Below are positions 1 through 57,452 of a DNA stretch of 57,452 nt, in pieces. The notes under the pieces are model-generated. The model worked only from the letters and a program-made list of their open reading frames with translations, did no database searches and was not told the origin of the DNA. A program made the position numbers and the translations under genes. Location: IMG/VR virus record IMGVR_UViG_3300048623_000040, positions 1 through 57,452 of that record. One strand, written 5' to 3'. Source of the DNA: a virus. Taxonomy: Duplodnaviria; Caudoviricetes. How positions within the stretch are numbered: the first letter of the stretch is position 1; the number at the start of each line of letters is the position of its first letter.

Positions 1-36
1 GACCTACGAGCTAGCCCCCTAGCTCGACCGACGACT

Positions 37-360
37 CTACGGCCGATAAAATGGCGGAGGTACGCAGGGGTCTCCTATCGTGGGACCCCTGAACCACTTC
101 AAGACGCCCCTATGTCGGAACAGCACCCAAGCCTCGACGTCATGCCGCTGGCATTCGATGAAGAAATTATGCTGGCTGGCCCGCAGGGCATTGATGGATG
201 GCTTGCCTATTTTGAGTTCCAGAAACTGGGCGTGCCCAGCATACAGACCGATGCAATCGGGAAGCCCGTTGGGCGTGGTGGTTTCGAGTCGTTGCCACCA
301 GCCGCGCAGGTCCGGCTTTATATCGAGCCAGAGTTTTGCTTCTGTGTCAGCCATCGCCAC
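37..360 (-). CDS. VRR-NUC-like PD-(D/E)XK nuclease (Holliday junction resolvase-like)
   Basis: Motif E...GLPD...FLELK...LRASQ typical of small phage PD-(D/E)XK nucleases. Confidence 0.7.
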   Translation of the reverse strand: MAMADTEAKLWLDIKPDLRGWWQRLETTTPNGLPDCIGLYAGHAQFLELKIGKPSINALRASQHNFFIECQRHDVEAWVLFRHRGVLKWFRGPTIGDPCVPPPFYRP

Positions 361-824
361 GATCTCTGGGATTTGATGTCTCTGACGGCGGAGATGCTAA
401 TTTCATACTCCGCAGCTAACTCATAAAGGTTGCCAGAGCTACGCCATATCTCTAGGGCCTGCTGCTCTGTCAGCTTGTTCGTATGCATGGCGCGACCGCG
501 CTTCTGCCGTGTCTTGCTCACCATGTCGTCTACGTTGTCCTGATGGGTTCCGAGGAAGAAATGGAGAGGCTCCACGCACTTCGTATTGTCGCAGCGATGG
601 CAGACCTGTTCCTCGGTGGACAGGAACACGCCGTGCGTTTCCTCGTACACTATCCGCGATACTTTCCGGCATCGCGGCGGCTGAAAAGTCCTATCCTTGA
701 CCATGGGGTATCGGCCACTGAGCGTACACACGAGGCAATGTACGCCTTCAACTAGCGGCGTCGTCTCGTCCCGGTAGGACGACCGGGCTATCCGGGTCAT
801 GAGGGGGACGGGACGAGGTGCCAT
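318..824 (-). CDS. HNH homing endonuclease with C-terminal HTH
   Basis: VCHRCDNTKCVEPLHFFLGTHQDNVDDM (HNH_3 pattern), then KLTEQQALEI...LAAEYEISISAVRDIK HTH. Confidence 0.85.
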   Translation of the reverse strand: MAPRPVPLMTRIARSSYRDETTPLVEGVHCLVCTLSGRYPMVKDRTFQPPRCRKVSRIVYEETHGVFLSTEEQVCHRCDNTKCVEPLHFFLGTHQDNVDDMVSKTRQKRGRAMHTNKLTEQQALEIWRSSGNLYELAAEYEISISAVRDIKSQRSWRWLTQKQNSGSI

Positions 825-826
825 TT

Positions 827-1591
827 CTACGGCCGCACGAGTCGTTCCTTGAGCCCGCCGAAGCTCAGCGTCTTGGGCACTTCGTCGTGATCCTGCGCCA
901 GCCCGAGCAGCAGGTGGAAGGCCACCATGCCGGCGTGGAACAGGCCGTCGGGCCGCCGGATGCGCTTGATGCGCCGCCCGCCGTCGACTGCTTCGAGGTT
1001 GCCAGTGCGCATGCGGCCGATGATGTAGAAGCCGACATCGAGCGCGCGGTTGCTGTACAGGCCATCGATCAGCGCCTTGGCGGCAGGCCGCGAATCGACG
1101 CCCTCCATGTAGCCCTGCTGGGACATCTTGCGGGCCACGCTGTTGACCTCGCGGTCGCTCAGCTTCATGTCCTCGAACGCCTTGACCGCGCGGCTGATGT
1201 CGCGGAAACGACTCGACAGCATCTCGACCGGCTCCTCGTAGCCTTTCCAGCGCTGGACCTTGAGCGTCGGCCCGATCAGGAAGCTGCCATCCCTCTGGAC
1301 GCCGACACCGATGTGGGCGCGCCTGTCCTTGAAGTGGCTGTTGAGCAGGAAGAACGTCAGGCCGTCCGAGCGGCTCGCGGCGACGAGGTGTCGGCCATCC
1401 TTGGCCTTGGCCTTGCCGCTGTCCTTGTGGCGGCGGCCCTGCACGGCGACGCCGATCTCGGTCATGTCATGGGCCGCCCGGACGTGACGCAGGAACGCCG
1501 TGGTGTCGAGTATCTTCTCGGTCTTGGCGTTCTTGCGGGGGGCGGCGGCGGGGGCGGTCTTGGCCACCTTGGGCAGAGAAATGTGTGTCAT
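827..1591 (-). CDS. Hypothetical protein, possibly DUF932-like
   Basis: ATG at 1591 chosen because the longer ORF overlaps the GGCT gene antisense; FLLNSH motif recalls DUF932. Confidence 0.45.
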   Translation of the reverse strand: MTHISLPKVAKTAPAAAPRKNAKTEKILDTTAFLRHVRAAHDMTEIGVAVQGRRHKDSGKAKAKDGRHLVAASRSDGLTFFLLNSHFKDRRAHIGVGVQRDGSFLIGPTLKVQRWKGYEEPVEMLSSRFRDISRAVKAFEDMKLSDREVNSVARKMSQQGYMEGVDSRPAAKALIDGLYSNRALDVGFYIIGRMRTGNLEAVDGGRRIKRIRRPDGLFHAGMVAFHLLLGLAQDHDEVPKTLSFGGLKERLVRP

Positions 1592-1657
1592 GTGATAGTG
1601 GTAGTCGGTATCCTCATGATAATCAAGATTGTACTTATCGCAAGGATACTGTAGGAT

Positions 1658-2125
1658 GTGGGAATGGCACACCGCACTTATCCCCACCTGATGTTTGTCT
1701 ACGGCACCCTCCAGAAGGGTCACGGCAACAACCGCGTCATGATCGGCGAGTCGGGCAAGGAGGCACTCCTGCTCGGCAAGGCGACGACCATGCAGAAATA
1801 CTGGATGGCGAGCGGCGGCTACCCGCGCGTCGCCAAGCAGGTCCTCGGCGGCTTCCCGCCCGACATCGAGCGCGAGGACTACCACGGTCAGGTGCGGGGC
1901 GAGGTCTGGATGGTCAACGACTCGGCGATCAAGGCGTGCGACCACCTCGAAGGCCACCCCCGCTTCTACCAGCGCGAGATCGTCCCGGTCACCCTCGACA
2001 AGGACCGCGCCCGCCTGCGGCCGTGGATGTACATCATCGTCGAGCCCTTCCGGGCCTACGAGTGCATCGAGAAGAACCGTGACGGCGTGCTGCACTGGGA
2101 GTCCCTGTACCGGGTCGCCTCGTGA
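1658..2125 (+). CDS. Gamma-glutamylcyclotransferase (AIG2-like) family protein
   Basis: FVYGTLQKGHGN...VRGEVW...CDHLEGHP.FYQR signature. Confidence 0.85.
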   Translation: MGMAHRTYPHLMFVYGTLQKGHGNNRVMIGESGKEALLLGKATTMQKYWMASGGYPRVAKQVLGGFPPDIEREDYHGQVRGEVWMVNDSAIKACDHLEGHPRFYQREIVPVTLDKDRARLRPWMYIIVEPFRAYECIEKNRDGVLHWESLYRVAS

Positions 2126-2317
2126 AGAAGCTCTCCGACACCTTCGTCCGTACAGCCCTAGCCAGCGGTGCCATCGTGCCTCCACCAGACCGGCCACAGA
2201 CCTCCGCCTGCAACACGCTTGCCGCTGTGGGATGGATTATAGCCTTCCTCGGGGCCTCCGCATTAGCGGTAGCATACTTCTTGGAGCGCGTTTAGTCTGC
2301 GCTCCAGAGGAGACTGC

Positions 2318-2635
2318 ATGAAGATCGTCAACAAGGCCCTGACTGACCTCGACAACAATGTCATCAAGGCAGGCGACATCGAGCTGACCGTCGCCACCGT
2401 CATCATCAACTGCGCGCTGTCCCCCATGCCGCCGACACCGGATGGCAAGACCCGCGAGGAAGCCGAAATCAAGGCGCGCGGCGACCTTGCCGCCATCGTC
2501 AACAAGGCAGCGATTGGCGAATCGTTCGACGTCTCCCCGGAGATGGTCGTCGAGCTGAAGAAGGACCTGCGACGACTCTTCTCGACCCTGATCGCGTGGC
2601 GGATGCTGCCCATCATGGACGGCAACAGCCACTAG
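2318..2635 (+). CDS. Hypothetical protein
   Basis: AGAGGAG SD upstream; phage-like codon usage. Confidence 0.65.
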   Translation: MKIVNKALTDLDNNVIKAGDIELTVATVIINCALSPMPPTPDGKTREEAEIKARGDLAAIVNKAAIGESFDVSPEMVVELKKDLRRLFSTLIAWRMLPIMDGNSH

Positions 2636-2823
2636 TCCGGCTTCTCCAGTTCGCGCTCGATGTAGAGCGACGACTCGGACCTCTGGGCGGGACCGGGGTC
2701 CACCTCGTAGCGCACAAGGTAGAGCACATGACCAGAGCGCGGACTGGCCTGCGTCCCGACGACTCGTCCGAGCCGGTTGTCGAGCGGCTTGATCCTCACG
2801 AGGTCGCCGGTCGAGAAGGGCAT
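2632..2823 (-). CDS. Small hypothetical protein (SH3/KOW-like, FSTGDLVRIK)
   Basis: Coupled to the upstream minus-strand ORF; ATG at 2823. Confidence 0.55.
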   Translation of the reverse strand: MPFSTGDLVRIKPLDNRLGRVVGTQASPRSGHVLYLVRYEVDPGPAQRSESSLYIERELEKPD

Positions 2824-2825
2824 GG

Positions 2826-3074
2826 CTAGGCCGCCTTCTTGGCAGGCTGTCGGAAGGTGTTGAACTGGGTCGTGCAGCCGTCGCACAGGATCAGCGAGAT
2901 CATCGTCGGCATCCCCATCGTCGCCATCGCCGGAGAGCCCTCGGGCGGCGCTACAGGGGCCGTGACCGACTGACAGTTGAGGGTCGACCAGCCCGCAGGC
3001 AGGCCGGTCGTGGACGGAGCCGAAACGACTCCGTCACGGTCACAGGTGTATGTCGTCGTCGTGGTTACAGGCAT
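2826..3074 (-). CDS. Small Cys-containing hypothetical protein
   Basis: AGAGGAG SD; CDRD...CDGC pattern. Confidence 0.6.
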   Translation of the reverse strand: MPVTTTTTYTCDRDGVVSAPSTTGLPAGWSTLNCQSVTAPVAPPEGSPAMATMGMPTMISLILCDGCTTQFNTFRQPAKKAA

Positions 3075-3093
3075 GAGTCGTTCTCCTCTGCTG

Positions 3094-6000
3094 TTACGTT
3101 TTGATTATTTTGTTCATTACCATGGTTGCCTGCGTGTTGTTGTGCGCAATGCCACTGCCCGTAGGGTCAGTCCCCAGCAGGCCAGAGCCAGCGACCGTAA
3201 TGTCCAAATCCTGAAACAGGCCGGCATTGGTGCCGTCCGCCGTGCCCACGGCGCGCGTCGTTCCATTGGACAGGTTGTTGCCGACAAGCCCGTGGCCCGA
3301 TGCCGTGTGACCGTGGCTTTGTATCGTGTGCGCATGCCCCGGCAACTCTCCTATCGCCAGTGCCACGGTTCCTGCGCCGCCCGCCGAGCCAACAGTAGAG
3401 GGATTGGCGATGTTCAGGCGACCCGCGCCGCCGTCCGGTCCCGCTATCACACGGCCACGAAGATCGGGCAGGTTGAAGTTACCGCCACTGCCGCCATAGG
3501 TGTAGCCGATGGCGGCGTGCAGATTGCCATAGGACGCGACTGTCACCGACTGGCCTTGGCACAGCAGCCATCCGGCCGGGGCTGTCGTACCGGCATAGTC
3601 GAGGACCGAGCCAACCGGAACGTCACCACCACCGCCGGCCACGCCGGGATCACCCTGCGGCCCCTTGAGGCCGGTGAGCGGGAACGCGGAGAACATAAGC
3701 AGCCGCGCGCCAATAGTGCCCGCAACGCCGCCGCCTGCGAAAACCTCAAAGTAGTCGGTACCGTTGGCGTCGATGTTACAAGACAAACTTTGTGCGTCGT
3801 TGTAGTTCGTAGTAGCCGATACACCATACGAATTGACTACACCGACGCCGTTTTTGTAAAGTTGAAGGTAGCCGGTCGATGCGCCGCTGCTCGACATGTA
3901 AGTCGAGTGCGCCGAGATATGATAGCGCCCAGCAGGCGGCGTGTAGCGACCCGTCGCTACGTTGTACCAACTACCCGAATTGCCCGAGAGAATGAGGTCG
4001 GGCTTCATCACCACTGGAGTTACCGGAGCGGTCACGTTCGCTGAGTTCGTCGCGGAGAAGTCGCCGCCCGGTGAGGCGACGCTGGCCCTCACCCACGCCG
4101 TCGTTGCGATCTCGTTGTTATTGCTGCCGGGAGCAGGTGACCTGCCTATGGTGCCAAGCCCATCATCCGTGACGATGAACAGCGGCGCGTTGAAGGCACT
4201 GTTGACGATGTCGAACTGGCCGTTGATCGAGCGCAGCCACTTGTTGGGCGCGCTACCCGCAGAGTTGCCGACCAGCAAAATGCCTGCGCCGTTGATGCCA
4301 GTTCCAGTGACAGAGAGTTGCTGTGTGTTCCCGGCACCATTGTCGTTGATCCAGCCAGCGGGTGTGCTTACACCGCCGGTGGCGATAAGCTGGCCGCCGC
4401 TGAAGTAGTGAGACCCACCTTGGTCGTTGCTGTAGTTGATCTCCAGACCGGAAGAGCCGTAGCCGATGTAGCCGCGCCGTGTCCCGCTGGCCTCGGTGAA
4501 CGAAATGTATCCCGTGTTGGTCGCACCATCGGCATTCATGCTGACCTTGCCGTTGCCGGAAGTGCCCGCCTCGACATAGTTCCTGAACCCCCCGGCAGAG
4601 GCCACAACGGAGCCGGCCTGATCGGAGTTACCGGCAGCATCGGCGCGGTATTTAAGAACGCCAGCGGTGTCGTACATCTCGAACGTCGAGTAGACGATGC
4701 TGCCGCTGCGAAGCTCTATGCAGGCCGAATGGGCGGCGTTCGCGCCGGTCATGTACATCCGGCCAGTGCCCGGCTGGGCCGCCGTAATGTCTGTCCCGGC
4801 ATAACCGACGCCAAGACCGTTAAGGTTGTTGTCGGTCGGCGGCGTGACAACGAGTCGTCCGCAGGGGACGGAAATTCCGGTCGGGCTCATCCACAGGTAA
4901 TAGGTGCTCTGGTCGACCTTCCTGAAATAGTGGTTGTCGTTGGTGTAGTAGCTCGACGGATTGACCGTGTTGCCCATCGTGATGTTGTTCACCGCGCTGA
5001 GCGGCGAACGCAGGGCGGTATAGTCACCGCCTTCCCGTATCAGGACAGGCTGATCGTTAAGCCTGAAGGTGTTACCGGCATTGACCCAATCGGTCAGCGT
5101 CGCCGTCGTGCCGGTCAGCGCGCCGTTGACGACAAGATTGTTCAGAAGATTGAGTTGCCCAGTGGGACCAAAATATCCATACGTTGGCGTGCCCGCCGGT
5201 CCCTGAAAGTAGATGCCGCCGCCCGAGTAGGTGCGGATGCCGACGTTGGTGCCGTCACCGCCGAAGCCTGCATTGCTGCCGGTTGCAGCGAGGGGGCCAT
5301 AGATCAGATTGTTGAACGTCGCCGTCGTGCCGGTCAGCGCGCCCGTCAGGGTGACGTCTCCGGTCGAGCGTGTGATCTTGAATGGCGTGCCGAGCAGGGC
5401 ACCGGCATCGGTGTAGCTGTTGATGATGTAATCGCTGCCGGCGTTTGAGCCGCTTTCCGCGACGTTGTTCTTGGCCAGCACCCAGCGGGCGTTCACACCT
5501 GTCCGAAGGATCGTTCCGGCGAACTGGCCGGCGTCGGCGATGGCGTACAGATAGGCGGCGAGCGCATCGCCGGTCCGATCAACAACAATGCTGCCACCAG
5601 TCGTCGATATGCTGCCGCCGGTACTGGTGACGCCTCCTGTTGCCGACAATGTTCCGGCCATTACTGTACTGCCATCGTACTTGTAGCGCGTGTGCTCGGT
5701 GAACGTCGTGTCGGCTCCGAGCTTGCGGATCGACACGATCAGGTCGCCAAGCGGGCCGGTGCCGCTAATGGCGTAGCCCTTGATCGCGGCAAACGAGCCG
5801 AAGCCGTCACCGAACATCACCGCGCCGCCGGTTCCCGTCGCCGTGCCGGTGCCGTGTGCGTAGATCGTTGCGGCCTGCGAGCCAGCCGGATCGTAGTTGG
5901 CGGCGGTCTGGTCAGTGCCCCGGACGTGCAGGCGGGCAGCGGGAGTTCCGTTCAGTCCAAGGGCGACGTAGCCCGTGGCGCGGGACGCATACAATACCGA

Positions 6001-7527
6001 TTGCAGGGCCGCGCCGGCGTCGTCGGAGGAAGTGATGAACAGGTCACTGCCTGCGTTGGACCCGGCCTCGGCACCGCCCGTCTTGTACAGCGACCAGCGG
6101 TTCAGGCTGCCCGTCTGCATGTAGATGCCAGCAGCCTGCCCGGCATCGGCACGGGTATAGAAAACCGCACCGTTGGCATCGCCGGTGCGGTCGATCATCA
6201 CATAGCCGCCCGTGGAGATGATGTTGCCGGCGCTGGTGGTGATGTTCCCGGTCATCGACAACGACGTGCCGGCGAGTGCGCCGGTCATCGTGTCGCCCGC
6301 CACGTTGACGTAGGTGGCGTCGGCCGCTGCCGCCGTCTGGTAGCCCTGATCCTTGACGAACTTGGTGGTGGCGAGGCTCTGGTCGTTGTCGCTCGCCGGG
6401 ATAACGGTCGCGAGGGTCGGGTTGCCGGTGAACACGGGCGACAGGAGCGGCGCGACCTTCGTCCAGTCGACGCGCAGCTCTACGTTGCCTGACACGCCGC
6501 CGCTATCTGGGTCGAGGCCGTCACCCGCCGCGACACCGAGGATCGGCCCGTCGCCGGTCGCCGTGTTGAGGTAGCCGGTGATCTTGACTCGCGTGCCGCT
6601 GGTAGGGGCCACGCCCTGCGCGCCGATGAATATCGCATTCATCTTGATCCAGCCCAGCGTCCCGCCCCCGTCGTCGGGCTCACTGGTTATGTCGTAGCGC
6701 GCATAGAACGTCGTCGGGACGAACTCGTTGGTGATGATCAACGAGTCGCCGGGCAGGAACAGCGTCAGGTAGCGAAAGAAACCGTCGTCATCGACCTTGC
6801 TGATCGAAATCCGCCGTGCGTTGGGGTCGGGCGGGTCGACCGTGACCGTCTCGATCCCCATGTTGCCGACGTCCGGGTCGACCAGCGTGTTGGTCGGGGT
6901 GATGTACTGGTAGACCGCCGCGCCCTGACCTCTGGTCGTGAACAGGTCGCGCACCCACGCCGTCGAGGCGATGTTGCTCGAATTGTCGGTGCTGATTCGT
7001 TTCGGCACCGAGGACGTGCCGGCTGGCGCGGCCGATGAAATGGTGAAGCTGGTGCTGATCGTCGCGCTGGGTGCCGTCACCGTGCTGCTAAACGCCGCCG
7101 TCGTGCCGGTCATGTGCCCGCTGAACGCGCCGGTCACGCTGCTCATCGCGCCTGTCAGGGTGACGTCCGTACCGAGCAGCGTCCCGGTCATCGTGTCGCC
7201 TGTCACGTTGACGTATGCGGCGTCAGCCGCTGCCGCCGTCTGGTAGCCCTGATCCTTGACGAAACGAGTCGTTGCAATCGACGTGTCGTTGTCCGATGTC
7301 GGCGGTGTCGGAGCCGTCGGGTTGCCGGTCAGGATGACGTTGGCCTTGATCGTCGGGTCGGGATACGTCCCCGCCAGATCGCCACCAGCCGGTCCCGTCG
7401 GCACGTTGAACCCTGTGCCCTTGACCGAAACCCACATCGTGCCGTTCCACTTGTACGTGGCTCCGTTGGCAGCGGTGAAGCTCTGGTTAAGTGTCAGAGG
7501 CGGATTTGGAAAGTCGATGACTGACAT
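3094..7527 (-). CDS. Long tail fibre protein with C1q-like domain, short collagen repeat and C-terminal tail-collar domain
   Basis: Gly/Thr-rich; PTAPTPPTSDNDTSIATT fibre repeats; YNVATGRYTPPAGRYHI (C1q-like); GLKGPQGDPG; VPVGSVLDYAG..APAGWLLCQG...FNLPDLRGRV tail collar. Confidence 0.85.
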   Translation of the reverse strand: MSVIDFPNPPLTLNQSFTAANGATYKWNGTMWVSVKGTGFNVPTGPAGGDLAGTYPDPTIKANVILTGNPTAPTPPTSDNDTSIATTRFVKDQGYQTAAAADAAYVNVTGDTMTGTLLGTDVTLTGAMSSVTGAFSGHMTGTTAAFSSTVTAPSATISTSFTISSAAPAGTSSVPKRISTDNSSNIASTAWVRDLFTTRGQGAAVYQYITPTNTLVDPDVGNMGIETVTVDPPDPNARRISISKVDDDGFFRYLTLFLPGDSLIITNEFVPTTFYARYDITSEPDDGGGTLGWIKMNAIFIGAQGVAPTSGTRVKITGYLNTATGDGPILGVAAGDGLDPDSGGVSGNVELRVDWTKVAPLLSPVFTGNPTLATVIPASDNDQSLATTKFVKDQGYQTAAAADATYVNVAGDTMTGALAGTSLSMTGNITTSAGNIISTGGYVMIDRTGDANGAVFYTRADAGQAAGIYMQTGSLNRWSLYKTGGAEAGSNAGSDLFITSSDDAGAALQSVLYASRATGYVALGLNGTPAARLHVRGTDQTAANYDPAGSQAATIYAHGTGTATGTGGAVMFGDGFGSFAAIKGYAISGTGPLGDLIVSIRKLGADTTFTEHTRYKYDGSTVMAGTLSATGGVTSTGGSISTTGGSIVVDRTGDALAAYLYAIADAGQFAGTILRTGVNARWVLAKNNVAESGSNAGSDYIINSYTDAGALLGTPFKITRSTGDVTLTGALTGTTATFNNLIYGPLAATGSNAGFGGDGTNVGIRTYSGGGIYFQGPAGTPTYGYFGPTGQLNLLNNLVVNGALTGTTATLTDWVNAGNTFRLNDQPVLIREGGDYTALRSPLSAVNNITMGNTVNPSSYYTNDNHYFRKVDQSTYYLWMSPTGISVPCGRLVVTPPTDNNLNGLGVGYAGTDITAAQPGTGRMYMTGANAAHSACIELRSGSIVYSTFEMYDTAGVLKYRADAAGNSDQAGSVVASAGGFRNYVEAGTSGNGKVSMNADGATNTGYISFTEASGTRRGYIGYGSSGLEINYSNDQGGSHYFSGGQLIATGGVSTPAGWINDNGAGNTQQLSVTGTGINGAGILLVGNSAGSAPNKWLRSINGQFDIVNSAFNAPLFIVTDDGLGTIGRSPAPGSNNNEIATTAWVRASVASPGGDFSATNSANVTAPVTPVVMKPDLILSGNSGSWYNVATGRYTPPAGRYHISAHSTYMSSSGASTGYLQLYKNGVGVVNSYGVSATTNYNDAQSLSCNIDANGTDYFEVFAGGGVAGTIGARLLMFSAFPLTGLKGPQGDPGVAGGGGDVPVGSVLDYAGTTAPAGWLLCQGQSVTVASYGNLHAAIGYTYGGSGGNFNLPDLRGRVIAGPDGGAGRLNIANPSTVGSAGGAGTVALAIGELPGHAHTIQSHGHTASGHGLVGNNLSNGTTRAVGTADGTNAGLFQDLDITVAGSGLLGTDPTGSGIAHNNTQATMVMNKIIKT

Positions 7528-7529
7528 GG

Positions 7530-10361
7530 TTACACCCACGCACTTCCGTTCCAGATTTTAGCAGGCTTCAGCATCCACGCACTGCCGGTCCACACCTTGG
7601 TGGGCTTGTTGACCCACGCACTGCCGTTCCAGAGGTGCATGGTGCCGCCCGTTATCGGGTTCGCCACGATACCAGTGGACGTCAGGGCCAGCGCGCCGAG
7701 GGTCGTATTCAGGGTGCCGGTAACGGCAGGAAGAACGATGCCATTGGCTGACAGGGTCAGCGTGCCGAGCGTGGCGTTCAGGGTGCCGGTGACGGTGCCT
7801 GCGGAAGGCGTGAAGACCGTGCCGGCGGCGCTGACCGTGAGCGCGCCGAGAGTCGTCCCCAGCGTTCCCTTAACCGACACCTTGGCGGTGCCGGTCATGG
7901 TCAGCGAGCCCAGAGTCGTATTCAGAGTTCCCTTGGCCAGCGCCTTGGCGGTCGCCGACAGGGTCAGCGCGCCGAGGGTCGTGTTCAGGGTGCCTGTCGC
8001 TACCTGCCTGCCAGTCGCTGCCAAGGTCAGCGCGTCGAGCGTGACACTCAGGGTGCCGGTAACGGTCCCGGCGGAAGGCGTAAAGACCGTGCCGCTGGCG
8101 CTGAGTGTCAGGGCACCCAGAGTCGTTCCAAGCGTGCCCTGCACCAGCGCCTTGCCGCTGCTGGCCAAGGTCAGGGCACCCAGAGTCGTATTGAGCGAGC
8201 CGCTGGCCAGCGCCTTGGCCGTTGCCACCAAGGTCAGCGAGCCAAGGGTCGTGTTCAGCGTGCCGGTAAAGACTTGATTGGCGACGGTGCCGCTGGACGC
8301 CAAGGTCACGGCACCCAGAGTCGTATTGAGCGTGCCCTGTACCAGCGCCTTGGCGTTGCTGGCCAGCGTCAGCGCGCCGAGAGTCGTATTCAGCGTGCCC
8401 GATATGACCGGGAGCGGATCGAAGACCAAGCCGCTGGCACTGAGCGTCAGCGCGTCGAGCGTGGGTGCCGCAACCGGCCCCGATCCCAGATCGAGACCGC
8501 CGAACTGGCTGTTGGCAGTTTGCGTATTGAACCCACTGCCGACCGCCGAATTGTAGGCCGATATGACGGAAGTGATGGGCGAGGCGAAGGTCGTTGCCTC
8601 TTCGCCAGCGAACGAGTCTGCATCGACGGCCGTAGTCTCCGTGACCAAGGCATACGTCGTCCCCGGCACCAGCGTGACCGGCGCAATCGACCCCCACGCA
8701 TAACTGCCCGCACTTCTGCCGGTCATGTCGATGGACGCCGAGCCCAGAAGAGTCGCCGTGGCGGCTACGCGAAGATTGACCTTGTTGGTACCGGTGTTCC
8801 CGGTGCCGGTTGTCTTGGCCAGCCAGTTCACTGTCAGGTTGGACGAGACACTGAACAGGAAGCCGACTTCACCCACCCAGTCATTGCGGTAGTAGATCGG
8901 CGTGAAGGACGTAAGCTGACGACTCGTCGGTGCTGTCGGCGTCAGACCGTACTGGCCCTGCACCAGCACCTTGCCAGTGGCGGCTGAAGTCAGCGCACCG
9001 AGCGTGGTGTCCAGCGAGCCGGTGTTCAGCGGAGTCGTTACTTCGCCCGTCGCCGCCAGTGTCAGAGCGCCGAGCGTTACATTGACTGTGCCGGTAGATG
9101 TCGGAGGACCGGATGGCGCGAGCTTGAAGCAGCCCATCACCAGAACGTGCGCGGCGGCCAGCGATGACGTGATGCCTATATTGAAGAAGCCGGTGCCCAC
9201 CGTCTGCTTGATGCCGTCATAGACCGCCAGCGAGGTATCAGCGCCGGTTGTCGTCAGAACATCGGATCGTTCCAGCCACGAATTGAAGGCTGGATCGAGA
9301 ACACTGTCGGCGGTGGTGCCGCTCGTCGCCAGATCGTTGGAGACGAACCCCGTGTAGCTGCCTTCCTGCCCACCTGCCCACATGGCGACGGTAAGATCAT
9401 CGTCTTGTGTCGTTGTCGGCCCGGTGATGGCGCTGATTGCTGTCAGGTTTGTCGCTGTCGTCGTCGAGAAAGACACGTCGAGCGGCGTGGTCTGATCGAC
9501 GGCGCGATAGGCAAAGACGCGCCCCAGCGCGACTGATGGCGCGACGGGATGGGTGAAGGTGTACGACGGCGCAGACGAGCCGCGCACGATGTACGCCATC
9601 ATGCCGGAAGGCGTTGCCGACGTATTAGTCGCTGTGTTGTTGTTGAGTTGCTGGCTGACGCGCGTCCAACCAGATGGCAGCGTGATCTGCGTTGTCGAGG
9701 CGATGCGGCTGCCGATGCAGGCGACCAGCAGGTCGCCCGATGCGACGCCAGCCGGCTCGGTCAGGGTATGCGTCGTCGCCGTTACCTCGACGGACGTGCC
9801 GCGCCCGACGTAGGTCCACGACGTGCCTTGCATCGTGATGTAAGGATCGGTCGTCGTTCCAGTCTGCTCAGACAGGTTTATCAAGCTGCGACCGTCACCC
9901 GTTGGTGGAGTCGCCAGACGTTCAAAACTGGAATGAAGGCACAGGTTGAATGTCGCGCTCCGGGCTGGATCAATTGTCAGGGTCGCGTTCTTGGTGCCCG
10001 ATGTCGTAGTGATGCCGACTGCGGACTGCGACGCAGACGCCAGTGCAGCCCCCGCGATCTTGTTGGTGAGTGCGCTTACGGCGGTGAGTTCAAGCGTGTC
10101 GCCAGCCGGCGCGGGAGCTGCTGTAGCGACGGTGAACGTGACTATGGACGAGCCGCCGGCCGGGACTGCGCTGGTGTCAAATCGGAAAAAGATTTGGTTG
10201 CAGGTATAGGCAGTCGAGAACACCTGCCCCGTGAAACCTTGGTTCGCGCTTCCGCCCGTTGCGGCATTGGTATTGGCCCGCGCATTGAGATAGACGGACG
10301 AGCCGACGCTGGCGGCTTGGGTATCGGCGGCATCGGAATAAATCTTGAAAAGGATGCTCAT
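7530..10361 (-). CDS. Repeat-rich virion fibre/adhesin protein
   Basis: Many GTLNTTLGALTL repeats, lectin-like beta domains, C-terminal triple WxGSAW repeat; lies in the tail-fibre cluster. Confidence 0.7.
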   Translation of the reverse strand: MSILFKIYSDAADTQAASVGSSVYLNARANTNAATGGSANQGFTGQVFSTAYTCNQIFFRFDTSAVPAGGSSIVTFTVATAAPAPAGDTLELTAVSALTNKIAGAALASASQSAVGITTTSGTKNATLTIDPARSATFNLCLHSSFERLATPPTGDGRSLINLSEQTGTTTDPYITMQGTSWTYVGRGTSVEVTATTHTLTEPAGVASGDLLVACIGSRIASTTQITLPSGWTRVSQQLNNNTATNTSATPSGMMAYIVRGSSAPSYTFTHPVAPSVALGRVFAYRAVDQTTPLDVSFSTTTATNLTAISAITGPTTTQDDDLTVAMWAGGQEGSYTGFVSNDLATSGTTADSVLDPAFNSWLERSDVLTTTGADTSLAVYDGIKQTVGTGFFNIGITSSLAAAHVLVMGCFKLAPSGPPTSTGTVNVTLGALTLAATGEVTTPLNTGSLDTTLGALTSAATGKVLVQGQYGLTPTAPTSRQLTSFTPIYYRNDWVGEVGFLFSVSSNLTVNWLAKTTGTGNTGTNKVNLRVAATATLLGSASIDMTGRSAGSYAWGSIAPVTLVPGTTYALVTETTAVDADSFAGEEATTFASPITSVISAYNSAVGSGFNTQTANSQFGGLDLGSGPVAAPTLDALTLSASGLVFDPLPVISGTLNTTLGALTLASNAKALVQGTLNTTLGAVTLASSGTVANQVFTGTLNTTLGSLTLVATAKALASGSLNTTLGALTLASSGKALVQGTLGTTLGALTLSASGTVFTPSAGTVTGTLSVTLDALTLAATGRQVATGTLNTTLGALTLSATAKALAKGTLNTTLGSLTMTGTAKVSVKGTLGTTLGALTVSAAGTVFTPSAGTVTGTLNATLGTLTLSANGIVLPAVTGTLNTTLGALALTSTGIVANPITGGTMHLWNGSAWVNKPTKVWTGSAWMLKPAKIWNGSAWV

Positions 10362-10696
10362 ACGCCGATGCCTTCCAGCATCTCGCGCACGGCGCGGCGC
10401 AGGTCACGCCGCTCATTGCCGGTCGGATTGCGCGGCAGCAGCGGCGGGTTGACGATGTGGACCGTGTGGCGCTCGCCGTCGATCTCGACGCCCATGATCA
10501 ATTGCCGCTGCGGCCCAGCCATCACCTCCAGTATCCGGTAATCGACTCCGTTGTGCTTGTAGGGAATGTCGAGCAGCCGCCGCTTGATCTCGTCAACCAG
10601 CGCATGCGTCTTGATGAAATAGACGAGCGCCCTCTTCTGGTCATCGTCCAGCGTGACGTCGGCATAAACTGCCGCGATGTCGTCACGCAGGGCCAT
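10358..10696 (-). CDS. Hypothetical protein (tail module)
   Basis: ATG at 10696 (MALRDDIAAV), coupled to both neighbours. Confidence 0.6.
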   Translation of the reverse strand: MALRDDIAAVYADVTLDDDQKRALVYFIKTHALVDEIKRRLLDIPYKHNGVDYRILEVMAGPQRQLIMGVEIDGERHTVHIVNPPLLPRNPTGNERRDLRRAVREMLEGIGV

Positions 10697-10698
10697 CG

Positions 10699-11091
10699 CT
10701 AGGCGTTCGCATCCGTCAACGTGAAGGCGGTGATCTGCACGGTCTGGCCGGCGACGATGGTCGTGTTGTCGAGCGCCATGTCGCCGGGGATCGCGCCCTG
10801 AATGTAGCAGGTGCCGCCCTGCTTGATGCGGAAGTGCGCGGCAAGCCCGCCCGCCGCAGCCGAGGCAATCGTCCACGGTCCGTTGTTGATCGCCTTCGCT
10901 CCCGACGCAGCGGCGAGCAGCCAGTCCGACGGGATGCTGATGGTGGCGAGCGCCGCCCCGGTATCTGTCGCCGCGCAGTTGGCAGGCTGCGCCGTCGTGC
11001 GGATTTCAAGCGTCACGCCCGTGGTGCCGATCTGGGTTTCAATCGCGTCGAGTCGTGCGTTGCGCGTCAGCACGCCAAGTTGAACTGCCAT
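10699..11091 (-). CDS. Small virion structural protein (beta-sandwich)
   Basis: RNARLDAIET...LEIRT..QPANC...AAHFRIK...ITAFTLT pattern seen in phage structural modules; AAGGAG SD. Confidence 0.65.
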   Translation of the reverse strand: MAVQLGVLTRNARLDAIETQIGTTGVTLEIRTTAQPANCAATDTGAALATISIPSDWLLAAASGAKAINNGPWTIASAAAGGLAAHFRIKQGGTCYIQGAIPGDMALDNTTIVAGQTVQITAFTLTDANA

Positions 11092-11102
11092 GTCTCACTC
11101 CT

Positions 11103-13259
11103 TCAGGTGGTATCGATCCAGATGTCGTTGATCGCAGGCGACGACGGTGCCGTTGCGCTGATGGTGATCTTGACGATGTTGGGGGCGGTGACGTTTCCGC
11201 TGAATGCAGCCGTCGTGCCGGTCAGCGGGATGGAGAACGCCGCCCCGCCTGCCTGCATGGTCAGGTAGTTGATGTTCTGAAGAGCGTTCCTGAAACGATG
11301 GGCGTTGTTGTTGTAGATATTGTCCGCCGCTGCCGGTGAGCCGATTGAAAGGCGGACGTGGCCCGTCGGGGTCGCGAAGTTGGTGGTGTTGGCGTCGAAC
11401 ACGATCACCGGCATGGCGTTGTACTGGTACGACCCGGAAACCGAGACGCTATCGCTGAACGTCGCCGACGTACCGGTCAGGGTCTTGATGTAGCCGCTCT
11501 CGACGGTATTGAAGTACTTGGTGACGAACGTGCCATTGCGCCTGAACTCGAAGTCGGCTTGCGCCGTGGAGTCGTCATCAACCGTGGCCTCGACATAGAG
11601 CGTGCCATCGGCGGCGTAGTTGAAGATTCCCCAATTCTTGGCGTTGATCGTGCCGTTCGTCGTGTTGATGCGGAGACTGGGCCAGTCCGCTCCCGAGATC
11701 GTGATGCCGTCCTTTGCATCGATGTACTGGGCGTTCAGATAACCGGGCAGCACCGTGTCGCCGTTGCGCTCGAACTTCCATTCCTTCTGGACGGTGAAGG
11801 CGTTGTTCAACGCCTGAATCCAGAACCCGGTACCGAGGGCTCCGCCACCGCCAATGGTCATCTGCCAACCCTGCTCGTTAACAGGATTGTTCTGCGCCCA
11901 CATATCGATGCCCGCCCAGCCAGCCTCGGTAGCGAGGATCGAAATCCAGCCCCTCTCGTACAGGTATACGTTCTTGGCAACGTCGTCGCCGACTTGCAGA
12001 TCGCCGCTCAACGTACCGCCGGTCAGCGGCAGGAAATCTCCCACTGCGCCGCTGATGCTCGCCGGGATCGGCGTGACAGGCACCCACTGCCGGGACGAAC
12101 CATCGTCAAACCACAGATAGGTCTGGCCGCCGCCCTCGCTGCCGTCGGAGCAGAACCAGAGCTGTCCCACTGTCGGTACTGCGGGCGGTGTCAGGCCGAT
12201 AACTGTCGCCGCGCCGCCGCTGCCGCCATTGGCCCGCACCCACGCTGCCGTCACTGACTCGTTGGCTACGGCATCCGCAGGCGGTGTCAGATGCGTAACG
12301 ATTCCGCTGAATGCCGCCGTCTGGCTGGAGTTGATTCGCAGGACTTCCGTCGCACCAAAACCGCCCACCGGAGTAACGTAAAACTCCAACCGGCTTGGGA
12401 TGAGGCCGAGGTCGGTAGATGTGCCCGGAGTAATTGCAGCGTCTACTCTGCCCCGGATACTGGCGCTTTCGTTAAACCAGAAACCGTCGCTGGCGTTAAA
12501 CGAGATGGTGCCCATGGTGTCGCCGGGGAGGGCAGCACCGTGTGCTCCGATTGTAGAAGTGCGCGAAGTAGCCAGAACAATAGACGGCCCAGCTTGGGAA
12601 TTAGAAAATCGATACAGCGACAAGTTGGAATTGGTTGCGGGCGAGTTCCAGTTCGTGATCTGGATCGTTCCAAGTGTACCCTGACCCTGCACCCGGCCGA
12701 CAAGGCGAGTATGGTAGCCACCGAACAGCGCGTAGGATGAAAAATCCGCGATGGTGCCGGTCAGCGGGCCGGTCATCGTATCACCGGTCTTCTTGACGTA
12801 GAGAGCGTCGCTTTCCGAGTTCGACAGGAAGTTCGTATTGACCCAACGAGTCGTCGCCAACATCGACGAGTCTTCGTTCGCCACGATGGTGCCGTCGGCG
12901 TAGACGTGGCGCGGGATCAGCAGGTCACCGGGATGATTGAACTGGGCGAGATGTGCACGACTCGCCTCGGTCCCGTCGGTGCCCACCAGCGAGATGTTGC
13001 CCGGCCCGGTCGAGTAGAAGCCCGGCGTCTGGGCCTCGGTCAGGGTGAACTGGATCGATGGATCGTAGAACGTGCCGGGCACCAGCTTGAACGGCCCGCC
13101 AAGCACGGCGTTCGTAAGCGTCACGTCGATCAGGTGCGGCCCGATATTGTAGACCAGCGCGCCGTAGCCGGTCGTCGGGTAGGGCGCACCGCGCTGATCG
13201 GCAAGCTGGATGGGCGTGCCGCCCGACGAGACGATGGTGACGGCCTGCAGGGAGTTCAT
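11103..13259 (-). CDS. Tail fibre/spike-like protein
   Basis: YVKKTGDTMTG and FLPLTGGTLSG fibre repeats; C-terminal SATAPSSPAINDIWID. Confidence 0.75.
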   Translation of the reverse strand: MNSLQAVTIVSSGGTPIQLADQRGAPYPTTGYGALVYNIGPHLIDVTLTNAVLGGPFKLVPGTFYDPSIQFTLTEAQTPGFYSTGPGNISLVGTDGTEASRAHLAQFNHPGDLLIPRHVYADGTIVANEDSSMLATTRWVNTNFLSNSESDALYVKKTGDTMTGPLTGTIADFSSYALFGGYHTRLVGRVQGQGTLGTIQITNWNSPATNSNLSLYRFSNSQAGPSIVLATSRTSTIGAHGAALPGDTMGTISFNASDGFWFNESASIRGRVDAAITPGTSTDLGLIPSRLEFYVTPVGGFGATEVLRINSSQTAAFSGIVTHLTPPADAVANESVTAAWVRANGGSGGAATVIGLTPPAVPTVGQLWFCSDGSEGGGQTYLWFDDGSSRQWVPVTPIPASISGAVGDFLPLTGGTLSGDLQVGDDVAKNVYLYERGWISILATEAGWAGIDMWAQNNPVNEQGWQMTIGGGGALGTGFWIQALNNAFTVQKEWKFERNGDTVLPGYLNAQYIDAKDGITISGADWPSLRINTTNGTINAKNWGIFNYAADGTLYVEATVDDDSTAQADFEFRRNGTFVTKYFNTVESGYIKTLTGTSATFSDSVSVSGSYQYNAMPVIVFDANTTNFATPTGHVRLSIGSPAAADNIYNNNAHRFRNALQNINYLTMQAGGAAFSIPLTGTTAAFSGNVTAPNIVKITISATAPSSPAINDIWIDTT

Positions 13260-14320
13260 CGGTAATTCCGCGACAGGGCCAGCAGGTCCTTGATGTGGCC
13301 ACCCCGCGCGTAGGCCTTGTCCCAGCTCGTGCCGTTCCAGAACCAGCCGCTGCGATGCTCACCGACACGGGTGCCGGGCTCGCTCGGCGGCTCGGGCGTG
13401 TTGGCCACTTGCGTTGGCGGGGCGGCAGGCAGCTTGGCCTGCGGGATTTGCGCGATGATGCCGCGCAGCTTGGCGGCGTAGCCGGAGTCGGTGGCGTAGC
13501 CCGACTTCTGCAGCGCTTCGAGCTGGGCCTCCAGTCCCTTGGCCTTCAGCAGATCGGCGTAGCGTCCGTTCTCTTTCAGGAACTTGATGTAGTCGGTGAC
13601 GCTCTCGCCGATGTTGCCGTATGACCGAAAGCGCGCCTTCTGCGGCACCATCTTGCCGTCAACCATCTCCTGCGTGTCGAGAAGCTGCCCCTTGCTGGGA
13701 TCAGTCTCCTTGATGCCGAAGTAGTTGAATCCCGGCGCGTGCTTGCCGTAGCCGGTCTCAAGGGCAATTTTCGCCATCACGAGGTTGACGTCGAGGCCGG
13801 TCTCCTGCGCGATCTTGTCGGCGTGCGGCCGGATCATCGTGTAGAACTCGCCCGCGTCCTTGGGCGCGTTGGTGTTGACCGTGTGCTGGCCCTCGAACTG
13901 GTGCGGCTCTGGAGTCGTCGTGACGCCCGTGGTCGCCCCCGGAGTCGTCGGCACAGCGCCCGCAGCCTTGGCGGCTTCTGCCTCGCGTGCCTTTCGCGCG
14001 TCGTCGCGTGCCTTGGCGTTCGCCGCGCTCATCTGCTCTTCGAGCGCACCCGGCTTGGCCCACGCCTCTTCCGTCGGAGCCTCCGTCTTGGGCCTGAGCG
14101 GATCGGGCACGGCCATCGGCTTGTGCTCGACCGGCTTGGCGATAGGTCCCGGCTCGCCGACGATGTTGGTCCGGCTCTTGGAAAAGTAATCGGGTGAATA
14201 GGCCGCCGCCAGCAGCTTCTCGCGCATGTCGCCCATGCCTGTCGGCACCGGCATCTTGGTAGCACCGCTGTTGTTCAGGTAGAGCTGGATCAGGTCACTC
14301 GGGTTGGTGATCAGCGCCAT
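13256..14320 (-). CDS. Internal virion protein with GH73 glucosaminidase (FlgJ-like) domain
   Basis: ALETGYG...NYFGIK...FRSY...DYIKFL..NGRY...LQKSGYATDSGYAAKL. Confidence 0.85.
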   Translation of the reverse strand: MALITNPSDLIQLYLNNSGATKMPVPTGMGDMREKLLAAAYSPDYFSKSRTNIVGEPGPIAKPVEHKPMAVPDPLRPKTEAPTEEAWAKPGALEEQMSAANAKARDDARKAREAEAAKAAGAVPTTPGATTGVTTTPEPHQFEGQHTVNTNAPKDAGEFYTMIRPHADKIAQETGLDVNLVMAKIALETGYGKHAPGFNYFGIKETDPSKGQLLDTQEMVDGKMVPQKARFRSYGNIGESVTDYIKFLKENGRYADLLKAKGLEAQLEALQKSGYATDSGYAAKLRGIIAQIPQAKLPAAPPTQVANTPEPPSEPGTRVGEHRSGWFWNGTSWDKAYARGGHIKDLLALSRNYR

Positions 14321-16255
14321 CTAGCGCCCTCCAGAGAGTCGTCGCAGCGCGCCACCGCGCGCCAGAGGCGGTGTACCGTAGTCGTATTCACCCTGCCCGA
14401 TATGGGAGAGCTGACCGGCCACCGGGGCACCGGCTTTCTGTCCCGCCTTGATCACGGTGCCGACATCCTGCGCCGGCTTGTCGAGCCAGCCCGCCAGCGT
14501 GCCCAGCTTCGTTGCCGCCTTGCCCATCAGCTTGGGCGAGGCGGCAGGCAGGCTCACACCAAGTCCGGGCAGCGTCGTCAGTGCGGCTCCGATGATCTTT
14601 CCGGTGATGCCGCGCGGTGCCCACGTATTAAGGGCGTGCCCGGCGATCTCGGGCATGATGTCGATGTGGCCGGTCGTCTCCAGCGTTTCGACGTTCTTGA
14701 GTCGTTGGCCGAAGTTGGTGTTGACGTTGTTGCGCATCACCGAGGTGATCTTGCGCGCTGCGCCATCGATGGATGACTGCTTGGACCCGACGCCGAGGGA
14801 TTTCTCGATCTCCTCCAGCTCGTCCATGGTCTTCTTGTAGCCGGCCTGCGATTCGCGATAGAGGTTGTTGGGCTTGCCGGCATAGACCTTGTCAGACTGC
14901 TTGGCAGCGATGTCGCGGGCTTGGTCGGTCAGTATCTTGACGACTCGATTGAGGTCCTTGTCATCCATGGTGCCGCGCATGCCTTGGATGGTGCGCTTGA
15001 GGTCATCGAAGCCGCCCAAGGTATGGCCCGCCGGGTTACCCATCTCCCACTTGGCAATGACGTCGCCAATTTTCTCGATCTCCTTCAACTGATCGAGTTT
15101 TACGACCGGCTCTCCGTTCTTGCCGAACATCGTCTTGTAGACATTGTTCCACGCATCGCGTACCGGAGTCGTGTCGAGCACCGTGGCGTCGTGATACCAA
15201 CCGTCGGTCGGATTGTTCTTCCTGAACTCGAAGGCGCGACTGGCATCGGCCTTCATCGTCTGGACGCCCTGATTGGCCAACGCCACCGTCTGCTCGGGCG
15301 TGCGCGCACCATCCATCGCGTCGGTGAGCCGCTTGTATGCCGTGGCGGCATCGACGTTCGACGGGTCCATCGCCCGTTCCTTGGCCACCCGGAAGGCCTC
15401 GGCAAAGGCATCGGGACCGGCCCCGGTCGTCAGCCCGACAGTTTCCTTGGCCGCTGTCGGGATCGCCTTGGTCACGCCCCACGTCCCGAGGTTGATCGCC
15501 TGATTGATCGGGTCGATGCCTGCACCGATCTTGCCGGAAATTTCGCCTGCCCGCGTAACAGCTTTCCCGACGGACTGCGCACCAACTTTTGTGGCCACCA
15601 TGCCCGTGCCACGCAGCGCCCCGCCAACGCCCGTAAAGGCCGTTGAGGCGTCAAGCAGCACGCCTGCCGGGTCCTCGGCCACGGCCTTCTTGAAGCCTTC
15701 CAGCGAGCCGTAGCGGTCGATGTAGAAGTCCTTCATCGTGTCGAAGGTCTGCTCGATCTCCTTGCGCGCAGCGACCCGGTCGGTCGAGTTCTGTTGAGCG
15801 ACGTGCTTGAGGTTGGGAATGACGTTCTTGGGAATCACCGTGCCCAGTCCCGGTATGGTGACCGGCTTGTTGGGATCAAGCGCGCTCAGGAAGTGGAGTC
15901 GTTGCTTGGCCTCCTCGACCTCCTCGTCGCTGGCTCCACCGAGCTTGGACAGGCCGCCATGGATCAGGCTGCCGACCGACTTCACGGTGGTGACCGGATC
16001 GGCAACGGCGTGGACGATTCCCTTGGCCGCCTCATAAGCACTCGGTATCGCGTTTTTCGCCGCCGAACCCAGCACATCACCCCAGCTCAGCGACGGCTCT
16101 TGCGGAATTGTGCCGGGCGGCGGCTCGGAGCCTCCATAGCCACCACCCCCGCCGGTCGCAGTCGCAGGTAGCGGCGCAGCCGGGGCGTAGCCCGGTGGGT
16201 CGGGGATCGCGGCGGTGGTGTAGCCCGGTGGGTCGGGGATTTTAGGATTGGTCAT
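14321..16255 (-). CDS. Internal virion / DNA ejection protein
   Basis: Large Ala/Gly-rich helical protein in the ejection-protein position; N-terminal IPDPPGY duplication. Confidence 0.65.
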   Translation of the reverse strand: MTNPKIPDPPGYTTAAIPDPPGYAPAAPLPATATGGGGGYGGSEPPPGTIPQEPSLSWGDVLGSAAKNAIPSAYEAAKGIVHAVADPVTTVKSVGSLIHGGLSKLGGASDEEVEEAKQRLHFLSALDPNKPVTIPGLGTVIPKNVIPNLKHVAQQNSTDRVAARKEIEQTFDTMKDFYIDRYGSLEGFKKAVAEDPAGVLLDASTAFTGVGGALRGTGMVATKVGAQSVGKAVTRAGEISGKIGAGIDPINQAINLGTWGVTKAIPTAAKETVGLTTGAGPDAFAEAFRVAKERAMDPSNVDAATAYKRLTDAMDGARTPEQTVALANQGVQTMKADASRAFEFRKNNPTDGWYHDATVLDTTPVRDAWNNVYKTMFGKNGEPVVKLDQLKEIEKIGDVIAKWEMGNPAGHTLGGFDDLKRTIQGMRGTMDDKDLNRVVKILTDQARDIAAKQSDKVYAGKPNNLYRESQAGYKKTMDELEEIEKSLGVGSKQSSIDGAARKITSVMRNNVNTNFGQRLKNVETLETTGHIDIMPEIAGHALNTWAPRGITGKIIGAALTTLPGLGVSLPAASPKLMGKAATKLGTLAGWLDKPAQDVGTVIKAGQKAGAPVAGQLSHIGQGEYDYGTPPLARGGALRRLSGGR

Positions 16256-17799
16256 TCGTCTGGCTTCCACTGGCCATCAGGCCCAACGATCAACTTGCGC
16301 CCCGCCGGATCGGTCCACCTGTCGCCAATTGCCCACGCGCCGCCGGGGCCACTGCCCTTGCCCCCGCCGGAAGGCTTCGCTGGTGCAGGACCCGAGCCCG
16401 ACTTGCGCTCCTTTTCGGCGAGTCGTTCGCGCAGGCGTCCCTCCAGCCTGTTGGCACGGTCGACGATGGCCTGCAGCTCGGTGCGGAAGTCCCCGGTCGA
16501 CATGCGCCGGGCCAGTGCGTTCTGCGACGCCTGCAGCTTGGCACCTTCCGCCTCGGTCAACTGGCCGAAGCCCTTCATGTTGGGCAGCGCCTTGAGGAAC
16601 TCGATGGACTGAATCTGTTTGATCAGCGCCAGCGCCGCGACCTCGTCGGGGTTCGTACCCTGATTGAGTTCCACGCCGTACAAATTTCCAGTGACACCGC
16701 TCAGGCCGGGATGGTGCAGCAGCTTCTCTGCGGTCTCCTTCAGTTGAGCGACAGTTGCGACGGTGGTGTCGAGCGCATTCTCGCTGTTCAGCAGCTCCTT
16801 GGCGCGCTCGACCGTCACGGCCTTGTGGGCGGCATTCTGCGCTTCCCAGTCGGGCTTGCTGAGCTTGGTTTCACCCGGCTTCAGGCTGCGCTCGTATTCG
16901 GCGTAGTCGCGATGCTTGCCGTCATCCGATGGCACCGCCTTGTCAGCAAGCTGGCGCGCCTCATCCTCCTCGGTCTTCTCCATCTTGTAGGGCGCGGGAT
17001 CGATATGGCCAATTGAGCCCGGCGGGTGAGAGAGGTTATGCTCCCTGATCTGATCCCAGATCAGGTACTTCCTGATCTTGTCCGTATCGGTCACGTTGAA
17101 CCGCACCCCAGTGTCGCTGTTCATCTTGTCCTTGGTGATCTCAGCGGCGCGGTTGCGCGCGTCGGCGATGATCTTCTGGGCCATGGCCTCGCGCGCCAGC
17201 TTGGCTTTTTCGTCATCCTTGGCCGTCGGCACGCCCGCAGGCGCACGGGTCAGCGCCTTCTCTGCCTCCTTGAGATTGGCCATCTCGGTCTTTTCGCGTT
17301 CCCGTAGCTGGGTCTGCTCCTCCTTGAGCGGCTCGGCCTCGAACTCGCCGCGCTTGCGCTGCAGCTCGGCCAGCAGGGCAAACGAGTCGCGTCCGCTCTT
17401 CTCCAGATTGCCGATCACCGGAGCGGCGTTGCCCATCGCATTGCCCAGCTCATTGGAAAAATTGGAGGTGACGCCCGGAGTCGTTCTCAGGAATCCCGCA
17501 GCCATCGCCGCCGACACCGCTGGATTGAGGGCGACCGCCCCGGTGTAGCGCGAGTTCTTGAGACCCTCGATGGACTCGTCGATGGCCGCGAGATTGCGCT
17601 CGGTGATGCTCTGGCGGCTGCCCTGCGCCTTCGACAGCGCACCGCGCGTGTCCTTCAGCTCTTGGCCGTACTGATCCCTGAGCTTTCTTGCCTCGTCGAG
17701 GTTGACGTTGGCGTAGGGGTTCAGCGCCGTGGCGATGATCGACGCCTGTGACGGTTGCGGCTCAGGTGGCTGGGGCGGGGGAGGAACGATATCGGCCAT
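16252..17799 (-). CDS. Internal virion / DNA ejection protein
   Basis: Coiled-coil-rich; KGFGQLTEAEG motif; position in the ejection cluster. Confidence 0.6.
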   Translation of the reverse strand: MADIVPPPPQPPEPQPSQASIIATALNPYANVNLDEARKLRDQYGQELKDTRGALSKAQGSRQSITERNLAAIDESIEGLKNSRYTGAVALNPAVSAAMAAGFLRTTPGVTSNFSNELGNAMGNAAPVIGNLEKSGRDSFALLAELQRKRGEFEAEPLKEEQTQLREREKTEMANLKEAEKALTRAPAGVPTAKDDEKAKLAREAMAQKIIADARNRAAEITKDKMNSDTGVRFNVTDTDKIRKYLIWDQIREHNLSHPPGSIGHIDPAPYKMEKTEEDEARQLADKAVPSDDGKHRDYAEYERSLKPGETKLSKPDWEAQNAAHKAVTVERAKELLNSENALDTTVATVAQLKETAEKLLHHPGLSGVTGNLYGVELNQGTNPDEVAALALIKQIQSIEFLKALPNMKGFGQLTEAEGAKLQASQNALARRMSTGDFRTELQAIVDRANRLEGRLRERLAEKERKSGSGPAPAKPSGGGKGSGPGGAWAIGDRWTDPAGRKLIVGPDGQWKPDE

Positions 17800-17802
17800 G
17801 GC

Positions 17803-19446
17803 CTACCTCATCATGCCAAGTGCGCCGAGACCGCCGTCGCGCGGGCGCGGCAGGGCGGCAGTCGGCGGCGGTGGCGGCATCGGGATGCCACCGCTGCGCC
17901 CGAATGGGCCGCCTGCGGCAGGCGGCCTCGGTGGTGGAGGCAGGCCGCCCAACGCGCCGGGCGGGCCTTTCGGCATGTTGCGCGACTTCATTCCGCGCGC
18001 GACCGGGACGTCTCCGCCGACAGCGTACTCCTGACGCCGACGACGACTCAGGATGCCGCGCGGCTCGGTGATCGGGCCAAACGTCTGGCCGCCCATGGCG
18101 TAGCGCCTGATCTGGCCACCGCGCGCCGCCGTTGCCGGGGTACCGTAGTTCGACCAATTCGAGATTTCCTGATCGATGGTCTGTGGCGGCGGCGTGTTGT
18201 TGGAGCCCCCGAACTGGTTGCCCACCCAGTTGCCGAAATTCTGCAGGCCACCCGTGGTGTTGCCCTTGGCGTCGGTCGTGGCCCCCAGCGTGTTGACCGA
18301 CGAAAGCCCGCCCATGATCTGGCCGGGGAGCGACGGCGTGCTGGAGCTGGTGTTGTAGCCGCCCTGCGTCGAGGTGCTGTTGGTCGTCGTCGTCGTCGGT
18401 ATCTGCAGGCCGCGCTGCAGGTTGCTCAGGAAGCTGGCGTCGGTGTAGGGCTTCTGCTGTTCCTGCTGCCACTGCTGGAACTGCGCCGTCAGCGGGAGCT
18501 GGTTCTGCTGTTGCTGCTGGTTGCCTGCCTGCAACAGCGCGTTGGTGTTCATCAGGTTCAGGTTGCTGAGCGCACCCGCCTGCGTGCTGTAGGCGTTGCC
18601 GACATTGATGCCATTCTGGACCGCGCCCGACGTGATGGTGGCATTCCTCGAAGCAAGGTCGCCCAGCGCACTCATGTTCGTGTTGGCGGCGTTGGTCTGG
18701 GCAATACCGCCCGCCTGCTGACGAGATTCGTCGCTGGCGTAAATCGATGCGGCGTTCTTGTAGGCATCGTTCATCGCCGTGATCGAGTTGCCGCTCATCT
18801 CGTTGGACATGTCGCGCATGCCCCGGCCCACCATCTTCTGGTAGTTGCCGCGCCCAAGCTGGCCCTGACCCTTGACGAACTGCGAGTTCGCTCCCGGCAA
18901 GAACTTTTCTTCGAAGCCGCGCTGGGTCAGCTCGTTGGCACGCGCCAACGCACCCGAGTAGTCCTGCATGTAGGCATCACGATTGCCGGGATCGGTCCAC
19001 TTCCCCATCGACCCGGCGATGCCCTGCGCACCGGCCTCCCATGGCCGCACCGCGTTGCCCGCTGCGTCGAGATACGGCTGCGCCGTCTTCTGGGAGTCGT
19101 ATCCGGCAACCCGGTTGAGCGCGCCCGACGCCTGATCGAAGTACGGCTGGTACGCGCCCTGATAGCTCCTGATCTGATTGAACGCCTGATTCTGATCGCC
19201 CGTGAACGGAGCGAACATCTTGTTGACGTCGTAGGCCTCGTACGGCTTGTTGGCCGCTTCCGTGCCACGCTGCAGGACGTTCTGCGTGTACTGGTTGTAC
19301 CAGTCAGGATACTGGGTCTGCTGGGTCTGGTTCTGCACCGTGTTGCCGGAGCTGCTCGAACCCCCGCTGCCGCCGCCTTTGCCAGCCATGCTCATGACGG
19401 TTCCCGCCACAGAAGCAATCGCCGGTATTGCTGCCATCCAAGGCAT
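17803..19446 (-). CDS. DNA ejection (pilot-like) protein
   Basis: Hydrophobic N-terminus, then a GGGSGG linker and a Gln/Asn/Ala-rich body, as in podophage pilot proteins. Confidence 0.7.
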   Translation of the reverse strand: MPWMAAIPAIASVAGTVMSMAGKGGGSGGSSSSGNTVQNQTQQTQYPDWYNQYTQNVLQRGTEAANKPYEAYDVNKMFAPFTGDQNQAFNQIRSYQGAYQPYFDQASGALNRVAGYDSQKTAQPYLDAAGNAVRPWEAGAQGIAGSMGKWTDPGNRDAYMQDYSGALARANELTQRGFEEKFLPGANSQFVKGQGQLGRGNYQKMVGRGMRDMSNEMSGNSITAMNDAYKNAASIYASDESRQQAGGIAQTNAANTNMSALGDLASRNATITSGAVQNGINVGNAYSTQAGALSNLNLMNTNALLQAGNQQQQQNQLPLTAQFQQWQQEQQKPYTDASFLSNLQRGLQIPTTTTTNSTSTQGGYNTSSSTPSLPGQIMGGLSSVNTLGATTDAKGNTTGGLQNFGNWVGNQFGGSNNTPPPQTIDQEISNWSNYGTPATAARGGQIRRYAMGGQTFGPITEPRGILSRRRRQEYAVGGDVPVARGMKSRNMPKGPPGALGGLPPPPRPPAAGGPFGRSGGIPMPPPPPTAALPRPRDGGLGALGMMR

Positions 19447-19916
19447 CAGAGCACCTTCATCATGGTGTGAGCACCGGACTGCCAGCCGAGTCGTCCGAAG
19501 ACACGCACCCAGCCCTTGCGTCCGATGACACAGGTAAACTTGCAGCCCTGCTCACGCGCGTAGCGCGTGAACGACTCGTCGAACGGCTCCAGCCATTCGC
19601 GCATGCGCTCGCCGCCGATGGCGACAAGGTTGAGCGCCTTGGCACGCGAGCCACGCTCGATGCGGGTGATGAACGTCGCCAGTGGCTTGCGATCCTTTTC
19701 GATCACCCACAGCGTCGCCCGCTTGGCGACGATCTCGTGAAACATGTCGGCGGCGGTGACCAGCGAGTCCGACTGGTCGAACGCGCGGTCGAGCCAGTGG
19801 TGGACACGGCTCCACACCTCGATTGGGTGGTCGACCGGACGGATGACGATGGTGCCTTCAGGCAGCACGCGCCACGCCTCGGTCACCGGCATGAGCTCGT
19901 TATGGTGGGCCGTCAT
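19446..19916 (-). CDS. GNAT-fold-like tail assembly protein
   Basis: LVAIGGERMREW...YAREQGC....GRKGWVR pattern; usual position before ejection proteins. Confidence 0.6.
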   Translation of the reverse strand: MTAHHNELMPVTEAWRVLPEGTIVIRPVDHPIEVWSRVHHWLDRAFDQSDSLVTAADMFHEIVAKRATLWVIEKDRKPLATFITRIERGSRAKALNLVAIGGERMREWLEPFDESFTRYAREQGCKFTCVIGRKGWVRVFGRLGWQSGAHTMMKVL

Positions 19917-20731
19917 GACAGGTAGCTCTCAGGCTTGCGGGCGTTGGGGCTGAACTTGCCCTTGGCCAGTGCCTGACCCTTGTGCCTGCGCACGTTGGCC
20001 CGGAACTTGTCCATCTTGTCGGCCCCGGCATCCGGCGAGCCGTCGCCCAGCATCGACATCGTCTCGGCGTCGACCACGTACTCGTTGGGGCTGAGCCGGG
20101 CCTCGACCTTGTCGGAGCGCCCGTTCTGGCCATTGGGCGGCACGAAGCGGTTGTTGCCGCCCGATGAGAACACCGGGCTGCGGATCGGCAGACCGGGCGG
20201 CTCCTGCATGGCAATCAGGTCGGGGTAGCCGCCGCGCGCGAGGCCCGGAGGGGCTCCCATGGCCTCTTCTGGGCCGGCTGGAGGCATCTCAGCGCCGGAG
20301 GGTCCGGCCTGTGCCATCAGGCCCCTGATCTGGCTGGTCGGGTCGCCGCCGCCCATGCCGCCCATGAGCTGCGAGGCGATACCCTGCATCGCCTGCTCGG
20401 CCCCCAGCTTCATTGCCTGCTGGAGAGCCTGCTCGTGCTCCCGGCGCTCCTTCTCCTTGGTCTCGCCGGAGATCAGGCCGAGGACGCGGTTGATCAGGCC
20501 CTCGTTGGCCGGTCGTTCCGGCTTGGGCGCGGGTCCTGCGGGGACAGGCGGCCCACCGGGCATGGCGGCCGGTGGCGGGCCTCCGGGCGGAAACGGGCCT
20601 GCAGGCATGGCGGCAGGCGGCGGGCCTCCAGCAGCCCCCGGAGGGCCTGCAGAGGGCATCGGAGCTGGCGGTGGCGGTGGAGATGCGGCCTGTGACAAAG
20701 CCCCCTGTGGAGGGGGAGGAAATGGTGGCAT
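19913..20731 (-). CDS. Pro-rich virion-associated protein
   Basis: C-terminal GRSDKVEARLSPNEYVVDAETMSMLGDGSPDAGA module. Confidence 0.65.
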   Translation of the reverse strand: MPPFPPPPQGALSQAASPPPPPAPMPSAGPPGAAGGPPPAAMPAGPFPPGGPPPAAMPGGPPVPAGPAPKPERPANEGLINRVLGLISGETKEKERREHEQALQQAMKLGAEQAMQGIASQLMGGMGGGDPTSQIRGLMAQAGPSGAEMPPAGPEEAMGAPPGLARGGYPDLIAMQEPPGLPIRSPVFSSGGNNRFVPPNGQNGRSDKVEARLSPNEYVVDAETMSMLGDGSPDAGADKMDKFRANVRRHKGQALAKGKFSPNARKPESYLS

Positions 20732-20834
20732 GACGAAACGACCCCCGCTTGCAGTCGATCCGCCGCCTCAAAGCCACCGATGAGCGTGGCCTACCAGTAG
20801 CTGACAGAAGATCGACAGATTACACCCGCAATGC

Positions 20835-21113
20835 TCACAGCAACAAGCTGGCGCGCAGGGCGTAGACCCAGTCGCGCCAATCATCGAAATCCCCCTGATA
20901 GGGCGTGTCCGGCACATGCAGCGCCAGCCGGTCGGCGAACTCGCGCCAGTCGTCGTTGACGTTGACCAGATTCGGCAGGCCGAGTCGTCCGTTCATGCCA
21001 ACCATGCTGTCGACCCAGTCCTGCCATTCCATGGCTCGGGGATCGGGCACCGTCCGGTGGATTTGGCGCGGGAAGGCCGGGCTGAGCCGGGGCGTGGCTT
21101 TGAGGACAGACAT
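20835..21113 (-). CDS. Trp-rich hypothetical protein
   Basis: Coupled to the upstream gene; PDPRAMEWQDW...WRDW. Confidence 0.65.
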   Translation of the reverse strand: MSVLKATPRLSPAFPRQIHRTVPDPRAMEWQDWVDSMVGMNGRLGLPNLVNVNDDWREFADRLALHVPDTPYQGDFDDWRDWVYALRASLLL

Positions 21114-22903
21114 CAGTCCTCCCGCCGCGCGTCACCGGGTTGCCAGTGAATGAGCGGCGCGCCCGTGACGTAGTTGCCGCCCAGCCAGTTGCTCTCGATG
21201 CGAAAGCTGTTGAGTCGTCCGGTGTGCTTGAACCTGATGAGCTGCTCGGCGGGCTTACAGGGCGCGGGTACGATGGTGTACGGCCCGCTGATCCGCTCAT
21301 GCGCGCGGGCGTTGGCCCGGCTGACGATGGTGAACTCCAGCGGGCCTGTCTGACTGAAGTCCGGCTCCATCACCGAGAGAGATTGTCCCTGATCGGCCCC
21401 CAGAGTGCCGGGTTGCTGGGGCATGACCATGCTGAACTCGCCGGTCTGGAAATAGGACCGGATGGCGCGCGGGATCGATACCGCGCCGCTCACCTCATCG
21501 TACTCGAACTCGTGCCGCCACATGCTGGTGCCGCCAGCCGTGTCTTCGTTGGGCACAATTCCGGCCATGATCGGGTGGTGGTAGACGAACTCGTAGTGGC
21601 CCGCCGAACGCCCGCCATTGGGCAGCACGGTGTCGTACCACTTTTTTTCCGCCCAGTTGTAGATGACGGCGTGCGTGCATTCGGTCGCGTTGCCGAAAGG
21701 GAAGCACCACCAGATTTCACTCCAGCGCGGAATCTTGAAGGCGAACACCTTCTGGCGTTCCTCCCAGTTCAGGTTGTCGAGAAACCACTGCCTGTTGTCG
21801 ATGTTGGGCATCTCCCGCACCACGCCGTTGAACAGCGTGAAGCCGCTGGTAGTCGCCCAGTAGTAGATGCCCTCGTGCTCGACGAACCCGTTCGACGACA
21901 GGACAGAAGAGTTTGTCGTGACGGTAGTAAAGTCCCAGTAGGCAGGCTGGCCGACGAACGAGCCGATGATCACGCTGCCGAGCGACCACATAATGATCGC
22001 CGGACCCGACTGGCCGCGCAGCGGCATGGCCCGAACGATCTTGTCGCCCACCGGACGTGCATCGCCGGTTCCCTCGCTCTCGAAGTCGGTCGGACTGGCC
22101 GTCGAACTCCACCTGACAATGCCGTCGTGGCCGTAGAGGAACAGGTACGGCGGCACGGCACAGCAGCCACCCGAGGCGCGCACCTGATGGGCCGTCATGG
22201 CAGTTGCCGCGACAGTCTGCGAGATGCTGACCTCGTAGGTGCCATTGCCACCCGTGCCGGTGTAGGGCGCAATCGGAGCCATCGCCACGATCACCGTGCC
22301 GGGAGCCGCGCCGTAGATCGTGTCGCCCTCGACCAAGGTCGTGTTCGTCGCGCCCGTTATCGTCAGAGTCGTTCCGCTGATCGCCCCGGTGAACAGCACG
22401 CCATCGGGGATTGGCGTCAGGGGCTCGACGCCGATGATGTCGCCGTAATAGACCGGGTGCTCCGACGACGTGGTGATCGATGTTGCGCTCGGCGTTCCCG
22501 AGGCAAAGATCATCGTTGTGTCAGTCGGGATATCGAACAACTGGCTGAACTGCCAGTTGAACTCGGGGTTGGTGGGGTACCCAGCCGGTGTGCGCGTCAA
22601 CAGGCCGGTATTCGCCCCTGACGTGATGTCGATGGCGTAGCGCTGGATGGCGTTGCCAGTGGCGAGATGGACGTAGCTGTAGCCGTCGTTGCTGAACACG
22701 TCGATGGCGCGAACGACTCCGTTGACGCCACGAAGCTGCTCGACGTAGCCGCCCATCTTGCGTGGCACACCCTGATACCAGCGGCACCACAGCGCATCGA
22801 TGTAGCTCTTCTGCGCCGCGCGCGTGCCGTCACGGCCAACTCCCGCCTGTGACAGCATGAGCTGCGGTCGCGAAGAGGAGACCTGTCGAGGTTCCTGCGC
22901 CAT
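21113..22903 (-). CDS. Tail nozzle / packaged-DNA stabilisation protein (P22 gp10 / tubular protein B-like)
   Basis: RWYQGVPRKMGG N-terminus, VRWS, EIWWCFP...CTHAVIYN; beta-propeller-like composition and position. Confidence 0.75.
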   Translation of the reverse strand: MAQEPRQVSSSRPQLMLSQAGVGRDGTRAAQKSYIDALWCRWYQGVPRKMGGYVEQLRGVNGVVRAIDVFSNDGYSYVHLATGNAIQRYAIDITSGANTGLLTRTPAGYPTNPEFNWQFSQLFDIPTDTTMIFASGTPSATSITTSSEHPVYYGDIIGVEPLTPIPDGVLFTGAISGTTLTITGATNTTLVEGDTIYGAAPGTVIVAMAPIAPYTGTGGNGTYEVSISQTVAATAMTAHQVRASGGCCAVPPYLFLYGHDGIVRWSSTASPTDFESEGTGDARPVGDKIVRAMPLRGQSGPAIIMWSLGSVIIGSFVGQPAYWDFTTVTTNSSVLSSNGFVEHEGIYYWATTSGFTLFNGVVREMPNIDNRQWFLDNLNWEERQKVFAFKIPRWSEIWWCFPFGNATECTHAVIYNWAEKKWYDTVLPNGGRSAGHYEFVYHHPIMAGIVPNEDTAGGTSMWRHEFEYDEVSGAVSIPRAIRSYFQTGEFSMVMPQQPGTLGADQGQSLSVMEPDFSQTGPLEFTIVSRANARAHERISGPYTIVPAPCKPAEQLIRFKHTGRLNSFRIESNWLGGNYVTGAPLIHWQPGDARRED

Positions 22904-22907
22904 CGTC

Positions 22908-25172
22908 TCAGGTCTTGATGATGTGGCGGACGATCAGGGTCGGCGGGGCGTTCTGGTGAAACCCGCTGCTGCCATTATTCTGCAGGCTGATGCCCGAACC
23001 GCCGCCCGAGTCGATGTTGTTCTGGATGCTGATGCCAGCGCCATCCAATGTCGTTCTGTCGGAGACGTAATCGAGCCACGACGACCCACCCGCATAATTG
23101 CCGTAGCCGGTGCCATCACCGGGGCGGGCCGGATTGACCCACGTAACGCCGTCCTGTGCGGTCAGGTGGTGGCGGTGGCCGTTATCGGTGATACCGTGAC
23201 TATGGCCCGTGTCGCTGACGGTGTGGGCGTGCGCGGGCATCTCGGTCGTCGTCAACTGCACGGAAGGCGTGCCGCCCTTGCCCCCCAAGGTCTTGGCCTG
23301 CGGGAAATATGTCGAGTTGAACAGGACATTGAGGTCGCCGTCCATGCCCGCCATCACACGCCCGCGCGTATCGGGCAGGGTGAAGGTGCCAGTGGCATGC
23401 GCCGGATTGGCCGGATCGGTGCCACCTGTTGCCGCGCCGTAGGTGATGCCGATGGCCTTCCACAGATTGGCGTACAGCGTCTTGTCGACCACCGTGCCGT
23501 CGCACAGCAACCACGTCCTGAAACCAGTCGTCGTATTGGCGATTGGCGGCAAGGTATTCCCGGCATACGGGATCATGGTGCTGGTCGGCACGAGGAAGGA
23601 GAACAGGGCGTCGAGATCGAGGATGTTCGCGCTGGTGATGGAGATGTCGACGTTCGCCGCCTCGCGCGCGCGACCCCGATCATCGAGCCGAATTACAGGA
23701 ACCTTGGTGACAGGTATGGGCACCGAGAAAGCCTGTATCGCAGTGCTGGCGGCTGTCTGCGATATGCTGACGGTGTAGGTGCCCACTCCGCCCGTACCGG
23801 TACCCAACGCACTGATGTACGTGTCAGCAGCAATGCCGGTGCCCGTGATCCGCTGGTTGATCGCCAGCGTGCCGCTGGTCACCGCTGTCACGGTGAGGAC
23901 TGTCAGGGCAATCGACCCGGTGACCGTGGCCAGAAGAACCGGCTGCGGTACGCCACCGTAGTAGCCCGGCGAAAGACCCGCGATGGTCGACAGATCAATG
24001 CTGCCCGCCGAGGTGATGCCACCCGGTGTCGGCGGGCTGGTCACGATCTGATCGGCTGTTCCCTCGATCTTCGTTACCGTGCCGCTGGTCGCACTGAAGG
24101 CGACATCGAGTGCGCCGCCGTTGCTGCGCAGGATCGAGAAGTTGCTGGGGTTGACGATGCTGATCGTCGAGTCAGTTGTCGCACCCTTGAACTGCAGCGG
24201 GATCGTCGTGCCGTTGTAGACGAACCAGTAGCCGTCACCCGGACCATAGATGATGGTGCGCGGCGCGGTCGGCGCTCCCGTGTAGTTCTGGACCTGCGCG
24301 GCAACCTGCGTCGCATTGAGCGTAAGGTCGCCGGTCCCTGACGCATCGATGTTGATAGCCGTCACGTTCGAGCTGACGAGTCGTCCATAGCCCATCGTGG
24401 CGAAGCCGCCACCATAGCAGTAGACGGCGCACGATTCGCCGGGGCTCAGGGTCTTGCTGGCAGCATTGTCGATCAGCTCGGGCGGGGTCGGCGTCAGAAT
24501 GACGTTGCCGCCGCCCGCATTGATCTCGATGACGAACCAGCCATTGCCTGTCGCCGAAATATTCGGCGGACCCAACGTCGCTGACAAAGGGAACGTGTGG
24601 ATGGACTCGCCGCCTGTATTGCGGAACACCTGCGCCCGGTCGGTGAAGGCGAAGGTGTAGTTGCCGCTGCTGTAGCTCGACTTCAGGAAATTCTGATCGA
24701 GTCGTCCAACATCGGTAGAACGCAGGCCATATCCGGCAAGACCGCTGGCGTTGGCGACCGACGTCGCCGCGCCCATCTGGACGGCTCGCCAGACACCTGC
24801 CGGGGTCGAGTTATCGACCAGATAGATGTACCACTGCGCGCCGGGCGCGCCGGGCGCGGTGCTCAGCGGTGGAATGGAAACGACAGGAGCGCCGTTGTAA
24901 TCGCGAACCGAGACCGACTGCGCACCAATGTTATTGAACAGGATGTCTTCGCCAACGCTGACCAAGGTCGCGTCGGGCAGGATCAACGACCGCCCACCGG
25001 CCGACGACTTGACGTCGATTTTGTCGGCAGCGACGTGACTGCCGTCCAGTGCCTCGAAAGGCCATTGCAGGCTGACCTCGGCGAGACCAAGCGCATCGAA
25101 GTCGTAGTACTTGTAGCTCAGATCGGCAGGATTGATGTTCTCGCCGCCGAAGACGTTGGTATAGGTGTTCAC
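22908..25172 (-). CDS. Tail fibre/baseplate-like protein with C-terminal tail-collar domain
   Basis: IPYAG...WLLCDG...Y.NLW.AIG.TYG...[10 protein letters not shown]; probable GTG start. Confidence 0.75.
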
Positions 25173-25831
25173 GACGTGCTCCTGAGCTGGGCGCGGTCGG
25201 TGGCCTTGGCCATGTCCTGCGTGTTCACAGCGGCAAATTCTTCAGCGGCCAGTGCCTGCCAGATGCCCATGCGCTGGTCGTTCTTGATGAACGGCTCCAG
25301 CGCCTTCAGGCACTCGTACAGCAGCATGTTGGGCACGAACTGCGTCAGGTAGTTCTGCTGATTGCTTTCCCCGAGAAGGTCTGGAAGCCGATAGACGACG
25401 GCCTCGAAGGGATAATTGTTGTCCGGGGTTGGTCCAAAGAGCCAGTGCTCCTGATCGTAGTCACAATAGAAGACAGGCGTGTCGAGGTAGGTATCGTTGG
25501 GATAGAGCGCACGAATATATTCGTAGCCCCGCGAGCGGAGTGTCCGGCGATTATTTTTTTGGGGACCGGTGCCGATATTGATCGAGACGGTGTTACGCCA
25601 TCCTTCAGGTTTTTGAATAACGGGTTGGGCCTGCGATACCGTGGCTGTAAGAACATAGCGATACCCCTGAATCTTCAGCCGGTCAGCGAGTGAGCGCTCG
25701 GCGCGATTGATGAGGAACGGCATCTGGTAATCGACCGACTCGTCACTGCCGCCGCCGCGCTCGGTGTACTGGCGCAGCGTCTTGACGAGATTGTCGAAAT
25801 TCATCCCGGTCGGGGCAGGAGGGGTGGCCAT
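25169..25831 (-). CDS. Head-tail adaptor / tail tubular protein A-like
   Basis: [10 protein letters not shown]...FGPTPD.NY...[16 protein letters not shown] pattern; position. Confidence 0.65.
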
Positions 25832-26121
25832 CAGCCGTCTCTCAACCACATGTCAGCCGTATCAAACGTCGGAGGCTCCAGCGGCTGGTCAGGCCGATAG
25901 AACGGCAAAGTGATCGGGTCAGGCCGACGAGTCGCCATACGGTAGGGATCGTACTTGTCGAGGCATCCCTCGGCCGGGTCTCGACACACCTTGAGACCTG
26001 ATGCGTTGCCGTCTGACATCAACTCGGTCAGCGAGCGCTTGGTATTGCACCTGTCGCAGGTGCCGATGCCCAAGGTGCTGGCACCGCGTGTGTCGAGGAA
26101 TTTGGCGGTACTCCCACTCAT
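25831..26121 (-). CDS. Small Cys-rich protein (CDRC...LKVC...CLD)
   Basis: Putative Zn-binding motif; lies between adaptor genes. Confidence 0.65.
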   Translation of the reverse strand: MSGSTAKFLDTRGASTLGIGTCDRCNTKRSLTELMSDGNASGLKVCRDPAEGCLDKYDPYRMATRRPDPITLPFYRPDQPLEPPTFDTADMWLRDG

Positions 26122-26130
26122 CGACGACTC

Positions 26131-27219
26131 CTATGCGGTGTAAGAATCCAAGCCCATGTCGTAGTTGGTCGGGCTGTCATCCCGCTCCTCCGCAACCGCC
26201 AATGCAAGCGCCTCCATCTCCTCGGCCTTCAGCATAGAGTAGCGACTCATGTCGGCCTCGGGCAGCGATCTGCACAGTCGACGCGCCAGCTCGGCGGTAA
26301 TGGCATCGTACCAGCGACGCGGCACATCGAGCGCCTGCGTCGGCTCGGACACCGTGTCGAGATACTCCTGCGCCCAGCAGATGATCTGATCGAACTTTGC
26401 CGAGGCATCGGGCACCGGCCAGACCAGCAGGTAGGGCGCATCAAGGTTGCGCTGCTGATAGTAATTGACGACTCGTCCGGGGGCCGTCTTGTTGGGCATC
26501 GAGTTGTAATCATCGAGGTTCCACGGCTCGATGTTGATCTCGCTCGGGGTATGACCGAAGAAGACCTCCTGCACGTCCATCGTCACCGGTAGCTGGACTG
26601 GACCTATCGGCACCGAGGCGCGTATCCGCCAGCCCTTGCTGCTCGGTGCGCCATCAATGTCGGTCCACACCCACTGACCAACGCGGGTCACGCCCGTGAC
26701 GCCTTCGATGGCGATCCATGTCAGGCCATCGTCGTGCAGATATTCGAGGAAGTAGCTCAGCTCCATGGAAATGTTGAACTTGACGCCCAACGTCGTGACC
26801 TGAACGCCCTGATCGAACAGCATGCCAATCTTGCCGTTGGTCCGCGTCTGGTTGCACGAGGTGTTGAAGTCGCCGTCAAAAGCCAAGGCCGGATCGCCAG
26901 CCGCTTCATCGACGAAGGGCGTGCCGTGAGCCGCCCGCATCAGGCTGCGCCGCGTCACCTTGCTGGCGACGTTGACGCCTTCCGGCAAATTGATGCGCCG
27001 CTCGTTTTCATAGCACGGCAGGATCATGCGCTGGCGCTTCCAGAGCTGGATGCCGCGATTGAGCATCGCCGGAAACATCATGTTGAGCTGATCGAGAGAC
27101 TTCTCGATGATCTCCGACGTGAGCTGTGTCTGGTTGATACCGCAACGACTCGTCGCCTCCTCGATCAGCTCGCGGGCCGTGAAGGGACGCAATTGACCCG
27201 AAGTGCTGGCCGAGGTCAT
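26131..27219 (-). CDS. Head-tail connector protein (P22 gp4-like, with inserted beta domain)
   Basis: LIEEA..RCG...NRGIQLW...VWPVPD...RWYDAITAELA. Confidence 0.65.
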   Translation of the reverse strand: MTSASTSGQLRPFTARELIEEATSRCGINQTQLTSEIIEKSLDQLNMMFPAMLNRGIQLWKRQRMILPCYENERRINLPEGVNVASKVTRRSLMRAAHGTPFVDEAAGDPALAFDGDFNTSCNQTRTNGKIGMLFDQGVQVTTLGVKFNISMELSYFLEYLHDDGLTWIAIEGVTGVTRVGQWVWTDIDGAPSSKGWRIRASVPIGPVQLPVTMDVQEVFFGHTPSEINIEPWNLDDYNSMPNKTAPGRVVNYYQQRNLDAPYLLVWPVPDASAKFDQIICWAQEYLDTVSEPTQALDVPRRWYDAITAELARRLCRSLPEADMSRYSMLKAEEMEALALAVAEERDDSPTNYDMGLDSYTA

Positions 27220-27231
27220 GGACGACTCCCG

Positions 27232-27891
27232 TTAGCGCGCCTTCGCCACAAAGTAGTTGTCAATCAGCAGGGTGCGGATCGCCGCGCTCTGATTGCGGAC
27301 CGCGAAGACAAGACCCAACGGCGAGCTGCCCAGCGTGAGCGCCGTCGGGTAAGTGGCAACCCGCACCGCCCCATTGCCGACATAACCGCGCAGCGCGCCG
27401 TCATCGGCGGTGTAGGCGATCACCAGATCGTACCAAGTGGTGCTGGCGACGACCGGCAAATCGACATTGTAGGTGTTGGTCCCGGCAACGCGCACGGTGA
27501 TCTGCCCGGTATCGGTCCCGGTCAGCTTGCGGAAATAGATGCCGTTGGTCGGCGGCGTGGTCAGGGGCACACCGGTCGCCGACGACAGGCCGAAGAAAAA
27601 TCCGCCGTTGACCACGTCGTCCAACTGTACCCGCGCGGCCACAAACAAGTCCTTGGTAATATCAGGTGTGATCGTGAGGTTGGGTGCACCGAACGCCATC
27701 GACTGCTCGGTGTTGATGGTCCCCGACGTAGACAACGCGATCACGCCGCCGTCCGCTCCCGCAGAATGCGCCGCCGCTCCCGCGCCGGTCAGTGTCCAAT
27801 TGGCAGCGGTGAACCCGTGAAAATCGTCGGACATCATGCTGTAGACTAGCGGAGCGCCCAACGGAAACCGCGCGATGTCAGATTTCAACAT
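27232..27891 (-). CDS. Putative virion beta-sandwich (lectin-like) protein
   Basis: DDFH...W...IDNYFVAK pattern, directly downstream of the capsid gene. Confidence 0.55.
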   Translation of the reverse strand: MLKSDIARFPLGAPLVYSMMSDDFHGFTAANWTLTGAGAAAHSAGADGGVIALSTSGTINTEQSMAFGAPNLTITPDITKDLFVAARVQLDDVVNGGFFFGLSSATGVPLTTPPTNGIYFRKLTGTDTGQITVRVAGTNTYNVDLPVVASTTWYDLVIAYTADDGALRGYVGNGAVRVATYPTALTLGSSPLGLVFAVRNQSAAIRTLLIDNYFVAKAR

Positions 27892-27916
27892 GGCGTTCGT
27901 CTTTCAGTAAAAGGGT

Positions 27917-27963
27917 GCGGCACGGCAAACCGGGCGACTGCTAGACCCGGCCCACCGTGCCGC
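27917..27963 (-). terminator. Stem-loop after the major capsid gene (terminator/attenuator)
   Basis: GCGGCACGG...CCGTGCCGC with inner CCGGG/CCCGG, followed on the minus strand by ACCCTTTT. Confidence 0.55.
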
Positions 27964-28000
27964 TGTTCGCGCGACGAGAGGTTCTACCGCGCAGAACGCT

Positions 28001-28927
28001 TCACGCTCCGGGTGTCCCGTAGAGGGTCCGCGAGTTTGTCCAGCTCGCGTCCCAACGACTCGTGACCTTGTAGCGCATGCTGTCGGTCTCGAAGTCGCCC
28101 TCCATGCTCTTCTGGGCCATCCGGCGGGTGAGGAACTGCAGGCCCATCCGCTCGTCAGTATGAATCCACCACGCCGTCGGCGAGGTGAGCCGGGTGATGA
28201 CGCAAAAACCCTTTGGCAAGATTTTCAGCGACATGATCGGGTTGATGTCGTTGGCGGCGAACGAACCGCCCGTGCGCAGTGCCGACTTGGTGATCACCTC
28301 GGCCTGAAACTCGTTGTCGGGCGAGACGACGAGGCATTCCGGGTTGATGCGAACCTTCTTCTGGTCGTTGTCGACCGACTTCCTGATCTGGATCAGCATC
28401 GCTTCGACGCTGGTCTGCGACAGGGCCGCCGGGGTCGGCAACACATTGGAGAAGGTCCCGCCAACGATGGGATGCGCGCTGTTGATCAGCGACACGCCGT
28501 CACCGCCCAGATAGGGCGCTGAGTTGGTGAAGCTGAAGTTCAGCACGTTGGCGGTGTAGGTCTCCTCGGTCTCGACCATCGCCTGACCAAGCTGCTCGGA
28601 ATAGATTTTTCCGAGGTTGATGTGATCGCCGTCTTCGACGAGCACCTTCGTCATGGCGAACGCCGCGCCGTACTGCCGGTACACGTAGCGCTTGTTAAAT
28701 AACACGCCACCCTGCTTGTACTGCACGCCTGTTCCGTCGGGCATCTGCGGCGCAGACCCCAGACCGAACATGACCGGCTCCTCGTGATAGGCACGCGGCG
28801 TACCGGGCTTGGTCGTGAAGATTTGTTTGTACTCATCCTTTCGCTGCGTATACACGCCGTCGAAATGATCGTTCATGATCGGTTCAACAATCACCCTGAA
28901 CTGGGTGCTATTCATCGGGACAGCCAT
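28001..28927 (-). CDS. Major capsid protein
   Basis: 308 aa; AYHEEPVMFGLG.AP...LVEDG...LVVSP.NE..AE...DFETDSMRYKVT.R pattern; follows scaffold/cement genes; AGGAG SD. Confidence 0.85.
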   Translation of the reverse strand: MAVPMNSTQFRVIVEPIMNDHFDGVYTQRKDEYKQIFTTKPGTPRAYHEEPVMFGLGSAPQMPDGTGVQYKQGGVLFNKRYVYRQYGAAFAMTKVLVEDGDHINLGKIYSEQLGQAMVETEETYTANVLNFSFTNSAPYLGGDGVSLINSAHPIVGGTFSNVLPTPAALSQTSVEAMLIQIRKSVDNDQKKVRINPECLVVSPDNEFQAEVITKSALRTGGSFAANDINPIMSLKILPKGFCVITRLTSPTAWWIHTDERMGLQFLTRRMAQKSMEGDFETDSMRYKVTSRWDASWTNSRTLYGTPGA

Positions 28928-28950
28928 CGGACTCTCCTACCCTTCTGGCG

Positions 28951-29769
28951 TTAAGCGGATGGCTGCGTGGGGTACGGAACCCCTTGCTGCGGTACGGGAT
29001 CGGGCGCGGGTTGCTGCGCGGCCTTGGCGTCTGCAGCATCCTTGCGTTCCTTGGCGAGACGGGCGTCCTCTTCCTTGCGGTTCTTGGCGCGCTCTGCGTC
29101 CTCGGCCGCACGCTGCTCGGCGAGCTTGAGGTCCTCTGCCTGCCGGGCGAGGTCTTCGTCGAACTTCTTCATCGCCTCGTCGCGAGCCGCCTGCTCTTCG
29201 TCGCTCAGCGCTCCGGCCATCAAGGCAACCGGCACCACCTGCGTGCTGATCTTGACCAGCACCTTGGTGAAGAGATCGCCCGCCCTGTTGTCGTCGTAGG
29301 GGGCGATGCCGACGATGATGAAGCTGCCGGCGGTCGCGCCGGTCGGGGCGCTCAACGCCTGTGTCGAGTAGCCAATGGCGTTGCCGCTGACCGCGCCGAT
29401 GTTGCAGGAGCCGCCAATGTCGACGGCGAGCACCGGGCCTACCGACTGGCCCTCGTAGATGATGTCAGGATCGGCCGTGAACTTGGCGATCATCGACCCG
29501 GCATCGTAGACCGTGTTGGCGGGGAAGTAGGGCAGGAGGAACCGCTTGCTGCCCGAGGTGTACTCACACCCCTGAAAGACTCCAAGGATCGGGGAGGCTG
29601 CGCCAGCGGCGACGACCACTGTGCCGTCGGTGCCGCGCGTCACGGGGGTGCCGTGGTAGATGTTTGCGGTGTAGGCGGAAGCAACGCCGTCGATCTGATT
29701 CTCGACGCGGATGGTGCCCGACGGATGCCGGGCTGGCACAAGGCCCTGCGGCTGCGCAGTGGCGGTCAT
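28951..29769 (-). CDS. Capsid cement/decoration-like protein with C-terminal coiled-coil extension
   Basis: PQGLVP...IYHGTPV...LGVFQGCEY...DPDIIYE pattern just before the capsid gene. Confidence 0.6.
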   Translation of the reverse strand: MTATAQPQGLVPARHPSGTIRVENQIDGVASAYTANIYHGTPVTRGTDGTVVVAAGAASPILGVFQGCEYTSGSKRFLLPYFPANTVYDAGSMIAKFTADPDIIYEGQSVGPVLAVDIGGSCNIGAVSGNAIGYSTQALSAPTGATAGSFIIVGIAPYDDNRAGDLFTKVLVKISTQVVPVALMAGALSDEEQAARDEAMKKFDEDLARQAEDLKLAEQRAAEDAERAKNRKEEDARLAKERKDAADAKAAQQPAPDPVPQQGVPYPTQPSA

Positions 29770-30173
29770 GGGGGTCTCCCGGTGGTTGATGTGGACGACT
29801 AGGCACAGGCCACGACAAGCGTGGACGTTCGCCTACCCCGTTCCGACACCCAGACCCCGCGCGCTTAAACCCGAACCAACTGGCTACAAGGACTCCGGCC
29901 GCGCGAGCGGCAACCTCCTACGAGAGTGGGCCGAGACTAAGCCCGGCCCACCCGAGCCGTCAATAACCCGGAGAACAGGAAGGGGGGTATTCTCCGGGTA
30001 GCGACGACTCGATTCTCTGCTTGCACAACTAACCGGTCAAAAGCCTGATTTTGCTGGATTTGCAGGGCGCAGAAACCCTTGCAAGAAACCCCCCTTTTAC
30101 GACGACTCGATCAGTGCCGGTCAAAACCAACTCTTAATTTTGAGCGGTTATTGCCACTCCGAAAGGCCTTGAC
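29770..30173 (-). promoter_or_regulatory. Intergenic control region upstream of cement/capsid genes
   Basis: Two TTTTGACCGG boxes, each followed by ATCGAGTCGTCG; two GC-rich hairpins (29926-29951, 29966-29999). Confidence 0.5.
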
Positions 30174-30812
30174 CTAGTTCTCGAACTGGTAAGCCGGGGG
30201 CCGCTGCATGCGCTTGCGGAGATCGGCCATGTCCTCCTCCAAGGTGATCCGGCCACCCTTGCGGCGGGCCTGCTCGTTGGTCTCATCGAGGTTCTGGAAG
30301 ATGCCCTCGACCGCCTCGCTGGGCTGGTCGAGATGGAACTCGCGCATGTAGGCCTCGTACTCTTGGTTGGTGCATTCCATGGCAATCAGCTCGCGCCACA
30401 TGACTGCCCCGGCGAAGTGACCATCCTTGATGGCGTCGATGTCGGCCGCCCAGCCGTACTGGGTGAGGTCTTCGTAGTTGATGAAGCGGTAGCCGAACCG
30501 CTTGCGGCGGAGCGGGGTGTCCGACGGGTGAGTCGTCGACACCCAGCAGCTATGCCAGCCCTGCTTCTTGGGCAGATTTGGCAGCGTTCCCTCGGACCAC
30601 TTCCTCTGGATTTCCCGGCGACGCTCGGGATCGGTCATCTCAGCCGCGCGCTCGCGCTGGGCCGTCGTCATCTCGTGCTCGCCGTAGCCCTCTTCCGCCC
30701 GCTTGTAGTCCTCGCGGTCGCTGAGTCGTTCGTCTTCTGGCAGCTTCTCGGGCGATGTGCCGTTAGGAACCTGATCGTCAGGGTTCCCCTTGTTCTTCAT
30801 GTAATTGACCAT
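30174..30812 (-). CDS. Head-module hypothetical protein
   Basis: LPNLPKKQGWHSCWVST...GY; lies between scaffold and cement genes. Confidence 0.7.
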   Translation of the reverse strand: MVNYMKNKGNPDDQVPNGTSPEKLPEDERLSDREDYKRAEEGYGEHEMTTAQRERAAEMTDPERRREIQRKWSEGTLPNLPKKQGWHSCWVSTTHPSDTPLRRKRFGYRFINYEDLTQYGWAADIDAIKDGHFAGAVMWRELIAMECTNQEYEAYMREFHLDQPSEAVEGIFQNLDETNEQARRKGGRITLEEDMADLRKRMQRPPAYQFEN

Positions 30813-30836
30813 GTGAGCCCCCGCTCATGAGTTCCG

Positions 30837-31949
30837 TTAAACCTCGCCGCGCCGCATTCTCTGCATGCCGGTCTGCCAGTCGTTGAGCAGCTTGGCGCGA
30901 CGAGCCTTCTGCGCATCATTCAGGCCCTGCGGATGCAGGAGCCCTTCGCTTTCGAGGTAGTCACGCGCCATCGGATCGAGCCGGAAAGTCGTCCCGGTGC
31001 CGCGACGACTGAAGCCGCTTGCCGTCGGCGGGCGGCCACCGCCGTTGAGCCGTTTCGGAGCCTCGCGCGAAGGCGAGTCGTCCTTGTCGCCGCCCTCCGA
31101 GCCAACCGGGTAGATGCCCTGCCGCGCGAGCTTCTTCTCCAAGGTCAGCCAGTACTGCTGGCGGTTCGACAGGTAGCCCTCGGCCGCCACCGAGTCGTCG
31201 AGCGCCTTGATGATCAGGGTGCGTTCGTCGGTGCCATTCGGATCGAAATCGAAGCGATCCATGAAGGTCTCGGTGAAGTCCTGCGTGCGCTGGTCGAGCT
31301 GGTTCTGCGGCTGCGCCGGAGCAGCACCGTTCTGCGGCCGTCCGGGGCCCGCTGCAGAGCGTTGCTGCAGCTCCTGCGTGATGCCCTGTCGCTGCCGGGC
31401 GAGCTGCCAGACACGGGCCTGCGCCTCGTCCTTGAGCGCCCGCAGCTCGTCGTAGCGCGCGAGGTCTCCCGCCGAGACGGCCTTCTTGATCTCGACGTCG
31501 GCCAAGGTCAGGGCCTGATTGGCCGCGCCGATCTGGGTGTCGATGTTGTTAATGGTCAGGCCGACGTGGCTCTGGCCCATCTGGCCAATCATGCCGGTCA
31601 GTGCATCGACCCGCTGGTAGAGCTGGGCGATCTCCTGATCACGACTCGTGACGACAGTCTTGCGCGCCTTGTTGCGACGCTGGCGTCGGCTCAGGCCGCG
31701 CTCTTCGATCTCGTCGTCGTCCTGAACATCGTAGGCGAGCCGGGCGTCTTCATCGTGCTCGTCGTCGTCAGGCTCTTTTGTGGATGGCCCTCTCCCCGGC
31801 GGCGGCTTCGGTGCCTCGATTTCTATTTCGAGGTCATCCTCGGCTTTGGCTTTGCCACCGGGGATCAGGTCATCCATGCCTCCGACCATTACGGTCTGGG
31901 CACCCCCGCTTGCACTATTGTCGTCAATTTCTTCGTTTTGCCTAGCCAT
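30837..31949 (-). CDS. Capsid scaffolding-like protein
   Basis: Acidic N-terminus, coiled-coil middle, basic C-terminus; position. Confidence 0.6.
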   Translation of the reverse strand: MARQNEEIDDNSASGGAQTVMVGGMDDLIPGGKAKAEDDLEIEIEAPKPPPGRGPSTKEPDDDEHDEDARLAYDVQDDDEIEERGLSRRQRRNKARKTVVTSRDQEIAQLYQRVDALTGMIGQMGQSHVGLTINNIDTQIGAANQALTLADVEIKKAVSAGDLARYDELRALKDEAQARVWQLARQRQGITQELQQRSAAGPGRPQNGAAPAQPQNQLDQRTQDFTETFMDRFDFDPNGTDERTLIIKALDDSVAAEGYLSNRQQYWLTLEKKLARQGIYPVGSEGGDKDDSPSREAPKRLNGGGRPPTASGFSRRGTGTTFRLDPMARDYLESEGLLHPQGLNDAQKARRAKLLNDWQTGMQRMRRGEV

Positions 31950-31987
31950 TTTGAGCCCCCGCTCTCGATGTGCAATTTTGGACAGGA

Positions 31988-32479
31988 CTATCCGGTGATC
32001 ACCGCCAGCGGATTGCCAGTGACCCTGCCGATGAGATCGGTGTCCTTGCAGATGATGAACACGGCGTGCTCATCGGGCTGACCGCCCGGCACACGCACGA
32101 TCCAGCGGTCGCCGCCGTACATCGGGCAGCGCACGAAGTGCCCGAGCTGGCACCAGTTGCCTTCGACCCATGGTTCGAGCGTGTCGCGCCGCCTGAACGC
32201 TGCCGGTCCCATTGCGCGGACCAGCCCGGTCTGGATGCGAAACCTCTCACCGTCGCGCACTTCATCGGGAATGATCAGGCCGTGCTTGGAGAGCTTTCGC
32301 GGCGTGCGAAGCTGCAGCAGGACCAGATAACCGAATGGAATGATGCCGGGATCGACATCAGGAAAGGCGACTTCCATCTCGTCGGTATAGTCGCCGCCAA
32401 GAACCGCCGAGATACTTGGCGCTTGCGCCTGAACGTCGTTGATCAGTTGTGCCGTCTCGTGAGCAGTCATGTCAGTCAT
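31988..32479 (-). CDS. groES: GroES-like co-chaperonin
   Basis: PFGYLVLL...SKHGLIIPD...GLVRAMGP.AF...WCQLGHFV...YGG...IICKDTDLIG. Confidence 0.8.
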   Translation of the reverse strand: MTDMTAHETAQLINDVQAQAPSISAVLGGDYTDEMEVAFPDVDPGIIPFGYLVLLQLRTPRKLSKHGLIIPDEVRDGERFRIQTGLVRAMGPAAFRRRDTLEPWVEGNWCQLGHFVRCPMYGGDRWIVRVPGGQPDEHAVFIICKDTDLIGRVTGNPLAVITG

Positions 32480-32494
32480 AGAGCCCCCGCTCTC

Positions 32495-32680
32495 TTATTT
32501 CTCTACCTCTTCGACTTTCTCCTCGATGCGTTCGCGCACGACGCGCAGCACCTCAAGCATCCCCGCGACCCGTCCAAAGCCAAAGGCCGTACGGTCCTCT
32601 TCGCGAGGATACTCTGCCGCCTGTACCGCTTCATTGCGTAATTCGTCAAGCAAACGGTACAGCTCGTCGAGCTGCAGCAA
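32495..32680 (-). CDS. Small hypothetical protein
   Basis: Helical ORF in the head operon. Confidence 0.6.
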   Translation of the reverse strand: MLQLDELYRLLDELRNEAVQAAEYPREEDRTAFGFGRVAGMLEVLRVVRERIEEKVEEVEK

Positions 32681-32681
32681 G

Positions 32682-32837
32682 CTACTTCACGTTCTTCGCA
32701 GGCACCTGCTTCGGCGTTCCGTCACCCCTGCCGAGGTGCGCCGCCGTCGCCTCTTTCAGCGATTCACCTGCGGCCAGCGACTTGTGCATGTTGACCGGTC
32801 CCTTGACCACGCCGCCCTTTGAAATCTTGTCGCTCAT
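32682..32837 (-). CDS. Small basic protein (MSDKISKGGVVKGP...), below the ORF-track cutoff
   Basis: Translated by hand, 51 aa; AGGGAG SD. Confidence 0.6.
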   Translation of the reverse strand: MSDKISKGGVVKGPVNMHKSLAAGESLKEATAAHLGRGDGTPKQVPAKNVK

Positions 32838-32856
32838 CGTGAACTCCCTTGTTGTG

Positions 32857-33012
32857 TCAGCCGTGTAGATGGCCTGTGAGAAACAGGATCACCAGAATGA
32901 TCAGCACGAGGCCAACCACGCCGCCCAGTCCGTTGTAGCCGTAGCGGCCGTAGCCGTAATAGCCACCGCCAAACAGGATGACGATCAGCAGGATAATCAG
33001 GATCAGAGTCAT
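32857..33012 (-). CDS. DUF3309-like small membrane protein
   Basis: Translated by hand: MTLILIILLIVILFGGGYYGYGRYGYNGLGGVVGLVLIILVILFLTGHLHG (two TM helices, Gly/Tyr loop). Confidence 0.7.
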   Translation of the reverse strand: MTLILIILLIVILFGGGYYGYGRYGYNGLGGVVGLVLIILVILFLTGHLHG

Positions 33013-33015
33013 GGA

Positions 33016-33165
33016 TTACACCGGGGGAAAGACCTTGAAGCCGAGCAAGGCGATCAGCAGCAGGGCGACACCGTAGCCCGGCGCAAAAGGCTGCATCCGC
33101 CAGTACCAGCCGCCGCCCAACGCGCACAGGATGAGGATCACCCAGAACAGGACCATGAGAAGCAT
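33016..33165 (-). CDS. Small two-TM membrane protein
   Basis: Translated by hand: MLLMVLFWVILILCALGGGWYWRMQPFAPGYGVALLLIALLGFKVFPPV; AAGGAGG SD. Confidence 0.7.
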   Translation of the reverse strand: MLLMVLFWVILILCALGGGWYWRMQPFAPGYGVALLLIALLGFKVFPPV

Positions 33166-33175
33166 GTCGCCTCCT

Positions 33176-33379
33176 TCACCGCCGCTTGGCGGACCCGCCG
33201 CTGCAGAACTTGGGATCGTCGTGGTAGCTCACCTTGCCGCCCTTCTTGAAGACGGCGGCAGGCACTTCAGGCTTGAAAGCATCCATCGGTGATGCAGAAG
33301 CCTGCGCAGCCTTCCCCATCTTGGCGATAGCTGGCATTTTGGGACGCCCGGTACTCACGCCGAAATTCTTGCGCGCCAT
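33176..33379 (-). CDS. Small basic protein with FKKGG motif
   Basis: AAGGAG SD, directly after the portal. Confidence 0.65.
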   Translation of the reverse strand: MARKNFGVSTGRPKMPAIAKMGKAAQASASPMDAFKPEVPAAVFKKGGKVSYHDDPKFCSGGSAKRR

Positions 33380-33381
33380 GG

Positions 33382-36102
33382 TCAGTCTCCTTCGCTTACG
33401 GCTGTGCCGGTGGTCATGTTTCCGCGACCCTTGATCTTGGCCATCTTGAGCGCGGTCTGGTTGCCCTTGTCCTCGATCTTGAGCTTGACCGCGTTGGCCT
33501 CGTCGGCAATCGACTCACGCGACTCGTTGGTGGCGTCGATGCCTGCCAAGCGCGCATCGTTGGCCTCCTGTGCCGTCTGGGCCTTGAGCGCGGCGTCGTT
33601 CGCCTTCTGCATCGAGGCCTCACGATCACCTTGCATCTTGGCCTCGACCTCGCGCTCGCGCAGCTCGCGGTCGCGATCCTTGCCGTGCAGGTCGGCCTGC
33701 ACCTTCATCGAGTCGTTCTCCATCTTGCGCCTGTCGGCCTCGACCTTGGTCATGGTCGAGACGAGCTGGAGGTGGGTCTTCTTTTCGTCCATTCCCAGCT
33801 TTGCCTTCTCGGCCTCGGCCTTCATCGTGTCGGCCTGCGTCTGGCGGTCGACGTCCTTCATGGCAACGATGCTCGGGTCCATCGGCATCGGCGGCGCGAG
33901 CTTGGCCATCAGGGCCTGCGCCTGTGCGATCACCTCGGGAAGCCTGACGAGTCGTTCGTTGGCGTACGCCATGACCTCGGGCGTGAGTTCCGCCAGCATG
34001 CGATCCAGCGGAGCCTCGTACTGCGTCCCCGACATGCTCTCGATGGTGAGCGTCGGGTCGCCTGTTTTCTGTCTGAGGACGGTGTTGGCCGCATCGAGCA
34101 TGGCGTCGGCGTACCACAAGCCGATATGCTCAGCGAGATGAGGCAGCATTACCGGCAGATACTTCTGCGCGATGATCGGGTTGGACCCGAACAGAGGCGA
34201 CATTATGTAGGCGCAGTGCGTTGCCAGATGGGCCTCGTGGTCCTGTCCGGGGAACGCCTTGATCGGCAACCCGCCACTGGAGGTGGCGTTCTCGGCCACG
34301 GCGTTTTGCTGCACCGGCTCGGGGTTGGGTACAAGGAACTGCTCGGGCTCCGGCACCTTCATCTGTTTCAGGAGGTATTTCTCGCTGGCCCGGATGTTGT
34401 AGACCTGCGGCAGGAGCTGAGCTCGCTGCGAGATGAGCTGCGCCATCGACTGACGCTGAATATCGCTAAATATGCGCGGGTCGCTGACCGGTATAACCTT
34501 CATCGGGCCAGCGAAGTCTTCACGTCGGACGATCAGTTCGCCGAACTGGTCCTGTATTTTGACGTTGTCGACGGTCTCGGCATTTATGTCCCAAAGCTGC
34601 TTGAGGAAGCGGGCCATGCTGCGATGGAGGCGTCCATGAACCGCGCCGAAATTCTTCAGACCCTGCTCGATGAACATGTTCGCGGTGCCGACGGGGGTCT
34701 GGCCTCCGAACTTGTCGAACTCATCGAAGGTCGTCCTGATGACCCCCTGCGCAGCATCCACTAGGAAGCCGAGCAGGTTGAACAGCACAGGCGACGGCGG
34801 CGGGAACGGCAGCGGCATGTAGGTCTTGCGCACATCGTCCATCGCCAGCGAACCCTGCATCTCGGTCGTCTGCATCGGGTTCGCCTTGATGTTCTGGCCG
34901 CCGCCTGTCGCACCACCTTTCAGCTTCACGCCGGTCTGCGAGTTGTTCAGGTGCGCGGCGTCGAGCAGGGCACGCAGCGATCCGGTGGCCGCGCCCGACA
35001 GCCCGCCAATCATGTGCGTCATGCCAATCGGGTAGCCGCCACGCCACGGGTAGAACGGCCATTCGATCACGAAGTCGAGCCGCTTCATGTCGACGTCGTT
35101 CTGCTTCCAGTTGCGATAGATCGACAGCACCTTCTGGCTCTGTTCGTCGACCGTGACGATGTAGGGCTCGGCCGGGGCATCGTCGTCGTCGAGACCCATC
35201 ATGACCGACGACTCGAACACAAGTCGGACACTGTCGATGTTCTCGCTCGGCTGGTCGCGACCGATGATGCGGTCGGTCGCCTGTTGCGATCTGGTTGGCT
35301 CGGGCACGTCGGGCGACGACTCGGTATCAACCACGTCGAGCCACAGCCCTGACCTGACGTTGTCCTCGAATTGCCACTTGTCGACTTCCATCTCGTGCGT
35401 AATGCGCGGCTGGGAGTAGATCGAACCGTCGCTCCACGGCCGATGTACCTTGTCGATGGGAATGGCGACCACGCTCATGCCCTGAGATTCGTAGATGGTT
35501 TTTGTGTAGAAGGCCCCGCCCAAGCTGCACTGCGTGAAGCCCATCTCGAACTCATAGGCGACGTTGGGCATCAGCTCGGTGAGCTGCAGGTTCATGTAGC
35601 GGGCGACGCGCTCGCCGATATCGTCCTTCTCGTGGGTTGGCGTACCGATGGTCTTGGCTTTCACCGGACCCTCGGGCGGCATCATCTCGTTCATGATGCG
35701 CGAGGCGAAGTCGATGGCACTGGCCGTCAGCATCGGGTGAACGACTCGCGATGCGCCGGGGAAGGTCGCACCACCGGGCGCGTCGTCACCAAGGCCAGTC
35801 CTCCGCAGGCCTTCCTCGTACTGCTTGTCGCGCTTGGCGCGCGCCTGCTTGTCGATCTTGATGGCATCGAGCAGATCAGTCGCGATCTTGCTGAGCCGTG
35901 TCTCGTCGATGGTCTCGGCGAGGTTGGAGAAGTGATCCTGCGGGTCCTGCGGCGGCGGACCTTCCGGCATCTGGACGTCGACGTTGCCGTCCTCGCCGAT
36001 GATCAGGTCGGAGCCCGGCGGAGTCGTCGTCTGCAGAGTCGACGCGCCGAGATCGCTGCCCGGCTGGCCGTAGGGGTCCTCGAAGACCGTGGGATCAGAC
36101 AT
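33382..36102 (-). CDS. Portal protein
   Basis: HFSNLAE...FPGASRVVHPML...ALLDAAHLNN...TPVGT...IPVSDP...AFPGQDHEAH; long C-terminal coiled-coil barrel as in P22-type portals. Confidence 0.9.
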   Translation of the reverse strand: MSDPTVFEDPYGQPGSDLGASTLQTTTPPGSDLIIGEDGNVDVQMPEGPPPQDPQDHFSNLAETIDETRLSKIATDLLDAIKIDKQARAKRDKQYEEGLRRTGLGDDAPGGATFPGASRVVHPMLTASAIDFASRIMNEMMPPEGPVKAKTIGTPTHEKDDIGERVARYMNLQLTELMPNVAYEFEMGFTQCSLGGAFYTKTIYESQGMSVVAIPIDKVHRPWSDGSIYSQPRITHEMEVDKWQFEDNVRSGLWLDVVDTESSPDVPEPTRSQQATDRIIGRDQPSENIDSVRLVFESSVMMGLDDDDAPAEPYIVTVDEQSQKVLSIYRNWKQNDVDMKRLDFVIEWPFYPWRGGYPIGMTHMIGGLSGAATGSLRALLDAAHLNNSQTGVKLKGGATGGGQNIKANPMQTTEMQGSLAMDDVRKTYMPLPFPPPSPVLFNLLGFLVDAAQGVIRTTFDEFDKFGGQTPVGTANMFIEQGLKNFGAVHGRLHRSMARFLKQLWDINAETVDNVKIQDQFGELIVRREDFAGPMKVIPVSDPRIFSDIQRQSMAQLISQRAQLLPQVYNIRASEKYLLKQMKVPEPEQFLVPNPEPVQQNAVAENATSSGGLPIKAFPGQDHEAHLATHCAYIMSPLFGSNPIIAQKYLPVMLPHLAEHIGLWYADAMLDAANTVLRQKTGDPTLTIESMSGTQYEAPLDRMLAELTPEVMAYANERLVRLPEVIAQAQALMAKLAPPMPMDPSIVAMKDVDRQTQADTMKAEAEKAKLGMDEKKTHLQLVSTMTKVEADRRKMENDSMKVQADLHGKDRDRELREREVEAKMQGDREASMQKANDAALKAQTAQEANDARLAGIDATNESRESIADEANAVKLKIEDKGNQTALKMAKIKGRGNMTTGTAVSEGD

Positions 36103-39100
36103 CAGAAGGACCCTTGGATGTTGATGCTGCCGCGCATCGGTTGATCACCACCGCTCAACGCGCCTCGGCCACCACCCATCGCAGTGGACTGCTGCAGGCC
36201 GCTGGCCGCCGCCATGTTGGCCAGCACGCCCTGACCGGGACCGGACGGCGTGCTCGCCATTGGAGCCGCAGGCATGCTGGCAGCCTGTGGCATGGCACCA
36301 AGACCCTGCTGGCCCGTCGGTGGGATGCCGTACTGCTGTCCGTTGCCAAAGTCGTCGGGCGTCGCTTGACCGAAGCCCGGCGTGTTGGGGTCCATCGGCG
36401 GGTGGGTCTTCAGCCATTCGGCGTACATTGCCTGCGTCTGGGACGGATCACCGAGCAATCCGCTCATCATTCCACCGTCGGCGAAGCCCGGCACGTAGCC
36501 ACCCTCGGCGAACAGACCCGTGCCCTTACCGATGGCCATCGCCGGGCTGAGCAATGAGGCTATGTCCATGCCGCCGCTCTTGCCACCACCACCGCCGACA
36601 CCAAGACCCTTGAGCAGCATCGGCAGCAACCCGCCCACGCCACCATCGCCACCGGCCAGCGTATTGATGATGCCACCAAACCCGCCGCCACCGGTCTCGG
36701 CAGGCGCGGGTGCAGGCGCGGCAGCACTGGTGCCCATGCCGGAGCTGTCGGTGCCATTGGCGCTGGAGAGAGCCGCAGCGAAACGCGGATCGCTGTTGAG
36801 CAGATTGAAAAGATCGCCGCCCAGCCCGCCGCCACCGGTCTCGCGGTCCCACTTGTTTGGATCGAACAGGTTGCCGCCGCCCATCGAGAAGCCGGGGACG
36901 TAGCCACCATCGGCGTAGTTCATCACGCCGTAGGCCATCATCTCGTCGTCGATGGTCGGCGCGCCGAGTCGTTGGTGACGGTCCTCCGGCTCGACGTAGC
37001 CACCGTGGGCGAACCCCATGCCGGAGCCAGCGGCAGTAGCACCACCTGCACCGCCGAACGCGCCTGCGATCTTGCCCAGACCGCCCAGCATGCTGCCTAT
37101 GCCAGCGGCGCTCACACCGCCGCTCTCGCCGCCACTGGGCGCACTGCGGTTCATCGACTGGAGCAGCTCGACCGGCTTGGGCCGTGGCTGCATCGCGCCC
37201 TCGGACGGTGTGTTGCCGTAGATGTCGACGGCGTTGGGGATCATTCGCCTGACCCATTCGAGCAGCGCATTGTTGTTCAGCAGGTCACTGGTCGATCCGG
37301 TGGACTGGCTGCCACTCTGTACGCCACCGCCTCCGGCGTAATCGTATCCAAGGTTATCCATGCCTACTTTGGCCGCCGTCGGCGCACCGCCTGTGATGGC
37401 CAGCTTTGCGAGTGCGCCGGGTATCCTCTTCTCCATCGACTTGATGGCTGTCCTGATTCCGCTGCCCAGCAACCTGCTCGGGGTGAGCGCCGTGCCCATC
37501 GTAATGGCCGCCAGATCGGCGGGCGCGGCGACAGGACCGTACTCGGCCGTCAGGTTGGGGTTGGGGTTCAGCATGTTGACGGTGTCTTCGAGGGCCTCTC
37601 CACCAGACATGCCCGCCGTCGCCCGATTAAAGGCGTCGATGCCGTACATCAACGGGTTGCCCTTGGCGTTGTGTGAGAAGCGATCCCACTCGTTACCGAC
37701 GCCCTCCGACGCCATGTCACCCAGAATGCCGGCCACCATGCGCGACTTGTCGGCCTGCACATCGAGCCGCTCGTTGCTCTGGCGCAGCCGCATCTCGCGC
37801 AGGATTTTCCGCTGCTCGGGCGTCATCGTCATCCGGCCGCCGTCATCGAAATTATTCACCTGTCCGCCCTCCTGATAGGCACCCGCCTTGCCGGTCAGCA
37901 CGAGATCGCGCGCGGTCTCGGGCGAGACGCCGAGTCGTCGCGCTGTCTTCATGATCTGGTCGGCCAGCATCTCCAGCTTGGGGGTGCCGACGTAATCGAC
38001 GCCAGTCTGCGGCCCAAGCACGTTCCACATCAGCGCTTGGAAATCGCGCGGCTGCTCGCCCGCCTTGCCGCTGGCCTTCGCCCACCACGGTGCGAAGTCG
38101 GCGAACTCCGGGTTGGTCAGCTCGGCGTAACGACTCGCCGGTCCTCCCGTGCGTACATCCGAATAGCCCGCACCTCGCGCGATGTGCGAATCGGCAATCG
38201 GCCTGCGCGGATCGGCGAGCACCGGATCAGTCGCCTGAATGTAAGTCGGTATCTTGTGCGTGTCGGTCGCCAGCTTGCCTTCGCGCTCAAGGTTTTCCAG
38301 CATCAGACCATGCAATGGATGAAAGGCGTGGCTCTTCATGTCGAGCATGTCTTCTGGGAAGCCCGGCGTATTGAAACGACTCGTTCGTATCTCGCCGCTG
38401 CGGAGCGGCGTGTCGGTCATGCCGCGTCCACCGAACATCAGGTAATCGTCGAGCCTCCCCTCGGTGATCAGCTTGTTGGCCAAGGTGCCGCGATTGATCT
38501 CACTGATCGGATTGGCCCCGGCGGAATGCAAACCAAGACGCGCATTGAAGAGCTGCATCTGATCGAGCGGCACGCCCAGCTCTTTCATGCGGTCCCACAG
38601 CGGCTGCATCTCATACCATGAGCGGGTGCGCAGAAGGTCGGGGTTCTTCAGCACCTCATTGTAGATGTCGAGATAGCGCTGCATGTTGCGGTTCGTCAGG
38701 ACCTGCTCGGAAACCTTCGAGCCCTTACCGCCGGGCGGCGCATCGAAGGCGTGCGGCACGCCCTCCAGATGGCTGTAGTCGCGGCCCTGCGAGATGTCGT
38801 CTAGATCACCGCGATTGACGTGAAACAGCCGCTGCATGTTCTCGCCCTCGGGGATGAACACGCGGTTTACGTCGGAGACGATGTCGTCGGGGTCCTTGTA
38901 CGCGCCGGGAAACTCGGTGCGATACGGGTCCTTGACCGTCTGCAGGCGCGGCTTGGGCGGCAGGACTATGCGCGGGCTCTTGGCTTCGCGCGCCGCGTTG
39001 AGTCGTTTCTCCAGCTCTAGCATCTTGTTCGCAGCGTCGGTCTTCCAGCCCGCCTGCGTCAGCGCGCCTGCGTCTTCCGAGTCGTCGGTCGGGTAGTCGA

Positions 39101-42029
39101 TCTCGCCAAAGCCACCGATGCGATAGTTGCGGAGCGCACCGCCTGCGCGATAGCCGGGGACCGCACCGCCCTCGGCGAGCCACGGGAACTTGAACTGTGG
39201 CAGCGTGTCCTCGGTGAGGTTGCGCGAATACAGCGGATCGTACCATTCGGTCTCGGGCAGCACCTTGCCAGCCTGCGAGTTCATCACGCGGCGAAACTCG
39301 TTGAGCCCGCCCTCGGGATTGAGCGGCGAGTTGTGATAGCCCAAGCGATTGGCAGCGAGATCGCTCGGCTTCACCGAGACCAGCGCCTTATCGTGGGCCA
39401 TCTTCTCGGCCATCGTCATCATGCGGTGGCGGCCGTTGTGCTCGACCACGGTCGGGTACTTGTTGACGGTCGGCATACCGCCAAGGTCGAGGAAGCCATG
39501 CTCAGCGGTGTTGCCGAAGCCCAGCAGCGGCACCTCGTCCCACAGGCCCTGTCTACCGGCCTCGGCATATTTCTCCAGCACATCGTCGAGCGAGCCGTGC
39601 TCGCGGTCGATGAAGCTGAAGTGCGCGGCGGTCTTGTAGTTGGGGTCCTGCAACGCCCTTTGAGGGATACGCGCCGAGAACTTCTGGAAGTCCTTGGGAT
39701 CGATGATGGTCAGCAGGTTGCCGACATCGGGAGCCTGTTGCTTGCGGATGTCCCAGCCCAGCGCGCGCTGCAGCGCCTCGGCATTGAACAGCGAGAGGTC
39801 CACTCCGAGGTCAGCCGCGTCGGTGAGTCGTAGCGCGCCCTTCTGGCCGTGCGTGCGCCTGACCGTATCCAGCTTGTCCGCCATCGACTGCGCGGCCTGC
39901 GACTGGATGTTGGGCGATGCCAGATGGTTGTTGACCATCCACGCCAGCGCAGGATCGGGAGACGACTGATTTTGCAGGAACGACGCCAGATCGGACGTCG
40001 CGTTGGTCGATGGTCCCCACGTCTGCGGCGTCGGGCTGGCAATGAACCGGTTGGCAGCGATGAACGGGTTGGCGTTGGGGTCGGGTGTCGGGTTCACAAA
40101 CTTGTTGAACGCATTGAAGTTCGACGACAGCGACGGCGTCGCCGCCTTGGCCGCCGCTTCAGCTTCCATCCTCTTCTGGACCGAGGCCAATGCCGACATG
40201 CCGCGCTTGACCAACTGATTCTCGCGTCCACCAAAGTGCTGCACGGTGCCTCCCTCGGCCATCTCACCCTTCTTGGCGGCGATCTTGGCCAGCTCGCTCC
40301 ACACGTCGGCCAGTGGCGCATTGGTGCCTGTCAGCATGGTCGAGGCGTCGAGCTGCACCGGCACGTCGCGCGCGGCGATGTTGTTGAGCAGGGCTCCGGC
40401 ATCCATTTCGCGAAGCTGCCTGCCGAGCATGGGGTGCGGCTCCTTGTCGGTGCGCGGATCGCCCAGCCCGTGCGCCTTCATGAAATCGAGGTAGTTGGAG
40501 AACACCGGATCGTCGGCACGCGCTTGTCGCCAGCGATCTTCCATGTTCGCCTTGGACTGCATCACGGCGCTGCGTAGGGTGTGGGGCATGTCGCCGCCAC
40601 TGTCGACCGAGCCGATGCGCAGCAAGCCGCCACTGGGTTCGCGCGCGATCAGCATGTTGCCGAAGGGTCGACCATACTGGTCATCGATCATCGCCAGCGG
40701 ATCGCCGAAGTTCTGTCCCCACACCCGGTAGTCGTCCATCGACGGCGAGATCGAGTCGTTGGGATGACTGTGCAGGCCGAACCACGGCTGCTCTTTGTTG
40801 GAAGAGACAAAGCGATCCGTCCAAGACGGCATCGGCACATTGGTCTTGGTGCCCTTGACCAGCTCGCTGTTATCGAACGAGTCCGCGCCAATGTGGCCGA
40901 ACATCATGCCTTCGTTGCCGGTCGCCTGCGTATGCGCGCGCACCCTGCGCTCGGCCTGCTCGACGGCGTCGCCCAGACTCGTGGCCAGATTTCTCACCGC
41001 CTCGACCCGGCCTCGGGTCTTGTAGCCGGGCACTTCGCCACCCTCGGCGAACGGCAGGGTGAGGCGCAGCGCGCCGCCCAAGTTGGGCTTGGCCTCGTTG
41101 CCGCCGGGGCCGATGTACTTGTCGTAGTTGAACTGGCCGCCCACGGTCGCGCCACGACTGCCCAGCGGATGCTTGTAGCCCAGCAGGGCCTCGATCACCT
41201 GCTGGGTCGGATCGTACTTGAGCCCCGCCGAACCCCGCCCCCGGCCAAGCCCGAACTCGGCGGTCGGCATCTCGCCATCGCTGCTGCCGCTCGGCGCGGT
41301 GAACGAGCTGTTGGGGATCGAGTAGCGGTCCTCGACGTCGTTGTAACCGCCTCCACCGAAGGCAGGCTGATTGAACTCTCGGGCTGCGCGCTCGCCTCCG
41401 GCGAAGCCGGTAGGCTCGGGCACGAACTCGGTGCCGGTGCCTTGCGGGAAGTAGGTGCGGATGAGTCGTTCGACGACCTCGTCGGGCTCGCCAACGAGGT
41501 CTCCGCCGCGCGCAGGCCGGATGTTCACCAACGCCCTGCCCTCGTTCATGCGGGCCAGCATGCGCATCCGGTGACGTGCCTCGTGGCCATCGACCGAAGC
41601 CTTGTCGCCAGCGATGTTGGGGTTGCCTTCCCTGAGCCAGAGCTGGCCGGGCTCACGCAGTCCGTACTTGCCGGTCATCTTGGTGAGGCCGGCGAGGTAG
41701 TCGTCGAGAGAGTGGTCGGGCCGGGGATTGTTGGGATCGCCGCCGTGCCAGCGATTATACGGGATCGCGTCAGGCTGCATGATCGGCCGCGCGAACGACT
41801 CGAACTCGCTCGGATGCATCGCCATCAGCAGACCGCTGTTCTGCATCTTCGAGCCGCTATAGAGCTTGCTCGACCCCATCACATCGCTGAGCGACTTGGG
41901 GTCCCACAGGTCTAGGTTGACGCCCTCGTCACCTGCGCGCTGCAGCCGTCGTGCCTGTGCTTGGCCGTACTTGCGCTCGACCTCCCGCAGGACGTCGAAC
42001 ACCGGACTGGCGCGCGTAAGTCTGCCCAT
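36102..42029 (-). CDS. 1975-aa multi-module (polyvalent) protein: two ParB-like modules, a JAB/MPN domain, a helical HhH-like domain and a Gly-rich tail
   Basis: GHEARHR and HNGRHR modules; E...HSHP....PS..D JAB motif; modules separated by [FYML]AxGG; lies between terL and portal. Confidence 0.75.
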   Translation of the reverse strand: MGRLTRASPVFDVLREVERKYGQAQARRLQRAGDEGVNLDLWDPKSLSDVMGSSKLYSGSKMQNSGLLMAMHPSEFESFARPIMQPDAIPYNRWHGGDPNNPRPDHSLDDYLAGLTKMTGKYGLREPGQLWLREGNPNIAGDKASVDGHEARHRMRMLARMNEGRALVNIRPARGGDLVGEPDEVVERLIRTYFPQGTGTEFVPEPTGFAGGERAAREFNQPAFGGGGYNDVEDRYSIPNSSFTAPSGSSDGEMPTAEFGLGRGRGSAGLKYDPTQQVIEALLGYKHPLGSRGATVGGQFNYDKYIGPGGNEAKPNLGGALRLTLPFAEGGEVPGYKTRGRVEAVRNLATSLGDAVEQAERRVRAHTQATGNEGMMFGHIGADSFDNSELVKGTKTNVPMPSWTDRFVSSNKEQPWFGLHSHPNDSISPSMDDYRVWGQNFGDPLAMIDDQYGRPFGNMLIAREPSGGLLRIGSVDSGGDMPHTLRSAVMQSKANMEDRWRQARADDPVFSNYLDFMKAHGLGDPRTDKEPHPMLGRQLREMDAGALLNNIAARDVPVQLDASTMLTGTNAPLADVWSELAKIAAKKGEMAEGGTVQHFGGRENQLVKRGMSALASVQKRMEAEAAAKAATPSLSSNFNAFNKFVNPTPDPNANPFIAANRFIASPTPQTWGPSTNATSDLASFLQNQSSPDPALAWMVNNHLASPNIQSQAAQSMADKLDTVRRTHGQKGALRLTDAADLGVDLSLFNAEALQRALGWDIRKQQAPDVGNLLTIIDPKDFQKFSARIPQRALQDPNYKTAAHFSFIDREHGSLDDVLEKYAEAGRQGLWDEVPLLGFGNTAEHGFLDLGGMPTVNKYPTVVEHNGRHRMMTMAEKMAHDKALVSVKPSDLAANRLGYHNSPLNPEGGLNEFRRVMNSQAGKVLPETEWYDPLYSRNLTEDTLPQFKFPWLAEGGAVPGYRAGGALRNYRIGGFGEIDYPTDDSEDAGALTQAGWKTDAANKMLELEKRLNAAREAKSPRIVLPPKPRLQTVKDPYRTEFPGAYKDPDDIVSDVNRVFIPEGENMQRLFHVNRGDLDDISQGRDYSHLEGVPHAFDAPPGGKGSKVSEQVLTNRNMQRYLDIYNEVLKNPDLLRTRSWYEMQPLWDRMKELGVPLDQMQLFNARLGLHSAGANPISEINRGTLANKLITEGRLDDYLMFGGRGMTDTPLRSGEIRTSRFNTPGFPEDMLDMKSHAFHPLHGLMLENLEREGKLATDTHKIPTYIQATDPVLADPRRPIADSHIARGAGYSDVRTGGPASRYAELTNPEFADFAPWWAKASGKAGEQPRDFQALMWNVLGPQTGVDYVGTPKLEMLADQIMKTARRLGVSPETARDLVLTGKAGAYQEGGQVNNFDDGGRMTMTPEQRKILREMRLRQSNERLDVQADKSRMVAGILGDMASEGVGNEWDRFSHNAKGNPLMYGIDAFNRATAGMSGGEALEDTVNMLNPNPNLTAEYGPVAAPADLAAITMGTALTPSRLLGSGIRTAIKSMEKRIPGALAKLAITGGAPTAAKVGMDNLGYDYAGGGGVQSGSQSTGSTSDLLNNNALLEWVRRMIPNAVDIYGNTPSEGAMQPRPKPVELLQSMNRSAPSGGESGGVSAAGIGSMLGGLGKIAGAFGGAGGATAAGSGMGFAHGGYVEPEDRHQRLGAPTIDDEMMAYGVMNYADGGYVPGFSMGGGNLFDPNKWDRETGGGGLGGDLFNLLNSDPRFAAALSSANGTDSSGMGTSAAAPAPAPAETGGGGFGGIINTLAGGDGGVGGLLPMLLKGLGVGGGGGKSGGMDIASLLSPAMAIGKGTGLFAEGGYVPGFADGGMMSGLLGDPSQTQAMYAEWLKTHPPMDPNTPGFGQATPDDFGNGQQYGIPPTGQQGLGAMPQAASMPAAPMASTPSGPGQGVLANMAAASGLQQSTAMGGGRGALSGGDQPMRGSINIQGSF

Positions 42030-42092
42030 GCGTTCCCCGCAGCCGGGCAGAGGCAGTCTATGCCCGGACGGGGGCCAACATACCCGATGTTG

Positions 42093-42470
42093 TTATATCG
42101 GGCTATCCCCCGACTCGGTCGAGTCGTCAAGATAGTAGACCCCGCCCTGCCTGATCTTGCTGAGCAGGCTCATGGCGTATCCGAGGTCAGGTCGGTAGCC
42201 CGCCTGCACCTGCTCAACCATGAGCGTCAGGACACTCATCAGCTCGGGTGCGGCGGCCATGGCGGTGACCGCCTGCTCGATGTCGTGGCGGAACTCCTTG
42301 TCGTTCTTCTCGGGCGGGCCGTAGACCTTGGCAATCGGGTAACGATGGCCGCCGTAGATGCGGTAGCCGTTGCGATGGGCCGCCGCCACCCAGCCGCACA
42401 GGAACGGCGGCAGCTTCTCGGTCGGGGTCTCCATGAAGGGCTTGTTGGGGTTCTCGGTGTGCTTGGTCAT
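42093..42470 (-). CDS. Hypothetical protein (MAAAPEL motif)
   Basis: GAGG SD; own promoter-like element upstream. Confidence 0.65.
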   Translation of the reverse strand: MTKHTENPNKPFMETPTEKLPPFLCGWVAAAHRNGYRIYGGHRYPIAKVYGPPEKNDKEFRHDIEQAVTAMAAAPELMSVLTLMVEQVQAGYRPDLGYAMSLLSKIRQGGVYYLDDSTESGDSPI

Positions 42471-42486
42471 GCCTCACCATGACACA

Positions 42487-42509
42487 ATCGACAGGATACG
42501 TCAAGAATC
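42487..42509 (-). promoter_or_regulatory. Sigma70-like -35 box (TTGACG) with TCCTGTCGAT operator-like box and an adjacent GANTC
   Basis: Minus strand reads GATTC-TTGACG-TA-TCCTGTCGAT; same box as in the early promoters. Confidence 0.55.
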
Positions 42510-42698
42510 GAGCCAGACGCTACGGTGCGGGTTCTTCTCGCGCAGCCACGTCATGAACTGGTCCAAGCTGAGCCCCAAGTCGTGCAGGTGCTGGTCCTTG
42601 ACGTAGAACGACCCGCGATAGCCCGACAGCGTGATCTTCCAGCCGTCGATCTCGGGGTCGCGCTCGACGGTCTGCCACGCATCAGTCCGGTTTGCCAT
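42501..42698 (-). CDS. Small hypothetical protein
   Basis: Overlaps the upstream ORF; phage-like codon use. Confidence 0.55.
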   Translation of the reverse strand: MANRTDAWQTVERDPEIDGWKITLSGYRGSFYVKDQHLHDLGLSLDQFMTWLREKNPHRSVWLDS

Positions 42699-42918
42699 CA
42701 GCCCGGTGTCCTTCGACGACTCGTCGCATCAGCACGTCCTTCATGACCTCCAGTATACCCCGGCTGCGCTCGATCTCGACAATCGCCTCGAACAGCCTGC
42801 GGCAGGCGTCATCATGCGGATTGCCGGCCGCCCAGTCGTCGCTCTGGAACGCCTTGTCGCGCAGCATGGCGCGACGGTCACGCTCGGCCTTGAGCCAGTC
42901 CAGCACATCGGTCGTCAT
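42682..42918 (-). CDS. Small hypothetical protein (EAIVEIER motif)
   Basis: Phage-like codon use. Confidence 0.55.
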   Translation of the reverse strand: MTTDVLDWLKAERDRRAMLRDKAFQSDDWAAGNPHDDACRRLFEAIVEIERSRGILEVMKDVLMRRVVEGHRADGKPD

Positions 42919-42999
42919 CTGTTTTCGCCCCCGTGATCCACAGCGTTATACACCTGTGCTAGATTGCCGCCGACTGCACCAACGACTCGCTGGTGCGCC

Positions 43000-43182
43000 A
43001 TGCCCGATAGCCCCAAGCCCCGCAGTCCTGCCGAGGAGCTGCTGGCCCGCGTCGAGTTCCCTGTTGTAGATCGAGTGACGTGGCTGCTCACCGCGCCCAT
43101 CCCGCTGCCATGGATGGTGGCGATCTTGACAGTGTGGGCGACCATCGTCGGCTTCTTCATCGTCACCATCGCCACGTCCTAG
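43000..43182 (+). CDS. Small single-TM membrane protein, holin candidate
   Basis: C-terminal hydrophobic helix; stop overlaps the SD of the M15 peptidase. Confidence 0.45.
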   Translation: MPDSPKPRSPAEELLARVEFPVVDRVTWLLTAPIPLPWMVAILTVWATIVGFFIVTIATS

Positions 43183-43190
43183 GAGCGCGC

Positions 43191-43631
43191 ATGATCATCA
43201 GCCACTTCAGTCAGGCCGAGTTCCTGTTCAGCGACACCGCGAACAAGATCGACGACAACAACTTCCCGACGTGGGAGATCACCCACAACCTCGAACGACT
43301 CGCCATCACCATGGAGCTGATCAGGTCCGGTCTGGGGGCCAAGCCGGTCACCATCCTGTCGGGTTACCGCTCGCCCGTGGTCAACGCCGAGGTCGGCGGC
43401 GCGACCAACTCGGCTCACCTGTACGGCCTTGCCTGCGACTTCGTGGTGCCCGACTTTGGTTCGCCGCTCGATGTCTGCAACGCCATCGCGCCTCACCTCA
43501 AGTTCCTCCAGATCGACCAGCTCATATGGGAGTTCTCGGACTGGGTGCATCTCGGCTTGGCCATCGACGGCGAGCCGCGCTACCAGTGCCTGACCATCGA
43601 CGAGATGGGCACGCGCAACGGCTTCTGCTGA
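43191..43631 (+). CDS. Peptidase M15 family endolysin (Zn D-Ala-D-Ala peptidase fold)
   Basis: HFSQAEF...SGYRSP.VN..VGGA.NSAH.YG.ACDF...QLIWE...WVHLG; AGGAG SD. Confidence 0.85.
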   Translation: MIISHFSQAEFLFSDTANKIDDNNFPTWEITHNLERLAITMELIRSGLGAKPVTILSGYRSPVVNAEVGGATNSAHLYGLACDFVVPDFGSPLDVCNAIAPHLKFLQIDQLIWEFSDWVHLGLAIDGEPRYQCLTIDEMGTRNGFC

Positions 43632-43637
43632 CAAAGA

Positions 43638-43671
43638 TACGCCGTCGACCGGGGTGATGGTCGACGGCGTA
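43638..43671. terminator. 13-bp stem-loop between convergent genes
   Basis: TACGCCGTCGACC-GGGGTGAT-GGTCGACGGCGTA. Confidence 0.65.
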
Positions 43672-43726
43672 ATGCTGAGTTGACCAGCGCGCGCGTCGCC
43701 ACGCTGCTGGTCCCCCCTCAACCTCG

Positions 43727-44800
43727 TCAGTCTACATTGGCGCTGGCGTTGCCGCTACGCACCGGCTGGTCGCCCACCCTCGGCAGCTTGGGCAGGGCGC
43801 TGTCGGAATCGATACCGGTGAACTTGGGCTTGCTGTGCGCGAGATGCGCCTCGATGGCGCGCGCCGTCATGACGACGCGAACGTGCTCGTGGAGCCGACC
43901 GTCGCCATCCCTGAGCCTTGACGTGAGTTCCTTGACCAGCTTGGCCCCCGGCGCATACGCCCGCTTGGTGATCGCCGCCTGCATCGACTGTCCAAACTCG
44001 ACCAAGTCCTTGGTCCGCTGCACCGTGCTGACGCCGCGCTCGCCGGACGCCGTGTAGATGTAGACCAGCGCTGCCAAGGTCGACTTGTCGGTCACCCGCC
44101 CGGTCTGCTTGGCGACCTTCTTGGCGAAGTCGCAGGCCCACGCGAACAGCAGATCGCCCTCGAAACGCTCCTGCCACATACGCATCGTGCCGGCATTGTC
44201 GGGCTTCCAGTTGCGGTCAGTGACCGAGGCAGGCATGTCGTTGAGCGGCGGGCCGCACTTGCCCTCGGTCAACAAATAAACCCACCTCATCGCCTTCGAC
44301 TTGATCGACGAATCCTCGACGCCGAGGATGTCGAGGATGTCCTTCTTGGTGCGGTTACGTCCGTTGTCGAGCTGGACAAAAGCCTCGTCGAACACGCCGA
44401 ACACCGCCAAGGTGCGGATCGCCTTGCCCGACTGGACGATGGCCGACATGCGGTTGCCGCCATCGAGCAGGCGGCCAGTGCGCGAGAAGATGATGGGCTG
44501 GCCAGTCAGTGCCCAGTTGCCCGAACTCATGTCGCGACCGTACTGCTTGACCTTGCGCGGCGAGCGCTTGCGGTTGCGGGGATCGCCCTCGGGCAGGTGC
44601 TCCAGAATCCACTGGGCGAGCTTGGGCGTGATCGTGACAGACCGAGCGTAGGGCTCGATCCGGCCCTGCCAGCCGTTGGCGTCGATCATCTTGGTGAGCA
44701 TCTCGATCTGTTCGTCGAGGCTCTGGCCTGTCGGGTTGAGGTAGAGCGGTGCAGGACGCTGCGCATTGGCATGCATCGGCACGGCGTTGCCATTGGTCAT
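43727..44800 (-). CDS. ParB/Sulfiredoxin-fold (DGQHR-like) protein
   Basis: ITPKLAQWIL...RNR...VKQYGRDM..GNW..TGQPIIF...GRLLDGGNRM.AIV.SG. Confidence 0.75.
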   Translation of the reverse strand: MTNGNAVPMHANAQRPAPLYLNPTGQSLDEQIEMLTKMIDANGWQGRIEPYARSVTITPKLAQWILEHLPEGDPRNRKRSPRKVKQYGRDMSSGNWALTGQPIIFSRTGRLLDGGNRMSAIVQSGKAIRTLAVFGVFDEAFVQLDNGRNRTKKDILDILGVEDSSIKSKAMRWVYLLTEGKCGPPLNDMPASVTDRNWKPDNAGTMRMWQERFEGDLLFAWACDFAKKVAKQTGRVTDKSTLAALVYIYTASGERGVSTVQRTKDLVEFGQSMQAAITKRAYAPGAKLVKELTSRLRDGDGRLHEHVRVVMTARAIEAHLAHSKPKFTGIDSDSALPKLPRVGDQPVRSGNASANVD

Positions 44801-44837
44801 GGTCGTCGGTCTCCAGTGCCCCTGCTCAAGGCACCGA

Positions 44838-44891
44838 GGGGCGTGGTGCGCCCCGATCTAAGACCTGAGTCCTGTCGATTGTCAACGACTC
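44838..44891 (-). promoter_or_regulatory. Promoter of the ParB-like gene: TTGACA, ATCGACAGGA box, two GANTC sites and a leader hairpin
   Basis: Minus strand reads GAGTCG-TTGACA-ATCGACAGGA-CTC...TTAGAT-C-GGGGCG-CACCA-CGCCCC. Confidence 0.6.
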
Positions 44892-46407
44892 ATTCGTAGG
44901 GGTTCCTGATCTCGCCGTCCTCGCGCCGCAGGTCGTTGTACATGGCCTCATCAGCGCCGAGGTCGACGTCCCACTGCAGCTCGTCGTCCTTGATCTTGGT
45001 GGTCACGCCCGCCGTCAGCCAGCGGTCGGCGAAGTATCTTACAGCCTGACTGAAACTATCCACGAAGTCGTCGTTGCGAGTCGTTCCGGGGCCAGCATAC
45101 TGCGTGACCTCCTTCAAGAACGGCTCGCACCATGTGCGTGGTTCACCACGCACCGCCTTGCTCTCGGGCAACCAGATGCGGCCTGCAGCGGGGACATGCG
45201 AGATGGCGTGCAGACGACTCAGCTTGTCGGCGTTGCCCGGATTGTATGGCCAGCTATCGACGCCCTCGTACTGCAGCGTCTGTCTGAGGCTGATGCCCGA
45301 GCCCTTCTCCTCGATGATCATGAGGTCGGGCACCTTGGTCTGCTCGTGGTACTGCGGATCGCCGACGATGGGCTTGAACACGAGATCGCGCCTGCGCCCG
45401 TACCTCGCCTTCATCTCCTGCTTGGCGCGCACGATCAGCTCGGGGAAGCCGATCTGCTCGTGCCAGCATTCGAGCAGCATCATGTTCCAGCGTCGGCCCT
45501 CGGGGAACACGCCCCACACCGTGCAGGCCGTGTAGTCGGGCTCGTAGCTCTTCTTGTCGAAGGTCTTCTCGGTTAACGCCGTGTCGAGCGAGACGAACAC
45601 GAAGTCGAACCAAGGCAGCGGCCGGTCGTGGCCCCACAGGGGTAACCAACTACGCTTGATGATCGCCGCCTCGCCCACCTCCAGCAATTCGCCGAGCACT
45701 TCCTGCCGGTAGATTTGCGTGCCCTCGTACTGCTGAAGCTCGTCGAAGAACGCCTCGGCAAGGTTGGACCTGTTCTCCATGGTGGTGCCGCGAACGACTC
45801 GTGTCGACTTGCGTTCGATCATCGCCTTGAGCCACTCCAGCGGACGTGGCGTCGTGGTGTAGAGTCGTTGCGGCTGGACCTTGGTGCCGTCGCTCTTGGT
45901 GTAGAACAGGCGTGTGCTGAGATCGATGTTGGAGACCACGCTCTCGGCGTTGGTGCCCCACGCCGCCGCCTCGTCACCCCAGCAGAAGTGAGCCTGTGGG
46001 CCGCGCAAGCGATCCGGCGTCTCGGCGCTGAAGCCCTTGATGATGCTGCCGTTGACGAGTCGTATCTCGAAGATCGAGTTGTTGATGCCCTCGATCATCT
46101 CGTGCGGGATGGTGTTGACCAGTCCGCTAGGGCCGCCAAACACCACCCCTCGCAGATCGCCGTAGGTGGGTGCGATAACGTGAATGACGCAGCCGGGATA
46201 TAGGCCGGCTTGCCGTCTGAGCCAGTTAGAACCCACGAGGGTCTTACCGAAGCCTCATAATCGTCCCGCCTGCACAACACATAGCGACCACCCACCAACC
46301 GGGATGATCTGCTTGTATCGTGCGCGGCGGGACCACCGGTTCTCTGCGTCGATGAATGCGATCTCATGATCGCTTGCTGACCTGAGTTCCTCGGCGTTGA
46401 TGCTCAT
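44890..46407 (-). CDS. terL: Terminase large subunit with an in-frame Leu-TGA insert in Walker A (46255-46260)
   Basis: ATG at 46407 overlaps the HNH stop; AGR-L*-GFGKT; RLRGPQ...WGDEAAAW Walker B; TTTP; SLDTA...DYTACTVWG nuclease; NDDFVDS. Confidence 0.9.
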
Positions 46408-46823
46408 ACCAACGACTCGCGACGGCGCTGCTGAGTTCGCTCAATCGCACAGCGCCTACACATCCGTCGCTTACCGGGGTAGCTATACGTGTTCTCGGGC
46501 GTGAACTCGTGACCGTGAACGCAATGTGTTTGGGCGGCTTTCATCGCTGCTTGTGTATGCCCTCGCATAAGATTGACGCGGCACGTCACAGCCTCAAGGT
46601 GCTCGGCGTCGATGCAGGCTCGATTACGACATAGATGATCGAGCTGCAAGCCAGCAGGCACCAAGCCGCGCGCCAACTCATAGGCGCAGATGTGGGCCTG
46701 CCGGTCACTGCCACGGTCCTTGATCCTGCCGTAGCCATCCTTGTCCTTGCGACCAAGCCATATCCGACAGCCATTGATGCGGATGCTGCCATCGTAGAGT
46801 CGTCGCGCGAGCGTGCTCATCAT
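46404..46823 (-). CDS. HNH endonuclease with C-terminal Zn finger
   Basis: CRIWLG...GYG...AH..AYE...LDHLCRNRACIDAEHLEAVT..VN; THCVHGH...CRRC. Confidence 0.9.
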   Translation of the reverse strand: MMSTLARRLYDGSIRINGCRIWLGRKDKDGYGRIKDRGSDRQAHICAYELARGLVPAGLQLDHLCRNRACIDAEHLEAVTCRVNLMRGHTQAAMKAAQTHCVHGHEFTPENTYSYPGKRRMCRRCAIERTQQRRRESLV

Positions 46824-46888
46824 GCCACAGCATCATGAAGCGCGCCGGAGCCCCGTACAAGGGCTCCAGCCTGTCCTCAGGTTGCGCC

Positions 46889-47074
46889 TCACGCGGCGGC
46901 CTTCTCGTGTTGCTGGCCATCTTCCAGCCTCTTCAGCATGTGCGTGTGGTGCTGAACGATCTTGCTGTACTCATGAATGCAGCGGCGATGGTACTCCATC
47001 GCGCACTGCCTGCATCGCCCTCCGATAATCGCCTTGCCGTGACTGCAGTTCCCCAAGAACGCCTGCTTCATCAA
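46889..47074 (-). CDS. Small Cys/His-rich hypothetical protein
   Basis: CSHG...CRQC; fits the operon. Confidence 0.5.
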   Translation of the reverse strand: MMKQAFLGNCSHGKAIIGGRCRQCAMEYHRRCIHEYSKIVQHHTHMLKRLEDGQQHEKAAA

Positions 47075-47108
47075 GCCCTCACTTGCATCAACGCAGCCTC
47101 GGCCAAGC

Positions 47109-47303
47109 CTAGCACGGCTTCTCCTGTCCTCTCATCGCGACACGCGCAGCAGCATCAATGTCGTCTGCCAACGTCCTGATATATTCCAGCCCCACCCGCA
47201 GTCGCTCGATCTCGTCGGCGGCTTCATCACCCAAGGGGCTGTAGGTGGCCTCGCCATACTCATACACCGAGGCCTTGCGCAGGCGTTGCACGATGTCGGT
47301 CAT
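47109..47303 (-). CDS. Small phage hypothetical protein (DIVQRLR...EAADEIERLR)
   Basis: ATG at 47303 overlaps the MTase stop; motif common in phage small proteins. Confidence 0.7.
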   Translation of the reverse strand: MTDIVQRLRKASVYEYGEATYSPLGDEAADEIERLRVGLEYIRTLADDIDAAARVAMRGQEKPC

Positions 47304-48151
47304 GACTTGGCCCTCACGATGGTCGTCGACTCGACGACGCGCGGTCCGAACACGAACCACGCGAAGTCAACACTGCCATTATGGCCGCGATCAGGGACAT
47401 CGGGCGGCAGCATCTTGAGTCGTCCGACGATGATCACCTTGGTCAGATGCTTCAGCAGGTCGGCGCGCTTCTGCGCGGCCACCCATGTCATGCGCAACAG
47501 CACACACACCAGCCTGTCGTTTTCAACGATGCGCAGCGCGTGACGCACATGATCGTCGGCCTTCGAGTAGGGCGGGTTCATCACGATGTTGCTCGGCGTC
47601 TCCATGCACGACAGGAAGTCGTAGCCGAACGACACGTCGACACCGAGGCGCAGGCCGGGCGTCGGCCATCGATACTTGTCGGAGCCTGACGCCGCGCGTC
47701 CCGCCTCGATCATCGTGCGCACGATGTTGCCGCGTCCACAGCTCGGGTCCCACACGCCGCCGTCCAGCTTCACGTTGCTCAGCAACTGATGCACGGCGTC
47801 AGGCGGCGTCTCGTAGTTGTCGTGCGGATCGCGCTCGTCCTCCATCAGGCCGTACTGGCCTGCGGCGCGGCGCACGCGCTTGAGCCGGGCAAGCCGCTTG
47901 GCCTTCTTGACCGCGAAGTCTGGGCTGTTCAGCAATGCGCGGGCGTGCTTGGCCGAGAGCGGCTCGTTGTCGGCGGCCAGCCTGCGCTTAGCCGTGGCCG
48001 TTGGTTCTGCCGTTGGGCGAGTGGATGAGGCGCGGGCCTTCGCGCGGGTCGGTGAGGTCGCGCTCTTCCGGGTCTTCGTTGGTCTCGATGAGCGTCGAGC
48101 CGCGTTCTTGGTTGTCTTGCGCTTCACGTCGTGCTGCCCCCGCCAGTTCAT
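47300..48151 (-). CDS. Orphan DNA amino-methyltransferase (N6-adenine type); true start probably downstream of 48151
   Basis: YETPP, WDPSCGRG (motif I), IVMNPPY (motif IV), FAWFVF. Confidence 0.85.
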   Translation of the reverse strand: MNWRGQHDVKRKTTKNAARRSSRPTKTRKSATSPTRAKARASSTRPTAEPTATAKRRLAADNEPLSAKHARALLNSPDFAVKKAKRLARLKRVRRAAGQYGLMEDERDPHDNYETPPDAVHQLLSNVKLDGGVWDPSCGRGNIVRTMIEAGRAASGSDKYRWPTPGLRLGVDVSFGYDFLSCMETPSNIVMNPPYSKADDHVRHALRIVENDRLVCVLLRMTWVAAQKRADLLKHLTKVIIVGRLKMLPPDVPDRGHNGSVDFAWFVFGPRVVESTTIVRAKS

Positions 48152-48647
48152 TGCGGCGAGCAGTATCTCTATCCTGTCGTTCGTTGTCTATGTCTATTGC
48201 GATGGGATCGACTGGCGTGACATCAATCGAGTCGTCGCCGGGGTTGTTGAGCCGTGCGTTGACCAGCCCCACAACAACAGCCTCGATCACGCTCTGGACG
48301 TCGGCCCGGCGCTTCACGTCATCGGGGTCGACGTCGTCCTTGCGCAGCCCGATCTTGCCCTCGATGCGCTCGGCCACGAGGTTGAGCGCGCTGGTATCGC
48401 CCGACAGGGCGCGCAGCACCAACGACTCGCCGAGTGCAACAATCGCCGGGATCGGGTCACGATGCTTGGGGGACGACCGGGCGATGAGCTCGTGCTTGTC
48501 GCGCAGCAGGGCGATCCAGACACTGGCCTTGATGGGGCTCTGCATCTCCAGAAATCGCCTGTGGTCGCTTTCGAGGCGCTCCAGCAACAGCTTGGCATCA
48601 CTGACCTGATCAGCGCTCAGCGGGGCTTTACGGGCATCCTCGGGCAT
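47988..48647 (-). CDS. terS: Putative terminase small subunit
   Basis: LVLRALSGDTSALNLVAERIEGK pattern; first gene of the late operon upstream of terL. Confidence 0.55.
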   Translation of the reverse strand: MPEDARKAPLSADQVSDAKLLLERLESDHRRFLEMQSPIKASVWIALLRDKHELIARSSPKHRDPIPAIVALGESLVLRALSGDTSALNLVAERIEGKIGLRKDDVDPDDVKRRADVQSVIEAVVVGLVNARLNNPGDDSIDVTPVDPIAIDIDNERQDRDTARRNELAGAARREAQDNQERGSTLIETNEDPEERDLTDPREGPRLIHSPNGRTNGHG

Positions 48648-48827
48648 GCGGCAGGATAGCACCGTCAAGGGGTTTGTACTTTGAGATGTGCGATTTGGTC
48701 GAGAACATTGGTGACGACTCGACCCTGCCTCAAACTCTACCGCAGGGGTTTGAGGCAGGCGGAGTCGTTGGCCGGGGTGTTTGTCGATCCGCGACCAACA
48801 CCCTCGCGCAACAGGGCGATTTTGGTT

Positions 48828-49100
48828 GTGGGCACAATTTTCGTTGTGCCCACACTGTGCCCACAGATGTGCCCACTGATTTTCCGTGCAATATCAATAC
48901 CTTATACATTAAGTGGGCACATGGGCACATAATATGTATAGGTACACATGCGCGCGCGCGCGCGCGAGGGGCACACATCGCGTGCGTGCGCGTATAGAGC
49001 TATACAAGTTCCCACTTGTGCCCACAAAAAAATAGGGCTTAACCTATTGATATTATTCAATAAGTCAGTGGGCACAGGAATTTCGAGATTTTGTGCCCAC
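48828..49100. repeat. Iteron cluster / putative replication origin or packaging site
   Basis: Eight perfect GTGCCCAC/GTGGGCAC copies in an AT-rich non-coding gap, arranged symmetrically around an alternating GC tract (48950-48966). Confidence 0.75.
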
Positions 49101-49186
49101 CAGCCCAAACACCCTGCACTCGGCCTGTAATTATCGCATAGCGAACAGGCGCAACAATAGTTCGCGCCTGAAATAGACCACAACAA

Positions 49187-51283
49187 TCACTCGGGTATTG
49201 CCTCGGGCTCCACCTCATCGGGCGGCTCAGGTGGCCTGACGTCCAGCCCGAGCTGGCCCTCTTCGTTCACCGGACGCTCAGGCGCAGACCGCGCATCAGA
49301 GGCCCACAACGCCTCGCTGTGAGGCACCAGCCTGATCTTGGTATCGAACACCGCGCGCGCGCTGATACACGTCCCAAGGTCAATTCCGCGCCTGTTGTCG
49401 TACCCGCACAGGATGACCGTGGTGGCCCCGCCCTCGACCGGGCGCTCCCCCACCGGGTCAGTCGACTTTGCCCGGCCGTCGCTGAAGCCGAGGCCGAGCA
49501 GCCAAGTGCTCAGCTTGCGCTGGCTGTACATCGGCCCCTCATTCCGTCCGCCGTGCAGCCGGTAGTACGACTCGTAGCTGGCGTAGAGCAGGGTGCGTGA
49601 CACCACGTTGCGCCACACCTCGAACTCGGGATGGTCGCCCTTGGGTTGCCAGACGTAGCGCCGCTCCAGCACCTGTTCGAGCCACTTGTGGTGTGGCTCC
49701 CACGAGAACTCGCGCTGCTCGGACATGGCGCGTGTGTGGTAGTTCTTGCGCACGTCGAAGCCGCTGATGTCGCGCACCAAGAGATCGAACAGCATGCATT
49801 CCAGCCCACCGTCCTGACGCATCTGCTTGGTGATCGCGCCGAAGTACGCCCGGTCATTGATGCGCTGCGAGCTGACCTTGTAGACCGTCGGCCGACGTGA
49901 CGATGTCGACACCCTGATCGCCCAGTCGCTGTTGGTTGCCATGACGATGTGCAGGAGGTTCTTCACTGTGTAGCGCGAGTAGAACTTGCGATGCACGCTG
50001 ATCACGTCCTGCGTCACCAGAGGCTTGAGTGCATTGTCGGTCTTGCGCGAGCCCGAGAACACCGCCTCGTCGGCAAACAGCGCGACCTTGTCCTGCAGGT
50101 GATCGTTGTAGCCGCTTGGTCCACCGGTCAGGCCCTCGGTGCTCGACACATAGAAGCCGTGCGACTTGCCGAGCAGCGCCGTGAACATGTCACCGAAGAC
50201 GCCCTTGCCGACGCCCTCCTCGCCCTGCAGCACGAGGAACGTCTGGCCCGGCATGTGCGGCTTCTGCACCATGTTGGCGAGCCAGTTGATCGTCCATCGG
50301 TATAGCTCGACGTCGCCATCGCAGATGACATCAAGCACCAAGCGTCGGAACCTGCGCCACGATCCCTTGGGTCTCGGCATGGTGATGCTGCCGCGCCCGC
50401 CCTTGCCGTCGGCGAGCAGCGCCTTGAGATCGTCGGGCAGGTCGTAGCCCTTGAAGCCTTCGAGCTGGGGTCCGAAGCCACGCCATGTGTTGAGCACGTT
50501 CTTGCTGGTCCTCATGCGCGGCACGCAGTCGACACCTTCGCGGTGGGCCTTGGCCTGCCCGCTCTCGATCCACCACCGTGGCCCATCCTTCTCGATGTCG
50601 CCCTGCCGCGTCGGGATCAGCACCTTGACGTCGGCGTAGTGGTCCTCGAACTCCTTGTAGGTGAAGTAGCGCAGCGTGTTGTCAGGCAGGCGCTCGACCA
50701 CCGTGGACTTCGAGGCCAAGCGCGCAGTCACGTAGCTCTTGTTGAACGCCTCGACCAAGGCGGCCTGCGTGTAGCTGCCGGGTGCAAGGAACGGCGAGTC
50801 GTTGTCGTGGCCATTGGCGCGCCGATGCTGGGGGAATGCGACCTGCTGGACGTTGCCACCGCGTGGCCGCCAGCGATGATTGAGCCGGCTGATCTCGCGC
50901 CTGAGCGCGGTCGCCTTGAACAGCGCCGCCTGAGCCGACGAGTAGTGCCGCTCGTTGCGCAGGAAGTCGCGCATCTCGACTTCGAGCCGGTCGAGGCTGT
51001 GCGCATCGTGGTAGCCGAGCGCCGCCAAGGTCGCGAAGTCCTCGACCGAGAGGCGCGAGATGAACTCACCGGCCGGGGGCTTCTCGACACCGAAGGGGGC
51101 CATCGCCTTGAGCCGTTCCATCACGTCTTCGATCTCGGCCGCCGTCGGCACCGCAGGTGGTGCGTCGGGCATTGCCTCGCGCACCGCGTCGGCCGCCTCG
51201 ATCTGCTCGCGCAGAGCCCGCTGCTCGGGCGTCTCCGCGTCCTCGGGTGGCGGTGCGCCGCCACTCCCACTTGTGTCCGTCAT
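49187..51283 (-). CDS. SF3 helicase (DUF5906 / D5-like)
   Basis: WLANMVQKP...LQGEEGVGKG Walker A; LFADEA Walker B; IVMATN...RR. Confidence 0.85.
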   Translation of the reverse strand: MTDTSGSGGAPPPEDAETPEQRALREQIEAADAVREAMPDAPPAVPTAAEIEDVMERLKAMAPFGVEKPPAGEFISRLSVEDFATLAALGYHDAHSLDRLEVEMRDFLRNERHYSSAQAALFKATALRREISRLNHRWRPRGGNVQQVAFPQHRRANGHDNDSPFLAPGSYTQAALVEAFNKSYVTARLASKSTVVERLPDNTLRYFTYKEFEDHYADVKVLIPTRQGDIEKDGPRWWIESGQAKAHREGVDCVPRMRTSKNVLNTWRGFGPQLEGFKGYDLPDDLKALLADGKGGRGSITMPRPKGSWRRFRRLVLDVICDGDVELYRWTINWLANMVQKPHMPGQTFLVLQGEEGVGKGVFGDMFTALLGKSHGFYVSSTEGLTGGPSGYNDHLQDKVALFADEAVFSGSRKTDNALKPLVTQDVISVHRKFYSRYTVKNLLHIVMATNSDWAIRVSTSSRRPTVYKVSSQRINDRAYFGAITKQMRQDGGLECMLFDLLVRDISGFDVRKNYHTRAMSEQREFSWEPHHKWLEQVLERRYVWQPKGDHPEFEVWRNVVSRTLLYASYESYYRLHGGRNEGPMYSQRKLSTWLLGLGFSDGRAKSTDPVGERPVEGGATTVILCGYDNRRGIDLGTCISARAVFDTKIRLVPHSEALWASDARSAPERPVNEEGQLGLDVRPPEPPDEVEPEAIPE

Positions 51284-51316
51284 TGTTCCCCGCAGTCTTA
51301 TCGTCTTATGCGCAAA

Positions 51317-51550
51317 TCACTCTCTCGGCACCGACTTGCGTTGCGGATAGTGATAGCGAATCCCGGTATCAAAGTCGGTTGCTGATGCCGTAATCATGGA
51401 AGCAATGATGCGCGAGGCGGCGTCAGGATTTTTGTCGAACCACTGCTGGCCGAAGTGATCGATGATAGCGCTGCGCGCATACAGCATGTAGTCGTGCACA
51501 GTTTCTCGTGCCTGTTGCATCAGCTCGCTGGCAGTCATGACGTCGCTCAT
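51317..51550 (-). CDS. Small hypothetical protein between primase and helicase
   Basis: AGGAG SD. Confidence 0.6.
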   Translation of the reverse strand: MSDVMTASELMQQARETVHDYMLYARSAIIDHFGQQWFDKNPDAASRIIASMITASATDFDTGIRYHYPQRKSVPRE

Positions 51551-51559
51551 TGCAGTCTC

Positions 51560-52552
51560 CTATGGTTTACGCGCGGCGTTGATCGCCGATTTGAAATCCC
51601 CTCGATGCTCAAAGTGCCTGAAAAGAGAAAAACTGTCGCCGAAGCAGGTGACAGGCGACGCCTTTACCGGCCGCCTGCCAAGCCCGGCCTGCGCGTCGCT
51701 GTCGCTGAATGAAACCCACCTCTCGGCCTCGCCGTCGCGCTTGATCACCGTCGCCCCGACACTACCGCTAGACTGCAGCGGCGACTTCCAGCGCGCGCCC
51801 GACTGCCGGTAGCCGTAGTGGCCCAGCGCCTCGACCAGTGGATGTGATTGGTTGAACGACTCGATGGCCGCCTTGGTGTTGGCGTCGAGCCCGATGCCGG
51901 CCCTGATCTCGTCGCGCTGGCTCTGCATGTCGGCGGTGTAGAGCCGCACCGCCAGACCGGTGATGGTGGCGAAGTCGACCGGGTAGCCGTCGACCGCCTC
52001 GCCGTACTTGAGGTTGGCCCGGCCCGCCGGGTAGCGCGCCGTGAAGAACAGCGACGCCGCGCCGAGCTTCGAGGGGTCGGTGACCCCGTCCAGCCGGAGC
52101 AGCTTGGCGAAGGCCAGCGCGACGAACGGATCAAACTCGGCCAGCGAGTCGTTGAGCAGCATCGGCTGGCTCAGCGGGGCAACCACGCGGTAGCGGGTGT
52201 CGCCCTCGTCGTGGCTGTGGGTGGTGTAGACCACGCTGGCAACCTTGAGCGCGCGGAGTCGTTTGACGATCTCCCACGGTGGCGGTGGGACTTCGCCGGT
52301 CAGCTTGCTGGCCTCGATGTCGAGCGCGATCCCGGTGCGGCAGATCAGGTGCTCGCCGCCCCGCTGGTCACCATGGAACTCGGCCATGCAGATCGCCATG
52401 CCATCCTTGTCGCCGACCTCGTGCGTGGCCAGAGAGGCGGCCAGCCTGCACCACTGGCCCTGCAGGCGGGTGCCTGCCGGGGTGAAACGATTGGGGAACC
52501 GGGTGACGACGACCGGGGCAGTTTCGGGCAACGACAGGATGGTTGCGGGCAT
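51560..52552 (-). CDS. AEP-family primase/prim-pol
   Basis: KDG...R...IALDIE...VYTTHSH...RYRVVAPL; start placed at ATG 52552. Confidence 0.75.
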   Translation of the reverse strand: MPATILSLPETAPVVVTRFPNRFTPAGTRLQGQWCRLAASLATHEVGDKDGMAICMAEFHGDQRGGEHLICRTGIALDIEASKLTGEVPPPPWEIVKRLRALKVASVVYTTHSHDEGDTRYRVVAPLSQPMLLNDSLAEFDPFVALAFAKLLRLDGVTDPSKLGAASLFFTARYPAGRANLKYGEAVDGYPVDFATITGLAVRLYTADMQSQRDEIRAGIGLDANTKAAIESFNQSHPLVEALGHYGYRQSGARWKSPLQSSGSVGATVIKRDGEAERWVSFSDSDAQAGLGRRPVKASPVTCFGDSFSLFRHFEHRGDFKSAINAARKP

Positions 52553-52709
52553 GGCAAGACCTTGCAGGGCATTTGGTTGCCCGGTCCGACCGAAAAATAC
52601 CGGTTGAACAGGGCTCGGTGTACCGCTAGGTCTTGTCCTAGCGGTTTTCTGTGACAAGTAACCGTAGCCTTCTTCCGGGTGCCCCCGCAACCGGTTTGAT
52701 GGCAACACT

Positions 52710-52740
52710 GGCCCCGCTGGAGAAATTCAGCGGGGCCTTT
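52710..52740 (+). terminator. Stem-loop with T-tract in the divergent intergenic region
   Basis: GGCCCCGCTG-GAGAAATT-CAGCGGGGCC-TTT. Confidence 0.55.
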
Positions 52741-52812
52741 CATTGTCTGCCCCATCTATTGTGTCGAAAACGATGTGGCCCACCAGATGTGGTCGAACTA
52801 TCCTGCCGGTTT

Positions 52813-52895
52813 ATCCTGTCGATTTCATTTGACCACGAGTCGTCGATATGAGATAACTCTCTCCTCGGGCGAACAGCGCCCCCTAACCAAAGGAA
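52813..52895 (+). promoter_or_regulatory. Early promoter/leader repeat, copy 1
   Basis: TCCTGTCGAT..TTGACC-N17(CGAGTCG)-GATAAC..GGGCGAACAGCGCCC-CCTAACC-AAAGGA. Confidence 0.8.
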
Positions 52896-52903
52896 TTTGA
52901 AGC

Positions 52904-53119
52904 ATGGCACGTCGTTCTTTCATCCGCCGGGGCTGCTACGGACAGGCCCCCTCCACCCGCCCGGTCAAGAAGTACGTCGCTGATCTCGGGCCGCGCCCGG
53001 CGGGCGGCTCCGCCCTCATCAACTGGCTGTGGGATTTCTGCATCGCCCCCGACTCCACCATCGAGCAGCGCAACGCCGCCGCCATCGAGCGCCGCGCCCT
53101 CCTCAAGGCGGTGGCCTGA
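52904..53119 (+). CDS. Early hypothetical protein
   Basis: Follows repeat copy 1 and its SD. Confidence 0.7.
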   Translation: MARRSFIRRGCYGQAPSTRPVKKYVADLGPRPAGGSALINWLWDFCIAPDSTIEQRNAAAIERRALLKAVA

Positions 53120-53123
53120 GACA

Positions 53124-53216
53124 ATCGACAGGATCGTCGATTATCCTGTTGACGTCAACCCACGACTCGTGAGATAAGATGACCACCGGGCGAACAGCGC
53201 CCCCTAACCCAAGGAG
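53124..53216 (+). promoter_or_regulatory. Early promoter/leader repeat, copy 2
   Basis: ATCGACAGGA..TCCTG-TTGACG-N18(CGACTCG)-GATAAG..hairpin-CCTAACC-CAAGGAG. Confidence 0.8.
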
Positions 53217-53222
53217 CTATGA

Positions 53223-53399
53223 ATGACCAACACCGTCACCCTTTCCCTGACCCGCCGTGAGGCCGAGATTCTGGCCGACGTGATGCGCCGCGCCCAGACC
53301 GGCGGCACCAAGCTGCACTACGACTACCCGACGATGGCCGAGCGCACCGTCACGCTGGTGACGGCGATCACCACCCTCGACGCACAGTTGGAGGGCTGA
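53223..53399 (+). CDS. Early hypothetical protein (58 aa, MTNTVTLSLTRREAE...)
   Basis: Translated by hand; AAGGAG SD. Confidence 0.7.
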   Translation: MTNTVTLSLTRREAEILADVMRRAQTGGTKLHYDYPTMAERTVTLVTAITTLDAQLEG

Positions 53400-53402
53400 G
53401 GC

Positions 53403-53621
53403 ATGACGCACAGTGAACTGATGCAGTACGCCAACACCTTCTTCATGGCGACCAAGCTGTTCCCCAACGAGATCGAGGGGCACATCAGGCGCGAGCTTCA
53501 TGCCGTGACAGGCACGATGACGCGCGAGGCGGCCCTGCGCATTCAGGCCTATCGCAACGTGCTGAAGGCGCAGAAGGCCAACACGATGGCCGCCATCGCC
53601 GACGTCGAGGTGTCGGTATGA
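53403..53621 (+). CDS. Early hypothetical protein
   Basis: GGAGG SD; coupled to neighbours. Confidence 0.65.
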   Translation: MTHSELMQYANTFFMATKLFPNEIEGHIRRELHAVTGTMTREAALRIQAYRNVLKAQKANTMAAIADVEVSV

Positions 53622-53824
53622 GCAACCCCCAGATGACGCTGAACCAGCTCCGCGACAAGCTGAACGCCATCGACGCCAAGTACGGTGACTACCCGGTCAC
53701 CGTGTGGGTGCAGGGCAACCAGCCTACCTTCATCGACCTGCGCATGGTGATAGGGCCGATGGACATCAGGAGCCCGGCCGGAACGCGCGGAGAGGTCATC
53801 ATCGACGCCAACATTCGCAAATAA
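53618..53824 (+). CDS. Early hypothetical protein
   Basis: ATGA overlap with the upstream gene. Confidence 0.65.
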   Translation: MSNPQMTLNQLRDKLNAIDAKYGDYPVTVWVQGNQPTFIDLRMVIGPMDIRSPAGTRGEVIIDANIRK

Positions 53825-53916
53825 ATCGACAGGACCCGTCATTGTCCTGTTGACGACGACCCACGACTCGTGAGATAAGATGGCCTCGGGCGAACAACGC
53901 CCCCTAACCAAAGGAA
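53825..53916 (+). promoter_or_regulatory. Early promoter/leader repeat, copy 3
   Basis: ATCGACAGGA..TCCTG-TTGACG-N18(CGACTCG)-GATAAG..GGGCGAACAACGCCC-CCTAACC-AAAGGA. Confidence 0.8.
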
Positions 53917-53924
53917 CTGAACAC

Positions 53925-54458
53925 ATGGCAACCGCGACCAACCACTTCCACGCAATCGACCCGCAGGGCGTCGCCCACACCCGCTCGACCAAGCGGACCT
54001 ACAGCCACACCGTGGTTGTCCGCCTTGGCGACGCCTACGCCGCCCGCCAGCTCGCCAACAGCCTGAAGCACACCGCCGCGCAGGCCCCCAAGGACTACGC
54101 CTTCCACCAGAGCGTGATCGACCGGAGCTGGCACTACGTCGACGGCAAGGTCGGCGGCACCCTGCGCTACCCCAACAGCACCACCGAGGCCGAGATGCTG
54201 CGCGACACCGCCAAGCACACCGCCGAGCTGGACGGTCGCACGGTCGAGCAGTACACCGCCGACGCGCTCGACGCCGTCCGCAAGAGCCACGCCGAGGACG
54301 TCGCCAAGGGCTACTTCAGCGACTTCATCAACGTCGGCTGGTGCGGTCGCCTCGACCTCGCGATGAAGCTGGCCAATGGCGGCCACCGCTACACCAACCC
54401 GCAGAACGTGATCGTCCTTGAGGCGGTGGCCGGCAAGCCGCCCAAGGCGGTGCGCTAA
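53925..54458 (+). CDS. Early hypothetical protein
   Basis: ATG after the repeat's SD; strong codon bias. Confidence 0.75.
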   Translation: MATATNHFHAIDPQGVAHTRSTKRTYSHTVVVRLGDAYAARQLANSLKHTAAQAPKDYAFHQSVIDRSWHYVDGKVGGTLRYPNSTTEAEMLRDTAKHTAELDGRTVEQYTADALDAVRKSHAEDVAKGYFSDFINVGWCGRLDLAMKLANGGHRYTNPQNVIVLEAVAGKPPKAVR

Positions 54459-54667
54459 TGGCCACTTTCATGGACCTCATCGAGCGCTCGCACGACGACT
54501 CGTTCGACAAGCCGGTCAACTTCTACGTCAAGTATCCCGAGGGCGTGACCGACGACTACGGCCAGACCGGCTACTACTTCCGCACCATCAGCGCCGCGAA
54601 GTACATGGCCCGCCGTGCCTTCAAGGCCAAGCCGGGCGACGTGCTCTACCTGCGCAAGGACATGTAG
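54458..54667 (+). CDS. Early hypothetical protein
   Basis: TAATG overlap. Confidence 0.65.
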   Translation: MATFMDLIERSHDDSFDKPVNFYVKYPEGVTDDYGQTGYYFRTISAAKYMARRAFKAKPGDVLYLRKDM

Positions 54668-54763
54668 CCCGCCACGCCCCATATCGCCCCGCCCAGCCCT
54701 GAGAAGCTGGTGCGGGGTATCAGGGTGCCAGCCCCACGCTGGCCTAACCAGAGGAGCTTCTAA

Positions 54764-55009
54764 ATGACCTACAAGGTTTACATGACCATCGAGCTGCGCG
54801 ACTCGTACGACTCCAAGGACGCGGCGATGGATGCCGCCGCCGAGGCGCTGCAGAACGCGGTGACGGTGTTCGACCCCGAGGCGCGCAGCTCGGTGTGGCA
54901 GGACATCGCCAGCGGCGCTGCCGTGCAGGCCCGCGTCTTCGAGGACGGCAAGGTCCTGAGCGGCGAGCAGCACGCCTTCGTGATCGACATCCACGACGGT
55001 GCGATATGA
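54764..55009 (+). CDS. Early hypothetical protein
   Basis: Hairpin-CTAACC-AGAGGAG leader. Confidence 0.7.
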   Translation: MTYKVYMTIELRDSYDSKDAAMDAAAEALQNAVTVFDPEARSSVWQDIASGAAVQARVFEDGKVLSGEQHAFVIDIHDGAI

Positions 55010-55221
55010 GCCGGCTCAGGGAGTTCCTGCACGCCGCCCGCCACGACGGCTGGCGCAATGCGTGGTGCCGCTGGTGCTGGCTCCGCCCGGCGGCGGCCGA
55101 CGACATCGGCTTCTGGTTCATCAGCCCGCACGGCGAGGACCAGAAGCCGGCCTGCCAGCGCTGCCTGCACGGCACGCGGGGCGACCTCCACCGCGCCCGG
55201 TGGGGCGTGGGAGAGCGCTGA
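55006..55221 (+). CDS. Small Zn-finger-like protein (CRWC...CQRC)
   Basis: ATGA overlap; two CxxC pairs. Confidence 0.55.
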   Translation: MSRLREFLHAARHDGWRNAWCRWCWLRPAAADDIGFWFISPHGEDQKPACQRCLHGTRGDLHRARWGVGER

Positions 55222-55427
55222 TGGCCACCATCAGGCGCGACCCTGCCCCCATCGGCTGGTTCCTCGACGAGCATGCGTGGCGGCTGCTGCTGCAGGTCAA
55301 GAGCCAGCTCTACGGCGACGGCAGGCACCTGACGCCCGACCATCGCAGGGACTTGGCCAACCTTCTGGAGGGGGTGACGTTCAACGCCATCCCGCTCAGC
55401 GAGGACGAGATCAGCGAAAAGGCATAA
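55221..55427 (+). CDS. Early hypothetical protein
   Basis: TGATG overlap. Confidence 0.6.
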   Translation: MATIRRDPAPIGWFLDEHAWRLLLQVKSQLYGDGRHLTPDHRRDLANLLEGVTFNAIPLSEDEISEKA

Positions 55428-55597
55428 GGGGGATCGGTCATCCTATGGGCTGCGAGGACAGCCAGAAACAGCAAGCCGCACCTGCCTAACCGCGCGCGCC
55501 CCACGGTAAAAACATCGCGCGCGGCATGGTCAAAGCCAGATCGGCACGGCGGTGTTACCTCCCGCTGGATATAGTGGCCAAGGCGGCATCCGGGCTA

Positions 55598-55627
55598 CCC
55601 GGCCGGTGGATTCAGACACCGGCCGGG
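55598..55627 (+). terminator. 11-bp stem-loop just before promoter copy 4
   Basis: CCCGGCCGGTG-GATTCAGA-CACCGGCCGGG. Confidence 0.55.
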
Positions 55628-55631
55628 ATTG

Positions 55632-55712
55632 TCCTGTCGATTTTATTTGACGCCATCCTGTCGATATGAGATAACACTGCCTCGGGCGACCAGCGCCCCC
55701 TAACCCAAGGAG
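55632..55712 (+). promoter_or_regulatory. Early promoter/leader repeat, copy 4
   Basis: TCCTGTCGAT..TTGACG-N17(second TCCTGTCGAT)-GATAAC..GGGCGACCAGCGCCC-CCTAACC-CAAGGAG. Confidence 0.8.
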
Positions 55713-55720
55713 CTACCTCA

Positions 55721-55957
55721 ATGCAAACCGTTTCAGTCCGCTTCGTCGACCTCAAGATTGCCGACATGGTTGCCCTGCCGACCAGCATCCCCGGCGAGCG
55801 CCTCGTGACCTCGGTGGTCGATCTGGAGGCCGCCTATCGCGGCTATGGCCGCCCCGCCCGCTACCGCGTCCAGTTCTCGGGCGGCAAGTACCAGTACGTC
55901 ACTGCCGACGACCGGGTCGACATGGTGGTCACGGGCTCCCTCACGGTGGGAGCCTGA
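55721..55957 (+). CDS. Early hypothetical protein
   Basis: Follows the SD of repeat copy 4. Confidence 0.7.
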   Translation: MQTVSVRFVDLKIADMVALPTSIPGERLVTSVVDLEAAYRGYGRPARYRVQFSGGKYQYVTADDRVDMVVTGSLTVGA

Positions 55958-55961
55958 GACC

Positions 55962-56270
55962 ATGGCCCGCACCCGCACCCTCCAGCTCCGCGTCTCCCTG
56001 CCGCAGGGCGACCCCGACATCGGGGCCGAGATCGACTGCGTCATGGACGTGCTCTACACGCCCGAGACGCCGAGTCGTCACTGGGACATCGAGCCCGGCC
56101 AGCCGGCCGACCTTCAGCTCGTCAAGGTCCGCCCGGTCCACGCCTTCGACTACTTCGTCGAGCTGCAGCAGGATTCGCTGGATTCGCTGGCCGAGTTCTG
56201 GCTCGAAACCGACGAGGCCTATGACATGGCGCGCGCCGAGTCGTTCATCGACCGGAGGACCGACCGATGA
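55962..56270 (+). CDS. Early acidic hypothetical protein
   Basis: ATG at 55962 after GGGAG. Confidence 0.65.
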   Translation: MARTRTLQLRVSLPQGDPDIGAEIDCVMDVLYTPETPSRHWDIEPGQPADLQLVKVRPVHAFDYFVELQQDSLDSLAEFWLETDEAYDMARAESFIDRRTDR

Positions 56271-56488
56271 GCGTCTTCACCGTCCGCAAGACCGGGCTGA
56301 CCGACCGGCTCAACTTCAGCCCGACCGACCGCCAGCGCCGCCTGCTGGCCCGCTACCTGCAGAGCGCCCAGCTCAACGCGATCTACGACGAGCCGCCGGG
56401 CGACCTCAGCAAGGGTGAATGGAAGAAGGTCCTCGACCTGCTGGAGCGTCTGGAACGCGCCTGCTTGGCGGAATTGCCGCCCGAATAA
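56267..56488 (+). CDS. Early hypothetical protein
   Basis: GGAGG SD, ATGA overlap. Confidence 0.65.
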   Translation: MSVFTVRKTGLTDRLNFSPTDRQRRLLARYLQSAQLNAIYDEPPGDLSKGEWKKVLDLLERLERACLAELPPE

Positions 56489-56490
56489 AA

Positions 56491-56583
56491 ATCGACAGGA
56501 CGGTAAACAATCCTGTTGACCGCCCCCGTCGATTCGTGCGATAAGATGACCACCGGGCGAACAGCGCCCCCTAACAAAAGGAA
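56491..56583 (+). promoter_or_regulatory. Early promoter/leader repeat, copy 5
   Basis: ATCGACAGGA..TCCTG-TTGACC-N18(CGATTCG)-GATAAG..GGGCGAACAGCGCCC-CCTAAC-AAAAGGA. Confidence 0.8.
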
Positions 56584-56588
56584 CCAGA

Positions 56589-56825
56589 ATGACCAAGCTC
56601 AGCCGCTACTGCCTCCTCAAGCCCCTCCGCGATCCGTCGTGGGACGCCATCAAGGCGCGCGTCTACTACCGTGGCAGCAAGCCCGCCCGCCTCGCCACCT
56701 ACGCTCTCGACAAGCAGGGCATCGAGTGGGAATGGGTCGACGCCGCGCAGGAGATGCGCCGCCGCGAGGTCAACCTGATCGCCTTTCTCGCCCGCAACCC
56801 GGCCCCCAAGATCGGGGGCCGCTAA
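56589..56825 (+). CDS. Early hypothetical protein
   Basis: Follows the SD of repeat copy 5. Confidence 0.7.
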   Translation: MTKLSRYCLLKPLRDPSWDAIKARVYYRGSKPARLATYALDKQGIEWEWVDAAQEMRRREVNLIAFLARNPAPKIGGR

Positions 56826-57022
56826 TGGCCTCCCACAACCTCTCCTACGACATCCGCTTCAACGGCACCCACTACGAGGTCGTCCGCACCCGGACCTACT
56901 TCACGCTCGCCCCCAAGGTCGAGGTCGTCGCCGACGCGACGACTCGTGAGCAGGCCGAGGAGCAGGTGGCGTTCCATCAGTCCCTCGACGACGACGCGGC
57001 CCGCGACCGGGCCGGACGCTAA
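56825..57022 (+). CDS. Early hypothetical protein
   Basis: TAATG overlap; MASHNLSYDIRF... Confidence 0.6.
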   Translation: MASHNLSYDIRFNGTHYEVVRTRTYFTLAPKVEVVADATTREQAEEQVAFHQSLDDDAARDRAGR

Positions 57023-57055
57023 TTCAAACCACCAACCCCAGAAAGGAACTGTGCC

Positions 57056-57385
57056 ATGACAAATCTCAATCTCTCCGACGACTCGCAGCTCGACACCAGC
57101 CACCCGGCCAACGACTCGTCGGCCCGGCTGGTCGACGAGATCGGCACCATGAAGGCCCGCCTCGCGCCGCTGCTCGCCCAGCTCAAGATGCTGGAGGGCG
57201 CGCTCAAGGAGTACGGCCCCGGCCGCTACGAGGGCGCAGCCTACGAGGCGACGGTCAGCACCCACGAGCGCGACACGCTCGACATGAAGGCGGTGCGGGC
57301 CAAGCTCTCGCGCCAGTTCATCGCCGCCAACACCTCGACCGCCGAGGTCACGGTGCTCAAGGTCACGGCGCGGGTGCTGGCGTGA
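57056..57385 (+). CDS. Early hypothetical protein (LVDEIG.MKA...YEG..YEATVS...TLD)
   Basis: AAAGGA SD; resembles small conserved phage coiled-coil/beta proteins. Confidence 0.7.
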   Translation: MTNLNLSDDSQLDTSHPANDSSARLVDEIGTMKARLAPLLAQLKMLEGALKEYGPGRYEGAAYEATVSTHERDTLDMKAVRAKLSRQFIAANTSTAEVTVLKVTARVLA

Positions 57386-57452
57386 GCGACACCGGCCCGT
57401 GGCACATCTGGCTGAACAAGGTGCAAGGCCCCCGCGCACGCGGCGAGCGGTC

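Follow-up and report, generated by a model that had tools for sequence, protein, structure and literature searches.

Dense loading of a phage record with the heptamer GAGTCGT and its association with a small methyltransferase gene

Layout of the locus

The record IMGVR_UViG_3300048623_000040 is a linear IMG/VR contig of 57,452 bases that is rated 83% complete, and its whole length was analysed as a single window. "Genome-wide", when said of a sequence word, thus means record-wide here. The features that bear on the word GAGTCGT (ACGACTC on the opposite strand) are listed in Table 1.

Table 1. Coordinates of the features discussed in the text
Feature	Coordinates	Strand	Details
GAGTCGT copies, n = 103	1..57452	both	about 1.8 per kb; consensus c-GAGTCGT-y
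63-nt tandem repeats in the gene of the 943-aa repeat protein	7840..8400	-	hold 6 of the 103 copies (7850-8381)
Promoter-like site in the spacer upstream of the capsid-side genes	30085..30124	-	TTGACC, GAGTCGT (30102), TAAAAG
Large terminase subunit	44890..46236	-	Terminase_6N/6C; anchor used to find relatives
Small N6-adenine-type methyltransferase, candidate writer of the word	47300..48151	-	motif I DPSCGRG, motif IV NPPY
Early promoter/leader unit 1	52808..52909	+	TTGACC, 17-nt spacer with CGAGTCGT (52837), GATAAC; repeat families D2, D4
Early promoter/leader unit 2	53123..53230	+	TTGACG, 18-nt spacer with ACGACTCGT (53162), GATAAG; repeat families D1, D2
Early promoter/leader unit 3	53824..53930	+	layout as in unit 2; ACGACTCGT at 53863
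Early promoter/leader unit 4	55626..55726	+	spacer without GANTC; repeat families D2, D4
Early promoter/leader unit 5	56490..56597	+	spacer with CGATTCGT; GANTC box placed as in units 2 and 3

The putative methyltransferase has a core of about 200 aa, which in its own clade is preceded by a basic tail rich in K, R, S and T. It matches phrog_799 ("DNA methyltransferase") with an E value of 1.5e-40 and has no match in Pfam or NCBIfam. N-P-P is invariant among the 88 homologs found, and N120, P121 and P122 are invariant across 40 of the homologs. The best fold matches of its AF2 model (pLDDT 84.5) are to the catalytic domain of M.TaqI (Foldseek E 5e-8, TM 0.55 on the query), a gamma-class N6-adenine methyltransferase in which motif I likewise stands ahead of NPPY; the fold also resembles the small RNA/protein methyltransferases METTL5, HemK and KsgA. 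The phage enzyme has no counterpart of the C-terminal target-recognition domain of M.TaqI (211 vs 421 residues) and matches solved DNA methyltransferases only weakly in sequence (E about 0.01; 0.014 for M.TaqI).

In early unit 1 the GATAAC hexamer is followed by a conserved leader, a ribosome-binding site and an ATG. The distance from TTGAC to GANTC is 15 in unit 2, and with GATAAG taken as the -10 element the box is centred near -19. The CGATTCGT of unit 5 is a GANTC box, not the enriched word. At the promoter-like site GAGTCGT lies 16 nt after the start of TTGAC.

Over-representation of the heptamer

From a manual scan, an earlier note on this DNA had put the number of copies at about 95 on both strands. 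An exact search returned 103 (58 on the plus strand, 45 on the minus strand), and the 11 positions that had been given as examples, from 839 to 57111, are all among them. Base composition predicts 7.1 copies, close to the earlier estimate of about 7. Dinucleotide shuffles (n = 100) gave a mean of 9.98 (sd 3.32, maximum 22), and none reached 103. The enrichment also survives the comparison with codon-preserving shuffles and Markov models that the earlier note had proposed: synonymous-codon shuffles (n = 200), run within 61 home-made ORF calls, yielded a mean of 28.0 (sd 2.8, maximum 38), in which the 17 intergenic or edge copies, left untouched by the procedure, are counted. GAGTCGT is the top-ranking 7-mer under all models tried (composition, order-3 Markov, maximal-order Markov, codon shuffles), and each of its single-base variants has at most 36 copies.

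The word occurs in all six frames, and its 17 copies at intergenic or edge positions make it 2.6 times denser in non-coding DNA, which is about 7% of the sequence. Gaps between copies are Poisson-like (CV 0.91 vs 0.98 under random placement), and orientation is mildly clustered (41 runs vs 51.7 expected, p 0.02). The flanking preference that had been noticed by eye is real, with C at -1 in 63 of the 103 copies and C or T at +8 in 88. Beyond -1, +8 and +9 the flanks are silent, so the word is not part of a dispersed longer repeat; the copies within the 63-nt tandem repeats, by contrast, are not independent of each other. Rare codons ending in A or T are indeed spent on the word: 26 of the 98 CGA, 17 of the 108 ACT and 13 of the 94 AGT codons lie wholly within it. 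In the repeat protein, two spellings of the peptide NTTL occur as reported, four of seven with the word and three without it.

Such loading might be a functionless by-product, either the remnant of restriction avoidance, in which only methylase-protected GAGTC survives, or the outcome of a mutational or codon-context bias. Total GAGTC is in fact near the composition expectation in three loaded genomes (137 vs 123, 150 vs 149 and 81 vs 80) while the unprotected contexts are depleted, and relatives are often without any GAGTC. However, tolerance cannot lift one heptamer to 10-15 times its expectation, codon-preserving shuffles fall far short of the observed count, and the spread over all frames, the excess in non-coding DNA and the silent flanks also speak against this explanation, which we consider very improbable.

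GANTC contexts and the GcrA box

GAGTCGT contains a GANTC site, and the comparison with other GANTC contexts, also proposed earlier, showed these to be depleted in the record: GAGTC without a following GT was found 34 times vs about 116 expected, and GAWTC 38 times vs 71. The earlier note had likened the word to the GcrA consensus YGAKTCG, which is indeed in print (PMC5887438, PMC9976885), and GcrA boxes are described at -20+/-1 or -30+/-2 in the promoter spacer or at +5 to +30 (PMC9976885). Its main interpretation was that the copies are GcrA/CcrM sites. Under that interpretation the host CcrM would methylate them and the loading would recruit or titrate GcrA (with RNA polymerase) or CcrM, with no specific role for the phage enzyme.

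Part of this interpretation has support. YGAKTCG fits 75 of the 103 copies (73%), and a CGANTCGT box would be centred near -19 in three of the five repeated early promoter units and at the promoter-like site, with GATAAG and TAAAAG as the putative -10 elements; one further unit has its box near -25 and one has none. A GcrA-dependent prophage operon and a GcrA homolog in phiCbK have been reported (PMC7987155). The remaining 28 copies have a purine at -1, however, and RGAGTCGT, which lies outside the consensus, is itself enriched (28 vs 3.6 expected). Consensus words that end without the T do not exceed expectation: YGAGTCG with A, C or G behind it occurs 12 times vs 15.8, YGATTCG 8 times vs 11.3 and YGAGTCT 3 times vs 11.3. 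The same pattern was found in a relative of 69 kb (G003). On these counts the GcrA box is not supported as the selected unit; the unit under selection appears to be GAGTCGT, which lies one base off the box and requires a T that the box leaves unspecified. Nor does the GcrA box fit clade B of the relatives, whose loaded word is GAGTCAG(A), with A at +8 in 32 of 47 copies and no pyrimidine preference at -1 (A17 C15 G9 T6).

Several further observations bear on the GcrA/CcrM interpretation. Most copies lie inside genes, far from promoters. Alphaproteobacterial phages without the methyltransferase, related and unrelated, are depleted of GANTC, as are cellular genomes (PMC8919816), whereas this phage loads one GANTC context. 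A CcrM-type gene (PF01555) gave no match at E<=1 in the six frames of the record, with a positive control in Caulobacter vibrioides, and a GcrA gene (PF07750) was not found in the record. As the loading moreover tracks the presence of the phage methyltransferase (see below), we judge it unlikely that host GcrA and CcrM alone account for the word.

Loading and the methyltransferase among relatives

Relatives and cellular genomes were compared, as the earlier note had suggested. The survey took in 89 environmental loci after de-duplication, each 6 kb or longer, and called a locus "loaded" if a GAGTCNN word was present in 8 or more copies and at 5 or more times its expectation; a close methyltransferase homolog was a match of at least 200 bits. 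Thirteen of the 14 loci with a close homolog are loaded, as opposed to 2 of the 71 without a match and none of the 4 with a weak one, an association in which common descent is a confounder, since the loaded loci belong to a few related clades. In all loaded clades (the window, clades A and B) the gene of the methyltransferase has its place upstream of that of the large terminase subunit. Of the two loaded loci that had no match, one contig starts 294 and the other 813 bases upstream of the terminase gene, and neither reaches to where the methyltransferase usually lies. One locus (L022) has a 211-bit homolog, yet only 7 GAGTC vs 28 expected, and two short loci, L205 (3.5 kb) and L217 (3.0 kb), have good homologs and only 1 and 2 GAGTC.

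The word shifts with the subclade of the enzyme. In the methyltransferase tree all GAGTCAG-loading rows fall in one part and a well-supported clade of eight rows loads GAGTCGT, although the GAGTCGT-loading rows are not one clade (L207 and L107/L108 lie outside the main one). The terminase codon alignment shows synonymous toggling, such as an Arg-Val-Val stretch that is spelled with the word in some genomes and without it in others. Loading is kept in relatives while individual sites turn over.

The relative G003, rated 99% complete, carries 101 copies of GAGTCGT vs 8.8 expected and has no homologs of the window's primase, its 51560-52708 protein or either of its HNH genes. The 51560-52708 product had been proposed as a ParB-fold protein that might bind the word. 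It has no ParB_N (PF02195) match at E<=1, and with its homolog missing from the equally loaded G003 a ParB/parS-type site array was rejected. The only non-structural gene found alike in the window, G003 and the clade-B record G002, which is only 63% complete, is the methyltransferase.

Another phage protein could still bind the word, with the methyltransferase a mere fellow traveller. Candidates are a virion protein or an early protein common to loaded genomes, in particular the 192-aa product of 53880-54458 (68% identity between the window and G003), for which the structural model is confident (pLDDT 87.8) and has no PDB match; the products of 54458-54667, 57056-57385 and 827-2197 are also common to both genomes. 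But none of these shared candidates has a recognisable DNA-binding domain or was found in the incomplete G002, and the fit of the GAGTC core to the known specificity of the methyltransferase family would be a coincidence. We therefore regard a different binding protein as improbable.

In five alphaproteobacterial genomes of 2.7-6.3 Mb, stand-ins that may not include the host of the phage, GAGTCGT has 9 to 141 copies and is rare in every one, at 0.09-0.30 of its reversed-word control (3- to 11-fold rarer) and at a density roughly 65- to 540-fold below that in the phage. These numbers bear on the idea of a signal read by the host, Chi-like or of another kind, which might for example tame a helicase-nuclease and so protect linear phage DNA. 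Chi sites are short, asymmetric, density-selected words with turnover; they and DNA uptake sequences are words of cellular genomes, read by cellular machines. GAGTCGT resembles both as a short, asymmetric and over-represented word that occurs in all frames and turns over at a kept density, and its mild orientation clustering would also suit a Chi-like signal. A host Chi, however, should be common in the host chromosome, against which the five stand-in genomes speak indirectly. Unlike Chi and uptake words, GAGTCGT is phage-specific and rare in the candidate host genomes, it has no overall polarity, and it is tied to the phage methyltransferase, shifting with its subclade. We find a Chi-like role hardly credible.

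The orphan methyltransferase, which the earlier note had mentioned as one alternative, is the best-supported explanation, given its association with loading, the shift of the word and its relationship to a known GANTC enzyme. Judged by profile comparison, the enzyme is homologous to phiLM21_p027 of the Sinorhizobium phage phiLM21: hhalign aligns the family profile with it over the whole domain (158 columns, probability 97.7%, E 1.8e-12), and tblastn finds 26.8% identity (E 1e-6). phiLM21_p027 and similar 179-aa prophage enzymes with NPPW/F/Y motifs are described as methylating GANTC like the host CcrM (PMC5537653). Common to this type, which includes enzymes of Paracoccus prophages, and to the window's enzyme are the small size (about 180-220 aa), a SAM-binding motif followed by NPP[YFW] with no separate target-recognition domain, and the location on phages of the alphaproteobacterial sphere; the enriched word, too, contains GANTC. 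They differ in that identity is only 23-27%, in that the known genes are described in or upstream of the replication module (PMC5537653) and the window's gene adjoins the terminase gene, and in that phiLM21_p027 reads plain GANTC and the window's enzyme would read an asymmetric word of 7-8 bases. phiLM21 is itself GANTC-depleted (GAGTC + GACTC 15 vs 108 expected), so membership in the methyltransferase family does not predict loading, and the known phiLM21_p027 system does not include it. No loaded heptamer was found in the cultured phages with distant homologs (Sansa, Erythrobacter R16L, phiKM1, RW), and we found no description of site loading of this kind.

GAGTCGT is hence most likely what the phage's own small DNA adenine methylase acts on; it would be the extended recognition word of this enzyme, which belongs to a phage "CcrM-mimic" family typified by phiLM21_p027. 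A methylase target alone leaves the advantage of having more sites unexplained, and a benefit per site would have to drive the loading. The lineage would have been selected to hold the word at its present density on both strands, paying for it with rare synonymous codons and with free positions in spacers. To this fuller proposal, a dense mark set by the NPPY enzyme of the phage and selected for its density, with GcrA-type use as a lead, we give about an even chance.

Given that the methyltransferase gene belongs to the late module, immediately upstream of the gene for the terminase, DNA would be packaged with a dense m6A mark, on a word that is nearly absent from alphaproteobacterial chromosomes. 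The most concrete lead to its use is that methylated copies may serve as GcrA-type boxes. With spacer copies at the GcrA position and the consensus fit noted above, a pre-methylated genome could engage the host GcrA-RNA polymerase, and would do so independently of the cell-cycle-restricted host CcrM.

Density and placement of the heptamer

GAGTCGT occurs 103 times in the window (58 copies on the + strand and 45 on the - strand), where base composition predicts 7.1. Dinucleotide shuffles (n = 100) gave 9.98 ± 3.32 copies with a maximum of 22, and an order-3 Markov model predicted 12.0. When synonymous codons were shuffled within ORFs (n = 200), 28.0 ± 2.8 copies were obtained (maximum 38), 17 of which are intergenic or edge copies that lie out of this shuffle's reach. 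The word ranks first of all 7-mers under each model, and the enrichment described in an earlier note thus survives the codon shuffle and the Markov model alike. None of its single-base variants exceeds 36 copies, the count of GACTCGT, which is owed largely to the near-palindromic form ACGAGTCGT.

The window holds 137 GAGTC, and GT follows in 103 of them. The heptamer is preceded by C in 63 of 103 copies and followed at +8 by C or T in 88. A dispersed longer repeat was rejected, because the flanks carry no signal past -1, +8 and +9; six copies are placed in 63-nt tandem repeats and are therefore not independent. The spacing is Poisson-like, with a gap CV of 0.91 versus 0.98 for random placement and a largest gap of 2,414 bases, so that the regular spacing of priming or packaging signals was not seen. 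Clustering by orientation is mild (41 runs vs 51.7 expected, p 0.02).

The record is one linear contig of 57,452 bases with a CheckV completeness of 83% and a GC content of 63.3%. Rough home-made ORF calls, 61 in number and picked by GC3 excess, cover 93% of the sequence; nearly all genes lie on the - strand between 318 and 52708, and the + strand holds a block of small genes at 53223-57385. Inside ORFs the word is found in all six frames, with 56 antisense copies (26, 17 and 13) and 30 sense copies (13, 9 and 8), and it is about 2.6x denser in the non-coding 7% of the window. Rare codons fall inside it (26 of 98 CGA, 17 of 108 ACT and 13 of 94 AGT). The NTTL peptide, offered by the earlier note as a case in which the protein does not force the motif, is indeed spelled with the word in only four of its seven occurrences. 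With six frames in use and 28.0 copies in the codon shuffles, a codon or peptide artefact was discarded.

Features of the window, with the basis of each assignment
Feature	Coordinates	Strand	Basis
Large terminase	44890-46236	-	family search
HNH endonucleases (two)	318-824 and 46404-46823	-	family search
Major capsid protein	28001-28927		family search
SU10-type adaptor	25169-25849		family search
Tail fibre	3094-7539		family search
Cell-wall hydrolases (two)	13256-14320 and 43080-43631		family search
P4/D5-type primase-helicase	49187-51283		family search
"DNA methyltransferase" (phrog_799)	47300-48151	-	family search
Early promoter/leader units (five)	52808-52909, 53123-53230, 53824-53930, 55626-55726, 56490-56597	+	repeats

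The closest cultured relatives are the Caulobacter phages RW, KcrB, RLK and GB2A (46.5% terminase identity). Two further proteins stand out in the gene map. A 1,975-aa ORF at 36102-42029 (-), between the terminase and the portal-side genes, is without a Pfam, PHROG or PDB sequence match, and relatives keep parts of it at 35-71%. A 192-aa early protein (53880-54458, +) is shared at 68% identity with G003, a nearly complete relative, and contains an invariant N-x-G-W-C-x-R-x-D-L-A stretch; its confident AF2 model (pLDDT 87.8) consists of a small sheet and a long helical hairpin, for which neither a PDB fold match at E ≤ 0.001 nor an Atlas match was found.

Related genomes and the small methyltransferase

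Environmental contigs with 72-99% terminase identity carry GAGTCGT at 1.5-2.0 per kb, and in G003 (99% complete, 69,077 bases) the count is 101 (55 +, 46 -) vs 8.8 expected. In a terminase codon alignment of 12 genomes, 10 columns carry the site in at least one genome, five of them in the window, and close relatives gain and lose terminase sites, often through synonymous change. It is therefore the density that is kept, and not particular positions. Contigs with 62-64% terminase identity, a sister clade, load GAGTCAG (9-26 copies vs 0.7-4.7 expected), followed by A in 32 of 47 cases and with no pyrimidine preference at -1; those with 56-59% load neither word. One locus with a 60% identical terminase (L195/L027, record G001) has 14 GAGTCGT in 20 kb vs about 2.3 expected and no methyltransferase homolog in these 20 kb; its contig is 35% complete and begins 813 bases ahead of the terminase gene.

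All environmental loci of 6 kb or more were pooled, and 89 of 106 were kept after removal of overlapping copies. A locus was regarded as loaded when a GAGTCNN word had at least 8 copies and at least 5x expectation. Loading was found in 13 of the 14 loci with a methyltransferase match of at least 200 bits (the exception is L022), in 2 of 71 without a match and in 0 of 4 with a weak match, counts that cannot be taken as independent, since the loaded loci belong to a few related clades. The contigs of the two loaded loci without a match reach 294 and 813 bases beyond the terminase gene on its upstream side. All loaded clades have the methyltransferase gene on that side, so that it would be off-contig in both.

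In the maximum-likelihood methyltransferase tree, a supported clade of 8 rows loads GAGTC followed by GT, and the 8 rows with the AG form all belong to another group, of 13 rows (support 89/91), where they make up two subgroups whose mutual branching the tree does not settle. The main GT clade does not take in three GT rows (L207, L107 and L108), nor three rows without loading (L022, plus L205 and L217, both short). In the 5.7-kb locus L226 the methyltransferase homolog is fragmented over two frames and does not cover the whole profile; GAGTC occurs there 3 times vs 12 expected.

The gene content of relatives bears on which protein could read the word. The equally loaded G003 is without homologs of the primase, of the protein at 51560-52708 that the earlier note took for ParB-like, and of both HNH genes. 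All of these were rejected as candidates on this ground. The HNH gene at 46404-46823 is unmatched in any related locus tested, even in L001 with its 99% identical terminase; both HNH genes look like recent mobile insertions. Of the non-structural genes, only the methyltransferase was found in all three of the window, G003 and G002 (a sister-clade record, 63% complete). The window record itself gave no GcrA, ParB_N or CcrM-family match at E ≤ 1.

The methyltransferase belongs to a family of 88 proteins in a large protein collection, mostly unnamed and about 180-220 aa long, in which a SAM-binding motif (DPSCGRG in the window enzyme) precedes NPPY/F, with N-P-P invariant. At the N-terminus, the proteins of the GAGTCGT-loading clade are extended by a basic tail of low complexity. 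Sequence searches of Pfam, NCBIfam and the PDB were empty or marginal, and the family profile had no match in species-representative bacterial genomes. The best fold matches of the model (pLDDT 84.5) are the catalytic domain of M.TaqI and other N6-adenine DNA methyltransferases; unlike these, the modelled enzyme lacks a recognition domain, and it also matches small RNA and protein methyltransferases. By tblastn, distant homologs annotated as DNA methyltransferase were found in 126 phage records, among them phiLM21_p027 (profile comparison: 97.7% probability, E 1.8e-12, 158 columns). This 218-aa protein is described as methylating GANTC while being unrelated to CcrM, and the same activity is given for 179-aa prophage enzymes with the same motifs (PMC5537653). 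By homology and these descriptions, the window enzyme thus falls in a family whose tested members write GANTC m6A. The GANTC core of the loaded word agrees with this specificity, an agreement that is independent of the association across loci.

In the account with the best, although circumstantial, support, the extended word is the target of a CcrM-mimic methylase encoded by the phage itself, and selection maintains its high density. Four lines of evidence bear on this: loading goes with presence of the enzyme, the word differs between enzyme subclades, a complete relative excludes other candidate genes, and the specificity of the family is known.

Avoided contexts, GcrA boxes and early promoters

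The other GANTC contexts behave in the opposite way: GAGTC outside GAGTCGT occurs 34 times vs about 116 expected, and GAWTC 38 times vs 71, so that the comparison of contexts proposed in the earlier note comes out as loading of one and depletion of the rest. Total GAGTC is near the composition expectation in the window (137 vs 123), G003 (150 vs 149) and G002 (81 vs 80), although the contexts are extremely skewed; this may be coincidence. The phiLM21 genome differs from the window in being depleted of GANTC (GAGTC plus GACTC 15 vs 108 expected). Sansa and phiKM1 are likewise depleted; Erythrobacter phage R16L is not, yet has no favoured context, and Caulobacter phage RW has 5 copies of GAGTCGT. 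Among terminase relatives, 16 loci (L036, L042, L044, L045, L048, L058, L059, L067, L071, L073, L076, L078, L084, L110, L115 and L119) have zero GAGTC in 7-21 kb, where 15-45 are expected, an avoidance far exceeding the window background. Five alphaproteobacterial genomes carry GAGTCGT at 0.09-0.30 of a reversed-word control, at a density some 65- to 540-fold below that of the phage, and methylated GANTC is reported as more than two-fold under-represented in Alphaproteobacteria (PMC8919816). Loading of a single context is therefore set against a background of avoidance. Because the word is rare in alphaproteobacterial genomes, it is unlikely to serve the phage as a host Chi-like sequence. Restriction enzymes that read GAGTC may be behind the avoidance; this would account for the depletion of the other contexts, but not for the loading. 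The word is unlikely to be a pure by-product of restriction avoidance, for which a tenfold rise in count is out of reach.

Other recurrent words were found in related loci. L024 (13.8 kb), with a distant methyltransferase homolog (59 bits), has 394 GATC vs 96 expected and 76 CGATCG vs 9.2, an excess that may partly reflect ordinary high-GC codon context. Loaded 7-mers in the terminase relatives L055, L101, L029, L051 and L095 were put down to local clustering, tandem repetition or common strings of codons. In phage RW (L011 and L012), all 34 copies of ACCTCAGCG lie on one strand, and the top 8-9-mers of this phage were set aside as a longer one-strand repeated element (GCGGACCTCAGCGG-like).

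The earlier note had called the word GcrA-like. [quoted passage not shown] However, the enriched unit is not the box. In the window, YGAGTCG followed by A, C or G occurs 12 times vs 15.8 expected, YGATTCG 8 vs 11.3 and YGAGTCT 3 vs 11.3, whereas RGAGTCGT, outside the consensus, reaches 28 vs 3.6. G003 shows the same pattern, and the sister-clade word does not fit the box.

The + strand early region contains five copies of one promoter/leader unit, each consisting of an inverted repeat, TTGAC[CG], a spacer of 17-18 nt, GATAA[CG] and a conserved leader that is followed by a ribosome-binding site and start codon. The inverted repeat (ACAGGA, 8-10 nt, TCCTGT) looks like an operator, and the GC-rich leader ends in CCCCCTAAC ahead of the ribosome-binding site. 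Four of the five spacers contain CGANTCGT. In three units (53149, 53850 and 56516) GANTC starts 15 nt after the start of TTGAC, and it would be centred near -19 if GATAAG is the -10 element; a comparable arrangement is found at 30124 on the - strand. GcrA boxes are described as lying mostly at -20±1 and -30±2 in the spacer (PMC9976885). Given these positions, and since one of the three boxes is GATTC and not the loaded word, the early promoters look, from their sequence, like ordinary CcrM/GcrA-type promoters of an alphaproteobacterial host, for which the loaded word is only one way to supply the box. GcrA-linked phage genes have been noted in print (PMC7987155).

Possible use of the word and its meaning

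The most concrete idea for the dense sites is the GcrA route, in which pre-methylated boxes at the early promoters would act together with the remaining copies as a field of sites holding GcrA-polymerase on the phage DNA; the alternative is a self-mark separating phage from host DNA. A private m6A barcode written by the phage's own methylase, and either read on entry as GcrA-type boxes or else marking phage versus host DNA, is a reading that we put forward tentatively and consider rather unlikely. According to it, a CcrM-mimic methylase would have evolved a 7-8-base specificity for a word nearly absent from host chromosomes, and the phage genome would have been recoded to bear this word every ~560 bases. 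Packaged, pre-methylated DNA would then be read at entry as a field of GcrA-type boxes, the GcrA-RNA polymerase of the host would be captured, and the early promoters would fire at any stage of the host cell cycle; alternatively, the m6A mark would serve to distinguish phage DNA from host DNA. Specificity and genome would co-evolve, so that one clade has come to carry GAGTCGT and another GAGTCAGA.

CcrM-mimicking phage methylases are already in print (PMC5537653). In the open-access listings and passages covered, no account was found of a phage genome filled with copies of a methylase-type heptamer, nor of variants of such a word that differ by clade. Among the full-text matches listed for the heptamer itself (15 of 3,738) there were only primers and similar sequences, and no paper contained the complement as a word on its own. 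Published GcrA ChIP motif tables might refine the box comparison.

Phage methylases are usually viewed as restriction shields, and phage genomes usually shed recognition sites. The lineage described here does the reverse: one GANTC-containing heptamer is kept at 10-15 times expectation and paid for in codon choice, while the remaining GANTC contexts stay depleted, and a sister lineage shows the same loading with another 3' extension. If the small methylase writes the word, the specificity of a methylase and the composition of a genome would here be co-evolving in nature, and a testable route into the CcrM/GcrA cell-cycle circuit would be at hand for phages of Alphaproteobacteria. There would then also be two closely related enzymes without a target recognition domain (TRD) but with distinct long asymmetric specificities, which would help to explain how minimal enzymes read DNA.

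Follow-up and report, generated by a model that had tools for sequence, protein, structure and literature searches.

The locus described here raises the question of whether a peptidase-like module embedded in a very long phage protein serves to cut that protein at the di-glycine motifs between its modules, or whether it is one exchangeable module among several. The window (the whole stretch of DNA analyzed, 57,452 nucleotides in length) is the record of an uncultivated phage and is 83% complete, and the gene in question encodes a protein of 1975 residues, hereafter P0001. The original prediction held this protein to be either a self-processing polyprotein whose JAB domain releases effectors at xGG sites, possibly trimming other virion proteins as well, or an injected deconjugase directed against Ubl-based immunity, and presented it as a candidate undescribed system.

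Gene Context and Protein Class

P0001 belongs to the phage polyvalent proteins, a class described in 2017. The available text of Iyer, Burroughs, Anand, de Souza and Aravind (2017; PMC5512222) already includes JAB domains of the RadC clade among the parts of such proteins, so that the novelty first claimed was overstated; it also proposes that embedded peptidases process polyvalent proteins, with zincin peptidases suggested as the processors, and argues that the JAB (RadC) domains act on nucleic acids. Like the proteins treated there, P0001 strings several unrelated modules into a single long chain, lies among the late genes of a tailed phage beside terminase and portal, and belongs to a family with the corresponding domains (ART-PolyVal in relatives, JAB in P0001 itself). 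At least two of its domains are biochemically unrelated, the set comprising the JAB module, a hub with an HhH-GPD-like predicted fold, two B domains and module C. It differs from the class, as far as the available main text of PMC5512222 goes, in this hub (“glycosylase” occurs 0 times) and in the peptide motif at its module junctions (“linker” and “glycine” each occur 0 times).

The features of the locus are collected in Table 1. The reading frame is real, the GG motifs are present at all positions originally given, and the gene does sit beside the terminase and portal genes, with the P0001 stop and the portal start overlapping by one base. The portal assignment comes from tblastn matches to 18 phage records (27–42% identity among the 12 listed), several of which bear a portal or head-to-tail connecting protein annotation, and the order TerL, P0001 homologue, portal is also found in relatives. 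Five near-length homologues of P0001 were recovered, two of which have a weak ART-PolyVal match. The whole protein itself matches 0 Pfam families, 0 PHROGs families, 0 PDB sequences and, by tblastn, 0 GenBank phages, and no Pfam polyvalent-protein model attains its cut-off on it.

Table 1. Features of the P0001 locus, with positions in the window and residues of P0001.
Feature	Position	Residues	Strand	Basis or remark
Large terminase subunit (TerL) gene	44890..46236		(-)	Upstream of P0001 gene; phrog_38, E 3.4e-19
P0001 polyvalent protein gene	36102..42029	1975 aa	(-)	ATG start; relatives compared
Module B1	41052..42029	1-326	(-)	Conserved part 2-247, H149-E-A-R-H153-R
Degenerate junction motif FGGGG		224-228	(-)	Within module B1
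Junction motif FAEGG, then EVPGY	41037..41051	327-331	(-)	Motif scan
Predicted JAB/MPN+ (JAMM) metallopeptidase-like cassette	40263..41033	333-589	(-)	MPN core and C-terminal helical extension
Junction motif MAEGG, then TVQHFGG	40248..40262	590-594	(-)	Motif scan, L004 alignment
Low-complexity spacer	39924..40247	595-702	(-)	
Module B2	39180..39923	703-950	(-)	Diverged B1 duplicate
Junction motif LAEGGAVPGYRAGG (LAEGG..YRAGG)	39138..39179	951-964	(-)	Motif scan, L004 alignment
Hub (core) domain	37878..38972	~1020-1384	(-)	All-alpha, HhH-GPD DNA-glycosylase-like predicted fold
Double junction motif YQEGGQVNNFDDGG (YQEGG..FDDGG)	37836..37877	1385-1398	(-)	Copies at 1385/1394
Module C	37014..37835	1399-1672	(-)	Common to some relatives
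Gly-rich C-terminal tail	36105..37013	1673-1975	(-)	
Tail motif copies		1673; 1705; 1840/1849	(-)	FAHGG; YADGG; FAEGG..FADGG
Portal protein gene	33382..36102	906 aa	(-)	Directly downstream of P0001 gene; tblastn

The JAB/MPN Module

Sequence and structural modeling identify residues 333–589 as a genuine MPN+/JAMM module in which the catalytic set is complete. The string G-N-E373 ... H420-S-H422-PNDSISP-S430-MD-D433 follows the pattern E...HxH-x7-S-x2-D as first described, and E373, H420, H422, S430 and D433 are invariant in 15/15 homologues (alignment A1). HMMER gave 21 homologues of the module, 19 of which contain H-x-H...[STA]-x-x-[DE], and a profile search places it in all of P0001–P0005, with H-x-H and S-x-x-D set apart by long insertions in three of them (P0002–P0004). 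Because the catalytic set is full, the cassette probably has zinc peptidase or isopeptidase activity.

The MPN fold, which the original prediction had named as its own test, is borne out by the AlphaFold2 model (pLDDT 79.8, pTM 0.82). In Foldseek, ranks 1–48 among the matches listed are JAB/MPN proteins (best E 2.4e-4), and in an independent wide VIA search MPN proteins occupy the whole of ranks 1–23 (best Z 6.8, rmsd 3.5, 117 residues aligned); a second look with VIA gave BubCD at Z 8.0 (rmsd 3.9, 143 aligned) and PfJAMM1 at Z 6.9, and the structural matches also include Cap3 (Z 6.1) and a bacterial Ubl-deubiquitinase complex (Z 5.5). Sequence scores lie below threshold, with 12.7 bits for Pfam Prok-JAB (cut-off 25) and 14.1 bits for NCBIfam Cap3 (cut-off 200, E 0.042), alongside E 0.012 for PADLOC JAB models and E 0.089 for AfJAMM in a profile search of the PDB.

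The module resembles the JAMM/MPN+ peptidases of prokaryotic Ubl pathways (BubCD, P. furiosus JAMM1, CBASS Cap3, BilC) in its predicted MPN fold and in E...HxHx7Sx2D, with sequence likeness limited to the metal-site motif, and differs from them in its helical extension of approximately 100 residues and in its place inside a 1975-aa virion-type protein. With RadC, a JAB clade for which a role on nucleic acids has been proposed, it has in common the MPN fold and a motif of the H-x-H-P...P-S-x-x-D style; the Chlorobium RadC structure 2qlc (Z 5.1, 108 residues aligned) ranks under the Ubl-pathway peptidases and, unlike RadC, the module has no Pfam RadC match and no HhH or nucleic-acid module fused directly to it. 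Family scans of P0001 and the neighbors tested recognized no Ubl, E1 or E2 partner.

The JAB Module as an Optional Cassette

Comparison with one relative, L004 (a 69 kb contig, 99% complete), is the most informative. Residues 2–228 of P0001 align to L004 25–252 and residues 591–965 to L004 249–583, and as these two stretches are contiguous in L004, residues 229–590 are an insertion flanked by FGGGG and by MAEGG, the latter forming its 3' border. The insertion includes residues 229–326, a low-complexity spacer at the end of the B1 module. At the next junction (P0001 951–964) L004 carries a different cassette that is weakly ART-PolyVal-like.

The L004 protein has at least six motif sites and no H-x-H along its whole length, and a profile search of its contig found no JAB, where the same search recovers the module in P0001's own window at E 1.1e-89 as a positive control. 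Within this family the JAB cassette is optional, and can therefore be read as an exchangeable effector and not as an enzyme on which the motif depends. Since L004 keeps the motifs in a contig where JAB was not found, the motif is independent of JAB; this contradicts the expectation that motif-bearing relatives always encode the domain, and by the refuting condition that the original prediction itself set, it leaves self-processing by JAB at xGG sites unsupported. Among hub-domain proteins the JAB profile matches 0/101, while 29 have at least one strict motif and 6 at least two. Many of the proteins that bear the motif without JAB lie on short contigs, possibly as fragments; the one strong JAB-less case comes from the single 99%-complete genome.

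The Junction Motif

The peptide that separates the modules is new and is conserved as a peptide, with the consensus [YF]-A-[ED]-G-G-x-V, or [YF]-A-[ED]-G-G-x-V-x-x-[FY]-x-x-G-G in its extended form. A strict version, [FYLMW]-x-[ED]-G-G-x-[VI], occurs in 6 copies in P0001, and 0/20000 residue shuffles of the protein reach that number (mean 0.054, maximum 2). A looser pattern with 9 matches is weaker evidence, as the shuffle mean is 1.98 and 6/20000 shuffles reach 9. Over 106 unique instances, a hydrophobic residue at −2 (Y/F in 83%), Ala at −1 (70%) and E/D at 0 (99%) precede the G-G. In six frames of the whole window all 6 strict matches fall within the P0001 frame, and in six related viral loci 19/19 fall inside the homologous frame, which leaves the suggested trimming of other virion proteins without a basis for this motif, as no other protein in the window or related loci carries it.

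The motif positions coincide with the module borders, which are set independently by the ends of BLAST segments against relatives and by the low-pLDDT termini of the two AlphaFold models (JAB module and hub). The modular cassette architecture originally proposed holds up. Across proteins of varied domain content the motif is found at N-termini, at C-termini and between modules, and no one protease domain accompanies it universally in the hub-domain, JAB and B-profile protein sets. A helix is predicted directly before the motif in both modeled modules, with no beta-grasp (Ubl) fold there. Literature searches for the literal peptide strings found no phage paper.

Two simple explanations can be set aside. 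The codons of the motif vary at synonymous positions, which indicates that it is kept as a peptide and that a recombination signal in the DNA does not by itself account for it; an RTX-like nonapeptide is rejected because its Gly and acidic residues would fall in a different register.

The B Domains and the Hub Domain

The duplicated N-terminal domain carrying H-E-x-R-H-R is also new. H-E-x-x-H is present in 17/19 copies of the domain; module B2 reads H-N-G-R-H-R and has therefore lost the Glu. The B profile matches 15 proteins and occurs in the JAB-less L004, and the motif-rich P0005 and P0013 are not among its matches. No Pfam match, no PDB profile match and no shorter homologues were found for the domain, the ESM Atlas returned nothing for B1, and an hhalign comparison of the B profile (A3, only 5 sequences) with P1 DdrB gave a probability of 0.12%, which leaves room for a distant relation. 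Its layout of strand-G-H-E-G-R-H-R-helix-G-strand also resembles that of ParB/Srx.

The hub is a further new and widespread domain, common to more than 100 phage proteins, whose predicted fold is that of the HhH-GPD glycosylases. Across 38 sequences K1259, D1280 and H1282 never vary, and the model places K1259 and D1280-x-H1282 at helix starts with a Pro-rich loop between them, an arrangement that may correspond to the active-site layout of HhH-GPD enzymes (Lys1259, Pro-rich loop, Asp1280-x-His at a helix start). In a wide VIA search of the whole PDB, ranks 1–22 all belong to the HhH-GPD superfamily and unrelated rows score at most 4.5. The best match is Tm1821 (Z 11.3, rmsd 3.3, 184/209 residues aligned), and the queuine-salvage enzyme DUF2419 is also among them (Z 8.9), values to be read with the caution that for helical proteins a Z below about 13 can reflect a common arrangement or chance.

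The likeness to HhH-GPD and DUF2419 is one of fold only, with no sequence-level match to a Pfam or PDB family: Pfam gave none on the hub piece or 10 homologues, the hub profile nothing relevant in the PDB, and GenBank phages no match. Foldseek of the model against the PDB gave no significant match. DUF7178, a sub-threshold lead from the ESM Atlas (score 0.89), was not confirmed by Pfam on the hub and the same 10 homologues and was dropped. The company that the hub keeps is that of polyvalent proteins, with ART-PolyVal in the homologue P0056 (45.5 bits against a cut-off of 31.2) and BFVD structural neighbors that include ART-PolyVal, “large polyvalent protein associated domain,” SleB, helicase and GNAT fusions; in the close family of P0001, ART-PolyVal appears below threshold only.

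Discussion

We consider it rather likely, if well short of assured, that P0001 is an ejected polyvalent protein of exchangeable modules in which JAB is one effector and the motif does not depend on JAB. Unrelated modules are joined in one polypeptide encoded between the terminase and portal genes, in the order B1, JAB cassette, spacer, B2, HhH-GPD-like hub, module C and Gly-rich tail. By analogy with the polyvalent class, the protein would presumably be carried inside the head and leave it along with the DNA; the T4 internal proteins and the P1 head proteins Dar and DdrB travel in this way. The conserved junction peptide marks the exact points of cassette gain, loss and exchange among relatives, and the JAB cassette would be an exchangeable effector comparable to the ART-PolyVal-like cassettes of those relatives.

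The role of the junction peptide can be read in more than one way. It may never be cut, acting instead as a structural joint or docking peptide and an in-frame seam for cassette recombination, for example as a hinge for threading through portal and tail or as a recurring attachment point for some component of the head. The cassette indel exactly at motif copies, the predicted flexibility of the motif, its occurrence at termini and between modules of varied content, and its lack of a universal protease companion are all in keeping with this role. The conservation of aromatic-Ala-acid-Gly-Gly-x-Val nevertheless exceeds what a flexible linker needs, the variation in codons makes recombination at the DNA level insufficient by itself, and no binding partner is known. 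We regard this role as possible, though on the unlikely side.

For the JAB module itself, and compatibly with the ejected polyvalent protein that we favor, a second idea is that it is ejected to strip Ubl conjugates laid down by host defenses (CBASS Cap2, Bil, Bub). Its fold matches are Ubl-pathway peptidases, bacterial ones included, the best of its weak sequence matches are PADLOC JAB and NCBIfam Cap3, and delivery just as infection begins would fit a part in counter-defense. Against this stand sequence scores far under every family cut-off, the presence of RadC among the fold matches, and the argument in the available text of PMC5512222 that polyvalent JAB (RadC) domains act on nucleic acids. 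No host or defense system is known for this phage, and the literature searched holds no phage-delivered JAB deconjugase. A deconjugase role is thus a doubtful proposition.

It seems unlikely that some other enzyme cleaves the motif. Candidates would be a host protease, the B domain if it is a zincin, and a maturation protease of the prohead that cuts behind the acidic residue. T4-type prohead proteases cut at L/I-x-E, and capsid-targeting leaders end in hydrophobic-x-Glu. The hydrophobic-Ala-E/D pattern before the G-G resembles the cleavage-site rules of T4 gp21 and phiKZ gp175, and in several relatives the motif lies 14–25 residues past the start Met, as a leader would. The H-E-x-x-H of the B domain, and its presence in a relative without JAB, could point to a zincin, but the domain matches no peptidase family or structure, its layout also resembles that of ParB/Srx, and motif-rich proteins without it exist. 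Zincin peptidases are the processors suggested in the available text of PMC5512222. Unlike the T4 internal-protein system, the window contains neither a T4-type nor an HK97-type protease that we could find; the Pfam S77 and S78 prohead-protease models give nothing in it (in a record 83% complete, and divergent proteases could escape these models), and PHROGs and Pfam show no protease among the head genes tested.

The embedded JAMM may itself cut after the Gly-Gly at the junctions, in cis or in trans, and set the modules free in the capsid or once they have been ejected, which we judge quite improbable. Its complete and conserved catalytic set and the location of the motifs in predicted flexible ends are consistent with such cutting. 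JAB is frequent in the closest family and its modules are mostly motif-flanked (upstream in 17/24 instances and downstream in 17/24), so a functional link between motif and JAB is conceivable, and some JAB-bearing relatives terminate a few residues past a motif in the manner of Ubl precursors, which contig ends may also explain. The chemistry is plausible, since BubCD, a JAMM and the closest solved structure, cuts the linear Ubl-E2 fusion BubAB right after a conserved Gly (available text of PMC11601596). Opposed to this are L004 and the hub-domain proteins, which have motifs where no JAB was found, and the predicted helix in place of a beta-grasp fold directly before the motif. Known JAMM peptidases recognize a Ubl body. 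Complex prediction for the JAB module with a 41-residue junction (935–975) scored 0.01, which speaks neither for nor against binding. A version with equally poor prospects would have the junction be a dedicated processing signal in a large and undescribed set of polyvalent phage proteins, cut by the JAMM after Gly-Gly without a Ubl fold, as BubCD does to BubAB, and by another protease in JAB-less relatives.

Polyvalent proteins are thought to act first among phage proteins in the infected cell, and to our knowledge hardly any has been the subject of laboratory work. P0001, if the ordinary reading holds, is another polyvalent protein with new parts. In many uncultivated phages its short, strongly conserved junction peptide sits at the edges of cassettes. 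The peptide is a practical marker for delimiting effector modules, and may function as a signal for processing or docking. The swappable JAMM module, with its intact predicted active site, is a candidate for polyprotein processing or for counter-defense against Ubl immunity, and the DNA that enters the cell may be bound or acted on by the widespread hub, whose predicted fold is like that of DNA glycosylases. Were the junction peptide to prove a processing signal, effector modules would be released on delivery in a large group of polyvalent proteins.

Modular architecture

The module borders of P0001, the 1975-aa polyvalent protein of the window, were drawn from BLAST comparisons with five near-length homologues and six viral loci, and are listed in the table together with the genes around it.

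Modules of P0001 (residue numbering) and genes of its locus (nucleotide positions in the window)
Feature	Position	Strand	Basis
B1 (conserved part 2–247)	residues 1–326		BLAST
JAB module	residues 333–589		BLAST
Low-complexity spacer	residues 595–702		BLAST
B2, diverged copy of B1	residues 703–950		BLAST
Hub, strongly conserved	residues about 1020–1384		BLAST
Module C	residues 1399–1672		BLAST
Gly-rich tail	residues 1673–1975		BLAST
P0001 gene, 1975 codons, ATG start	36102..42029	minus	single open frame
Portal gene, 906 aa	33382–36102	minus	tblastn, 18 phage records matched
Large terminase subunit, upstream of giant ORF	44890–46236	minus	phrog_38, E 3.4e-19
DNA methyltransferase gene, just upstream of terminase ORF	47300–48151	minus	phrog_799, E 1.5e-40

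The duplicated B domain carries H-E-x-R-H-R in 19 copies from 15 proteins, with His, Arg and His invariant and the Glu present in 17 of the 19 copies (it is lost in two second copies). This string formally matches the zincin signature H-E-x-x-H, and the surrounding strand-Gly-motif-helix-Gly-strand pattern is, we assume, equally like ParB/Srx. Neither assignment found support in Pfam, the ESM Atlas, a search for shorter homologues, a PDB profile search or hhalign against P1 DdrB.

Identity of the JAB module

Scans of the whole protein against Pfam and PHROGs matched no family, the isolated JAB piece matched Prok-JAB only below threshold (E 0.12), and comparison with Cap3 and the curated JAB families did not make the module a sequence-level member. 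An exhaustive HMMER search recovered 21 homologues, nearly all within large proteins, and a regular expression found the pattern H-x-H...[STA]-x-x-[DE] in 19 of them; E373, H420, H422, S430 and D433 are invariant in an alignment of 15 sequences. With the AlphaFold2 model of the module (pLDDT 79.8, pTM 0.82) as query, ranks 1–48 among the Foldseek matches listed are JAB/MPN proteins (best E 2.4e-4), including BRCC36, CSN5, Rpn11, AMSH and RadC. A second look with VIA gave Citrobacter BubCD at Z 8.0 (rmsd 3.9, 143 residues aligned), PfJAMM1 at Z 6.9 and Cap3 at Z 6.1, while MPN chains fill ranks 1–23 of an independent VIA search of the whole PDB (best Z 6.8). Because these Z values are modest, the identity of the module rests on the consistency of the fold matches together with the intact catalytic set, and on that basis the JAB/MPN assignment of the original prediction is real.

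That the module is an ejected deconjugase directed against Ubl-based immunity, as had also been proposed, seems somewhat unlikely, and it is compatible with the reading of P0001 as a delivered effector protein. The module could also be a RadC-like nucleic-acid enzyme, as proposed in the parts of PMC5512222 covered here.

In P0009, a relative of 2437 aa, three B domains precede four tandem JAB-like units. Every unit closes with a junction motif of the Y-Q-S-G-G-P-V-K-M-K type, and the protein ends two residues past its last F-A-K-G-G.

The junction motif and its relation to JAB

All of the predicted motif positions and the JAMM string are present in the P0001 ORF. P0001 has six copies of the strict motif, [FYLMW]-x-[ED]-G-G-x-[VI]; residue shuffles average 0.054 and none of 20000 reaches six. 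The strict motif is absent from the window's other ORFs and frames and from an unrelated phage's 17-kb locus, and in six related loci all 19 of 19 matches fall inside the homologous ORF. The 128 proteins collected hold 106 unique instances, with the consensus [YF]-A-[ED]-G-G-x-V-x-[GDH]-[FY]-x-G-G-G, and in many cases two nine-residue units stand in tandem. In P0001 the motifs lie at module borders, and pLDDT falls below 50 at the motif-containing ends of both structural models. Within the P0001 gene the motif codons vary at synonymous positions, and therefore conservation acts on the peptide and not on the DNA.

Four smaller JAB-bearing relatives (P0022, P0023, P0025 and P0026) have a conserved leader, ...F-R-R-F-Y-A-[EK]-G-G-[YF]-V, within their first 30 residues, so the motif is also an N-terminal element. 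A C-terminal ending, ...G-G-A-L-R-Y-C-x-G-G-(R-Y or Y-A-R), is common to P0002, P0004, P0005, P0006 and P0013; the window protein is without this conserved Cys-containing tail and ends ...I-N-I-Q-G-S-F.

The expectation that every motif-bearing relative would encode a JAB domain fails in one complete genome. The 2094-aa protein of a related locus (L003/L004) has at least six motif sites, no H-x-H anywhere and no Pfam peptidase, and the JAB profile found no match in its entire 69,077-base, 99%-complete contig (the same search on the window, as a positive control, gave E 1.1e-89). Pairwise alignment matches P0001 residues 2–228 to 25–252 of L004 and 591–965 to 249–583, which makes residues 229–590 (spacer, motif and JAB) an insertion; its flanks, FGGGG and MAEGG, both align to a single FAEGG of L004. 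At the next junction it is L004 that is longer, by about 300 residues that match ART-PolyVal weakly and are absent from P0001. Among 101 shorter hub-sharing proteins, many of them fragments, the JAB profile matches none; strict motifs number one or more in 29 of them and two or more in 6. P0002–P0004 do have JAB by profile search; in these proteins long insertions separate H-x-H from S-x-x-D. The motif flanks JAB upstream in 17 of 24 instances and downstream in 17 of 24, so their association is possible and not obligatory. Judged from these sequences, the JAB cassette is optional and the motif independent of it, the JAB-less case being one complete genome.

As to what the junction peptide does, we tentatively entertain an uncleaved joint or docking handle. 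A site for a protease other than JAB is an unlikely alternative; the parts of PMC5512222 covered here name zincin peptidases as likely processors of polyvalent proteins. Cutting by JAB itself, the self-processing originally envisaged, is more doubtful still, since the ends of the modelled modules form a helix ahead of the motif and not a beta-grasp fold, but it stays chemically viable because BubCD, the closest structure to the P0001 JAB module, has a linear Ubl-E2 fusion as substrate and cleaves it after a Gly, as described in the portion of PMC11601596 covered.

The hub domain

Within the family, conservation is highest in the hub. More than 100 phage proteins contain this domain, frequently as the principal one in proteins of 410–700 aa; in some it is fused to ART-PolyVal, GNAT or DUF6321. 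Its model, built from a 38-sequence alignment (pLDDT 86.3), had no significant Foldseek match in the PDB. In the all-PDB VIA search the HhH-GPD superfamily occupies ranks 1–22, with unrelated entries at 4.5 or below: Tm1821 8-oxoguanine glycosylase is best (Z 11.3, rmsd 3.3, 184 of 209 residues aligned), the queuine-salvage enzyme DUF2419 is next (Z 8.9 and 8.6), and OGG1, endonuclease III, AGOG, MutY and AlkA follow. An invariant K1259 at a helix start is followed by a Pro-rich loop and an invariant D1280-S-H1282 at the start of the next helix, which we take to be the HhH-GPD active-site layout. Neighbours of the hub in BFVD are uncharacterised phage proteins, several of multi-domain polyvalent types. 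The modelled fold, whose Z values are moderate, suggests that the hub is probably glycosylase-like and DNA-facing.

Locus and gene order

The window derives from an uncultivated virus (linear, 57,452 bases, estimated 83% complete). A phrog_5931 protein and two small ORFs also lie upstream of the giant ORF, whose stop overlaps the start of the 906-aa gene by one base. The tblastn matches of the 906-aa protein include Caulobacter, Roseobacter and Pelagibacter phages (27–42% identity among the 12 matches listed), and several of the records matched are annotated as portal or head-to-tail connecting protein. Further downstream are a major head protein, tail fibres and ejection-type proteins. Related contigs keep the same order of terminase, small genes, giant ORF and a gene of about 900 aa. 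Caulobacter phage GB2A has its portal directly after the terminase, which makes the giant gene an accessory insertion in the window's lineage.

The PHROG match of the terminase ORF is limited to the C-terminal part of the profile (523–706 of 760), and the annotation of GB2A (L009 2445–5248) splits the large terminase into two pieces either side of a methyltransferase gene; window 44890–48151 (minus) may likewise hold a split terminase around the methyltransferase. Adjacent tail-fibre-like genes at 21113–25172 (minus; 596 and 754 aa) have a common module of about 70 residues and both match phrog_21413 and phrog_38233. At 3094–10361 (minus), where the structural region reaches its distal end, are two further very large ORFs of 1481 and 943 aa; a PHROG search with the 943-aa product gave no match.

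Implications for the polyvalent protein family

The polyvalent class itself has already been described (PMC5512222). No published description of the junction motif, of the HhH-GPD-like nature of the hub or of the H-E-x-R-H-R domain was found in the literature searched, including the parts of PMC5512222 covered, and as far as this search extends these three elements are new here. By analogy, the best-supported reading is that P0001 is a polyvalent effector protein, presumably delivered by the virion, in which a conserved junction peptide would stitch effector cassettes together and JAB would be one exchangeable cassette, probably active.
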